A stretch of 32,000 nucleotides of DNA from Staphylothermus hellenicus DSM 12710 (lineage in GTDB: Archaea > Thermoproteota > Thermoprotei_A > Sulfolobales > Desulfurococcaceae): NCBI RefSeq assembly GCF_000092465.1, contig NC_014205.1:420001-452000 (forward strand). The letters run 5' to 3'. Within the stretch, counting starts at the first letter, position 1; each line of letters begins with the position of its first letter. The translations under genes were made by a program, and so were the position numbers. Positions 1 through 32,000 of the stretch are shown piece after piece. The notes under the pieces were generated by a model that saw only the letters and a list, made by a program, of their open reading frames with translations, ran no database searches and was not told the origin of the DNA.

Positions 1-793
1 TCGATATCTTATCTATGATATCTAGTCGAATACTTGGTCTTTTATCTGGTGGTAATGCATAATATATTGTTTGTATTCCTGGCTGAGCGGTTCCGAATGC
101 TAGGGGCGATATTGCTGTATCTATATAGTCTGCTCCCGCCTTCACGCTTTCTAGATAGGTTGCAACAGCTAATCCCGCTGTTGCATGTGTATGGACATTT
201 ACGGGGACTTTGAATTCTTTCTTCAATGCTGATACTAGCTCGTATGCTTTATGAGGTTCTAGTATGCCGGCCATGTCTTTAATTGTTATCATGTCTACAT
301 CCATTGCGAGAAGCTCCTCTGCGAATTTGAGATAGTAATCGATTGTGTGGACAGGGCTTATAGTGTAGCACATGGCTCCCTGAACAATTGCTCCTACCTC
401 TTTAGCTTTCCTAATACTAGTCTTCATGTTTCTTGGATCATTTAATGCATCAAATACTCTGAAAATATCTATTCCATTCTTATATGCTAGCTCAACAAAT
501 TTCTCCACAACATCGTCGGGGTAATGCCTGTAGCCTACAAGGTTTTGTCCTCGAAGAAGCATTTGAAGCTTTGTATTCTTTACATTTTCACGTATAAGTC
601 TAAGCCTTTCCCAGGGGTCTTCTCGTAGAAACCTTATGGCGGCATCAAATGTTGCTCCACCCCATACTTCTAAACTATAGAATCCAGCCTTATCTATTAG
701 ATCAGCTATTTCCAGTATATCTCTTGTGCGGAAACGGGTTGCTAGAAGCGATTGATGAGCGTCTCGAAGCGTTGTATCTATTATCTTAACCAT
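1..793 (-). CDS. Carboxyltransferase (HMGL-like TIM barrel) subunit of the oxaloacetate decarboxylase alpha / pyruvate carboxylase B / transcarboxylase 5S family; N-terminal ~264 codons, gene continues past the left edge
   Basis: Absent from the ORF track because it is open at the window edge. My minus-strand translation from the ATG at 793-791 gives MVKIIDTTLRDAHQSLLATRFRTRDILEIADLIDKAGFYSLEVWGGATFDAAIRFLREDPWERL...IKDMAGIL...VHTHATAGLA with no stop down to position 1. IDTTLRDAHQS, EVWGGATFD and HTHATAG are hallmark motifs of this family. Confidence 0.8.
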   Translation of the reverse strand, partial: MVKIIDTTLRDAHQSLLATRFRTRDILEIADLIDKAGFYSLEVWGGATFDAAIRFLREDPWERLRLIRENVKNTKLQMLLRGQNLVGYRHYPDDVVEKFVELAYKNGIDIFRVFDALNDPRNMKTSIRKAKEVGAIVQGAMCYTISPVHTIDYYLKFAEELLAMDVDMITIKDMAGILEPHKAYELVSALKKEFKVPVNVHTHATAGLAVATYLESVKAGADYIDTAISPLAFGTAQPGIQTIYYALPPDKRPSIRLDIIDKIS

Positions 794-821
794 TAATATC
801 CCACCCTGAAAACCTGCTATG

Positions 822-2174
822 CTATTTCTTATCCTCCATAATATACTGTAGCATTTTATCCTTAATTCTATGTATGTCTATAATGCCTTTATCCCCTGAT
901 CCAATTGTTTCCTCGGGATCATATATTGTGAACACACCATACCAGTCATGAACAGCATCATCGGGTCCTTTATCGTTTTCCTCTAGATACATGGTGTTCC
1001 AACCAATTGTTCCAGCAGCTCTCCAGCTTAGATCGTCGAAGTAAACCATCATATCAGGAGGATCCCCTTTAACTAGTGGGTATAGTTCTCGGGGAGTATA
1101 TGCTTTAGTGTTCCATACCTCACCATTTGGGCCCCTGATTTTTCTCAGCTCATGTTTTAGCTCCTCTATTAGTTCGGGAACATCTTTTGGCTCAACTACT
1201 CCATGGGGCTCCCTACCCTTAATATTTATGAAGAACCGGGAATAATATCCGCCCCAACCCCATACCTTGGTGTGCTCCCAATCTATCATGTTAGGCTTCA
1301 GGTCTTCGCCGGGTTTCTCCGGTTTCTTCTTAAGCTTTAAATATCCTTTTTCTTCAAGCCACTGATTAACAACAAATGCTCCCTTCATAGCTTTGGCTCC
1401 ATGATCTGAGACCACGAATACTAGTGTGTCTTTAGGTATTTTTTCTAGGAGCAAACCTATTTTTTCGTCGAGGAACTTATAGTAGTCGGGTATAATGTGC
1501 TCATACTTGTTTCCTGGAACATGTTTTGGATGGTTACGGTCCCAGTATTTCCAGAAAGCATGGTGTAGTCTGTCAACACCTATTTCAACAAACCATGCAA
1601 ATCCCCACTTCTTATTTGTTAACAAGTATTCTAGTACTTTGAAGTGTTGTTCCGTCATCTCCCATAATTCTTTAGCTACTTTGTCTCGATCCTCTATTCT
1701 GAATACTACATCGAATATGTAGGGCCCGAATCTATTCTCTATTTCTTTTTTAAGCCATGGCGGCCAAGTGTATCGTTTCGTATGGTCTGGTGTTATGAAG
1801 TCGCTGATCAAATACCCTTTTACCGGTCTTGGAGGATAAGATGGAGGAACACTTACTACAATACTGTTTACACCGTGTTTTCCAAGAGTATTCCATATAG
1901 GTTCTTCCTTAATCCGAGTTGAATCTGCAATATACATTTTATCATAACTGCCGAGAACTCTGTGTCTAAAACCATATAATCCCAGCTCTCCAGGGGTCTT
2001 ACCGGTCGCCATAACCATCCATGCAGGAATAGTTATTGGTGGATGACTAGATCTCATAATATATCTTTGGCCCTCACCAACTAGTTTGCCGAGGACATTT
2101 AGTTCATTTCTCAATTCATCATATAGTATTCTTGGAGGAGCACAATCTAATCCAATAACAATAGCTCTCCTCAA
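822..2174 (-). CDS. Alkaline-phosphatase-superfamily enzyme (type I phosphodiesterase / nucleotide pyrophosphatase-like)
   Basis: 450-aa ORF. The N-terminal IVIGLDCAPP carries the metal-ligand Asp context and the internal FVVSDHG motif is typical of the AP superfamily. No signal peptide seen. Exact substrate unknown. Confidence 0.65.
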   Translation of the reverse strand: MRRAIVIGLDCAPPRILYDELRNELNVLGKLVGEGQRYIMRSSHPPITIPAWMVMATGKTPGELGLYGFRHRVLGSYDKMYIADSTRIKEEPIWNTLGKHGVNSIVVSVPPSYPPRPVKGYLISDFITPDHTKRYTWPPWLKKEIENRFGPYIFDVVFRIEDRDKVAKELWEMTEQHFKVLEYLLTNKKWGFAWFVEIGVDRLHHAFWKYWDRNHPKHVPGNKYEHIIPDYYKFLDEKIGLLLEKIPKDTLVFVVSDHGAKAMKGAFVVNQWLEEKGYLKLKKKPEKPGEDLKPNMIDWEHTKVWGWGGYYSRFFINIKGREPHGVVEPKDVPELIEELKHELRKIRGPNGEVWNTKAYTPRELYPLVKGDPPDMMVYFDDLSWRAAGTIGWNTMYLEENDKGPDDAVHDWYGVFTIYDPEETIGSGDKGIIDIHRIKDKMLQYIMEDKK

Positions 2175-2295
2175 CCCTTAACACACCATATAAGCATGAT
2201 ATGTTTAAATACTATTAGTCTATTACCTTATAAAGACAGTTTTATCCATGTTTAATTAATTCTTCCACATAATAACTAGGTATAAGAATAAAGGT

Positions 2296-2841
2296 TTAAT
2301 TAATATTGAATCTTCTAGCAAGGTAATTAATTATTTTGGCAACATTTTCTTCGACAGAATACTTAACAGTATCCACAACTATATCAGGGTTTTCCGGGGG
2401 CTCATATGGATCGCTTATTCCTGTGAAATGTTTTATTTCTCCCCGCAAGGCCTTCTTATATAGTCCTTTTGGATCCCTCCTTATGCATTCCTCTAGTGGG
2501 CAATAAACATATACTTCAACAAATGGTGCTTCCCCCTCGATTATTTCACGAATCATCTTGCGCACGTCGCGGTATGGTGATACAAAGCTGCAGAGAACAA
2601 TTACTCCGTTCCTAGCAAGAAGCCTGGCAACCCATGCTATGCGGTGTAGATGTATTCTACGCTCCTCCCTAGTATAGCCGGCGCCTAGACTAATTGTTTT
2701 ACGGGCCCAATCACCATCAATAACTTCTACACGATAACCTTTGTCTCTAAGAATCTCTGCAACCTTATATGCTAGTGTAGTCTTACCGCTTCCAGGTAAG
2801 CCGGTGAACCAGACAACAAATCCTTTGTCTAAATACTTCAA
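2296..2841 (-). CDS. cysC: Adenylylsulfate (APS) kinase
   Basis: 181 aa. P-loop GLPGSGKTTLA, followed by DGD and a length and layout typical of APS kinase. Lies next to ATP sulfurylase. Confidence 0.9.
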   Translation of the reverse strand: MKYLDKGFVVWFTGLPGSGKTTLAYKVAEILRDKGYRVEVIDGDWARKTISLGAGYTREERRIHLHRIAWVARLLARNGVIVLCSFVSPYRDVRKMIREIIEGEAPFVEVYVYCPLEECIRRDPKGLYKKALRGEIKHFTGISDPYEPPENPDIVVDTVKYSVEENVAKIINYLARRFNIN

Positions 2842-3062
2842 AACACGGCCCCCCTTCTCCCACTATGCACTAGTGATTATTTGTTGAAACATTTCACTAT
2901 TATCCATAGTAGGGGAATATTATTGTTTTCCACTTATTTCTACACATATCTGCGAGTGTTAGTCTTTGCATATTCTCCTAACACTTTTTTAAATAGTAAT
3001 AGTTTTATTTCCCTGATTAATTATATTTAATTAATCGTGAAGCGTAGTGTTTCGGTGATAAT

Positions 3063-3293
3063 ATGGAGAATGAGAAAAGAATAAAATACACAACCGTCTC
3101 AATACCTATTACATTATATAATAGAATTAAGAAACTCATTGAAAACACTGGTTTCACCAGTGTATCCCAGTATGTAGCATATGTTTTAAGAGAGGTTGTT
3201 GCCGCACATGAAGAGGAGAAGTATGAGGAACCATTTACTGAGGAGGATAAGCAGAAAATCATTGAGAAGCTTCGCAGGCTAGGATATATTTAA
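3063..3293 (+). CDS. Small ribbon-helix-helix (CopG-like) DNA-binding protein, paralog of 4528-4749
   Basis: 76 aa. The N-terminal beta-strand plus helices pattern (TTVSIPITLYNRIKKLIENTGFTSVSQYVAYVLREVV) is followed by an acidic linker and a C-terminal KLRRLGYI tail. It ends 20 nt upstream of sat. Confidence 0.6.
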   Translation: MENEKRIKYTTVSIPITLYNRIKKLIENTGFTSVSQYVAYVLREVVAAHEEEKYEEPFTEEDKQKIIEKLRRLGYI

Positions 3294-3313
3294 GGTATGA
3301 AGGGTGATATATT

Positions 3314-4462
3314 GTGATACCTCGTCCCCACGGCGGGAAACTAGTTAATAGAATTGTTTCTTCTAAGAGGAGATCAGCATTACTAGAGGAAGCAGGGGAG
3401 CTTCCAAGTATAAATATTAGCTATGAGAGATTAATTGATCTACTCGATATCGCTAATGGAGCTTTCAGCCCCCTAGAGGGGTTCATGGTTCAAGAGGATT
3501 ATTTACATGTATTATATGATATGAGGCTGGCAAATGATCTACCATGGACCATACCCGTGATCCTAGATGTTGACCCTATGGAGATTAGCGGTGTTAAGGA
3601 AGGCGATGATATTGCTCTTAAATATAATAATGAAATCTACGCTATTATGAGGATAGAGGAAATCTATGGGTGGGATAAGAAGGAATATGCTAGACAAGTA
3701 TATAAAACAACAGATCCAAACCATCCAGGAGTGGCCAAAACTTATCAACGCAAAGAATTACTAGTTGGAGGAACAATTGATTTACTAAACCAGCCACATC
3801 ACCCGCTTGAACATAGAATACTGTGGCCTATAGAAACACGTGTTCTTTTCAGAGAGAAGAAGTGGAGAACAATAGTGGCTTTCCAAACACGTAATGTTCC
3901 CCACCGTGGACACGAATATGTTCAGAAAGCAGCCTTAACATTTACTGATGGCTTATTCATTCACCCACTAATAGGCTGGAAGAAGCCGGGAGATTACCGT
4001 GACGAAGTTATTTTTGCAGCATACGAAGTATTGATCAAGCATTACTATCCGGATAATGTGGTTGTACTAGCTGGTTTAATGATGAATATGAACTATGCTG
4101 GTCCTCGAGAAGCCGTTCACCACGCTATTGTTAGGAAGAATTTCGGTGCAACACATTTCATTGTTGGAAGAGACCATGCTGGGGTGGGAGATTATTATAA
4201 ACCATATGAGGCATGGGAGATATTCGATGAATTCCCAGACCTAGGTATAACGCCATTATTTATACGAGAAGCATTCTATTGCAGGAAATGCGGTGGAATG
4301 GTTAATGAGAAAATATGTCCTCACAGCGAAGAATATAGGGTCAGAATAAGTGGTACTAAAATTAGAGAAATGATTAGAAAAGGTATTATGCCGCCAGAAT
4401 ACATGATGAGACCTGAAGTTGCTAAGGTAATACTTAGTTTTAAAGACCCATTTGTACATTGA
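3314..4462 (+). CDS. sat: Sulfate adenylyltransferase (ATP sulfurylase)
   Basis: 382 aa with a GTG start. Motifs AFQTRNVPHRGHEYVQK and VGRDHAGVG are diagnostic of ATP sulfurylase. Confidence 0.9.
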   Translation: MIPRPHGGKLVNRIVSSKRRSALLEEAGELPSINISYERLIDLLDIANGAFSPLEGFMVQEDYLHVLYDMRLANDLPWTIPVILDVDPMEISGVKEGDDIALKYNNEIYAIMRIEEIYGWDKKEYARQVYKTTDPNHPGVAKTYQRKELLVGGTIDLLNQPHHPLEHRILWPIETRVLFREKKWRTIVAFQTRNVPHRGHEYVQKAALTFTDGLFIHPLIGWKKPGDYRDEVIFAAYEVLIKHYYPDNVVVLAGLMMNMNYAGPREAVHHAIVRKNFGATHFIVGRDHAGVGDYYKPYEAWEIFDEFPDLGITPLFIREAFYCRKCGGMVNEKICPHSEEYRVRISGTKIREMIRKGIMPPEYMMRPEVAKVILSFKDPFVH

Positions 4463-4527
4463 GAAACAATAATAAGCTAAAACACACATTATTATTATCA
4501 ATATAGTTCATAGATGGTGTAAATGTC

Positions 4528-4749
4528 TTGGCGGAGGAAGAGGTCAGTGTTAAAATAAGTATTCCTAAAACATTATATGAGAAAATAACTCGGGAAGCAA
4601 AAGATGCTGGTTTCAACAATATTGAGGAGTTTATAATATATGTATTGGAGCAACTTGTCGAGACTAGCAGTGTTGAAGGAGAAACTATGAGTAAGGAGGA
4701 TGAGGAAAAGGTTAAGGAGAGGCTTAGAGCTCTCGGATATATTGATTAA
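4528..4749 (+). CDS. Small ribbon-helix-helix (CopG-like) protein, paralog of 3063-3293
   Basis: 73 aa with a TTG start in the track. VKISIPKTLYEKITREAKDAGFNNIEEFIIYVLEQLVE is followed by an acidic linker and a C-terminal RLRALGYID, the same architecture as the ORF upstream of sat. Confidence 0.6.
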   Translation: MAEEEVSVKISIPKTLYEKITREAKDAGFNNIEEFIIYVLEQLVETSSVEGETMSKEDEEKVKERLRALGYID

Positions 4750-4789
4750 TCCATGTAGGGTTTGGAAAAATAATTGTTTTTATTTATGC

Positions 4790-6538
4790 CTACAAAATAG
4801 TTGCCCAATAATGTAGTAGCACAGCTATTATTATTGCGTTGGCAACTATTCCGAACAAGAAACCATAGATCATTAGATCCTTTATATTAGCTTTACCGCT
4901 AGCATACACTATTGCTGATGGAGGAGTAGATATTGGTAATGCTATAGCGTTATTCAGTGATACAACAGCTACGACAGTTGCTAGTGCAGCACCTGTTGCA
5001 GGGTTTAATCCTAGTGATGCAGCCATAGTCATTCCTAAAGGTATTGTTAATGGTGCTATGAATGCTGATGCTGATGTATGGCTTGATATGAATGTTCCTA
5101 TGAAGTATGCTGTAAAGCCTATGATGTAGAAGCCTGCCCATCCAAGTGATCCTACACTGTGTAGCTGTGATAATAAATAGTTAGCCCACCCACTCTTCAT
5201 CAAGCCTGATCCAAGGGTTAATCCGGCACCGAACAACACCATTAGATCCCATGCGAGCTTTTTCCAGTGCTCCTTTGGATTCAATATACCTGTTGCAAAA
5301 AACAATAGTATACCTATGCCTGCAGCAATACCTGTCTTAATACCGTGTAAAGGCTCAGTAATCCATAAACCTACAAGTATTAATAACTCTGTCAACGCTA
5401 TAATCTCCGCTCTACTCCAAGGCTTAGCTTCCCCTTTCTCCCTTATCCCTTTAAGATAATCCTTAACAATACCTAGTTCTCCAGAAGCAGTTATTTTAGC
5501 GTATAGAAACGCCAACAATACTCCTATAGTAAACCCTATTATCCAAGCAGGTAATCCGATCAGCAGCCACCTATAGAATCCTATAGCATAGTATCCGTAA
5601 GCAAACTTGTTGAGAAACTCGGCAGCTATAAGATTTGGAGGAGTACCTATCAATGTTGCTGTCCCACCAATACTAGCCCCCATCGCTAATGAAACCATCG
5701 CTATAGATGATATTCTAGGAGCTTTATCCCTAATACCAGCTAGTAGTGCAGCCGCTAATGGGAGCATAACATATGTTGCAGCAGTATTGCTCATCCACAT
5801 GCTTAAGAAGCTTCCCAGAAAACTTATTCCAAGAATCAATGTATAGGGTCCTCGAGCGATCCTGGATAAAAGCCTGGCTACACGAACATCTAGTCCTTTC
5901 TCCCTAATAACAAGCTCCATAGCACTACCAGCTATAAACACCATTATCAGTGGAGCCATATAGTATTGATAAGCTGTGCTAGCTGGTTGAACACCCACTA
6001 ATACCAATGCTAGAGTAACGTATAAACCAGTGATAATATAGTGTATTATTGATGCTGAAGCAAATAATACTATTGCTGAGCCAAAAATAAACCCGGCTTC
6101 TCTAGCATGAATATATGGCTGGACACTAATCTCCACACATTTATCGGTTTTACTTGTTGGAATATACTTGTATAGGTGATTATCCGGAGTCTTTATAGTC
6201 AGTGAAACATCTTTAATGCTTAGCTCAACAAGTTCGTTGTCCCTATATAAGCAGACATTAAACACTAATGGTTTACCAACATATACGCCTCCCGGAGACC
6301 TCAACGCTACTTGTAAAACCTCATTGTTTCCTGTAGAGAAGTTTTTAACGATATGCTTATCCGATAAATTAAACTCTAACACACCAACACTTTTACCGTG
6401 TAAGAAAACCTCGGCAGTATAAGTTCCCTGAACCGGCCAGTCAGGCGGTGAAACACTATATACAATTGCTCCAGCTACTATGGCGATAAGAACTATTATA
6501 GTGATCTCAACGATCCTATTCATCACATCCACCTCCAC
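4790..6538 (-). CDS. Anion permease of the DASS/SLC13 - ArsB/NhaD superfamily (sulfate/dicarboxylate-type) with an extra N-terminal anchored beta-rich domain
   Basis: 582 aa. There are about 12 or more hydrophobic segments from residue ~150 onward, with the repeated GT(A/P)PN-like hairpin motif (GGTATLIGTPPNLIAAEF; PISTPPSAIVYASG) typical of DASS transporters. Residues 1-145 are one TM helix plus a beta-rich non-membrane segment. Confidence 0.7.
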   Translation of the reverse strand: MEVDVMNRIVEITIIVLIAIVAGAIVYSVSPPDWPVQGTYTAEVFLHGKSVGVLEFNLSDKHIVKNFSTGNNEVLQVALRSPGGVYVGKPLVFNVCLYRDNELVELSIKDVSLTIKTPDNHLYKYIPTSKTDKCVEISVQPYIHAREAGFIFGSAIVLFASASIIHYIITGLYVTLALVLVGVQPASTAYQYYMAPLIMVFIAGSAMELVIREKGLDVRVARLLSRIARGPYTLILGISFLGSFLSMWMSNTAATYVMLPLAAALLAGIRDKAPRISSIAMVSLAMGASIGGTATLIGTPPNLIAAEFLNKFAYGYYAIGFYRWLLIGLPAWIIGFTIGVLLAFLYAKITASGELGIVKDYLKGIREKGEAKPWSRAEIIALTELLILVGLWITEPLHGIKTGIAAGIGILLFFATGILNPKEHWKKLAWDLMVLFGAGLTLGSGLMKSGWANYLLSQLHSVGSLGWAGFYIIGFTAYFIGTFISSHTSASAFIAPLTIPLGMTMAASLGLNPATGAALATVVAVVSLNNAIALPISTPPSAIVYASGKANIKDLMIYGFLFGIVANAIIIAVLLHYWATIL

Positions 6539-6707
6539 ATCTTATCCATATATTCACTACATGTATGAAAGCATTAGGCTTATACGCATAAAAATATAAA
6601 GGAAGTCTTATATGAAAAACTTACCTTTGAAACACAATTATACTTGGCATTTATTATAAATTAATGATTTATATTATTAATTGAAATCGTTAATAGGTGA
6701 GCATTGA

Positions 6708-7454
6708 ATGAAGACATTACTTATAAGCGATATACATGGGAACCTGCCGGCTCTCCAAACAGTATTAGATAATGAAGTATATGATGAAATAATTGTTCTA
6801 GGAGACATAGTAGATTATGGTCCTTTCCCAGGAGAAGTACTAGATGTTTTGAGAAGTATTGGAGCCAGAATTATTCGTGGAAACCATGACCACGCCGTTG
6901 GATACGGTGTTGATTGTAAATGTGGTGAGGCTACACATTGGGTTAGTGTATGGTTTAGAGAAAATATAACCAACAAGCTATTGAGCAATAATGATAAAGA
7001 ATACTTGGCAAGACTGCCATTATTTATTGAAAGAGACAATGCATTATTTGTGCACGGATCACCTTCGAATCCCTTATATGACTATCTATATCCATGGATT
7101 GGATACAAGGAAATAACAGAGAAAATCTCCCGAATAGTAACTAGTCGAAAATATGTTTTTGGAAAAACCATAGATAAACACCGGTATAAGAGGATCTATG
7201 TCGGACATACACATGTACAGTTCATGTTAACTATAGATTCTACGCAAGTAATTAATCCGGGAAGCATTGGTCAGCCAAGAGATGGTGATCCAAGGGCTGC
7301 ATATGCTGTAGTCGAGAACGACACAGTTATTTTTAAGAGAATAAAGTATCCTGTTGAAAAAATTATTAGGAGGTATGAGGAGCTAAAAATACCTGATCCA
7401 TACTATTCTTTTCTGAAACAACTACTTTTAACAGGCAGGCTGCCTCATCGCTGA
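6708..7454 (+). CDS. Calcineurin-like metallophosphoesterase (YfcE/MJ0936-type phosphodiesterase)
   Basis: 248 aa. Canonical motif series DIHGN, GDIVDYGP, GNHD, VHGSP, GHTH. Confidence 0.8.
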   Translation: MKTLLISDIHGNLPALQTVLDNEVYDEIIVLGDIVDYGPFPGEVLDVLRSIGARIIRGNHDHAVGYGVDCKCGEATHWVSVWFRENITNKLLSNNDKEYLARLPLFIERDNALFVHGSPSNPLYDYLYPWIGYKEITEKISRIVTSRKYVFGKTIDKHRYKRIYVGHTHVQFMLTIDSTQVINPGSIGQPRDGDPRAAYAVVENDTVIFKRIKYPVEKIIRRYEELKIPDPYYSFLKQLLLTGRLPHR

Positions 7455-7461
7455 ACAAGTT

Positions 7462-8898
7462 TTACGGAGTCCCCGCTATTCCGGGTAGTTTCGGGAATAT
7501 AGTTGCATATCCTACATGTTTATGGCCTGCCAAATATCTTGTTAGCCTCTCTAATCCTAGTCCCCAACCACTACTAGGCGGGATCCCGCCTTGTTTTACT
7601 AGTTCTATGAACCACCCATATTTATGAAGGGGCTCGCCCAGCTTCCTTATTCTCTCAACAATTTGCGGATATCTATATTCTCTGGCTCCACCATCTATTA
7701 CTTCACCGTACCCCTCTGGTAGTAGTAGGTTGAAGTCCAAGTTGTATCTTGGATCATCACGGTCTGGTAGGTAGTAGAATCCACGGCTAATAGCAGGGTA
7801 TCCTATGATCCATACTGGTGAATCATAGTATTCTGCGATTCTCGTTTCTGCTGTATGTGTTAGTTCCTTACCCCACTCCACGGGTTCTCCAAGTTTCTCT
7901 GCTAGTTCTAGTGCTTCATCATATCTTATCCTTGGAAAGGGCGGTTTAAGTATTACTGGTTCTTTTCTCTCACCGATATCGTATATTAGATCCATGTATT
8001 TATCAGCAATAGTCTTGGATACATTATATAATAGTTCCTCAGCAAGCCTCATTACATCTTCTAAACCGCTCATAGCCCACTCGATATCTAGTTGTGTAAA
8101 CTCGGATAAGTGTCTACCTGTCCATATGTTTTCTGGTGGTTCTTCACGAATGTTTCTTGCTGTGAAGAATACTTTTTCATAGACAGCTGCTGAGGCTTGT
8201 TTAAACATTATAACACTGCTTGTTAACTCGTATGTTTCTCCATAATATTTTGTTTTCAGTTTCCCTGCGCCTCTAAGCCCTGGATCACTAGCTACGCTGA
8301 TCATTGGCGGTAATAACTCTATAAAGCCTTTACTATATAGGATCCCCCTACTATACCTTGTAACATATGATAATAATTTTATAGTGGAAGATATTTTCGG
8401 GTTTCTAAAATACCATGCATAGTTCTTAGCATAATCTGTTAATCCGATATGATCTATTCTTGTATACTTGATTATTCTCTCCTCTACAGGTTTGTGGATC
8501 ACCTTGTAATCAACAACAATAATAGTATCATCTGCAACGATGCCTTTGAGCCACAGCAGTGTTTCTAGGGGAAGACTCTTGATCCTATCGGAACCTATAC
8601 CTCTCAGTTTGAACAATTCTATCCCGCTAGGATCTCTAAACACTATTTTATCTCCAGTCTTATCAGCGATCCAAGCAATAATTTCTACTGCTCTACTGTC
8701 TCTACATTGTTTTAGATGTTTTAATAGAATGGTTCTCCTATATTTCGAATATAGAGGCTTAGAATAGGTTTTAGAGGATTTAAGCCCCGTTTTACTCGTT
8801 AAAACGCATCCCTTATCACCTTGATTATACCATTCATTTTTCGAACAATTATTTAGGCTTGACCCTTGTTTATCTGAATACTTTTTGCCGGATCCCAA
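7462..8898 (-). CDS. Divergent class IIb (Asp/Asn-type) aminoacyl-tRNA-synthetase paralog
   Basis: 478 aa. An OB-fold-like N-domain is followed by a class II core. Motif 2 region FFTARNIREEP...GRHLSEFTQLDIEWA; motif 3 SGWGLGLERLTRYL. The canonical FRAE and GGSQRE signatures are replaced by TARNIREE and GGAREYRY. The first ~60 residues are low complexity, so the true start is uncertain. Confidence 0.6.
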   Translation of the reverse strand: MGSGKKYSDKQGSSLNNCSKNEWYNQGDKGCVLTSKTGLKSSKTYSKPLYSKYRRTILLKHLKQCRDSRAVEIIAWIADKTGDKIVFRDPSGIELFKLRGIGSDRIKSLPLETLLWLKGIVADDTIIVVDYKVIHKPVEERIIKYTRIDHIGLTDYAKNYAWYFRNPKISSTIKLLSYVTRYSRGILYSKGFIELLPPMISVASDPGLRGAGKLKTKYYGETYELTSSVIMFKQASAAVYEKVFFTARNIREEPPENIWTGRHLSEFTQLDIEWAMSGLEDVMRLAEELLYNVSKTIADKYMDLIYDIGERKEPVILKPPFPRIRYDEALELAEKLGEPVEWGKELTHTAETRIAEYYDSPVWIIGYPAISRGFYYLPDRDDPRYNLDFNLLLPEGYGEVIDGGAREYRYPQIVERIRKLGEPLHKYGWFIELVKQGGIPPSSGWGLGLERLTRYLAGHKHVGYATIFPKLPGIAGTP

Positions 8899-9074
8899 GC
8901 TTTTTACTAATTAAAGATAATCCGATCAGATAATTGTTCGGTTATATGATTATTTATTTATATTGTTTTCCAGCAATGTTTGTTGGATTCTTTCTTTTCC
9001 AGTGAGTAATCATTGATAATTTTTAAAATGTATCGTTTATGTGTTTAATAGATATGATGAGGTGATTTATTGAG

Positions 9075-10358
9075 TTGGTGGTTAAGAAGTTATTATATCT
9101 TGTCTTGGATGGTATGGCTGATAGACTAAGTGATCCAGTTACTACGTTGGATATTGCTGTGAAGCCTGGATTAGACCATATTGCCCGTAATGGTGTTTGT
9201 GGTTTAATGTTTACTGTTGGAAAGGGTGTTGCTCCTGAAAGTGATGAAGCAGTTATATCTATTCTTGGATATAATCCTCACGAAGTATATCCTGGTAGAG
9301 GAGTTATTGAAGCGGTTGGTGCTGGGCTAAGTATTAGGGAGGGTTACGAGGTTGCTTTTAGAGCAAATTTCGCAACAGTTGATCCAGCGACTAAGAAGTT
9401 GATTGATAGGAGGGTTGGGAGAAGCTTATCTACCGAAGAAGCCCACGAGCTTGCTAAGGCTGTTGACGGTCTTGATCTCGGAAAATATGGTGGATATGCA
9501 AGGGTTAAGGCTACAATTGGTCATCGAGCAGTAGTTGTTATCGGCAGCGATAAATATAGGTTGAGCCCCTATGTTAGCAATAGTGATCCAGCATATTCTC
9601 GTAAAGGATTATTAAGCGTTGCAGTTAAAGAGTATGAACCATATATTAAACCTGTTGAGCCCATCGAGGACACAGATGAAGCTAGGAGAACTGCTGAGCT
9701 AGCAAATATTTTCACGGAAAAAGCAATTGAAATACTAGATAAACACCCAGTAAATATTAAGAGGAGAGAGAAAGGTTTACTGCCTGGAAACGCTATTCTA
9801 CTCCGAGACGCTGGAGGAACACTTCCCAAAACAACCCCGTTACCTGAGAAATACGGTTTAAAATTCGCAGTCTTAGCTGAAATGCCTGTAGAGATAGGTA
9901 TTGGCAGAATATTTGGAGCAGACACAATAGCGTTAGAACCACCAATAGGAGATCCCAGTGAAGTATATAGTATTAGACTCGAAAAATCACTTGAAGCACT
10001 CAAAAAATACAATATAGTATATGTTCACCTAAAAGGACCCGATGAACCAGGACATGATAGAAACAAAGAGTTGAAGAAGAAGAAAATAGAAGAGATAGAT
10101 AAATACTTTGTCCAGCCATTCCTAGAAAAAATGAGCAGCGACACAGCAATACTAGTAACAGCAGACCACGCAACACCACCATCAATAGGAGCACACACAG
10201 ACGACCCAGTCCCAATAGCAGTCATGGCAGAAACAATACAACCAGACCAAACAACAAAACTAACAGAGAAAGAATGCAGCAAAGGAAAACTAGGAATAAT
10301 AGAGCATGGATGGGAAATGCTGCCAAAAATCATAAAACTATTAAACCTACACCCATAA
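9075..10358 (+). CDS. apgM: 2,3-bisphosphoglycerate-independent phosphoglycerate mutase, archaeal type
   Basis: 427 aa with a TTG start in the track. N-terminal LYLVLDGMADR, C-terminal VTADHATP, and a length typical of archaeal ApgM. Confidence 0.85.
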   Translation: MVVKKLLYLVLDGMADRLSDPVTTLDIAVKPGLDHIARNGVCGLMFTVGKGVAPESDEAVISILGYNPHEVYPGRGVIEAVGAGLSIREGYEVAFRANFATVDPATKKLIDRRVGRSLSTEEAHELAKAVDGLDLGKYGGYARVKATIGHRAVVVIGSDKYRLSPYVSNSDPAYSRKGLLSVAVKEYEPYIKPVEPIEDTDEARRTAELANIFTEKAIEILDKHPVNIKRREKGLLPGNAILLRDAGGTLPKTTPLPEKYGLKFAVLAEMPVEIGIGRIFGADTIALEPPIGDPSEVYSIRLEKSLEALKKYNIVYVHLKGPDEPGHDRNKELKKKKIEEIDKYFVQPFLEKMSSDTAILVTADHATPPSIGAHTDDPVPIAVMAETIQPDQTTKLTEKECSKGKLGIIEHGWEMLPKIIKLLNLHP

Positions 10359-10622
10359 AACCCCTAACACACAAACACATAAAAATCAAAAAATTTCTAA
10401 ACCCAAAACAATAAAACAACATTAAATCCTATTTACTATTTCATTTCATTGATCAAAATAATTCGTAGCATTCCCCAACCCCATCTATGATAAAGCATTA
10501 AATACGTCTTCGTTTTTGAAATCACATATATAGTATTCCCTAGCTTAGAAAAGCATTCGATCGGTTTCTTCAATGTTTTATAGTTGTATATTTATATATT
10601 CTATCATAGTGGGTGATGTGTT

Positions 10623-11330
10623 ATGGGTATTGATTCGCTTATTGAGAAGCTTAGTGTTAAGGAGTTTGCTTCAATGATTGATCATACCTTGTTGAAGCCG
10701 AATGCTGATTATAAGTTGTTGGAGAAGTATGTTGAGGATACTAAGAGGTATGGGTTTGCAGTATTAATGCTTCCACCTAGTTTGCTGTTGAAGGCTCGCG
10801 AAATTGCTGGTAATACGATTAGGTTAGCTACTGTTATAGGTTTTCCGCTGGGAAACACCTTTGCTGGCGCCAAGGTTTTGGAGACTCGTTTAGCCAGTCA
10901 AGCTGGTGCTTCCGAGATTGATATGGTTATGAATATTAATTATTTTAAGAGCGGAGACTATGATCGTGTATTGGATGATATGAAGCACGTTGTATTGGAG
11001 GCTAGGAAAAACAATATTAGTATTGTTAAAGTCATTATTGAGACTGGATTATTAAGTGATGAAGAAAAAGTTAAAGCTACAGAACTCGTAGTTGAGAGCG
11101 GCGCAGACTATGTTAAGACTTCTACAGGGTTCTTAGCAGGTGGCGCCACAATACATGATGTAGCACTACTATATAGAGCTGCTAAGGGAAGAATAAAAGT
11201 TAAAGCTGCGGGAGGCATAAGACACGCACTAGACGCATTAGCAATGATTGATGCGGGAGCATCACGTATAGGGACAAGCACCGGAGACAAGATCATTGAG
11301 GAGTTCATAAAATTAAAGGAGGAAAAATAA
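10623..11330 (+). CDS. deoC: Deoxyribose-phosphate aldolase
   Basis: 235 aa. IDHTLLKP, EIDMV, and YVKTSTGF with the Schiff-base Lys context. GGTGAT-like SD upstream. Confidence 0.9.
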   Translation: MGIDSLIEKLSVKEFASMIDHTLLKPNADYKLLEKYVEDTKRYGFAVLMLPPSLLLKAREIAGNTIRLATVIGFPLGNTFAGAKVLETRLASQAGASEIDMVMNINYFKSGDYDRVLDDMKHVVLEARKNNISIVKVIIETGLLSDEEKVKATELVVESGADYVKTSTGFLAGGATIHDVALLYRAAKGRIKVKAAGGIRHALDALAMIDAGASRIGTSTGDKIIEEFIKLKEEK

Positions 11331-11510
11331 ATTCATCAAAAATTTTTAAAGACTACCCGTTTATTTAAGCATCAAGATAATTTCTGGTTTTGAAAACTTT
11401 AGAATGAAAACACTGTATAAAAGAAGGGTGCTTATACGAAACATTATTGAGGAAACCAGTAGGATTATATAGGGTAAAGAATAGTTTTGTTTTTTGTGGT
11501 GGAAAATAAT

Positions 11511-12638
11511 ATGTTGTCTAATAAGATATCTATATTATTATTTCTAGGAATAATATTAGCACTAATCCCTATTGGCGCTGTACAACCTGTTGTTAGCGGT
11601 GAGGATTTAAGCTATTATGTTAAATACTTGTTCACCCTCGACATATTTACTAATGTTAATTTTTCTATGCACACCGAAATGATCATTCTCTACAATTCAA
11701 CAATGGCTTCTCAAGACACCATACATGTAACGATTAGTATTGAGAAGATCTCGGCTTCTCTAGTATCAGGAACATCTACAACGACAACCACAATTTCACC
11801 TAGTGGATCGGGTGGAGAAACTGAGAAGCTAGAGTATAGTGTGGATATAGGTTTGGATAATCACTATAAGAGCTCATTTAGTGGAGGAGAAGCATTGAGA
11901 ACAGTATCTACAATCACCAATATACCTTTAAGTGGGATGACAGCATATTATAACATCTCATATCTCGGCATGGATACTTATAATGGATTACCAGTGTATA
12001 AGTATAAAGTCTCAATGAATACAAGTGATCAGGATAGAATATTCGAAGCAGAGGGAGAAACATATCTGCACATAGGGACTCTGCAACCACTATACATGTA
12101 TTTAAACATGAACATAGAAGGGGCTGATTCTTCAGGCACACTAACATATAAGCTTGAAACACTCGAAACAAATCTCCCTGCCAAAGCTACTGGTTTAGAA
12201 GAGGATCTAGGTAAAGCTGAAATATTAGCTGGAGGATTACCTGGAGCGAACATAGTTGTTAAGGGGCAGAAGGGATCTACAACTATAAATGTTACTAATA
12301 ATGGTGATAGCCCTGGCTATCTCATCTTAATCTATAAGAATAAAGAGTTGAGCTTATCAACAATACCTGTTGAACAGAAAAGCCCTTATAACATATTAGC
12401 TGTTAAGCCTGGGGAATCAAAAACTATTGATTTAGGATTCATACTTGATAAAGACATACATATTGCTACTGAACAAATTAGTCCAAGCATTGACTGGGGA
12501 ATAATAATACTGTTATCAATTGTAGCGGCTCTCGTTGCTGGTGTAATCTATGCACTACATAGATCAGTTAATAAGTTGAAGAAACTTAAAAGCATGACTA
12601 ACGAAGGTACCCCGCCATCAGAAATCCCTACCCAATAA
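11511..12638 (+). CDS. Secreted, C-terminally membrane-anchored surface protein (unknown function)
   Basis: The track ORF starts at 11487 (TTG). The first ATG, at 11511, gives a classic signal peptide MLSNKISILLFLGIILALIPIGA. A Thr-rich linker GTSTTTTTISPSG, a C-terminal TM helix WGIIILLSIVAALVAGVIYAL and a basic tail follow. Confidence 0.6.
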   Translation: MLSNKISILLFLGIILALIPIGAVQPVVSGEDLSYYVKYLFTLDIFTNVNFSMHTEMIILYNSTMASQDTIHVTISIEKISASLVSGTSTTTTTISPSGSGGETEKLEYSVDIGLDNHYKSSFSGGEALRTVSTITNIPLSGMTAYYNISYLGMDTYNGLPVYKYKVSMNTSDQDRIFEAEGETYLHIGTLQPLYMYLNMNIEGADSSGTLTYKLETLETNLPAKATGLEEDLGKAEILAGGLPGANIVVKGQKGSTTINVTNNGDSPGYLILIYKNKELSLSTIPVEQKSPYNILAVKPGESKTIDLGFILDKDIHIATEQISPSIDWGIIILLSIVAALVAGVIYALHRSVNKLKKLKSMTNEGTPPSEIPTQ

Positions 12639-12642
12639 TTGC

Positions 12643-12800
12643 TTTTTAATTCTTTCTATGTTGCTACTTATATAATGTATTGTTGAATAGGTATTATAGG
12701 AAATTGAACCTTCAATTCTTTCTATGTTGTTACCCAATCAAACCCAAACCTATCAAACTACACTTGAACAATATACCTTCAATTCTTTCTATGTTGTTAC
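12643..12800 (-). CRISPR. Mini CRISPR array: 3 repeats of 25 nt, 2 spacers (41 and 42 nt)
   Basis: Plus-strand copies of CCTTCAATTCTTTCTATGTTGTTAC lie at 12709-12733 and 12776-12800 (identical, period 67). A degenerate copy TTTTTAATTCTTTCTATGTTGCTAC lies at 12643-12667 (4 mismatches). The reverse complement GTAACAACATAGAAAGAATTGAAGG ends in the archaeal 8-nt handle-type sequence ATTGAAGG. The array is therefore read from the minus strand, and the degenerate repeat sits at the trailer end. Confidence 0.75.
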
Positions 12801-13047
12801 TTTGGTTCGAATACATTGTTACACTTTTATTTTTTCTTCGAAGAAGTATATATGGTTTTCTATATTTGGTCCCTTGGTTGATCGTGTTCGACTGATTATC
12901 TATAGACTTAATAGTATCGCTGAGGTATTGATTGGTTTGTATAATGATAAGTGTTCGATTATATATCTACTGGTTTATGGGTAAGATTTCTATATTATTT
13001 CTTGTTTATTATTATTTGGTGGTGTAATTGCTGAGGTTATCTGGATG
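12801..13047. promoter_or_regulatory. AT-rich leader-like region between oppositely oriented CRISPR repeats
   Basis: A 247-bp non-coding stretch bounded by the minus-oriented array (ends 12800) and a plus-oriented repeat (starts 13048). Internal recurring motifs: GTTCGA three times (about 12806, 12886, 12954) and GCTGAGGT twice (12921 and 13031). The track ORFs here (12680-12895, 12724-12984) are low-complexity artefacts. Confidence 0.4.
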
Positions 13048-13072
13048 GTAGCAACATAGAAAGAATTGAAGG
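13048..13072 (+). repeat. Single CRISPR repeat copy in plus orientation, immediately upstream of cas6
   Basis: GTAGCAACATAGAAAGAATTGAAGG matches the array consensus (reverse complement) at 24/25. It ends 11 nt before the first in-frame ATG of cas6 (13084). Confidence 0.7.
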
Positions 13073-13083
13073 GGTGTTTATGT

Positions 13084-13983
13084 ATGCTTGTAACTGATAT
13101 TATTGGTTCGAGGCTTCTCTACTCAGCTTCTCCTAGAACGTATTATAAAGCACATATTGTATTACAGGTAAAGGGGGAAGCTGTTCTTCCCCCCTATACT
13201 GGTAAAGTTGTTAAGACTCTTCTAATCAGTGCAGAACCTGGTTTGGAAGATGTTTTCTCAGCAAATTATAATCCTAAACCAATAGCTATATCTACACTTG
13301 CTAAACGGGTTAATAATAAGTATTTGTATTTGTGGAAGAAGAGTGGTAGTGATGTTGTTTTAAAAGTTGATCCTGGAGATATTGTTGAGTTCTGGACTGG
13401 TTTCACAGAGGATATTGCTTCTAAAATGGTTGAGGCATTAACTGGTCTTGATGGTTTAGAGCTTTTCAATACTAAGTGGTCTTTGCTTGAATACAATATT
13501 GAATCATATAAGCTTCCGGCAAAGCCTGAAGAGGTACCGCTTGATTATCGTTTAGATGATGCTGTAGCTGTGAAGGTTGAGTTTAGAACTCCAGCACTTC
13601 TCCTAGACCCTTATAAGAAGACTATATATAAGAGGTTTCTGCCCACGCCTGGAAATGTTTTCTCATACAACATAGGTGATCTGTTGAGGCTTACACGTGA
13701 TAAAGAATATATTGAGGTAGTTATTCTAGTGAATGCATTACTCAATGAAACATATACGGTGCTGAAAACAGTTAAGCCTGTAAAGTATGTTTATGGAAAA
13801 AAGTCTCTACCAGGAATAGTAGGTTATGCAAAATACATGATAGACTGGGATCTCCTAGTTGAGACCAAAGCTAAGCATTTACTAGAAAACCTATTATTAC
13901 ACGCATCAATAATGGGTATAGGAACAAGTAGAGCAAACGGTTTTGGACACGTAACAATAAAGGTGATACAATCCAATGAGTAA
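13084..13983 (+). CDS. cas6: Cas6 CRISPR-repeat endoribonuclease (stand-alone)
   Basis: About 300 aa. The C-terminal glycine-rich loop GIGTSRANGFGHVTIKV (GxGxxxxxGxG type) and two-RRM-size protein are typical of Cas6, and it sits next to the array. The track starts the ORF at a TTG (13066) inside the repeat. I prefer the ATG at 13084. Confidence 0.75.
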   Translation: MLVTDIIGSRLLYSASPRTYYKAHIVLQVKGEAVLPPYTGKVVKTLLISAEPGLEDVFSANYNPKPIAISTLAKRVNNKYLYLWKKSGSDVVLKVDPGDIVEFWTGFTEDIASKMVEALTGLDGLELFNTKWSLLEYNIESYKLPAKPEEVPLDYRLDDAVAVKVEFRTPALLLDPYKKTIYKRFLPTPGNVFSYNIGDLLRLTRDKEYIEVVILVNALLNETYTVLKTVKPVKYVYGKKSLPGIVGYAKYMIDWDLLVETKAKHLLENLLLHASIMGIGTSRANGFGHVTIKVIQSNE

Positions 13984-14188
13984 GGAAAAAGATGTAGCAG
14001 AACTATTGGATGAAGCAATAGATCTTGTAGACAAAATAGAATCCTTCCTAACACGAATAAAACCAAACGAGAAAATAGAGCAAGGACTAGTTTTCCAAAT
14101 ATATCAAAACATAGTTTTCCTAAGAGAAAAAATAGTCGAAGCCAGAATGAAAACCCTTAACAAAACAAATAAAAAGGAATTGACTTAA
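13976..14188 (+). CDS. Small helical protein of unknown function, overlapping the cas6 stop
   Basis: 70 aa. Its ATG lies inside the last cas6 codons (AATGAGTAA, 8-nt overlap), suggesting translational coupling. Predicted all-helical and charged. Confidence 0.45.
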   Translation: MSKEKDVAELLDEAIDLVDKIESFLTRIKPNEKIEQGLVFQIYQNIVFLREKIVEARMKTLNKTNKKELT

Positions 14189-14352
14189 TGGAATAAGTCG
14201 TATTTGAAAAATATTGAGTTCTTAAGAGATATTTGCGTTTTATGGCTCATTCACTACTTTATTCAAAGCCTTTAATGTTTAGGTTTTTATTTTAGCCGAA
14301 TTAAGACTTTCATTAAAACTTATTGATATTTATCCAGATTATTTTACTTAGT

Positions 14353-14808
14353 TCAGTCTAGTTGTTCGGGAGCTATAATATTGTTTCTTGGTAGATTATG
14401 TTTTTCTATAAAATCTATAAGTTTTTCATCAACTGTTAGGAGTAGTAGCTTTCTTGATAAGGCTATTGAGTATAGTAGATTATCAATCATGTCTCGATGA
14501 CCTAGTCTATACATGTATACAGCGTTATTTATGGCATTATCATCTATTGATGCATGATTAATTGTTTCAAAAATCGATCTAATCCCCTGCCTAATACGTA
14601 AAACTTCTTCCTCTTCTCCTCTAATTACCTTTACTATTTTCCATAGAGCTTCAAGTATGCTTATCTCATTATAGTAGAGCTGATAAGAACCTAGCTTATA
14701 AAATGCTTTCATTATTCTCTCCGATGTTTCAAAGCCTAGTATAGGTAGCAGAAACGAGGTATCAAGAAGTATTCTTTTATTGTCTCCTATAGATTTTTTC
14801 TTGTTCAA
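14353..14808 (-). CDS. vapC: PIN-domain ribonuclease toxin
   Basis: 151 aa. The N-terminal ILLDTSFLL acidic-residue motif and size fit a PIN domain. It overlaps the upstream antitoxin gene by 32 nt. Confidence 0.8.
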   Translation of the reverse strand: MNKKKSIGDNKRILLDTSFLLPILGFETSERIMKAFYKLGSYQLYYNEISILEALWKIVKVIRGEEEEVLRIRQGIRSIFETINHASIDDNAINNAVYMYRLGHRDMIDNLLYSIALSRKLLLLTVDEKLIDFIEKHNLPRNNIIAPEQLD

Positions 14809-15028
14809 GAATACTCTCCTCCTCTAGTTCCTCAGGCATTATCCTACCTATCTTTTTACCATGTATAGCAAGCCATACAGCATCTCTTATTGGTTCAATC
14901 ACGATCCTGTCTCCAACAGCCATTATTCTAATCCTCTGACCTTCACGTATCTTAACAGCTTCGGCAACAGCCTTAGGTATAACAATAACCCTTTTCTTAC
15001 CCACCTTAGTCTCTACAACAACACTCAT
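14777..15028 (-). CDS. vapB: AbrB/SpoVT-family antitoxin
   Basis: 83 aa. The swapped-hairpin pattern KRVIVIPKAVAEAVKIREGQRIRIMAVGDRIVIEPI is typical of AbrB/MazE/SpoVT antitoxins. Confidence 0.85.
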   Translation of the reverse strand: MSVVVETKVGKKRVIVIPKAVAEAVKIREGQRIRIMAVGDRIVIEPIRDAVWLAIHGKKIGRIMPEELEEESILEQEKIYRRQ

Positions 15029-15502
15029 AAGTTCTCACCATTTAATCATATTCTAACCAGTACTATAAAGCTTAACCATCATAAAAATATCTAACGATCC
15101 AGAGATCTCTAATCCAAGAATTCTCAACAGACCACCCTACAATTTCAAATAAATTAATAGAAGACTATTCACCCACAAGACTATTACGGGAAGCTATTGA
15201 AAATTATTTAGAGAATATATTTTACCAGCCTAGCTCTACTTTATAGATCCCTCTATGGCATAATGGTTTGGAAAACGTGGAGTAAGGGTTAGTGGTTGAT
15301 GCGGAGCTATAATAATCCTTCAATAAAGGAACGAAAACACCTACCTAAGAGGGGAGGAGTCTGTGTAAAATAATACTCTAAATAGCTATACAAGAATTTA
15401 TTGCTCTCTCATGATTTCGTGAATTAAGCATTTATTTTTGAGCTACATATAATGGAGTATTTTTTCCCATCAAATCTGCTTCGTCTAATGCTTCTGGTGC
15501 TT

Positions 15503-15733
15503 TTATGGACTTAGAAATGTTCCAGCAATAGCTGTATTTGAAGAAAGAATGTGGTTGATCAGAACAGTGGTTGGGAGGAGAAATAATTTTTGATTAGTTG
15601 GGTAAAAAAATGTTTTAGGTAGGCTCTTATATTGTTGCGGACAGGTAGTATTTTCTCCATTGTGAACACATTTTTCTAAATCTCGTAGTTGGGCCAGCAC
15701 TTGTTTTAGTTCTTGTTTTACAAGCTGCTTCAT
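15503..15733 (-). CDS. Hypothetical small ORF (doubtful)
   Basis: 76-aa ORF with a helical N-terminus and a low-complexity remainder. It lies in a region that looks like decayed DNA. No motif recognised. Confidence 0.2.
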   Translation of the reverse strand: MKQLVKQELKQVLAQLRDLEKCVHNGENTTCPQQYKSLPKTFFYPTNQKLFLLPTTVLINHILSSNTAIAGTFLSP

Positions 15734-15806
15734 AATCTAATACTATTAGCAAGTAAGTGTTCTTTATTTAATTCTTGGTTGATCTTGTTCGAGCAGTCTT
15801 CTATAG

Positions 15807-15831
15807 GTAACAACATAAAGAGAATTGAAAG
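15807..15831 (+). repeat. Solo degenerate CRISPR repeat with adjoining leader-like sequence
   Basis: GTAACAACATAAAGAGAATTGAAAG matches the repeat consensus at 22/25. The 33 nt just upstream (15774-15806) match 12873-12905 in the leader-like region at 26/33. Confidence 0.6.
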
Positions 15832-16102
15832 ATGATGAGAGAAGGAGGTTAGTCGATGAATTAATTGAAAAAGCGGGGATTAGATGAAACAGGAAGATAG
15901 AAATCAATGATGATGTACTTGATAAGATAGACAGTTTAATAATAGGATAGGGGATTGAGGATACATAAAAATATAAAGCAAAAGCATATACAACATATTA
16001 ATGAGAGTGGGTGTTGTTGTTCGTGGATAATATGATCTCATCAGCGGCCTCCCAATTATCCAGTATTACCCTAAATTTTACTAATATAGCTGCAACTGGA
16101 GT

Positions 16103-16507
16103 ATGGATTTTTATGCTATCTTTTCTACCGCTATTCTATTAGCAGTTGGAGTATACCTACCGAATAAGCGGGGTAAAGTGATCCAGGAAGTCGCATATTT
16201 TTTATTCTTCAGCGAGATACTTTTAATAGAGGGCTCTCTTATCCCTTATATAGGAAAATGGGCAGAATCTAATGCCATATTGTTCTGCCTATTCTATATA
16301 ATACTGTCCTTCATATTCATCATCGTCTTTTTAAATAAGTTTGGAAAAGATATTTTAAAGGGATTCGGATTTAATGAATCCGGATCTTTGATTATAATTA
16401 TAATAATTGCCCTCTATGCTATTACAATGCCAGTTGGCGGTGTATTACTAGCTTTTTTGCATATTGCATATGGGAACTCGCCGCGGTCTCTATCGCTATT
16501 TACATAG
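16103..16507 (+). CDS. Small polytopic membrane protein (about 4 TM), first gene of the kinase-1 operon
   Basis: 134 aa with four hydrophobic segments. Gaps to the following genes are 21-28 nt. Confidence 0.55.
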   Translation: MDFYAIFSTAILLAVGVYLPNKRGKVIQEVAYFLFFSEILLIEGSLIPYIGKWAESNAILFCLFYIILSFIFIIVFLNKFGKDILKGFGFNESGSLIIIIIIALYAITMPVGGVLLAFLHIAYGNSPRSLSLFT

Positions 16508-16528
16508 ACCTTGGATTAAGAAGAATGA

Positions 16529-16864
16529 TTGAAAAGACTGTTGAAAAGATGGGGGAGAGGGACAAGGAAGATCATCGAATCTAAGATGAGAATAGATGAA
16601 GAATATAAGAAATCAGTAGGGATTATAATCGATGATGCTAAAACAATTGCAGAGCATGATCTAAAGACCGCCAAACACAAGCTACTAGATCTGCGGAAAA
16701 CCCCTCTTTACAAATCACTAAATGGAGAAGAGAGGGATACATTAGACAACCTGATTTTAGAAGCAATAGAAGTGAGACGAAGACATGATTTTAACGAAAT
16801 AGCTGAAACAATCGAAGAACGTATTAAAGAACTATGGAAAAGACACCAAAAAACAGGTAGTTAA
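16529..16864 (+). CDS. Helical cytoplasmic protein, unknown function
   Basis: 111 aa from a TTG. The first ATG is at 16586 (92 aa). Charged, helical. Confidence 0.5.
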   Translation: MKRLLKRWGRGTRKIIESKMRIDEEYKKSVGIIIDDAKTIAEHDLKTAKHKLLDLRKTPLYKSLNGEERDTLDNLILEAIEVRRRHDFNEIAETIEERIKELWKRHQKTGS

Positions 16865-16892
16865 AGTTAAAGAAGCTTTCCTATATATAATT

Positions 16893-17129
16893 ATGAGGGG
16901 ATATTGTTTGGATGAAGCTGTTTGTGACGGATTAGCGGCCTCACTGCTCGTCAAAAAATATTTTACAGAGGTTCTTGGAGTTGAGAATAGGGATTTTGAG
17001 ATTAAAAAAGTCAGTTATGAAAATGGAAAATTTATAATAGAGTGTTGTGTTCATGGTGGTATATATGATTCGCATTATCGTGCTATAGTTGATGAGAATT
17101 GTAGATTAATCAAGGTTCATAAGGTCTAA
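16893..17129 (+). CDS. Small Cys-rich protein, unknown function
   Basis: 78 aa with an ATG start. It ends 21 nt upstream of kinase 1. Confidence 0.5.
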   Translation: MRGYCLDEAVCDGLAASLLVKKYFTEVLGVENRDFEIKKVSYENGKFIIECCVHGGIYDSHYRAIVDENCRLIKVHKV

Positions 17130-17150
17130 TTAGATATAGGTGCAGATGCG

Positions 17151-18731
17151 GTGGATTGGAAGGGGGGTAAAAGAATATTAAAGCTTTCCGATGAAGCTTT
17201 AGAAGAAGCTATGAGGATGAGAGGTGAGGCTTTAGAAATAGCTGAGAAGATAAGAATTGAATCCGCCAAAACAATGTATTGGAAAAGGCTTCGGGGGAGG
17301 AATGTTTCTGCTAGTATAATAGATTTTATTCCGGCAACCGGAGTATATTATCCTGGTCAGCGAGTATGTTCTCGTCTGAGGTTCAAGAATACTGGGAATG
17401 TTAGGTGGACTTTCTACATTAGCTATAGTGTTCAGGACGGGAGTGGGAAGCGGTATAATATAAGATCGCATGCTGTAACACTTGATCCAGGCGAGGTTTC
17501 TAGCTGGCAATATATGTGTTGGGATGTACCCCGAAACCCTGTTACGGGATGGTATAAAGTTGTTATGGTTGTTTGGAAGACTATGCCGGAAAAAGATCCT
17601 AATGCTATACAACTTGACTTCAGAGAGAGGGCAAACTCATTCAGGGTTTTAAGGAAGGAAGATTTTGCCCCTGAGCTCGCCTCTTACTATTCAGATGCTG
17701 AGTATGTTGGAGGAGGGGGGTTTGGAAGGGTTTTTAAAGCTAGGAGGAGAGACGGGAAGATAGTTGCTGTGAAGATCCCTGTATCGCTTGATAGGGAGGC
17801 TGGGAAGAGCTTTATCAGGGAGTTAGAGGCTTGGAAGAGGCTTAGACATAGAAATATAATAAAACTATATGATTACAATATATTACCTATCCCGTACCTT
17901 GAAATGGAATATGCTGATAGGAGTCTAGAGGATTTGGAGAAGCCCATGGATGTTGGAGAGGCTGCAAGGATAATACTTGAGGTTGCTGAGGGGCTTAAAT
18001 ATGCTCATATGAACGGGATAATCCATGGAGATCTGAAGCCGCAGAATATCCTCCTCCTAGGAAATACTCCGAAGATCACTGACTGGGGACTAGCAAAGTT
18101 TAGGAAAGAGGATAGGTCTCCTAGGATATCTCCATTCACACCACTATATGCAGCGCCAGAGCAGCTGTTAGAAAAGTTCGGCGAAGTTGATGAGAGAACC
18201 GATATATGGCAGCTTGGCGCAGTCTTCTATGAACTAGTTACTGGCAGACCACCATTCTATAGTGATGATATGGTTGAGACTATGCATAAGATAATAAGTG
18301 AGAAGCCTGTGGAGCCAGGTAGAGTGAACCCGGAGGCGAGGAGTGTAGAGCACATTATAATGAAATGTCTTGAAAAGAGTAAGGATAAGCGTTATCAGAG
18401 CGTGGAGGAGCTTCAAAGAGATCTTGCAGAGTATCTGAAGATCAACTATAATAGATCCCTGGATGAGACCAGGATAAAAGGCGATCTTACAAGATCGAGA
18501 TTCTTCTGTGCCCAGCTAATTCTCCTCTCAGCAAGATACAAAGACTATATGGAGACTATAAAGTATCTTTCAATTTTTAAAGATTATGCATGTGAAGAGG
18601 AGAGAAGACAGATTAACAGCCTAATTGAGCAGATTAACATCAGAATGAAGAGGGAAATAGCGTTTGATGATGAACTTAAGAATAGGATAGAAACCCTTGT
18701 ATATAATGTGATGCTAAAGAAAAGACTCTAA
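17151..18731 (+). CDS. Hanks-type Ser/Thr protein kinase with N-terminal beta-sandwich-like domain and C-terminal helical domain (kinase 1)
   Basis: 526 aa with a GTG start. Kinase motifs: VGGGGFGRVFKA, VAVKIP, HGDLKPQN, DWG (in place of DFG), YAAPE, DIWQLG, KRYQS. The N-terminal ~170 aa resemble a CARDB-like beta-sandwich (RFKNTGNVRWTF...LDPGEVS...GWYKVVMVVW). No TM helix. Confidence 0.9.
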   Translation: MDWKGGKRILKLSDEALEEAMRMRGEALEIAEKIRIESAKTMYWKRLRGRNVSASIIDFIPATGVYYPGQRVCSRLRFKNTGNVRWTFYISYSVQDGSGKRYNIRSHAVTLDPGEVSSWQYMCWDVPRNPVTGWYKVVMVVWKTMPEKDPNAIQLDFRERANSFRVLRKEDFAPELASYYSDAEYVGGGGFGRVFKARRRDGKIVAVKIPVSLDREAGKSFIRELEAWKRLRHRNIIKLYDYNILPIPYLEMEYADRSLEDLEKPMDVGEAARIILEVAEGLKYAHMNGIIHGDLKPQNILLLGNTPKITDWGLAKFRKEDRSPRISPFTPLYAAPEQLLEKFGEVDERTDIWQLGAVFYELVTGRPPFYSDDMVETMHKIISEKPVEPGRVNPEARSVEHIIMKCLEKSKDKRYQSVEELQRDLAEYLKINYNRSLDETRIKGDLTRSRFFCAQLILLSARYKDYMETIKYLSIFKDYACEEERRQINSLIEQINIRMKREIAFDDELKNRIETLVYNVMLKKRL

Positions 18732-18779
18732 AACAACTAGATCACCTAAATTATAGAAATTATTAAAATATATAACATA

Positions 18780-18947
18780 GGGGAGAACTGATTCAAAGTC
18801 TTTAGCTCCCTTTCGGGGCAACCCCTGAGGCCTACATCCGAAGACTAGTTCATCCCCTATAGGCAGTAAGCCTGCCTGAGCAGAAGGGGCGGTTCAAAAA
18901 TGTCAACACCCATGGAATATTTAACAGTTTCGGTAGGCATTCTGCCG
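18780..18947 (+). ncRNA. Candidate structured RNA element (unclassified)
   Basis: A locally GC-enriched intergenic stretch with nested complementary segments. GGGG-A-GAAC (18780-18788) pairs with GTTC-AT-CCCC (18848-18857). AGTCTT (18797-18802) pairs with AAGACT (18841-18846). Hairpins: GGGG-CAA-CCCC (18815-18825), AGGCAG-TAAGC-CTGCCT (18861-18877), and 18931-18947, the last with two G-U pairs that only work on the plus strand. Confidence 0.25.
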
Positions 18948-19025
18948 TGTCTTTAAGGGGTAAGGATGCTTTGGTAAATGCTTGTGGGGAGGATGTTTGA
19001 TTAAGTTATTTTTTAACTTATATGT

Positions 19026-20297
19026 CTAGTCTAAGCTGCTTCTAAATGAAACCCCTCTATTCCTAAGCCACTTCTCCATCTCTTCGATCCTCTCCCTAGA
19101 ATTTGTTGCATTTACCTCTTCTATGGTCTTCATTATTATATTCTTGTTCAGCACAGGCTTCTCTCCCTTATTAAAAGCTTCCAATGCAGCCTTATCCTTT
19201 GCTCTCTCTAGTGCATTGATGATGTCGTGGATGCTATAAAGTTTCCTCCTCATAGCTGCTGCAATCTCATCTAAATCCTTTTCAGATAAGTCGATGAATA
19301 TGTCTTTGAGCTGTGAGAGTCTATCCTTTATCAAGAATATGATCTCCTTTTTATGGGGTAAACCCACATAAACTATGTTTCCACCAAACCTCCTAATAAT
19401 GTTCTCATCCAGATCCTCAGGATAATTTGTAGACGCTAGCATCAGTAGAAAACCTCTGGTTCCTCCAGGCCTCATCGCCAGGTCTATTAATCGACCGGTC
19501 TCCTGTTTAAATATATTCAATACATTGCCCATAGATGCGTTGATGGCTGCAGCTTTCTTACTAAATAGTCCTCCCAGTTCATCAAAGTATACCCCAATAT
19601 TTAATCCATCCTCTAACATTCGGTTAATGGTGTGGAAAACAGCCTTAGTAGTTTTTTCACTCTGCCCCATATACATCCCAAGCAGTCTAGAAGCATCTAT
19701 CTCAACATAGACCCACTTCCTCCCACTCTTCTTACATAAGCTCGCAATATACCCCATTAAACTCCTAGCAAACGTGGTTTTACCGGTACCACTAGGCCCT
19801 ACAAGCAAGGCGCAATAATTAGGTGAAAGATCCCTATATATCCTCTTAAACCTCAACTCAACTATTCTAAATATCTCCCCTAACACAGGGTTTGTCCTTT
19901 TAATATTGTTGAAAGATAAGATTTTACCAAATTCTTTTACATCAGTTTTAAAGTAAGAGTATATAGGTTTGATGACTATGTTGTACTCATCAGTATTCAG
20001 TGGAACGCCTACTTCGAGCGCCGCATCATTAATATACTTATCTATAACCCCCTCTCCCATCCGCTTAGGAAGTCTTCCCCCCTTAATTTTCTCGATTCTA
20101 TAGTATATTTTCTGGCCAATGGATTTAAGCCTTTCAGAAGTCTCCCTATTCTCTGTTACCCTAATTAAGGAAATTATTATGTTGAGAGATTTCCTGTAAT
20201 AATATAGGGCTGTATCTGGGTCATGTTTTTCATGCTCTCTTGCCTCAGTTATCAATCTATCAAGTTCATCAAGAAGTCTATGGAACTCTTGATACAT
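19026..20297 (-). CDS. MIT-domain AAA+ ATPase, Vps4/CdvC-like (divergent)
   Basis: 423 aa. The N-terminal three-helix MIT-like segment is LDRLITEAREHEKHDPDTALYYYRKSLNIIISLI...IGQKIYYRIEKIKG. Walker A LLVGPSGTGKTT; pore-loop-like GMYMGQSEK; Walker B VYFDELGG; ASTNYPEDLDENIIRRFG (sensor 1 / SRH of classical AAA); C-terminal helix IEEMEKWLRNRG. Confidence 0.85.
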   Translation of the reverse strand: MYQEFHRLLDELDRLITEAREHEKHDPDTALYYYRKSLNIIISLIRVTENRETSERLKSIGQKIYYRIEKIKGGRLPKRMGEGVIDKYINDAALEVGVPLNTDEYNIVIKPIYSYFKTDVKEFGKILSFNNIKRTNPVLGEIFRIVELRFKRIYRDLSPNYCALLVGPSGTGKTTFARSLMGYIASLCKKSGRKWVYVEIDASRLLGMYMGQSEKTTKAVFHTINRMLEDGLNIGVYFDELGGLFSKKAAAINASMGNVLNIFKQETGRLIDLAMRPGGTRGFLLMLASTNYPEDLDENIIRRFGGNIVYVGLPHKKEIIFLIKDRLSQLKDIFIDLSEKDLDEIAAAMRRKLYSIHDIINALERAKDKAALEAFNKGEKPVLNKNIIMKTIEEVNATNSRERIEEMEKWLRNRGVSFRSSLD

Positions 20298-20323
20298 ACC
20301 TTAAATACCCGCTCTCCATCCAA

Positions 20324-20953
20324 TTAAGCTTGTTCTTTATCCATGATCACTTTCTTCCACTCCTTCTCCGGGGCTACCTCCTCTTTAGGCTTTTTCTTAG
20401 CCTCCTTCATCTCGAGCTCTCTAAACTCCTTCTCCATCTCCTTATCAATACCCTCAATCTCCTCCCCTTCCTCTACTATAGAATATCCCTCCATCATCTT
20501 CTCCATTCTATCCTTATACTTCAGATATTTAGCTCTCTGAGCTACAGGATCGATATTTGCCATATCCGCCAGAGTATTTAGTATATCGATCCTACGATTT
20601 TCCTCTACCAAGGTAATTATCTTTATGATATTGTCAACCAAATAATATATTGCCTCATAATAATTTAGAGCCTTTTCCAAATGTTTTCTATACTGCACAT
20701 ACTGTACTTTCGCCATCTTCTGATGTATATCACTTCCTGTTTTTCTATAGATACTATAGTTTTCCTGCCAATCCTTATATATTGCACTTGCTAGTTCTCT
20801 AAAATGGTTTGCTTTAGCATATATTTCCTCTATCCTTCTAATTATCTCCAGACTTTTCCCCTTTAACTCTTCATTATCCAGCTCATCCACCAGCTTTTTA
20901 ACAGGTTCTATAGTATTCCGATAACTAATCCTAACCTCCTGCATCTTCGTCAA
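20324..20953 (-). CDS. ESCRT-III-superfamily-like coiled-coil protein B
   Basis: 209 aa. The TTG at 20953 overlaps the upstream stop; an ATG lies at 20944. A long helical hairpin (KMAKVQYVQYRKHLEKALNYYEAIYYLVDNIIKIITLVEENRRIDILNTLADMANI) is followed by an acidic region and a C-terminal DKEMEKEFRELEMK that resembles a MIM1 motif. Assigned from pattern only. Confidence 0.5.
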   Translation of the reverse strand: MTKMQEVRISYRNTIEPVKKLVDELDNEELKGKSLEIIRRIEEIYAKANHFRELASAIYKDWQENYSIYRKTGSDIHQKMAKVQYVQYRKHLEKALNYYEAIYYLVDNIIKIITLVEENRRIDILNTLADMANIDPVAQRAKYLKYKDRMEKMMEGYSIVEEGEEIEGIDKEMEKEFRELEMKEAKKKPKEEVAPEKEWKKVIMDKEQA

Positions 20954-21588
20954 TCCCCACTAGAATCAGAAAGTTTCTTCTCTATATCGCTCAGCTTGTC
21001 TACCTCCTCACTCTTATATGCTGGTTTTTCCTTTTTCTCTCTAGGTATGTGCCTCCCTGTAGCCTTAGCCTTAGCTAATTCTATAGCGTTCGTAATATCT
21101 TCTTCTTCAACATTTACCATATCGCCTTCCAACTGCCTAGAAATCATTTGGATAGCCTGTCCAAGGTACTGCCTTATATCTTCAACTCCCTTAAAAGGCT
21201 TTATAGGGATTTTGAAGCCGCCTCTGCTAAAAATGTTTCTCAGCTTCGAACTTATCTTATCAAATATAACACTCATATCATGTAATCCAATAGCTGTCTC
21301 AATATCATCAGCCATCATAATAAACTCGTAGCCTAGGTCCATGAAAAGCCTGGCATTTTTTTGAGCTCTAACAGCTCTGGCGGCTAAATGCCTGGTTTCT
21401 GGATGGGACTCACCCTTGACAAGCACAACCTTGCTTAATTCATCCATAAGTTTCTCAGCCTGTCTCTCCCTCTCCTTTGCTTTCTTCTTAAACTGTTCAC
21501 CGATCATTCCAACCTGAGCAAGCAGCTGATACAGCTCTTCCTCCTCATCTTTTCTTCGGAAAATTCTTCTAAAGACCAATAGGAACAC
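20950..21588 (-). CDS. ESCRT-III-superfamily-like protein A (Snf7/CdvB/PspA-like)
   Basis: 212 aa. A basic-hydrophobic N-terminus MFLLVFRRIFRRK precedes a helical hairpin (KKKAKERERQAEKLMDEL...ETRHLAARAVRAQKNARLFMDLGYEFIMMADDIETAIGLHDMSVIFDKISSKLRNI) that parallels the ESCRT-III alpha1-alpha3 pattern. The acidic C-terminus ends in the MIM-like EEVDKLSDIEKKLSD. Confidence 0.55.
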   Translation of the reverse strand: MFLLVFRRIFRRKDEEEELYQLLAQVGMIGEQFKKKAKERERQAEKLMDELSKVVLVKGESHPETRHLAARAVRAQKNARLFMDLGYEFIMMADDIETAIGLHDMSVIFDKISSKLRNIFSRGGFKIPIKPFKGVEDIRQYLGQAIQMISRQLEGDMVNVEEEDITNAIELAKAKATGRHIPREKKEKPAYKSEEVDKLSDIEKKLSDSSGD

Positions 21589-21610
21589 CTACTAAGATAC
21601 ATAAATGAAT

Positions 21611-21626
21611 TAATATTTTAAATATG
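21611..21626 (-). promoter_or_regulatory. TATA-box-like element for the ESCRT-III/AAA operon
   Basis: The minus strand reads CATATTTAAAATATTA, centred about 30 nt upstream of the ATG at 21588. This spacing fits an archaeal short-leader promoter. Confidence 0.3.
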
Positions 21627-21739
21627 TATCGGTTGCCCGGTTAAAAACGTATTGAGATCCCATATATCAAATTGTATTAAATAACACTTTCTAGTACGAA
21701 ACAATTATAACTGGTAATTGATGCATTAGTGTATAGGGC

Positions 21740-22402
21740 TTGGGTACGTTGGGTGGAGAGAAGAAAGGTTATGCGGAGAAGCTTTATTGGGAACTACAAT
21801 CGAAAAAGGAAATCGACTTAGGAAAGCATGGGGGATACAGAGTATATTATAAGAATAAGTTCGATAGGGAATACCTGCTCTTTCTAGAGAGAAGGAGAAA
21901 ACTATATTCCTTCTTCAGCTCCCCAGCGGTTAGAAAACTACTAATCGATATTCGAGAAAATAATGATGACTATGAAGCTCTCTATCATTTAAGCCGAGTA
22001 GATAAGATTATCGTGATCAAATATACCAAGGATATTGGTGGAAACCTGCCTCCCCTACCAGCAGGTGATAAGGTAGAGGTCATAGTAATAGAGCCCGAAA
22101 CACTGCTCAACAAAGCTGACCCAGATCTAGGAATTAAGATATTCCCTGACAAGAAGGACTCTCTATCAAGAATCCTATATAATAAGTATCTTTACAAGGA
22201 CTTAAGAGTGGACAAAATTAAATCCTATATAAGACGCAGGATTGAGGAGGCTAAGGCTAGTAATGGAAAATTATGGGTGTGTTTGAAGGAGCTGAAGAAG
22301 GAATACAAGTATGAGAATGAAGAATTCTGGAAAGAATTTATCCATATGATAAAGAATGATGAAGATTTTATCTATCAAGATGAATATATAACAACTAGAT
22401 AA
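21740..22402 (+). CDS. Hypothetical cytoplasmic protein, divergent from the ESCRT-III/AAA operon
   Basis: 220 aa. Only TTG starts are available (21740 or 21749); there is no in-frame ATG near the 5' end. ATTATAA lies about 30 nt upstream. No motif recognised. Confidence 0.5.
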   Translation: MGTLGGEKKGYAEKLYWELQSKKEIDLGKHGGYRVYYKNKFDREYLLFLERRRKLYSFFSSPAVRKLLIDIRENNDDYEALYHLSRVDKIIVIKYTKDIGGNLPPLPAGDKVEVIVIEPETLLNKADPDLGIKIFPDKKDSLSRILYNKYLYKDLRVDKIKSYIRRRIEEAKASNGKLWVCLKELKKEYKYENEEFWKEFIHMIKNDEDFIYQDEYITTR

Positions 22403-22426
22403 CTCAAACACTATGATAAGTTACTC

Positions 22427-23476
22427 TTAGGAGATGATGTAGAGGAAATAATATGTGAATGAGACGAACTCAGGCTCTTTATCCCTACACCATAGGTGAT
22501 AATAAATAGTTGAATCCTGGCCTATTAGATCTTGTATCATCCTATCAAGGCTGTATCTAGGAAAATAGGCGAATATAAGCGATAACAATAGTACAGTTAG
22601 CAGTCCAGCTATAATAAGATAGCCTCCCAGGGTCTTTCCAAGATAGATAGATAAGAAATTACCTACAACTAAGTAATAATATGGTATCATGTACAGAAAT
22701 ATTATCTGAGCATTTAATGCATATCTAAGATCTTTCCTCACCTCCTCATTCACTATATTATCGAAGAAGCCTAACTTGTTTATCACTTCCCTTGCTTTGA
22801 AAAACTTCTTATTATAGAACCCTATTACAAGCAGGATCAGTGAGAATATTAAAATCTCATTCCCTAGTATTTGTCCAAAATAGTAGATGGGATTTGAGAA
22901 TGTTTTATACGATATATCTAAAAACACGTCATGCATTAATGTAGGCTTTACGGTTTTGATATAATAAGCTCCTACCATTGTCTCATATACGGGGATGAAC
23001 AGATATTTGTAAACGATCCGGAAGAATGCAGCTATATTTGCTAAGAGTGGATAATATCTAAGTATATGTAAACCATAAATGTCTAGTCTAAATAAATCAA
23101 GAAAACCTAGATCATTATTTCTACGGGATGCTATCCTCGCTATTGAAAAGAACAGTGGTTGAGAAAATATTAATATAGCCATAATTAAGTCTAAAACCAT
23201 ATTAGCCGGGGTTAAAACATACTTGGTCCATGGACTGCTAAAAAAGTATAATGAGCCTTTAAAAATGGCTAGAAATAATATAATGAATATTATGTACCCC
23301 TTATATCTACTGCCCCGCCTCTTTATAGCTAGAATCCTATGCTTAATTATCTCCTCTTCCTCGGTTTGAATTATCTGTGTCTGATCCCTGCATATAACTT
23401 CTCTAAGCCTGGGATTGTATCTGTAGTTGTCTAGATAAGTATTTATAATTCTATGTAAGTCATTATTAGCTGGCAT
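22427..23476 (-). CDS. Polytopic membrane protein (about 6-7 TM), unknown function
   Basis: 349 aa. A cytoplasmic N-terminal ~65 aa is followed by multiple hydrophobic segments. It starts 18 nt downstream of the 23495-24391 gene. Confidence 0.65.
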   Translation of the reverse strand: MPANNDLHRIINTYLDNYRYNPRLREVICRDQTQIIQTEEEEIIKHRILAIKRRGSRYKGYIIFIILFLAIFKGSLYFFSSPWTKYVLTPANMVLDLIMAILIFSQPLFFSIARIASRRNNDLGFLDLFRLDIYGLHILRYYPLLANIAAFFRIVYKYLFIPVYETMVGAYYIKTVKPTLMHDVFLDISYKTFSNPIYYFGQILGNEILIFSLILLVIGFYNKKFFKAREVINKLGFFDNIVNEEVRKDLRYALNAQIIFLYMIPYYYLVVGNFLSIYLGKTLGGYLIIAGLLTVLLLSLIFAYFPRYSLDRMIQDLIGQDSTIYYHLWCRDKEPEFVSFTYYFLYIIS

Positions 23477-23494
23477 TTTTCCTCCACTCTACAG

Positions 23495-24391
23495 TTAATG
23501 TATTAGAGATTCTATAGATTTATTTAGGACGTGTTTTAATGTATCGGTTGAGAATTTAGACAACGGCCCCAGATGCTCATTAAATATTAGGCAGGGTTCA
23601 AACTCGTTCTTAATAATACTGAATATTACACCCCCTAAAAGATCCCTATACCGCTTTATCTCCAGCTCATTACTAGCTATTTTACTACATAATTCTGTAA
23701 TGCATTTTAAAATGCAGAGTTTGAACCTGAAAAATGTTTTCAGCAACGAAAACCCAGGTATTCTATCCTTGATCTCATTGAATTCTTTACTCAACTTATC
23801 ATATTTATCGCTAAGAACGCTATGTAGCTCTTTAATCATTTTCGTACTAGCTTTCCTATCCATTCCCGATATATCGTAGCTGGACTGGTATAGCATAGGC
23901 CTGAAACACACATTAATCACCTCATATAGCTTAATCAGTTTGCCTATTTCCTCCGCTTTATATCGCTCCTCTATCTTGTCAAGTATTGAAGCCCTCCTAA
24001 TAACATAGTTCATGAGAGAAATATCGGGGGTCTGTGAACTGTTTTCATCATAGCTGATCAGAGATGGAGGAGCTGTTTCCAAATCAGATAATTTATCATG
24101 TTTAGAGGAGATCAAGCATTTGTAGAGATAATCCTTATATTCTTCTAAAATATTTCTTAGAAAATCCAGTTTATCAATCATTTCTTCTATATTTGTAGAT
24201 GCAGGGGAACCTTCTTTACAATATTTCTTAATAGAGTCCTTAACTTCTCTTACTTCATTGAGGATTTTATTTGCTTCTCTAATTAAATCTTTTGGAGTAA
24301 CAAAGTGTTCCAGATTATATATAAGGCATAGGCCCTCATCCTCAAGCTTAGTAATTTTATTGGCTAGATCTCCACGACAACCATTACCCAT
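23495..24391 (-). CDS. All-helical cytoplasmic protein, unknown function
   Basis: 298 aa with an ATG start. Divergent from the 24562 gene across a 170-bp, extremely AT-rich spacer. Confidence 0.6.
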   Translation of the reverse strand: MGNGCRGDLANKITKLEDEGLCLIYNLEHFVTPKDLIREANKILNEVREVKDSIKKYCKEGSPASTNIEEMIDKLDFLRNILEEYKDYLYKCLISSKHDKLSDLETAPPSLISYDENSSQTPDISLMNYVIRRASILDKIEERYKAEEIGKLIKLYEVINVCFRPMLYQSSYDISGMDRKASTKMIKELHSVLSDKYDKLSKEFNEIKDRIPGFSLLKTFFRFKLCILKCITELCSKIASNELEIKRYRDLLGGVIFSIIKNEFEPCLIFNEHLGPLSKFSTDTLKHVLNKSIESLIH

Positions 24392-24561
24392 ATGTTACGC
24401 CTCTAAAAACCATATCATATAATAATCTAAGAAATGATAAATAAATAATTTATTTTTAATTGTTCCCTCAAAGAAAAACTATAAATTAAATTATTACAAT
24501 ATTATATAAAATAATTAAAATTTAGCCTAAACATTAAACATTATTTTTTAAGTAGTGAAAG

Positions 24562-26463
24562 GTGTATGCATTGGAAACAGGAATAGATGTTTGGAAACTG
24601 CTTAAGGAGGAAGTTTTAAGGCCCGTAGATAAAGTTCTCTCATATGATTTAGAGGCTCTCCGCAGAACTAGTGAGGACAAAAGGGAGAGGCTATGGGGCG
24701 AGGTAGTGGATGCTCATGAAAAATTTGAAGAATTCATGTCCGAGCTTCCCGGTGCGGTAAGGAGGGAGGTTTTGGGCGAAATAGAGCTTGCAAAGCTACT
24801 GCTCGCCACAGCTGCAAAGGTGAATGGCGAGAACAACCCAATAATTGATTTATTCAGCTCTGAGGAGCTTAAGCTCGTGGAGAGGTTTGAGAGGTATAGT
24901 GTTTTCGATATTCTAACTATTGATGAGATTGTTGAGAGAGTTGCGAGGAGGGATGAGATCTATGACCTGATCATGGAATACTATAAGAATGAGTACTCCG
25001 ATCTCGACAAGATCCTTGAGGATCCGAGGATCAGGAGAAGCCTAAGATATGCTTTCAAGAAGAGGTATAAGAAGAGGCTGGACAAGGTTAAGGAGGGGGT
25101 TAAAGCATATGTTGAGAAATACGGCCCCATCATCATGGTTAGGCAGATAGAGGAGAAAATATGGAGGAAGATAAAGGAGTCTGAAGAAGAGAGAAAAATG
25201 ATTATGGAAAGACTTAGGAGAAGGATGGAAGAGCTTTCCTTGAAGCTGAGGCCCCTCGAGGATGTTGAGAGAAAAAGCAGTGTCTTCATGGACAGACTCC
25301 ACGATATAGAAAGCAGTGTTTTCTTTGGAGAAAAGACCGGCTACGACGAGCATGAAAAGGATGAGCTACTGAGGAGATACCTTGATTTTGAAAAGCTTCT
25401 AGCCGAGCAGGTTGAGGCGATAGAGAAGGAGAAGAGAGAGCTTGAGAATAGGAGGAAGGAGCTGGAGAAAGCTGAACAAGAATATAGGAGAAAAGCTGAG
25501 GAGGAGGCGCAGAGGATTATTGAAAGCGAGCTCAGAAAGATCGAGGATCTAGGGAAGGAGCTGGCTAAGAAAAAGGAGGAGCTGGAGGAGGAGGTAAAGA
25601 ATGTAAGGATGAAGAGGCTTGAGATAGAGGAGACACTGAAGCAGGTAAGGGAGGCTGAGAAGGGAGAGTACCGCTTAGTTACAAGTGAGGATGCTAGGCT
25701 GGCAGAGCTAAACTTTATAGCAAGATTTGATGAGAAAATGCATGCCTTTCCACTGAGAATTCACTCCCCAATAGAGGGTAGAGAGTATGTTGTTAAATCA
25801 TGGCGTGAAGGAGAGAGGCTAAAGATGAGTGAGAGCGTGGCGGAGGGCATCCCATCAAACCTTAGGTTAAGATATGTTATCACCGAGAAAAAACATAAAT
25901 TCTTCGGGGAGAGAGTTAGGAAAGTCGTTATCGAGGCAATATCCTTCAACCATCTCAGAGAGTTTAAGGAATTCGGGTTTGATGCGAGGAAGGCAAATCT
26001 TGCAGAGTTTTTAAAGCTTGTAGAAGGAGCTATAGATAAAGCTGAAATCGGGAAATACTTCCACGTCATGGGCATAGCATCTCCAACAGGCTGGGATGAT
26101 AGAGTTGTAAGGGAAATATCATCAAGCGAGTTTGCAAGAAACTATGTAAGCAGATATATCTCAGTATGCCTAATAGATTCAATCACAGGAGACATCTACT
26201 ACAACCCCGCCGATGAAAGAATAACCAAATTCATCGAATTCTTCAAACCACAATTTAAAAGAGAAAGAGTTGAGAGCGTGAAAAAAACAATCCTCAACAA
26301 ACTTTCAACTAAAGGATATGTCGTCCTAGACGATGTAGTAAATGAGACTAGGGAGGAGAGAAGAATAGTGCTCAAAGCCTTCTACGACCTAGAGAAAGAA
26401 GGAAAGGGAAAGGTGAAGAATGTCAAGGATATTGGAACTGTGTTTGATGCTGAATCCATGTGA
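24562..26463 (+). CDS. Large coiled-coil protein with C-terminal globular domain, co-oriented with and 11 nt upstream of kinase 2
   Basis: 633 aa with a GTG start. A central ~150-aa E/K/R-rich coiled coil (EKEKRELENRRKELEKAEQEYRRKAEEEAQRIIESELRKIEDLGKELAKKKEELEEEVKN) is followed by a C-terminal ~250-aa mixed domain (HVMGIASPTGWDDRVV...) that ends in a possible winged-helix-like tail. Confidence 0.7.
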   Translation: MYALETGIDVWKLLKEEVLRPVDKVLSYDLEALRRTSEDKRERLWGEVVDAHEKFEEFMSELPGAVRREVLGEIELAKLLLATAAKVNGENNPIIDLFSSEELKLVERFERYSVFDILTIDEIVERVARRDEIYDLIMEYYKNEYSDLDKILEDPRIRRSLRYAFKKRYKKRLDKVKEGVKAYVEKYGPIIMVRQIEEKIWRKIKESEEERKMIMERLRRRMEELSLKLRPLEDVERKSSVFMDRLHDIESSVFFGEKTGYDEHEKDELLRRYLDFEKLLAEQVEAIEKEKRELENRRKELEKAEQEYRRKAEEEAQRIIESELRKIEDLGKELAKKKEELEEEVKNVRMKRLEIEETLKQVREAEKGEYRLVTSEDARLAELNFIARFDEKMHAFPLRIHSPIEGREYVVKSWREGERLKMSESVAEGIPSNLRLRYVITEKKHKFFGERVRKVVIEAISFNHLREFKEFGFDARKANLAEFLKLVEGAIDKAEIGKYFHVMGIASPTGWDDRVVREISSSEFARNYVSRYISVCLIDSITGDIYYNPADERITKFIEFFKPQFKRERVESVKKTILNKLSTKGYVVLDDVVNETREERRIVLKAFYDLEKEGKGKVKNVKDIGTVFDAESM

Positions 26464-26474
26464 AGAGGTGAGTT

Positions 26475-29312
26475 ATGGTTTTTGGATGGTTTAAAAAGAA
26501 GGGATCAGAAGAGCTTAAAAAGAAGGCAAAAATATTGAAAAGGAAAATAAACAAATTTACAACACTCCTATGGATCTATAAGACAGGCGGTTATGTTGAT
26601 GCTGTCTCAGTCTCAGCAGATGGTTCATATATTATAGCAGGATCAGATGATGGTAGGGTTTATTTCTTTAACAGGGATGGAGAGCTTTTATGGAGCTATG
26701 AGACAGATGATAAGGTTTATAGTGTCTCAGTCTCAGCAGATGCCTCTTATATTGTAGCGGGATCAGGGGATGGTGGGGTTTATTTCTTTAACAGGGATGG
26801 GCTCCTATGGATCTATAAGACAGGAGATCTTGTTCACAGTGTCTCAATATCATCAAATGCCTCATATATTATAGCAGGATCAGGGGATCATAATGTTTAC
26901 TTCTTCAATAGGGAAGGGAAACTCTTATGGAGCTATGAAACAGGCAATGATGTTCGAAGTGTCTCGATCTCATCAGATGGCTCGTACATTGTTGCGGAGT
27001 CAGGGTGGGTAGTTTATCTTTTCAATATGGAAGGAAAACTTCTATGGAGCCATAAGATAGGAAGTGATGTTTATGATGTCTCGGTTTCAGCAGATGGCTA
27101 TGTTGTAGCAGGATCGAAAGATTATAATGTTTATTTCTTCAGTAGAAGTGGAGAGCTCTTATGGAGCTATAAGACAGGAGGTCCCGTTTATAGTGTCTCA
27201 GTCTCAGCAGATGGTTCATATATTATAGCAGGATCAGATGATGGTAGGGTTTATTTCTTTAACAGGGATGGAGAGCTTTTATGGAGCTATGAGACAGATG
27301 ATAAGGTTTATAGTGTCTCAGTCTCAGCAGATGCCTCTTATATTGTAGCGGGATCAGGGGATGGTGGGGTTTACTTCTTTGGGTTTGATTCAGAAAAATA
27401 CTTGGCAAGGCTGTATGGTTCAACAATAGAGAAGTGGAGGGAGGAAGGCTATGATGTTTCTGAGCTGGAGGCTGAGATAAGTTATTCAAAAATAAAAGAT
27501 TATGAGGCGAGGATTCAGAGGCTGAAACAGCTTGAAAGCGAACTGAGCTCTCTGAATATAAAAGGGATGAACAAAATAAAGGCGAAATTAAAAGATCCTA
27601 GGAGAGTGGAGGAGCTGGAAGAAGAGGTTTCATTGCTGAAGCAGGCTTTAAAAGCTATTAATGCGGCACGAACGGCATTGATTGAGACAGGAAAACTATG
27701 TGATGTCTCAGAAGCTGAAGAAATACTGAGGAGAGCGGAATCAAAATTTGGGACTGGAGATTATGCCGGAGCTGTTTCTGATGCTAATGAATGTGGAAGA
27801 GTACTGGAAAAGATAAAGGAGAGATCGAAGCCAGAAATAGAGGTAGAATTACCCATAAAATCACTCAAACCAAACTACTGGAAGGCCTCCAGCCTAATCC
27901 TGAAGAACAAAGGGAATATGCATGCTGAGGATGTAAGAATAGAGTTCTCAAAAGAGGTTGAAGTAAGAGGTCTAAAAGAGTTGAGCATAAAGGCTGGAGA
28001 GGAGAAGAAAATAACCATTTCTCTGAAGCCTAAGGAGGTTGGAGAAGTTCCTGTGGAAGTAAGGGTATCCTATAAAGACGGTGTTGGAAGGGAATATTTC
28101 TCAGAGAGAACATTTATAATTCTAGTTTCTGAGGAGGTTCCTAAAACTCCTCCACCTGTAGTGGCAGAGACACTCCCTCCAGAATCGGTGAGCAAACACG
28201 TTACCCCAGGAATATCTCCGGCGGAATTCACTCCATCACCAACAACACCAAGGACATTTCCCCCAGAACTGGCAAGCAGATATACTGGTGTAGAATATGT
28301 TGGTAGGGGAGGTTTTGCAAGGGTTTTCAAGGCGAAAAGGAAGGATGGTAAGGTTGTGGCTGTGAAGATTCCAGCAGTACTGGATGAGGCTACTGGGAAA
28401 TCGTTTTTGAGGGAGATAGAGAATTGGACAAAGCTGAAGCATGAGAATATTGTCAGGGTTTATGATTACAACATATTGCCAATTCCATATTTTGAGATGG
28501 AATTATGTGATAAATCGCTTGCAGAACTTGATAAGCCAATGGATGTTAGGGAGGCTGCATGGATAGTGTTCAGAATAGCTGAGGGCTTGAAGTATGCTCA
28601 TGCAAGGGGGATAATTCATAGAGATTTAAAGCCTCAGAACATTATGTTAAAGGATGGAATACCGAAGATAAGCGACTGGGGGTTGAGCAAGGTCATAACT
28701 GAATCATCGTCAAGCCTTGCATCCTTTACACCATTATATGCTGCTCCAGAACAGATAACTGGGGGTGTGAAGGATCAGAGGACGGATATATGGCAGCTTG
28801 GAGTAATATTTTACGAGCTCGTCACCGGAGAACTACCATTTAAAGGCGATAACCCTGTAGAGGTAGGGATGGCGATAGCAACCAGAGAACCTATTAAACC
28901 ATCCAGGCTTAATCCTGAAGCTAAGGATGTTGAGCCAATTATAATGAAGTGCTTGGAGAAGAATAAGGAGAAGCGTTATCAAAGTATGGAAGAGCTTCAA
29001 AGAGATCTTGCCGAATACTTAAAGGTTGAATATAAGAGATCTCTTAGTGAGAGCAGAGCTAAGAAGGATATTGCGAGGTCAAAACTGTTCTGCGGAGATC
29101 TCGTCCTACTCTCAGCCATGCTCAGAGACTACCATGAAGTTTTAAAGCATCTCTCAGTCCTCAAGGACTATGCTGGAGAAGAAGGGAGAAAAGAAATAGA
29201 CATGTTGATCAAGGAGCTTGAGCTTAGAATTAAGAGGAAAATAGAGTTTGATGATGAGCTTGTTGAAAGGATAAAGGTTTTGGTATACAAGGTTAAGATG
29301 AGCAGGAAGTAG
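26475..29312 (+). CDS. Multidomain Hanks-type Ser/Thr kinase: 7-bladed beta-propeller, helical linker, CARDB-like beta-sandwich, Pro-rich linker, kinase, C-terminal helical domain (kinase 2)
   Basis: 945 aa. Seven repeats of about 40 aa (LLWSYETGxxVxSVSVSADGSYIxAGSxDxxVYFFNRDGE). Kinase motifs: VGRGGFARVFKA, VAVKIP, HRDLKPQN, DWG, YAAPE, DIWQLG, KRYQS. The kinase and C-terminal region is clearly paralogous to 17151-18731. GAGGTGA SD upstream. No TM helix or signal peptide. Confidence 0.9.
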   Translation: MVFGWFKKKGSEELKKKAKILKRKINKFTTLLWIYKTGGYVDAVSVSADGSYIIAGSDDGRVYFFNRDGELLWSYETDDKVYSVSVSADASYIVAGSGDGGVYFFNRDGLLWIYKTGDLVHSVSISSNASYIIAGSGDHNVYFFNREGKLLWSYETGNDVRSVSISSDGSYIVAESGWVVYLFNMEGKLLWSHKIGSDVYDVSVSADGYVVAGSKDYNVYFFSRSGELLWSYKTGGPVYSVSVSADGSYIIAGSDDGRVYFFNRDGELLWSYETDDKVYSVSVSADASYIVAGSGDGGVYFFGFDSEKYLARLYGSTIEKWREEGYDVSELEAEISYSKIKDYEARIQRLKQLESELSSLNIKGMNKIKAKLKDPRRVEELEEEVSLLKQALKAINAARTALIETGKLCDVSEAEEILRRAESKFGTGDYAGAVSDANECGRVLEKIKERSKPEIEVELPIKSLKPNYWKASSLILKNKGNMHAEDVRIEFSKEVEVRGLKELSIKAGEEKKITISLKPKEVGEVPVEVRVSYKDGVGREYFSERTFIILVSEEVPKTPPPVVAETLPPESVSKHVTPGISPAEFTPSPTTPRTFPPELASRYTGVEYVGRGGFARVFKAKRKDGKVVAVKIPAVLDEATGKSFLREIENWTKLKHENIVRVYDYNILPIPYFEMELCDKSLAELDKPMDVREAAWIVFRIAEGLKYAHARGIIHRDLKPQNIMLKDGIPKISDWGLSKVITESSSSLASFTPLYAAPEQITGGVKDQRTDIWQLGVIFYELVTGELPFKGDNPVEVGMAIATREPIKPSRLNPEAKDVEPIIMKCLEKNKEKRYQSMEELQRDLAEYLKVEYKRSLSESRAKKDIARSKLFCGDLVLLSAMLRDYHEVLKHLSVLKDYAGEEGRKEIDMLIKELELRIKRKIEFDDELVERIKVLVYKVKMSRK
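26603..26789 (+). repeat. Intragenic direct repeat, copy 1 (propeller blades 1-2)
   Basis: This 187-nt stretch is identical to 27194-27380 except for one base (26783 T versus 27374 C). Offset 591 nt, in frame. Confidence 0.95.
27194..27380 (+). repeat. Intragenic direct repeat, copy 2 (propeller blades 6-7)
   Basis: See copy 1. The encoded peptide VSVSADGSYIIAGSDDGRVYFFNRDGELLWSYETDDKVYSVSVSADASYIVAGSGDGGVYFF occurs twice. Confidence 0.95.
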
Positions 29313-29380
29313 TGGTGCTTAAAGCCTTCTATGACCTGGAGAAGAAGGAGAAAGGTAGTGGAATATATCAAGGATGTTAA
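29312..29380 (+). pseudogene. 3'-terminal remnant of a homolog of the 24562-26463 coiled-coil gene
   Basis: 29315-29378 aligns with 26368-26433 at roughly 80 percent identity by eye. The remnant reads VVLKAFYDLEKKEKGSG..., against RIVLKAFYDLEKEGKGK in the intact gene. It begins at the stop codon of kinase 2. Confidence 0.45.
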
Positions 29381-29621
29381 ATTTTGCTTAAACCTTGTCT
29401 GATACGAGTTTGCTTCATAACAATTATAACTTATCCTCTTCTCACCAGCTTATTGCCTTGTCAATCACCTCTGTTATTTCGGCCTTTCTTCTAATATATG
29501 TAAAATATGCTAGGTATCTATGCTAAGAATAAGCAGGAATGGCTACAACACCCTTATAAATCAGGTAATCGTTAATATGAGGGTAAAATCCCTCTTATTC
29601 ATCATTCCACTCTAAACAGCA

Positions 29622-29986
29622 TCAACTGCATAAGATTTTGCTTGTTCTGATAGTTTGAATATTTTCCGTTGACAAATTAATTTGAGACAATAGCTTTTCA
29701 GATTCTGCAATATTAAAACCCTTGAATTTCTCGAGAGAAATAGTGGATCTTGCATTTTCAGTAGAAGTTTGAACCATAAACAGGAATAACGTTGAAGGAG
29801 CAAACATTACTATCACTCTGACCCTGTTGTCATACAAGGCCCGCATGCTAAGAGTGAAACACTATTAATCAAATTGAAAAAGTAGACCTTCTTATCTCTT
29901 GATCCTGCCACAACATATATGCCATCCAATGAGGCCGAGACATTATCAACATGGTCTTCCATATTGTAGCTCCATAGATGCCCCAT
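29622..29986 (-). pseudogene. Frameshifted remnant of a propeller-containing (kinase-2-like) gene
   Basis: My minus-strand translation from 29986 gives MGHLWSYNMEDHVDNVSASLDGIYVVAGSRDKKVYFFN, one propeller blade of the kinase-2 type, then a stop. A second frame (track ORF 29622-29846) contains STISLEKFKGFNIAESEKLLSQI, which resembles STIEKWREEGYDVSELEAEIS directly after the propeller in kinase 2. Confidence 0.5.
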
Positions 29987-30144
29987 ATAAACCTCTTATC
30001 TACAGCCTTCCAATACATAAAAGAAGGCTGTAAAACATAAAGGTTATAAATTCATAGACAAATATATAAATGTTAGGCCCTTTGTTTGAATGTTGTGAAT
30101 GAAAAATATACTCGCCTTATAATAGTTGGCCTGGAGGCGGGTGT

Positions 30145-32000
30145 ATGGATGATCTGAGCAGGTCTCAGAATTTATCTTCTCAGAACTGTAATCTGTTCAT
30201 GGACACTGCAGTTATAAGTGATAATAAGCCTGTTTCTGAGAAATCCGAGATTGCATGTGTCATATCAAAAGCATTTAATATTGCAGCTAAAGATCATATA
30301 AAATTAGAATTAACCTCAATAATTGTGGGTATTATTTTATTAGTGTTCTCTATATTTCTATTAATTCTTGGAGGAGTTGGAGTAATCGATTTAGCTGCAG
30401 GATTAATTGGTATTGTAGTGTTGGCATGTATAGGAGCTTTTATTATATTATACGGTTTATTTATCCATAAACCTGATGAAATATCGATGCTTTCAAAAGT
30501 ATATGTTGTCAGTCATCTTATTCCATATAAACCAGGATCGGCGTTACTTTTCGATGGAACTGGTATAATACCAGAGCAGGTTATGGAATATAAAGATATA
30601 CCTCTTGCCAAAATCAAAGAGTTGTCTAGTAAATTACCTAGCTCACCAATATCATATAAAAACGAAACTGCATTGGTTGATATCTTGGATCAAATAAAAC
30701 AGCTTACAGGGAAAATTAAAAAATACCAATTTAAGGCACCTGTCGTGCCGAATAGCAACTTATATGTAAATGCAGTTCTTGACAGTCTTCCCTACTGTGT
30801 AAAGGGTGCCCCCTTAAGAAATCCTTTAGGAACAAAAATTTCTATACAAGATGCAGTTCAATATAGACAGGAAATTGAACGACTAGAAGAAGGTAAAGAA
30901 GCCATAGATACAATGAATGAGGTAAAGAATACTATAACACATAAATCAAAACCTTTCATAGACAATCTTATAAAATGTTTAAATGATATAGATTCCTATA
31001 TATCAAATATCGCAGAATTACTGAGAGAACGATTTATTAATGGGTTCAATATTCATGCGGATCCAAAAGCGGATGCTGAGTATGGTTATGAATACGTCAA
31101 TTCTAAATACCATATCAAAGTAGGATCATCAGAAAATAAAAACATTTCTAACCCCATCAACACTTTTCAGCGTGTGATTGATTATTTTGACGAGAGTATT
31201 AGAAGAGAAATTGGAAGAATAAGAAAGGATGGAGAAAGAAGAATTAAAGAGAGAAAAGAGAGAGCTGAGAGTGAAGAAAGGTTGATACGGCAAAACTACG
31301 ATTTGCAGATCGAGAGTAAAAAGTCGGAAAAATCAACCTATGAGAAGCAAGCAGAAAATGCATATAGAGAATATAGGTCCTCATATAATCAATATAAATC
31401 ATATTTGGAGGAGGCAAGGAGAGCGAGGAGTGGAGAGTATCCTGACTATGAGAAAGCTCAGCATTATGAGGAGATGGCTCAATACTATAAAATGCAAGCA
31501 GATGAATATTATTCTCAATATGAAGATGCGGAATCAAGGGCAGAAGCTTTAGAAAATATAATAAACAAACTTGAGAGCCGGAAAAAAAGGGAAATCAAGC
31601 AAATAAGAGATAAGGCAAGTCGGGATATAGCCAGTATTAAAGAGGAGATAAAAAATGAAATATTAGATCTAAGAAAATTTATTAACGAGATTATTGAAAA
31701 GAGAAATACCCAGATAGAAATGTTCGAAAAAATATATAATACTCTACTATCCTCAGAAAAGGAATTACAATCAGCACCATTTAATAATAGAAAGAATACA
31801 ATAATGGAATTACAAAGTTCAATATTTTCAGTTTTAGATGATAGAATAAAAGAGAGGTCTAAGGTTCTTCAACAAATTGGATCTTTCAAAATTAATATAG
31901 ATATGCAAAAACCAACCAGTATATACATTCCCTTCTGGATTATAATTGTAAAGAGGAAAAAAGGTCCTGAAACTATTATATTCCCCCCGTTAAAAATAAT
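30145..32000 (+). CDS. Membrane-anchored (2 TM) large coiled-coil protein, partial, continues past the right edge
   Basis: Absent from the ORF track because it has no stop in the window. My translation from the ATG at 30145 (GGAGG at 30133-30137; in-frame TGA at 30100-30102 upstream) runs 618 codons without a stop: MDDLSRSQNLSSQNCNLFMDTAVISDNKPVSEKSE...LTSIIVGIILLVFSIFLLILGGVGVIDLAAGLIGIVVLACIGAFIILYGLFIHKPDE... A long charged helical region follows, with a Tyr-rich stretch (AYREYRSSYNQYKSYLEEARRARSGEYPDYEKAQHYEEMAQYYKMQADEYYSQYEDAESRAEALE). Confidence 0.7.
   Translation, partial: MDDLSRSQNLSSQNCNLFMDTAVISDNKPVSEKSEIACVISKAFNIAAKDHIKLELTSIIVGIILLVFSIFLLILGGVGVIDLAAGLIGIVVLACIGAFIILYGLFIHKPDEISMLSKVYVVSHLIPYKPGSALLFDGTGIIPEQVMEYKDIPLAKIKELSSKLPSSPISYKNETALVDILDQIKQLTGKIKKYQFKAPVVPNSNLYVNAVLDSLPYCVKGAPLRNPLGTKISIQDAVQYRQEIERLEEGKEAIDTMNEVKNTITHKSKPFIDNLIKCLNDIDSYISNIAELLRERFINGFNIHADPKADAEYGYEYVNSKYHIKVGSSENKNISNPINTFQRVIDYFDESIRREIGRIRKDGERRIKERKERAESEERLIRQNYDLQIESKKSEKSTYEKQAENAYREYRSSYNQYKSYLEEARRARSGEYPDYEKAQHYEEMAQYYKMQADEYYSQYEDAESRAEALENIINKLESRKKREIKQIRDKASRDIASIKEEIKNEILDLRKFINEIIEKRNTQIEMFEKIYNTLLSSEKELQSAPFNNRKNTIMELQSSIFSVLDDRIKERSKVLQQIGSFKINIDMQKPTSIYIPFWIIIVKRKKGPETIIFPPLKI

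Follow-up and report, generated by a model that had tools for sequence, protein, structure and literature searches.

Staphylothermus hellenicus is a crenarchaeon (Desulfurococcales) that already has a CdvABC division system, and the question raised by the locus treated here is what a further set of ESCRT-like genes, interspersed with Ser/Thr kinase genes, represents in its genome. The window, that is, the whole stretch of 32,000 nucleotides that was analysed, corresponds to bases 420001-452000 of NC_014205.1, and its AAA protein is 100% identical to an S. hellenicus protein in a sequence search. Coordinates are window positions unless the genome is stated. An earlier note, made from the sequence without database searches, had described the part from 16103 to 32000 as an island of kinase, ESCRT-III, AAA and coiled-coil genes. 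Its ORFs all proved correct in position, strand and order, and Pfam recognises no metabolic or informational gene in 16103-32000, as the note had also claimed. The features are as follows.

16103..16507, plus strand: orphan 134-aa polytopic membrane protein with five hydrophobic TM-like segments, first gene of the kinase 1 operon
16529..16864, plus strand: orphan 111-aa helical protein, with no Pfam match and no relative in 78 related loci
16893..17129, plus strand: orphan 78-aa Cys-rich protein, likewise with no Pfam match and no relative in the 78 loci
17151..18731, plus strand: Ser/Thr kinase 1 (arCOG03682; Pfam Pkinase E=1e-45)
19026..20297, minus strand: divergent Vps4-family AAA+ ATPase (arCOG01307, WP_013142813) whose N-terminal domain is helical
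20324..20953, minus strand: 209-aa helical protein (206 aa from the RefSeq start), whose gene lies directly upstream of that of the AAA protein; weak candidate for an ESCRT-III/PspA-like protein
20950..21588, minus strand: 212-aa helical protein (209 aa from the RefSeq start), first gene of the AAA operon; sequence orphan and best ESCRT-III candidate
21740..22402, plus strand: orphan 220-aa hypothetical protein, divergent from the AAA operon (GC3 0.40)
22427..23476, minus strand: orphan 349-aa polytopic membrane protein with four or more TM-like segments
23495..24391, minus strand: orphan 298-aa helical protein, in the same operon as the 349-aa membrane protein and upstream of it, with no Pfam match and no relative in the fetched loci
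24562..26463, plus strand: 633-aa arCOG09748 "ESCRT system protein"
26475..29312, plus strand: Ser/Thr kinase 2 (arCOG03682; Pfam Pkinase E=1.5e-47)
29819..29977, minus strand: remains of a beta-propeller-repeat gene, amounting to one or two blades
30145..32000, plus strand: 2-TM coiled-coil membrane protein (arCOG13744), N-terminal 618 of 705 aa

The locus is a second, putatively membrane-remodelling ESCRT-type locus of S. hellenicus, associated with kinases and present beside the canonical cdvABC genes found elsewhere in the genome. It is real and biologically interesting. The earlier note was mistaken, however, in supposing that no such neighbourhood had been described: this is not a new system, because its kind was reported in 2024, under the name of the "Main" clade, as an ESCRT system containing STK and STP (Makarova et al. 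2024, mBio 15:e00335-24; PMC10936438) and the S. hellenicus locus itself is listed in Tables S1 and S2 and in the Vps4 tree of that paper. Table S2 flags the Vps4, the arCOG09748 protein (also flagged in Table S1) and the kinases, with kinase 1 marked as an ESCRT-locus STK and kinase 2 flagged as well; it contains the arCOG13744 gene and leaves the two small ORFs unflagged (PMC10936438). The orphan ESCRT-III pair is possibly the sole addition to the published description. With a probability of about 0.68, we regard the region as a divergent, rearranged copy of the "Main"-type kinase-associated archaeal ESCRT system, residing in a crenarchaeon that already has the division CdvABC.

The gene linkage provides the first line of evidence. 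When 78 archaeal loci were fetched with the kinase alignment and three earlier loci were added, 80 loci contained a kinase. Its neighbours are relatives of arCOG09748 (29 of the 80), arCOG08177 (17), two Snf7-like paralogues (25 each), a Vps4 of ~400 aa (23) and a PP2C phosphatase (24). Vps4 and Snf7-like genes occur together in 17 loci, arCOG09748 and Snf7-like genes in 20, and the usual gene orders are S-C-A-B-K...P-V or A-B-V. Synteny of these families extends across many archaeal genomes, and the linkage of kinases, AAA ATPase, long coiled-coil protein and small ESCRT-III-type proteins that the earlier note had proposed is genuinely conserved.

The kinases fit this neighbourhood well. The two in the window are paralogues, as had been claimed from the sequence (49% identity over 501 columns, E=3e-153), their catalytic motifs are conserved, and a third arCOG03682 kinase lies just beyond the window edge. 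In kinase 1, a Hanks kinase domain with HGD, DWG and APE motifs lies between a beta-rich domain at the N-terminus and a helical domain at the C-terminus; the protein has no TM-like segment by hydrophobicity and is ~50% identical to kinases of Thermococcus, Methanothermococcus and Archaeoglobales. Kinase 2, which starts 11 nt past the end of the arCOG09748 gene, carries in order a beta-propeller (PQQ/WD40-type), a helical linker, an Ig-like/CARDB-like domain, the kinase domain and a C-terminal helical domain; the propeller is 39% identical to that of a 1026-aa kinase in one related locus (L004). Of the propeller-CARDB-kinase architecture originally assigned to it, the propeller and the kinase stand, whereas the CARDB match, with 18.9 bits (E=1.8e-3), falls short of the 22.7-bit cut-off.

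The arCOG09748 protein has a helical domain at the N-terminus, a coiled coil, a globular domain and a C-terminal winged helix, the match to the last being weak. Its identity to the protein at L004:1557-3503 is 45% along the whole sequence (E=8.6e-180), to its counterpart in locus L030 43%, and to a 608-aa protein of Thermococcus sp. AM4 27.6% (E=5e-42). In the arCOG13744 protein, residues 50-110 form a hydrophobic stretch that is 2-TM-like, in line with the two-TM region described earlier. An ORF beside the arCOG08177 and arCOG09748 genes in a Thermococcus MAG locus (L034) shares 27% identity with this protein (E=1.4e-34).

The ATPase is recognisable and very divergent. It is 25-31% identical to the ~400-aa Vps4 proteins of "Main"-type loci, and hhalign joins it to them across the ATPase and C-terminus with a probability of 99.3% (E=1.5e-20). 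In the alignment it keeps Walker A, Walker B, the sensor-1 N, the RRF motif and the aromatic pore-loop residue. Among 20 aligned Vps4-family proteins, the strongest Pfam AAA match reaches E=8.5e-41 and 17 have the Pfam Vps4_C domain; the window protein matches AAA at E=1.5e-15 and has no Vps4_C match. The name MIT-AAA given to it at first holds for its AAA half, as a divergent Vps4-family member, and is not supported for the MIT half: the MIT match of the N-terminus is below the Pfam threshold (E=0.0047, 17.4 bits against 30), and hhalign does not align this domain with the N-termini of related Vps4 proteins (probability 0.6%). In the published tree list it is entry 2, beside DPANN outliers and outside the named clades (PMC10936438).

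The two small proteins encoded directly upstream had both been called ESCRT-III, a claim that stands at fold level for one, weakly for the other, and at sequence level for neither. Both give zero sequence matches in Pfam, NCBIfam, PADLOC or PDB, and no mutual similarity was detected. For the 212-aa protein, no homologue was found in 5.8 billion proteins or 1.84 billion cluster representatives, and profile similarity to the euryarchaeal Snf7 families is absent. Its single-sequence AlphaFold2 model (pLDDT 80.2, pTM 0.70) has helices at residues 2-58, 63-100, 105-122, 135-154, 162-177 and 197-208. In Foldseek it best resembles CdvB2, CHMP1B and IST1 (probability 0.97-0.99, TM ~0.45-0.54, E only ~0.1), and its PDB matches at a probability of at least 0.89 are exclusively CdvB2, CHMP1B, IST1 or Vipp1. 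The 212-aa protein is the best candidate for an ESCRT-III-like helical architecture, as a predicted fold that sequence does not support. The 209-aa protein appears weakly ESCRT-III-like: its AlphaFold2 model is poor (pLDDT 65), with a long helical hairpin at residues 28-117, and its top matches are Vipp1, PspA, CHMP1B and Asgard ESCRT-IIIB (E 0.2-1, probability 0.2-0.7). Neither its sequence nor its profile matches Snf7-like families, and its charge is mildly asymmetric (N-half +3, C-half -6). The Foldseek E-values of these single-sequence models are in no case significant. The genes match the Snf7 pair of A-B-Vps4 operons in position and size, with the 209-aa gene in the second Snf7 slot. Their GC3 (0.42-0.43; 0.42 in the 212-aa gene, equal to the AAA gene) is like that of the AAA, kinase 1 and arCOG09748 genes, compared with 0.28-0.36 in the housekeeping genes of the window.

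The "Main"-clade systems, whose hosts are Thermococcales, Methanococcales, Methanomicrobiales and Halobacteriales (PMC10936438), share with the window a Vps4-family ATPase, arCOG09748, several arCOG03682 kinases in which sensor domains of beta-propeller or Ig-like type are combined with a helical domain at the C-terminus, and a pair of helical proteins of ~200 aa whose genes lie directly upstream of the ATPase gene. The window differs in that its host is a crenarchaeon with CdvABC, its small helical proteins are sequence orphans unrecognised as Snf7, its kinases have no TM segments, its ATPase is a long-branch outlier, and its genes fall into five transcription units with orphan membrane and helical genes between them. 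It also lacks PP2C and arCOG08177 by BLASTP, phmmer, hhalign and tblastn, and the latter is said to occur in all Main-clade systems (PMC10936438). The Halo_FHA systems of haloarchaea (FHA-CdvA-like protein, Vps4, ESCRT-III, STK and STP), some of which contain arCOG09748 and STK (PMC10936438), are likewise phosphorylation-linked ESCRT modules, but Pfam finds no FHA-domain protein in the window.

Crenarchaeal CdvA-CdvB-CdvC and the window have in common a Vps4-type ATPase and, judging from the model, an ESCRT-III-type fold, CdvB2 filaments being the best match of the 212-aa protein; the window, in contrast, has no CdvA, its small proteins have no winged helix, and sequence similarity is absent. 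To our knowledge, no kinase is associated with CdvABC. Eukaryotic ESCRT-III/Vps4 (Snf7/CHMP with MIM; Vps4 with MIT) shares with the 212-aa protein a predicted layout made up of a hairpin (alpha1-alpha2), short helices and an amphipathic helix at the C-terminus; with the ATPase it shares a single AAA cassette flanked by a helical domain at the N-terminus and a helix at the C-terminus. Unlike the eukaryotic system, the window lacks ESCRT-I and ESCRT-II components as well as a ubiquitin system, its MIT/MIM elements are not demonstrable by sequence, and the charge polarity of ESCRT-III is missing from the 212-aa protein. As for the bacterial PspA/Vipp1 repair branch, Vipp1 and PspA are among the top structural matches of the 209-aa model, too weak for a branch assignment; the window has no PspA Pfam match and no PspBC/PspF partners, and the partner here is a Vps4-like ATPase.

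From these features we infer how the system may work. The two small proteins (212 aa and 209 aa) whose genes lie immediately upstream of that of the ATPase would be its ESCRT-III-type substrates and would form polymers. With its pore loops and the MIT-like helical domain at its N-terminus, an ATPase hexamer would take these polymers apart or remodel them on the membrane. The arCOG09748 protein may bridge the polymer to cargo or kinases, for example by its winged helix binding the C-terminal helical domain of a kinase. The beta-propeller and Ig-like domains would let the kinases detect ligands or proteins, and assembly would be switched on when the kinases phosphorylate cargo or system components. 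The earlier idea of a kinase-controlled ESCRT-III/Vps4 module coincides with the inference published for this class, for which sorting of phosphorylated proteins and/or vesicle formation has been proposed (PMC10936438).

The main objection to this view, an unlikely one that nevertheless survives better than the others, is that the locus is a decaying or repurposed remnant, in which the true Snf7, arCOG08177 and phosphatase have disappeared, the small pair consists of unrelated helical proteins restricted to the lineage, and the fast-evolving AAA protein and kinases do nothing or something else, such as remodelling another protein complex. The extreme divergence of the ATPase and its outlying place in the tree list speak for this, as do the missing arCOG08177, PP2C and recognisable Snf7, the 212-aa protein without the basic-N/acidic-C charge asymmetry that is strong in the euryarchaeal Snf7 pair, and the six or seven orphan ORFs interleaved among the conserved genes. 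The long-branch solo Vps4 of Thermococcales has been read as probable subfunctionalisation (PMC10936438). Some decay is visible in the propeller pseudogene fragment, which the earlier note had listed as a gene remnant and which tblastn of the locus ORFs identifies with E down to 2e-7 against the kinase propeller regions. On the contrary, all ORFs of the locus are intact, the ATPase and kinases conserve their catalytic motifs, the 212-aa model is ESCRT-III-like, and the small pair shares its atypical GC3 with the ATPase and is placed exactly as the Snf7 genes in A-B-Vps4 operons.

The first suggestion, an island for anti-virus defence or membrane repair in which kinases sensing infection or membrane damage would trigger ESCRT-type remodelling or abortive infection, is improbable. 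The locus does adjoin a mini CRISPR array, cas6 and vapBC, it is variable and probably horizontally acquired, SLFN/AlbA_2 or HEPN genes lie beside some related loci, and the kinase domain matches PADLOC kinase models. However, the PADLOC matches are generic ones to kinase and AAA domains, no other protein matches a defence model, cas6 and vapBC are outside the conserved neighbourhood, and that neighbourhood contains no defence gene family in the 78 loci. That the AAA and small helical proteins are the organism's cell-division CdvC and CdvB, for which CdvC as the top NCBIfam model of the ATPase and CdvB2 as the top structural match of the 212-aa model might be cited, is effectively refuted because the canonical cdvA-cdvB-cdvC genes lie at 1134822-1137605 of the genome in the published tables (with further CdvB paralogues at genome 286158 and 551360), the ATPase reaches 58 of the 650 bits that the CdvC model requires, and the canonical CdvC is tree-list entry 40, among Desulfurococcales (PMC10936438); the accessory status proposed for the window genes is supported.

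Returning to the divergent "Main"-type copy, its closest kinase and arCOG09748 relatives are euryarchaeal (43-55% identity), and the published tables give S. marinus a single Vps4 and list neither arCOG09748 nor arCOG03682 for it (PMC10936438). The most likely origin of the locus is horizontal transfer from a thermophilic euryarchaeon.

Among the orphans, the 220-aa protein has no Pfam match and no relative in the 78 loci, and hhalign indicates that it is not arCOG08177. The 134-aa and 349-aa membrane proteins match no Pfam, NCBIfam or PADLOC family and have no relative in the 78 loci and the fetched loci, respectively. The 111-aa gene probably belongs to the same operon as the 134-aa gene because it follows 22 nt behind it. 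At the other end, the arCOG13744 gene runs past the window and ends at genome position 452262.

ORF calling in the window recovered all of the ORFs that the earlier note had listed, in the same order, on the same strands and with the same short intergenic distances. The left-hand flank of the region is occupied by housekeeping genes, among them AspRS, phosphoglycerate mutase and the genes of sulfate activation. The features of the locus, with their treatment in Table S2 of Makarova et al. (PMC10936438), are as follows.

Features of the locus (window coordinates unless marked as genome coordinates)
12642-12800: mini CRISPR-like array, flanked by a hypothetical gene (383 aa) and cas6
Left of the region: cas6 and vapBC
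14353-14808 (genome 434353-434808): VapC, left of the island
17151-18731, plus strand: kinase 1, SHELL_RS02415, flagged
19026-20297, minus strand: AAA protein WP_013142813, SHELL_RS02420, flagged as Vps4, arCOG01307
20324-20953, minus strand: 209-aa ORF, SHELL_RS02425, not flagged, assigned to arCOG01695 (RqcH)
20950-21588, minus strand: 212-aa ORF, SHELL_RS02430, not flagged, no arCOG
24562-26463, plus strand: 633-aa protein, SHELL_RS02450, flagged as arCOG09748
26475-29312, plus strand: kinase 2, SHELL_RS02455, flagged
29819-29977, minus strand: gene remnant with one or two propeller-repeat blades, as the earlier note had supposed of this stretch
Genome 454246-456078: third kinase, SHELL_RS02480, just outside the window, flagged

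The earlier note had taken this neighbourhood to be undescribed. In fact, both the kind of system and the exact locus, as a 24-gene neighbourhood, are already catalogued (PMC10936438, Table S2), and neither is novel. The “Main” clade of archaeal ESCRT systems comprises Vps4, the Snf7-family proteins arCOG09747 and arCOG09749, arCOG09748, and arCOG08177 (mBio 15:e00335-24, PMC10936438). Every Main-clade system is said to have the last of these, a Cas2-like protein with DUF3568, whereas a Ser/Thr kinase and a phosphatase occur in many, but not all, of the systems; these kinases have Ig-like repeats, and their C-terminal helical domain is PCI-like (PMC10936438). The authors proposed that Main-type systems sort phosphorylated proteins (PMC10936438), and vesicle formation and other kinds of membrane remodelling are further roles proposed for kinase-linked ESCRT systems. 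In non-Asgard archaea, such systems are known from comparative genomics only. Our literature search found no mention of the arCOGs of this system in other papers, and the system therefore remains experimentally uncharacterised.

Judged by their sequences, kinase 1 and kinase 2 are bona fide Hanks-type kinases (Pfam Pkinase at 1e-45 and 1.5e-47, respectively). They are 49% identical over 501 columns and have a C-terminal helical domain in common, which makes them the paralogues that the earlier note saw in them. Kinase 2 has, in addition, a PQQ/WD40-type propeller and a sub-threshold Ig-like/CARDB domain, and no transmembrane segment was found in either protein. Both belong to arCOG03682, and a Ser/Thr kinase of this arCOG, with Ig-like or propeller domains and a C-terminal helical domain, is a feature of the Main clade. 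Proteins about 50% identical to the kinase, C-terminal domain included, number in the hundreds and come from Thermococcus, Methanothermococcus, Methanocaldococcus, Archaeoglobales, Methanomicrobiales and others; among the top 120, there are no other members of the Desulfurococcales.

One of these relatives, in Thermococcus sp. AM4, sits in a kinase-rich island. A 608-aa protein encoded there is homologous to the 633-aa window protein (27.6% identity over 653 columns, E = 5e-42), and directly 3' of its gene are two genes for proteins of about 200 aa with typical Snf7-like features. The AM4 locus (L002:1-21617, CP002952.1 260418-282034) is itself an extreme local expansion of the kinase family: the ESCRT genes and a gene for an 863-aa PP2C are enclosed by at least five kinase genes, two of which encode a 1370-aa double-kinase and a 1528-aa propeller-PEGA-kinase. 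An SLFN/AlbA_2 ATPase gene then follows.

A scan of a genome collection with a 27-sequence kinase alignment gave 78 loci; with three earlier loci, 80 loci with the kinase were available. After all ORFs in the related loci had been called, the proteins of the island and of AM4 served as queries against them. The kinases of these loci are about 50% identical to those of the window, and the genes found beside them are as follows.

Genes accompanying the kinase in 80 loci
arCOG09748-type protein: 29
Two paralogous Snf7-like proteins of about 200 aa: 25 each
PP2C phosphatase: 24
AAA ATPase of about 400 aa, related to the window AAA protein: 23
Protein of about 170 aa, arCOG08177 type: 17
arCOG09748 and Snf7-like genes together: 20
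ATPase and Snf7-like genes together: 17

The linkage that the earlier note had asked to see in related genomes is thus conserved. With S, C, A, B, K, P and V as gene letters, the usual orders are S-C-A-B-K...P-V in the Thermococci, and an A-B-V operon beside K-P-C in the Methanomicrobiales. The suggestion of a phosphorylation-linked ESCRT-III/Vps4 module agrees both with this synteny and with the published inference (PMC10936438).

The arCOG09748 protein, another Main-clade component, is clearly represented in the window. Its domains are N-terminal helical, coiled coil, globular and C-terminal wH (PMC10936438), and the best relatives of the 633-aa protein are in a Halobacteriota MAG (45% over the full length; L004:1557-3503, E = 8.6e-180) and in Ca. 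Ethanoperedens (43%). On the contrary, no relative of arCOG08177 and no PP2C were found in the window by BLASTP, phmmer, hhalign or tblastn, and neither is listed in the published 24-gene neighbourhood. The 134-, 111-, 78-, 220-, 349- and 298-aa ORFs are orphans with no relative in any locus examined, and profile comparisons of the other orphan ORFs with the euryarchaeal Snf7 families and arCOG08177 were all negative. The 2-TM coiled-coil protein arCOG13744 (30145-32000) has a relative, 27% identical (E = 1.4e-34), in a Thermococcus MAG (L034:2-2075, minus strand). Because this relative directly adjoins arCOG08177/arCOG09748 genes, arCOG13744 may be a sporadic accessory component of ESCRT loci; just 1 of the 78 loci showed such a relative.

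The AAA protein is a single-cassette classical AAA+ ATPase whose Pfam AAA match reaches only 1.5e-15. Among NCBIfam models, CdvC scores highest (58 bits, cut-off 650; model positions 137-364 of 370). The AAA protein is 100% identical to an annotated S. hellenicus protein, and its nearest database relatives besides itself are Cdc48-like proteins at 26-30% identity. It is very divergent from the Vps4 proteins of about 400 aa in the related loci (25-31% identity). The hhalign comparison with these proteins, over the ATPase domain and the C-terminal helix, nevertheless gives a probability of 99.3% (E = 1.5e-20), and its C-terminal part alone matches the end of the family at 89% (E = 2e-6). In alignment A3, the Walker A (GPSGTGKT), Walker B (DE), pore-loop (MYMG, with its aromatic residue), sensor 1 (TN) and arginine-finger (RRF) motifs are all recognisable. 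In other words, the protein has what is expected of Vps4/CdvC: one classical-clade cassette with Walker A/B, an aromatic residue in the pore loop, arginine fingers and a C-terminal helix of the Vps4 type. It also provides the arCOG01307 ATPase expected in a Main-clade locus. Pfam Vps4_C has no match in it, compared with 17 of 20 aligned Vps4-family proteins, and a PDB profile search with the Vps4 alignment was uninformative, being dominated by two-domain Cdc48/p97 proteins. The earlier description of the gene as MIT-AAA therefore holds for the Vps4-family ATPase, whereas the MIT domain is unproven: the Pfam MIT match at residues 19-72 (E = 0.0047) scores 17.4 bits, below the gathering cut-off of 30. 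The N-terminal domain could not be aligned with the N-termini of the related Vps4 proteins (hhalign probability 0.6%).

The earlier note called the two small ORFs directly upstream of the AAA gene ESCRT-III-like. Neither matches anything in Pfam (Snf7 PF03357 included), NCBIfam, PADLOC or the PDB sequences (ESCRT-III chains included). For the 212-aa protein, a search of 5.8 billion proteins returned nothing but the protein itself, as did phmmer run exhaustively against 1.84 billion cluster representatives. The two are not paralogues of each other, since BLASTP finds no similarity between them. The two euryarchaeal Snf7-like families, arCOG09747 and arCOG09749, match each other at a profile-profile probability of 99.5%; the small ORFs match neither (hhalign probability <1%), and their correspondence to these Main-clade proteins lies in position, size and predicted fold. 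In position and size, they match the A-B pair of the A-B-Vps4 operons.

Because no homologue was found from which an alignment could be built, the AlphaFold2 models are single-sequence models. In that of the 212-aa protein (pLDDT 80.2, pTM 0.70), a long hairpin of alpha1 and alpha2 is followed by three short helices and then by a C-terminal helix, which is the ESCRT-III architecture (short alpha3-alpha5 included). Foldseek against the PDB gave it no statistically significant match (best E about 0.06), but all matches at a probability of at least 0.89 belong to the ESCRT-III superfamily (Sulfolobus CdvB2 filaments, CHMP1B, IST1 and Vipp1; TM 0.36-0.54, E about 0.1). The model of the 209-aa protein is poor (pLDDT 65), and its top Foldseek matches, Vipp1, PspA, CHMP1B and Asgard ESCRT-IIIB, have probabilities of 0.2-0.7. 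At the level of the fold, therefore, the assignment to ESCRT-III is confident for the 212-aa protein and weak for the 209-aa protein, and a sequence match is lacking for both. Apart from this limit and the unproven MIT domain, the observations of the earlier note are largely right. ESCRT-III proteins have a basic N-terminal half and an acidic C-terminal half; the Thermococcus Snf7 pair shows this strongly (net charges +13/-20 and +9/-18), the 209-aa protein mildly (+3/-6) and the 212-aa protein not at all (0/+1). It should be mentioned that undetectability by sequence is weak evidence against the small ORFs, because accepted euryarchaeal Snf7-like proteins (the AM4 pair and that of L004, the Halobacteriota locus) likewise have no Pfam Snf7 match, and a profile of one of the two families (alignment A4, AM4 199-aa type) found no ESCRT-III chain in the PDB.

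These observations leave it somewhat short of an even chance, at roughly 0.4, that the 212- and 209-aa proteins are an ESCRT-III pair that has so far gone unrecognised: sequence orphans that arCOG, Pfam and the 2024 survey all missed, one of them being mis-assigned to RqcH. What may be new here is modest, namely that the locus has two unannotated, sequence-orphan proteins as candidates for its missing ESCRT-III subunits. If real, the pair would make a second ESCRT machine complete, one under kinase control, in a crenarchaeon whose division relies on CdvABC; one small genome would then be a natural example of two independent ESCRT systems side by side. The pair would also indicate that ESCRT-III subunits can diverge past all sequence detection yet keep their partner Vps4, extending the sequence space of the superfamily and implying that sequence-profile surveys under-count ESCRT-III.

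The published arCOG assignments of the 209-aa ORF (presumably), of the 134-aa membrane protein (16103-16507, PotE) and of the 349-aa membrane protein (22427-23476, MATE flippase) look spurious; none of the three has a Pfam or NCBIfam match. Read by eye, the N-termini of the 212-aa protein (MFLLVFRRIFRRK, 21540-21588) and of kinase 2 (MVFGWFKKKGSEE, 26475-26530) are hydrophobic and then basic, and a similar motif begins the Thermococcus Snf7-like pair (MSFFSRFFGKKNP and MRIRDMFGRKN; L002:3542-3580 / 4138-4180). It may be a shared membrane-binding amphipathic element.

The window genes are not the genome's sole cdvB/cdvC, a possibility that the earlier note had wished to see checked. The canonical cdvA-cdvB-cdvC locus is at genome 1134822-1137605, with two further CdvB paralogues elsewhere (PMC10936438), so the AAA and small helical proteins cannot be taken as canonical CdvC and CdvB. 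In the published list of the Vps4 tree, the window ATPase is entry 2, between two DPANN sequences, and the canonical CdvC is entry 40, among the Desulfurococcales (PMC10936438). For S. marinus, the published tables give one Vps4 and no entry for arCOG09748 or arCOG03682 (PMC10936438). GC3 is 0.42-0.43 in the small ORFs, 0.415 in the AAA gene, 0.41 in kinase 1 and 0.50 in the arCOG09748 gene, compared with 0.28-0.36 in the housekeeping genes of the window. This GC3 shift, the euryarchaeal affinity of the kinases and arCOG09748, and the absence of the module from S. marinus point to horizontal acquisition of the locus. Integration linked to a tRNA gene was rejected, as the window contains no tRNA gene. 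In Ignicoccus hospitalis, also of the Desulfurococcales, an arCOG09748 protein of about 156 aa (IGNI_RS02245, 384422-384892) adjoins a WD40-repeat protein (Table S2, PMC10936438); a comparable transferred module may have left this fragment. The presence of two distinct ESCRT systems in S. hellenicus, in contrast to S. marinus, may be new as an explicit point. Since S. hellenicus has the module and a complete CdvABC, and its sister species lacks the module, the two offer a clean comparison for the role of an accessory system.

A role in defence, which the earlier note had proposed partly from the neighbouring CRISPR and toxin-antitoxin genes, has no specific support. PADLOC gave only generic matches, to kinase-domain (mad6, PD-T4-6, Stk2) and AAA (TRIP13, IetA) families, and none for the other eight proteins tested; the conserved neighbourhood of the related loci contains no defence family. 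The adjacency of cas6/vapBC is therefore best read as co-location within a variable region. The mini CRISPR-like array consists of three 26-nt repeats, two identical and one 81% identical, at a spacing of 66-67 nt. Just 3' of cas6 there is a 24-nt tandem direct repeat (14073-14120; copies 75% identical), perhaps a chance match. Further to the left, the sulfate-activation cluster (2296-6538) encodes APS kinase, ATP sulfurylase with a PUA-like domain and a CitMHS/Na-sulfate symporter-family transporter, and is adjoined by a type I phosphodiesterase gene.

Two contigs labelled “Dehalococcoidia bacterium” also carry archaeal-type kinase(s) and a Vps4-like AAA ATPase (L039:5567-12913 of the 81-kb contig JBATUN010000023.1, and L005:1-11020 of JALPXQ010000008.1). 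The first adds a PP2C and a 199-aa protein that, at 29 bits, clears the Pfam Snf7 gathering threshold of 27.3, and has bacterial-looking flanks (InlB B-repeat/Listeria-Bacteroides repeats, GLUG, and MTHFR with a C-terminal domain). The second encodes a 209-aa Snf7-like protein with no Pfam match, and has SPFH-zinc-ribbon and VAT_N-transglutaminase genes. According to the 2024 survey, ESCRT components have not been found in bacteria (PMC10936438); if the binning is right, these contigs represent an ESCRT-III/Vps4 module in Bacteria. Further kinase matches occur in MAGs labelled Deltaproteobacteria (L052) and Bacillota (L072).

What the first reader, a model, noticed from the sequence alone, without database searches (positions are those of the whole stretch)
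19026..21588. Three-gene operon: two short ESCRT-III-like proteins with MIM-like tails plus a divergent MIT-AAA ATPase, without a recognisable cdvA
Seen: the genes are tightly packed (a TTGA overlap or a 5-nt gap, then a 26-nt gap). The ATPase has a MIT-like N-terminal three-helix segment, a Walker A GPSGTGKT (canonical Vps4/CdvC usually has GPPGxGKT), a Walker B FDELGG and a classical-AAA SRH. Both upstream proteins are about 210 aa. Each has a long helical hairpin, an acidic region and a C-terminal amphipathic peptide (EEVDKLSDIEKKLSD; DKEMEKEFRELEMK) that resembles the MIM1 consensus (D/E)xxLxxRLxxL(K/R). Established: MIT-MIM contacts recruit Vps4 to ESCRT-III. Canonical crenarchaeal CdvB carries a C-terminal winged helix that binds CdvA. 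Inference: neither protein is long enough for that winged helix, and I see no PRC-barrel CdvA-like ORF in the window. This therefore looks like an accessory ESCRT-III/Vps4 module rather than the division locus. Protein A starts with a basic-hydrophobic MFLLVFRRIFRRK that could be a membrane-binding helix alpha-0, as in Snf7, PspA and Vipp1.
Basis: partly seen in the sequence, partly recalled or inferred. Interest (0 to 1): 0.75.

Follow-up and report, generated by a model that had tools for sequence, protein, structure and literature searches.

The report
Orphan ESCRT-III-like / Vps4-like operon
A heat-loving archaeon (Staphylothermus hellenicus) carries a three-gene operon found nowhere else: a very divergent Vps4/CdvC-type ATPase preceded by two small helical proteins that are predicted, but not proven, to have the ESCRT-III membrane-remodelling fold, so it may be a second, non-division ESCRT-like machine.

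Summary
The three minus-strand genes are real, tightly packed and have native codon usage. The window is Staphylothermus hellenicus DSM 12710 (B = Shell_0485).

The ATPase (423 aa) is a genuine but extremely divergent Vps4/CdvC-type enzyme. It aligns colinearly with a CdvC profile from the MIT domain to the C-terminal helix, and all catalytic residues are intact. It scores only 58 bits on the NCBIfam CdvC model (cut-off 650) and has no ortholog among 1.84 billion representative proteins.

Proteins A and B have no homologs and no significant Snf7, CdvB or PspA profile hit. A's only sequence signal is a weak, in-register N-terminal match (2 of 300 shuffles reach it). AlphaFold gives A a confident ESCRT-III-like helix order (pLDDT 80). 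The best Foldseek matches for both A and B are ESCRT-III superfamily proteins (CdvB2, IST1, CHMP1B, Vipp1, PspA), but no E-value is below 0.01.

The "MIM1-like tails" do not match MIM1 or MIM2, and the usual charge asymmetry is missing. No cdvA or cdvB lies in the window.

This is a species-restricted, highly derived ESCRT-III/Vps4-like module, with the ATPase assignment solid and the ESCRT-III assignment probable.

The parts
21614..21622 (-). TATA-like box TTTAAAATA, 34 nt upstream of the GTG of gene A. It is the likely archaeal promoter of the operon, giving a short or leaderless 5' UTR.
   Evidence: Read directly from the sequence. This is inference only; no transcript data were available.
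20950..21588 (-). Gene A (212 aa from GTG; 209 aa in public calls, ADI31617.1/WP_013142815.1, 'hypothetical protein'). Predicted ESCRT-III-like fold: N-terminal basic amphipathic segment plus alpha1 (2-58), alpha2 (63-100), alpha3 (105-122), alpha4 (135-154), alpha5 (162-177), disordered linker (178-196) and terminal helix (197-208).
   Evidence: AF2 single sequence gives pLDDT 80.2 and pTM 0.70. In Foldseek against PDB, the hits with the highest probability (0.97-0.99) and TM (0.42-0.54) are CdvB2 filaments, IST1 and CHMP1B/IST1, with E 0.09-0.4. In BFVD the named top hits are a Snf7-family and a PspA/IM30 protein. hhalign against 61 CdvB sequences scores 22.8 for A 5-33 in register with the ESCRT-III N-terminus; 2 of 300 shuffles reach it. 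There are no Pfam, NCBIfam or PDB sequence hits.
20324..20953 (-). Gene B (209 aa from TTG; 206 aa from ATG codon 4 = Shell_0485, ADI31616.1). Helical protein with a long hairpin (28-72, 75-117), shorter helices (124-132, 136-154), an acidic stretch (155-185, net about -9) and a lysine-rich tail. Possible second ESCRT-III-like subunit.
   Evidence: AF2 gives pLDDT 65.1 and pTM 0.54. In Foldseek against PDB, ranks 1-11 and 28 of the top 50 are ESCRT-III superfamily proteins (Vipp1, PspA, CHMP1B, Asgard ESCRT-IIIB, CdvB2, Snf7), but E is 0.2-1.7 and TM 0.2-0.36. No sequence-profile signal was found.
19026..20297 (-). Divergent Vps4/CdvC-like AAA ATPase (423 aa; 'AAA family ATPase [S. hellenicus]').
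   Evidence: Pfam AAA 1.5e-15. A crenarchaeal CdvC profile gives 80 bits and E 7e-27, colinear over HMM 12-371 and aa 11-412. NCBIfam CdvC is the best family but scores 58 bits against a cut-off of 650. No ortholog was found among 1.84e9 representatives.
20067..20267 (-). MIT-like three-helix domain of the ATPase (aa 11-77).
   Evidence: Pfam MIT gives E 0.0047 and 17.4 bits, below the gathering score of 30. A CdvC N-terminal profile gives 15.4 bits and E 8.4e-7 as a single comparison. It aligns with Pfam-confirmed MIT domains of P0227, P0137 and P0159, with A30 and Y34 invariant.
19338..19820 (-). AAA core (aa 160-320): Walker A GPSGTGKT (K173), pore loop 1 MYMGQSEK, Walker B D239-E240, sensor-1 N291 and arginine fingers R302-R303 (RRF).
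   Evidence: Alignment A1 and the CdvC profile alignment.
19062..19106 (-). C-terminal helix (aa 398-412, ...IEEMEKWLR) aligned with the Vps4/CdvC C-terminal helix (ayekWae). Like crenarchaeal CdvC, the protein has no beta-domain insertion.
   Evidence: Pfam Vps4_C itself is not among the 25 families listed for this protein.
17151..18731 (+). Flanking Ser/Thr kinase 1 (526 aa), convergent with the ATPase gene. Possible but unproven functional partner.
   Evidence: Pkinase 1e-45. It is a paralog of kinase 2, with 49% identity over about 500 aa.
26475..29312 (+). Flanking Ser/Thr kinase 2 (945 aa), made of a PQQ/WD40-like beta-propeller, a coiled coil, a weak Ig-like (CARDB-type) region, the kinase domain and a C-terminal helical domain shared with kinase 1. 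Possible but unproven functional partner.
   Evidence: The architecture recalls the STKs of euryarchaeal ESCRT loci described in PMC11188069.

Best explanation
This is a species-restricted, highly derived ESCRT-III/Vps4-type module in Staphylothermus hellenicus, separate from the canonical cdvABC division locus.

Shown: one operon encodes two unrelated ~210-aa helical proteins followed by a single-ring classical AAA ATPase. The ATPase has an N-terminal MIT domain, an intact ATPase site and pore loop, and a Vps4-type C-terminal helix.

Inferred:
- A, and probably B, adopt the ESCRT-III fold and assemble, alone or together, into polymers on the membrane. A would use its N-terminal basic-hydrophobic VFRRIF segment for membrane contact.
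- The ATPase hexamer docks through its MIT domain on the exposed C-terminal helices of A and/or B. It then extracts subunits by threading them through its pore, remodelling or recycling the polymer.
- The docking peptides are not canonical MIM1 or MIM2, so the MIT-tail pair would have co-diverged.

The physiological role is not cell division. Vesicle budding, membrane repair or a response to viruses are candidates, possibly under control of the two flanking Ser/Thr kinases.
For: ATPase:
- It aligns colinearly with CdvC from the MIT domain to the C-terminal helix, and the MIT match gives E 8.4e-7.
- Walker A and B, sensor-1, the RRF arginine fingers and the aromatic pore loop are all conserved.
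- CdvC is the best NCBIfam family.

Synteny:
- In the roughly 60 canonical loci where a cdvB-sized ORF lies just upstream, the ESCRT-III gene directly precedes cdvC.
[quoted passage not shown] It accepts a 'derived ESCRT-III' with only weak PspA similarity on that basis.

Protein A:
- The AF2 model is confident (pLDDT 80) and has the ESCRT-III helix order.
- The PDB matches with the highest probability and TM are CdvB2, IST1 and CHMP1B.
- The named BFVD top hits are Snf7 and PspA.
- hhalign gives an in-register N-terminal match to CdvB at the position where CHMP4B and Snf7 align; 2 of 300 shuffles reach the score.

Protein B: 28 of the top 50 PDB matches, including ranks 1-11, are ESCRT-III superfamily proteins.

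Control: the accepted superfamily members IST1, PspA and Snf7 score no better than A against the CdvB profile.

The genes are genuine and have native codon usage.
Against: - Neither A nor B has a significant Snf7, CdvB or PspA profile hit.
- Every Foldseek E-value is above 0.01. BAR domains and designed helical proteins appear in the same lists for A.
- Both models come from single sequences, and B's is of low confidence (pLDDT 65).
- The usual ESCRT-III charge asymmetry is absent in A and weak in B, and neither has a MIM1 or MIM2 motif.
- With no homologs at all, there is no conservation or covariation evidence that the module is under selection for this function.
- Polymerisation, membrane binding and the MIT-tail contact are all untested.
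Confidence: 0.55

Rival explanations
1. The ATPase is a Vps4-like unfoldase, but A and B are not ESCRT-III-fold polymers. They are generic helical-bundle or coiled-coil proteins, such as adaptors, regulators or soluble substrates, whose resemblance to ESCRT-III is the non-specific similarity of any long helical hairpin.
For: There are no significant sequence-profile hits. Foldseek E-values are 0.02-1.7, with BAR-domain and de novo helical proteins interleaved in A's list. Charge asymmetry and MIM motifs are missing. A and B are unrelated to each other.
Against: Three searches in two libraries put ESCRT-III superfamily proteins on top by probability and TM. The number and lengths of A's helices fit ESCRT-III (57, 38, 18, 20 and 16 residues plus a terminal helix) rather than the three long helices of a BAR domain. 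A's N-terminal motif aligns in register with the CdvB and CHMP4B N-termini. The position directly upstream of an MIT-AAA gene is the ESCRT-III position.
Confidence: 0.27
2. The operon is cargo of a variable genomic island and acts as an antiviral or conflict system: an AAA ATPase with two effector or sensor partners, comparable to other ATPase-based defence systems. It would not be a housekeeping membrane-remodelling machine.
For: All three genes are species-restricted orphans. About 10 kb of neighbouring genes are also without family assignment. A Cas6 gene and a MazE/PIN toxin-antitoxin pair lie 5-8 kb away. The ATPase gives weak PADLOC hits to TRIP13 and IetA.
Against: The PADLOC hits cover only the generic AAA core, and A and B have no PADLOC or PHROG hit. 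No phage relative exists beyond the AAA core. Codon usage and GC content are native. No integrase, tRNA or repeat borders were seen. This rival is compatible with an ESCRT-like mechanism being used for defence.
Confidence: 0.1
3. The module is a decaying or non-functional remnant, for example a degraded duplicate of cdvB/cdvC, or A and B are mis-called ORFs.
For: The divergence is extreme (58 bits on the CdvC model), and no homologs exist anywhere.
Against: All reading frames are intact. Coding-frame codon statistics equal those of conserved genes. Every catalytic residue of the ATPase is retained. A gets a confident AF2 model from a single sequence. The genes are tightly coupled, with a TATA-like box upstream.
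Confidence: 0.06

Closest known systems
Crenarchaeal CdvB/CdvB1-3 plus CdvC (Cdv cell-division system; Vps4 'CdvA clade' of PMC11188069)
   Same: The ESCRT-III-position gene or genes lie directly upstream of a MIT-AAA-C-terminal-helix ATPase. The ATPase aligns colinearly with CdvC, lacks the beta-domain insertion as crenarchaeal CdvC does, and keeps all catalytic residues. A and B are the size of CdvB1-3, which have no winged helix.
   Different: There is no cdvA and no winged-helix CdvB. The ATPase scores 58 bits on the NCBIfam CdvC model, against 412-522 bits for the CdvC-like proteins P0227 and P0163 (cut-off 650). A and B do not match a 61-sequence CdvB profile that still detects human CHMP2A, CHMP3 and CHMP1B at about 3e-13. 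They have no MIM2 motif, which is present in 44 of 61 CdvBs. The Walker A is GPSGTGKT and pore loop 1 is MYMGQ rather than KWLGE.
'Derived ESCRT-III' upstream of a Vps4-like ATPase in the haloarchaeal Halo_adaptin systems (Makarova et al. 2024, PMC11188069)
   Same: This is a precedent for an archaeal ESCRT-like locus in which the ESCRT-III component is recognisable only by weak or structural similarity and by its position upstream of the ATPase. Those loci also contain PQQ/WD40 beta-propeller proteins, and related 'Main' and 'Halo_FHA' systems carry Ser/Thr kinases. Both features flank the present operon.
   Different: The Halo_adaptin ATPase lacks an MIT domain and has a VAT-N domain, whereas this one has MIT. 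Those systems are conserved across several genomes and occur in Euryarchaeota. This one is confined to one crenarchaeal species, and no winged-helix or adaptin-like partner was identified.
IST1-CHMP1B two-component ESCRT-III copolymer with MIT-domain ATPases (eukaryotes)
   Same: A's lowest-rmsd structural matches are closed IST1 N-terminal domains (rmsd 8-10 Å, TM about 0.5). A also shares IST1's lack of charge asymmetry (+1/0 against +2/0). B's top matches are open-form CHMP1B, Vipp1 and PspA. In both cases two dissimilar ESCRT-III-fold subunits act with one MIT-AAA enzyme.
   Different: There is no sequence similarity (Pfam Ist1 and Snf7 give no hit). IST1 and CHMP1B carry defined MIM1 and MIM3 elements that A and B lack. 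The open or closed state of a single-sequence AF2 model is not reliable evidence.
PspA/Vipp1 (bacterial and archaeal ESCRT-III superfamily, PF04012)
   Same: These are helical-hairpin proteins with an N-terminal amphipathic helix alpha0 used for membrane binding. B's top Foldseek hits are Vipp1 and PspA, and the charge profile is similarly flat.
   Different: There is no PF04012 hit. PspA and Vipp1 are not partnered with a MIT-AAA ATPase.

Membership tests
ESCRT-III sensu stricto (Pfam Snf7 PF03357 / archaeal CdvB family) | Significant match to a Snf7 or CdvB sequence profile | tested here: not met
   Pfam and NCBIfam give no hit at E<=10. hhalign against 5 eukaryotic ESCRT-III sequences gives E 0.17 for A and 0.67 for B. 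The 61-sequence CdvB HMM gives A 4.1 bits, out of register, and B -2.7 bits. hhalign against the 61 CdvBs gives A probability 5%, with 2 of 300 shuffles reaching its score, and B at noise level.
ESCRT-III superfamily (Snf7/CdvB/IST1/PspA/Vipp1 fold) | A long alpha1-alpha2 hairpin followed by short alpha3, alpha4 and alpha5, a flexible linker and a terminal helix | tested here: inconclusive
ESCRT-III superfamily | Basic N-terminal hairpin and acidic C-terminal half (autoinhibition) | tested here: not met
   A is +1/0 and B is +2/-5, against +7 to +15 and -12 to -27 in the CHMPs and Snf7. The accepted members IST1 (+2/0) and PspA (-2/-4) also lack it, so the feature is typical rather than universal.
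ESCRT-III superfamily | C-terminal MIT-interacting motif (MIM1 (D/E)xxLxxRLxxL(K/R) or MIM2 core phi-P-x-phi-P) | tested here: not met
   Regular-expression scans, strict and relaxed, find neither motif in A or B. The same scans find MIM1 in CHMP2A, the L..RL..L core in CHMP1B and CHMP3, and the MIM2 core in Snf7, CHMP4B and 44 of 61 CdvBs.
ESCRT-III superfamily | N-terminal hydrophobic or amphipathic membrane-insertion segment | tested here: met
   A residues 1-13, MFLLVFRRIFRRK, have muH 0.57 and charge +5. They align with the N-terminal 'lf' motif of CdvB, where CHMP4B's VFGKLFG aligns. B has no such segment.
ESCRT-III superfamily | Polymerisation into filaments, rings or tubes on membranes | not testable with these tools
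   This needs purified protein and electron microscopy or liposome assays.
ESCRT-III superfamily | Gene located directly upstream of a Vps4-type ATPase gene (archaeal synteny rule) | tested here: met
   A and B directly precede the MIT-AAA gene, with a 4-nt overlap or 5-nt gap and then a 26-nt gap. The order cdvB then cdvC holds in the canonical loci, and the rule is stated in PMC11188069.
Vps4/CdvC (MIT-AAA; arCOG01307 as used in PMC11188069) | N-terminal MIT domain | tested here: met
   Pfam MIT gives E 0.0047, below the gathering score. A crenarchaeal CdvC N-terminal profile gives 15.4 bits and E 8.4e-7 as a single comparison, covering aa 13-77. The segment aligns with Pfam-confirmed MIT domains. 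No structure model of this domain was made.
Vps4/CdvC | A single classical AAA domain with Walker A and B, sensor-1 Asn, two SRH arginine fingers (RRF) and an aromatic pore loop 1 | tested here: met
   K173, D239-E240, N291 and R302-R303 are invariant in alignment A1, and pore loop 1 is M-Y-M-G. Pfam AAA gives 1.5e-15.
Vps4/CdvC | C-terminal helix after the lid domain (Vps4_C) | tested here: inconclusive
   The CdvC profile alignment runs to HMM position 371, pairing 'ayekWae' with 'EMEKWLR', and the MSA agrees. Pfam Vps4_C is not among the listed hits.
CdvC equivalog (NCBIfam NF041006) | Score at or above the curated cut-off of 650 bits | tested here: not met
   The ATPase scores 58 bits. The Acidilobus CdvC-like protein P0163 scores 522 bits and P0227 scores 412 bits.
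Canonical Cdv division locus | cdvA adjacent, and a CdvB with a C-terminal winged helix | tested here: not met
   A CdvA HMM built from 44 sequences finds nothing in 264 six-frame segments (best E 0.083). A and B are 209-212 aa, against 245-311 aa for locus CdvBs.
PspA/IM30 (PF04012) | Match to the PspA_IM30 profile | tested here: not met
   Nothing is listed for A or B at E<=10, although HMMER filters drop most hits above about 0.1.
Known anti-phage defence systems (PADLOC) | Match of the components to a defence-system model set | tested here: not met
   A and B have no hits. The ATPase matches only the generic AAA core of TRIP13 and IetA.

The most novel reading that the evidence does not exclude
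The operon is the core of a second, non-Cdv ESCRT-like system in a crenarchaeon. It would be a two-subunit polymer, with A closed like IST1 and B open like CHMP1B or PspA, serviced by its own co-diverged MIT-AAA ATPase through a new type of MIT-binding peptide. It would be functionally coupled to the two flanking Ig-like/PQQ-propeller Ser/Thr kinases, as in the kinase-associated ESCRT systems so far described only in Euryarchaeota. This would mean that TACK archaea did not simply reduce ESCRT to a division machine.
Probability: 0.15. Interest if true: 0.75.

Novelty: new variant of a known kind. Interest (0 to 1): 0.55.

Why it matters
Crenarchaeal ESCRT biology is currently described as one reduced system, CdvABC plus CdvB paralogs, used for division and vesicle release. 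A separate operon with its own Vps4-like ATPase and two ESCRT-III-fold proteins invisible to sequence profiles would have three consequences:

- ESCRT-type modules could be missed by family-based censuses.
- It would offer a minimal, thermostable, three-protein system for reconstitution.
- It would provide an MIT domain paired with non-MIM1, non-MIM2 peptides, useful for understanding how MIT-ligand specificity evolves.

Its restriction to one species limits generality and leaves function open.

Tried and rejected
- **Homolog-based analysis of A and B:** impossible. The word-indexed search of 5.8 billion clusters returned only the proteins themselves. The 98%-identical fragment P0001 comes from a second sequencing run (SRR019221), with an accession adjacent to the run (SRR019220) that holds the identical locus, so it is probably not an independent strain.
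- **Ortholog and synteny route through the ATPase:** the exhaustive HMMER scan found no ortholog. All hits cover only the AAA core.
- **By-eye CHMP2A resemblance:** my impression that A residues 30-160 resemble CHMP2A was not supported by hhalign or HMM tests and is dropped.
- **A and B as paralogs:** rejected.
- **Viral, plasmid or defence origin:** PHROGs, PADLOC and phage tblastn gave nothing beyond the generic AAA core.
- **Gas-vesicle idea:** B's GvpT/P hit (E 0.031) and the ATPase's GvpN hit (E 0.049) are far below cut-offs, and GvpN belongs to a different AAA+ clade, so this was rejected.
- **Canonical cdv locus of S. hellenicus:** the genome-contig scan with Acidilobus CdvC returned 80 better-scoring loci from other taxa, and Staphylothermus was not among them.
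- **Published mention of the genes:** no paper mentions Shell_0484, Shell_0485 or Shell_0486.

Full report
**1. What is there**

The window is part of the Staphylothermus hellenicus DSM 12710 chromosome. Protein B is identical to Shell_0485 (ADI31616.1). Protein A is ADI31617.1/WP_013142815.1. The third protein is annotated 'AAA family ATPase [S. hellenicus]'.

Three ORFs lie head to tail on the minus strand:
- A: 20950-21588, 212 aa, GTG start.
- B: 20324-20953, 209 aa, TTG start.
- ATPase: 19026-20297, 423 aa.

A and B overlap by 4 nt (TTGA). If B starts at its ATG codon 4, as in the public gene calls, a 5-nt gap separates them. A 26-nt gap separates B from the ATPase. A TATA-like TTTAAAATA lies 34 nt upstream of A's GTG.

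Frame-specific codon statistics for A, B and the ATPase (+0.31, +0.41, +0.23 log2 units per codon) match nine conserved genes of the window (+0.27 to +0.51). The long antisense ORFs score negative. These are real genes with native composition.

**2. The ATPase**

Pfam gives AAA at 1.5e-15 and a sub-threshold MIT hit for aa 19-72 (E 0.0047). The best NCBIfam family is CdvC, but at 58 bits against a cut-off of 650.

I fetched 80 canonical cdvC loci from crenarchaeal genomes and built profiles from them. The full CdvC profile aligns with the ATPase as one colinear domain, HMM 12-371 to aa 11-412, at 80 bits and E 7e-27. The N-terminal (MIT) profile alone hits aa 13-77 with E 8.4e-7 as a single comparison.

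I also aligned the ATPase with MIT-AAA-Vps4_C proteins whose domains Pfam confirms. These positions are invariant: A30 and Y34 in MIT helix 2, Walker A K173, Walker B D239-E240, sensor-1 N291 and the RRF arginine fingers R302-R303. Pore loop 1 keeps its aromatic residue (MYMGQSEK against KWLGESEK). The C-terminal helix (EMEKWLR) aligns with the Vps4 C-terminal helix. As in crenarchaeal CdvC, there is no beta-domain insertion.

The enzyme therefore has the Vps4/CdvC architecture and looks catalytically competent. It is also an extreme outlier. An exhaustive HMMER scan of 1.84 billion representative proteins found only itself below 1e-30, and every other hit matched just the AAA core. It is Vps4-like, but it is not a CdvC equivalog.

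**3. Proteins A and B: sequence evidence**

Neither protein has any homolog other than itself. The 98%-identical fragment comes from a second sequencing run, whose accession is adjacent to the run that holds the identical locus, so it is probably the same genome project. A and B are not similar to each other.

No Snf7, PspA, IST1 or other family is reported by Pfam or NCBIfam at E<=10. There are no PDB sequence hits.

- hhalign against five Pfam-validated eukaryotic ESCRT-III sequences: E 0.17 for A and 0.67 for B.
- An HMM of 61 crenarchaeal CdvB proteins taken from the cdvA-cdvB-cdvC loci: A scores 4.1 bits with an out-of-register alignment, and B scores -2.7 bits.
- hhalign against the same 61 sequences: A scores 22.8, with 2 of 300 shuffles reaching that score. 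A residues 5-33 (VFRRIF...) align to the N-terminal 'lf' motif and the start of alpha1, exactly where CHMP4B (VFGKLFG) and Snf7 align. B is at noise level.

The controls matter. The CdvB HMM detects human CHMP2A, CHMP3 and CHMP1B at about 3e-13. It gives PspA 3.8 bits, Snf7 2.3 bits and IST1 0.4 bits. In hhalign, PspA (20.9) and IST1 (15.6) score below A.

So A and B are not members of the Snf7/CdvB sequence family. A sequence miss does not exclude the ESCRT-III superfamily fold.

**4. Proteins A and B: structural evidence**

With no alignment available, AlphaFold2 was run on single sequences.

A gives a confident model (pLDDT 80.2, pTM 0.70). Its helices are 2-58, 63-100, 105-122, 135-154 and 162-177, followed by a disordered linker (178-196) and a terminal helix (197-208). 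This is the alpha1-alpha5 plus terminal-helix order of ESCRT-III.

B's model is weaker (pLDDT 65.1). It has a 28-72/75-117 hairpin, shorter helices, an acidic stretch and a terminal segment.

Foldseek against PDB gave no hit at E<=0.001 for either protein.
- For A, the hits with the highest probability (0.97-0.99) and TM (0.42-0.54) are Sulfolobus CdvB2 filaments, IST1 N-terminal domains and CHMP1B/IST1. BAR domains and designed helical proteins in the same list have probability 0.15-0.77 and TM 0.2-0.4.
- For B, ranks 1-11 and 28 of the top 50 are Vipp1, PspA, CHMP1B, Asgard ESCRT-IIIB, CdvB2 or Snf7, with low TM.
- Against viral models, the named proteins among A's top hits are a Snf7-family and a PspA/IM30 protein.

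**5. Features that do not fit**

The textbook ESCRT-III charge asymmetry is absent in A (+1/0) and weak in B (+2/-5). IST1 and PspA also lack it.

The proposed 'MIM1-like' tails match neither strict nor relaxed MIM1 patterns, nor the MIM2 core. The same patterns recover MIM1 in CHMP2A, the L..RL..L core in CHMP1B and CHMP3, and MIM2 in Snf7, CHMP4B and 44 of 61 CdvBs. The tails are only low-confidence amphipathic helices. If the MIT domain binds them, it does so through a non-canonical peptide.

**6. Context**

No CdvA-like or CdvB-like ORF occurs in any of 264 six-frame segments of the window. In the canonical loci the order is cdvA (about 240 aa), cdvB (245-311 aa), cdvC. The present operon keeps only the rule that an ESCRT-III gene lies directly upstream of Vps4, a rule also stated in PMC11188069.

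That paper describes several non-Cdv archaeal ESCRT systems in Euryarchaeota. One has a 'derived ESCRT-III' recognised only by weak PspA similarity and its position. Others are associated with Ser/Thr kinases or PQQ/WD40 propeller proteins. The paper regards TACK archaea as retaining only the reduced Cdv system.

Here the operon is flanked by two paralogous Ser/Thr kinases (49% identity). They share a weak Ig-like region, the kinase domain and a conserved C-terminal helical domain, and one also has a PQQ-like propeller. This is suggestive but untested.

The intervening genes have no family assignment. There is no viral or defence-system affinity. Canonical Cdv genes are documented for S. marinus and for Desulfurococcales in general. 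I could not retrieve the S. hellenicus cdv locus itself.

**7. Conclusion**

The best-supported reading (confidence about 0.55) is a species-restricted, highly derived ESCRT-III/Vps4-type module. One or two ESCRT-III-fold proteins would be remodelled by a dedicated MIT-AAA unfoldase, apart from the division machinery.
- The ATPase assignment is solid, at about 0.85.
- The ESCRT-III fold is probable for A (about 0.65-0.7) and possible for B (about 0.5).
- The MIM reading is not supported.

The main rival (0.27) is that A and B are generic helical partners or substrates of a Vps4-like unfoldase.

This is a new variant of a known kind. The interest is moderate: it is surprising for crenarchaeal ESCRT biology and attractive for reconstitution, but it is confined to one genome and rests on single-sequence structure predictions.

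Noticed in passing
window 17151-18731 (+) and 26475-29312 (+): Two paralogous Ser/Thr kinases (49% identity over about 500 aa, E 3e-153) bracket the block. They share a weak Ig-like/CARDB-type region (below Pfam thresholds), the kinase domain and a conserved ~100-aa C-terminal helical domain. This architecture resembles the STKs reported in euryarchaeal ESCRT loci (PMC11188069).
   Followed up: partly
window 26565-27380: A tandem DNA repeat of 120 nt, about 6.9 copies at 73% identity, encodes the blades of the PQQ/WD40-like beta-propeller at the N-terminus of kinase 2. The blade repeats are still visible at the DNA level.
   Followed up: no
window 21740-26463: Four consecutive genes have no Pfam, PHROG or PADLOC family: a 220-aa protein divergent from gene A (21740-22402 +), a 349-aa multi-pass membrane protein (22427-23476 -), a 298-aa helical protein (23495-24391 -) and a 633-aa coiled-coil protein directly upstream of kinase 2 (24562-26463 +). 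They may belong to the same system or to a variable island.
   Followed up: partly
window 13066-13983 (+); 14353-14808 (-); L001 11270-11945: A stand-alone Cas6 gene (PADLOC Cas6 2.4e-44) and a MazE-like/PIN toxin-antitoxin pair lie 5-8 kb from the operon. Tandem Repeats Finder reported no repeat array in the window, but it was not run to detect spaced CRISPR repeats.
   Followed up: partly
window 822-4462: A sulfate-activation gene neighbourhood lies at the left end of the window. It includes an adenylylsulfate kinase-like P-loop protein (2296-2841 -) and an ATP-sulfurylase-like protein (3314-4462 +). These identifications are by eye from the translations and were not verified by profile search.
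   Followed up: no
window 19525-19710, 20240-20581, 20996-21331 (+): Long antisense ORFs (61-113 aa) lie opposite the three genes. Their codon statistics are negative in all frames, so they are by-products of the composition of the coding strand and not genes.
   Followed up: yes
ATPase aa ~138-150 and 186-194 (window ~19716-19886): Relative to CdvC-like proteins, the ATPase carries two lineage-specific insertions. One is about 12 aa before Walker A (NPVLGEIFRIVE). The other is 9 aa after the Walker A helix (KKSGRKWVY). Their function is unknown.
   Followed up: no
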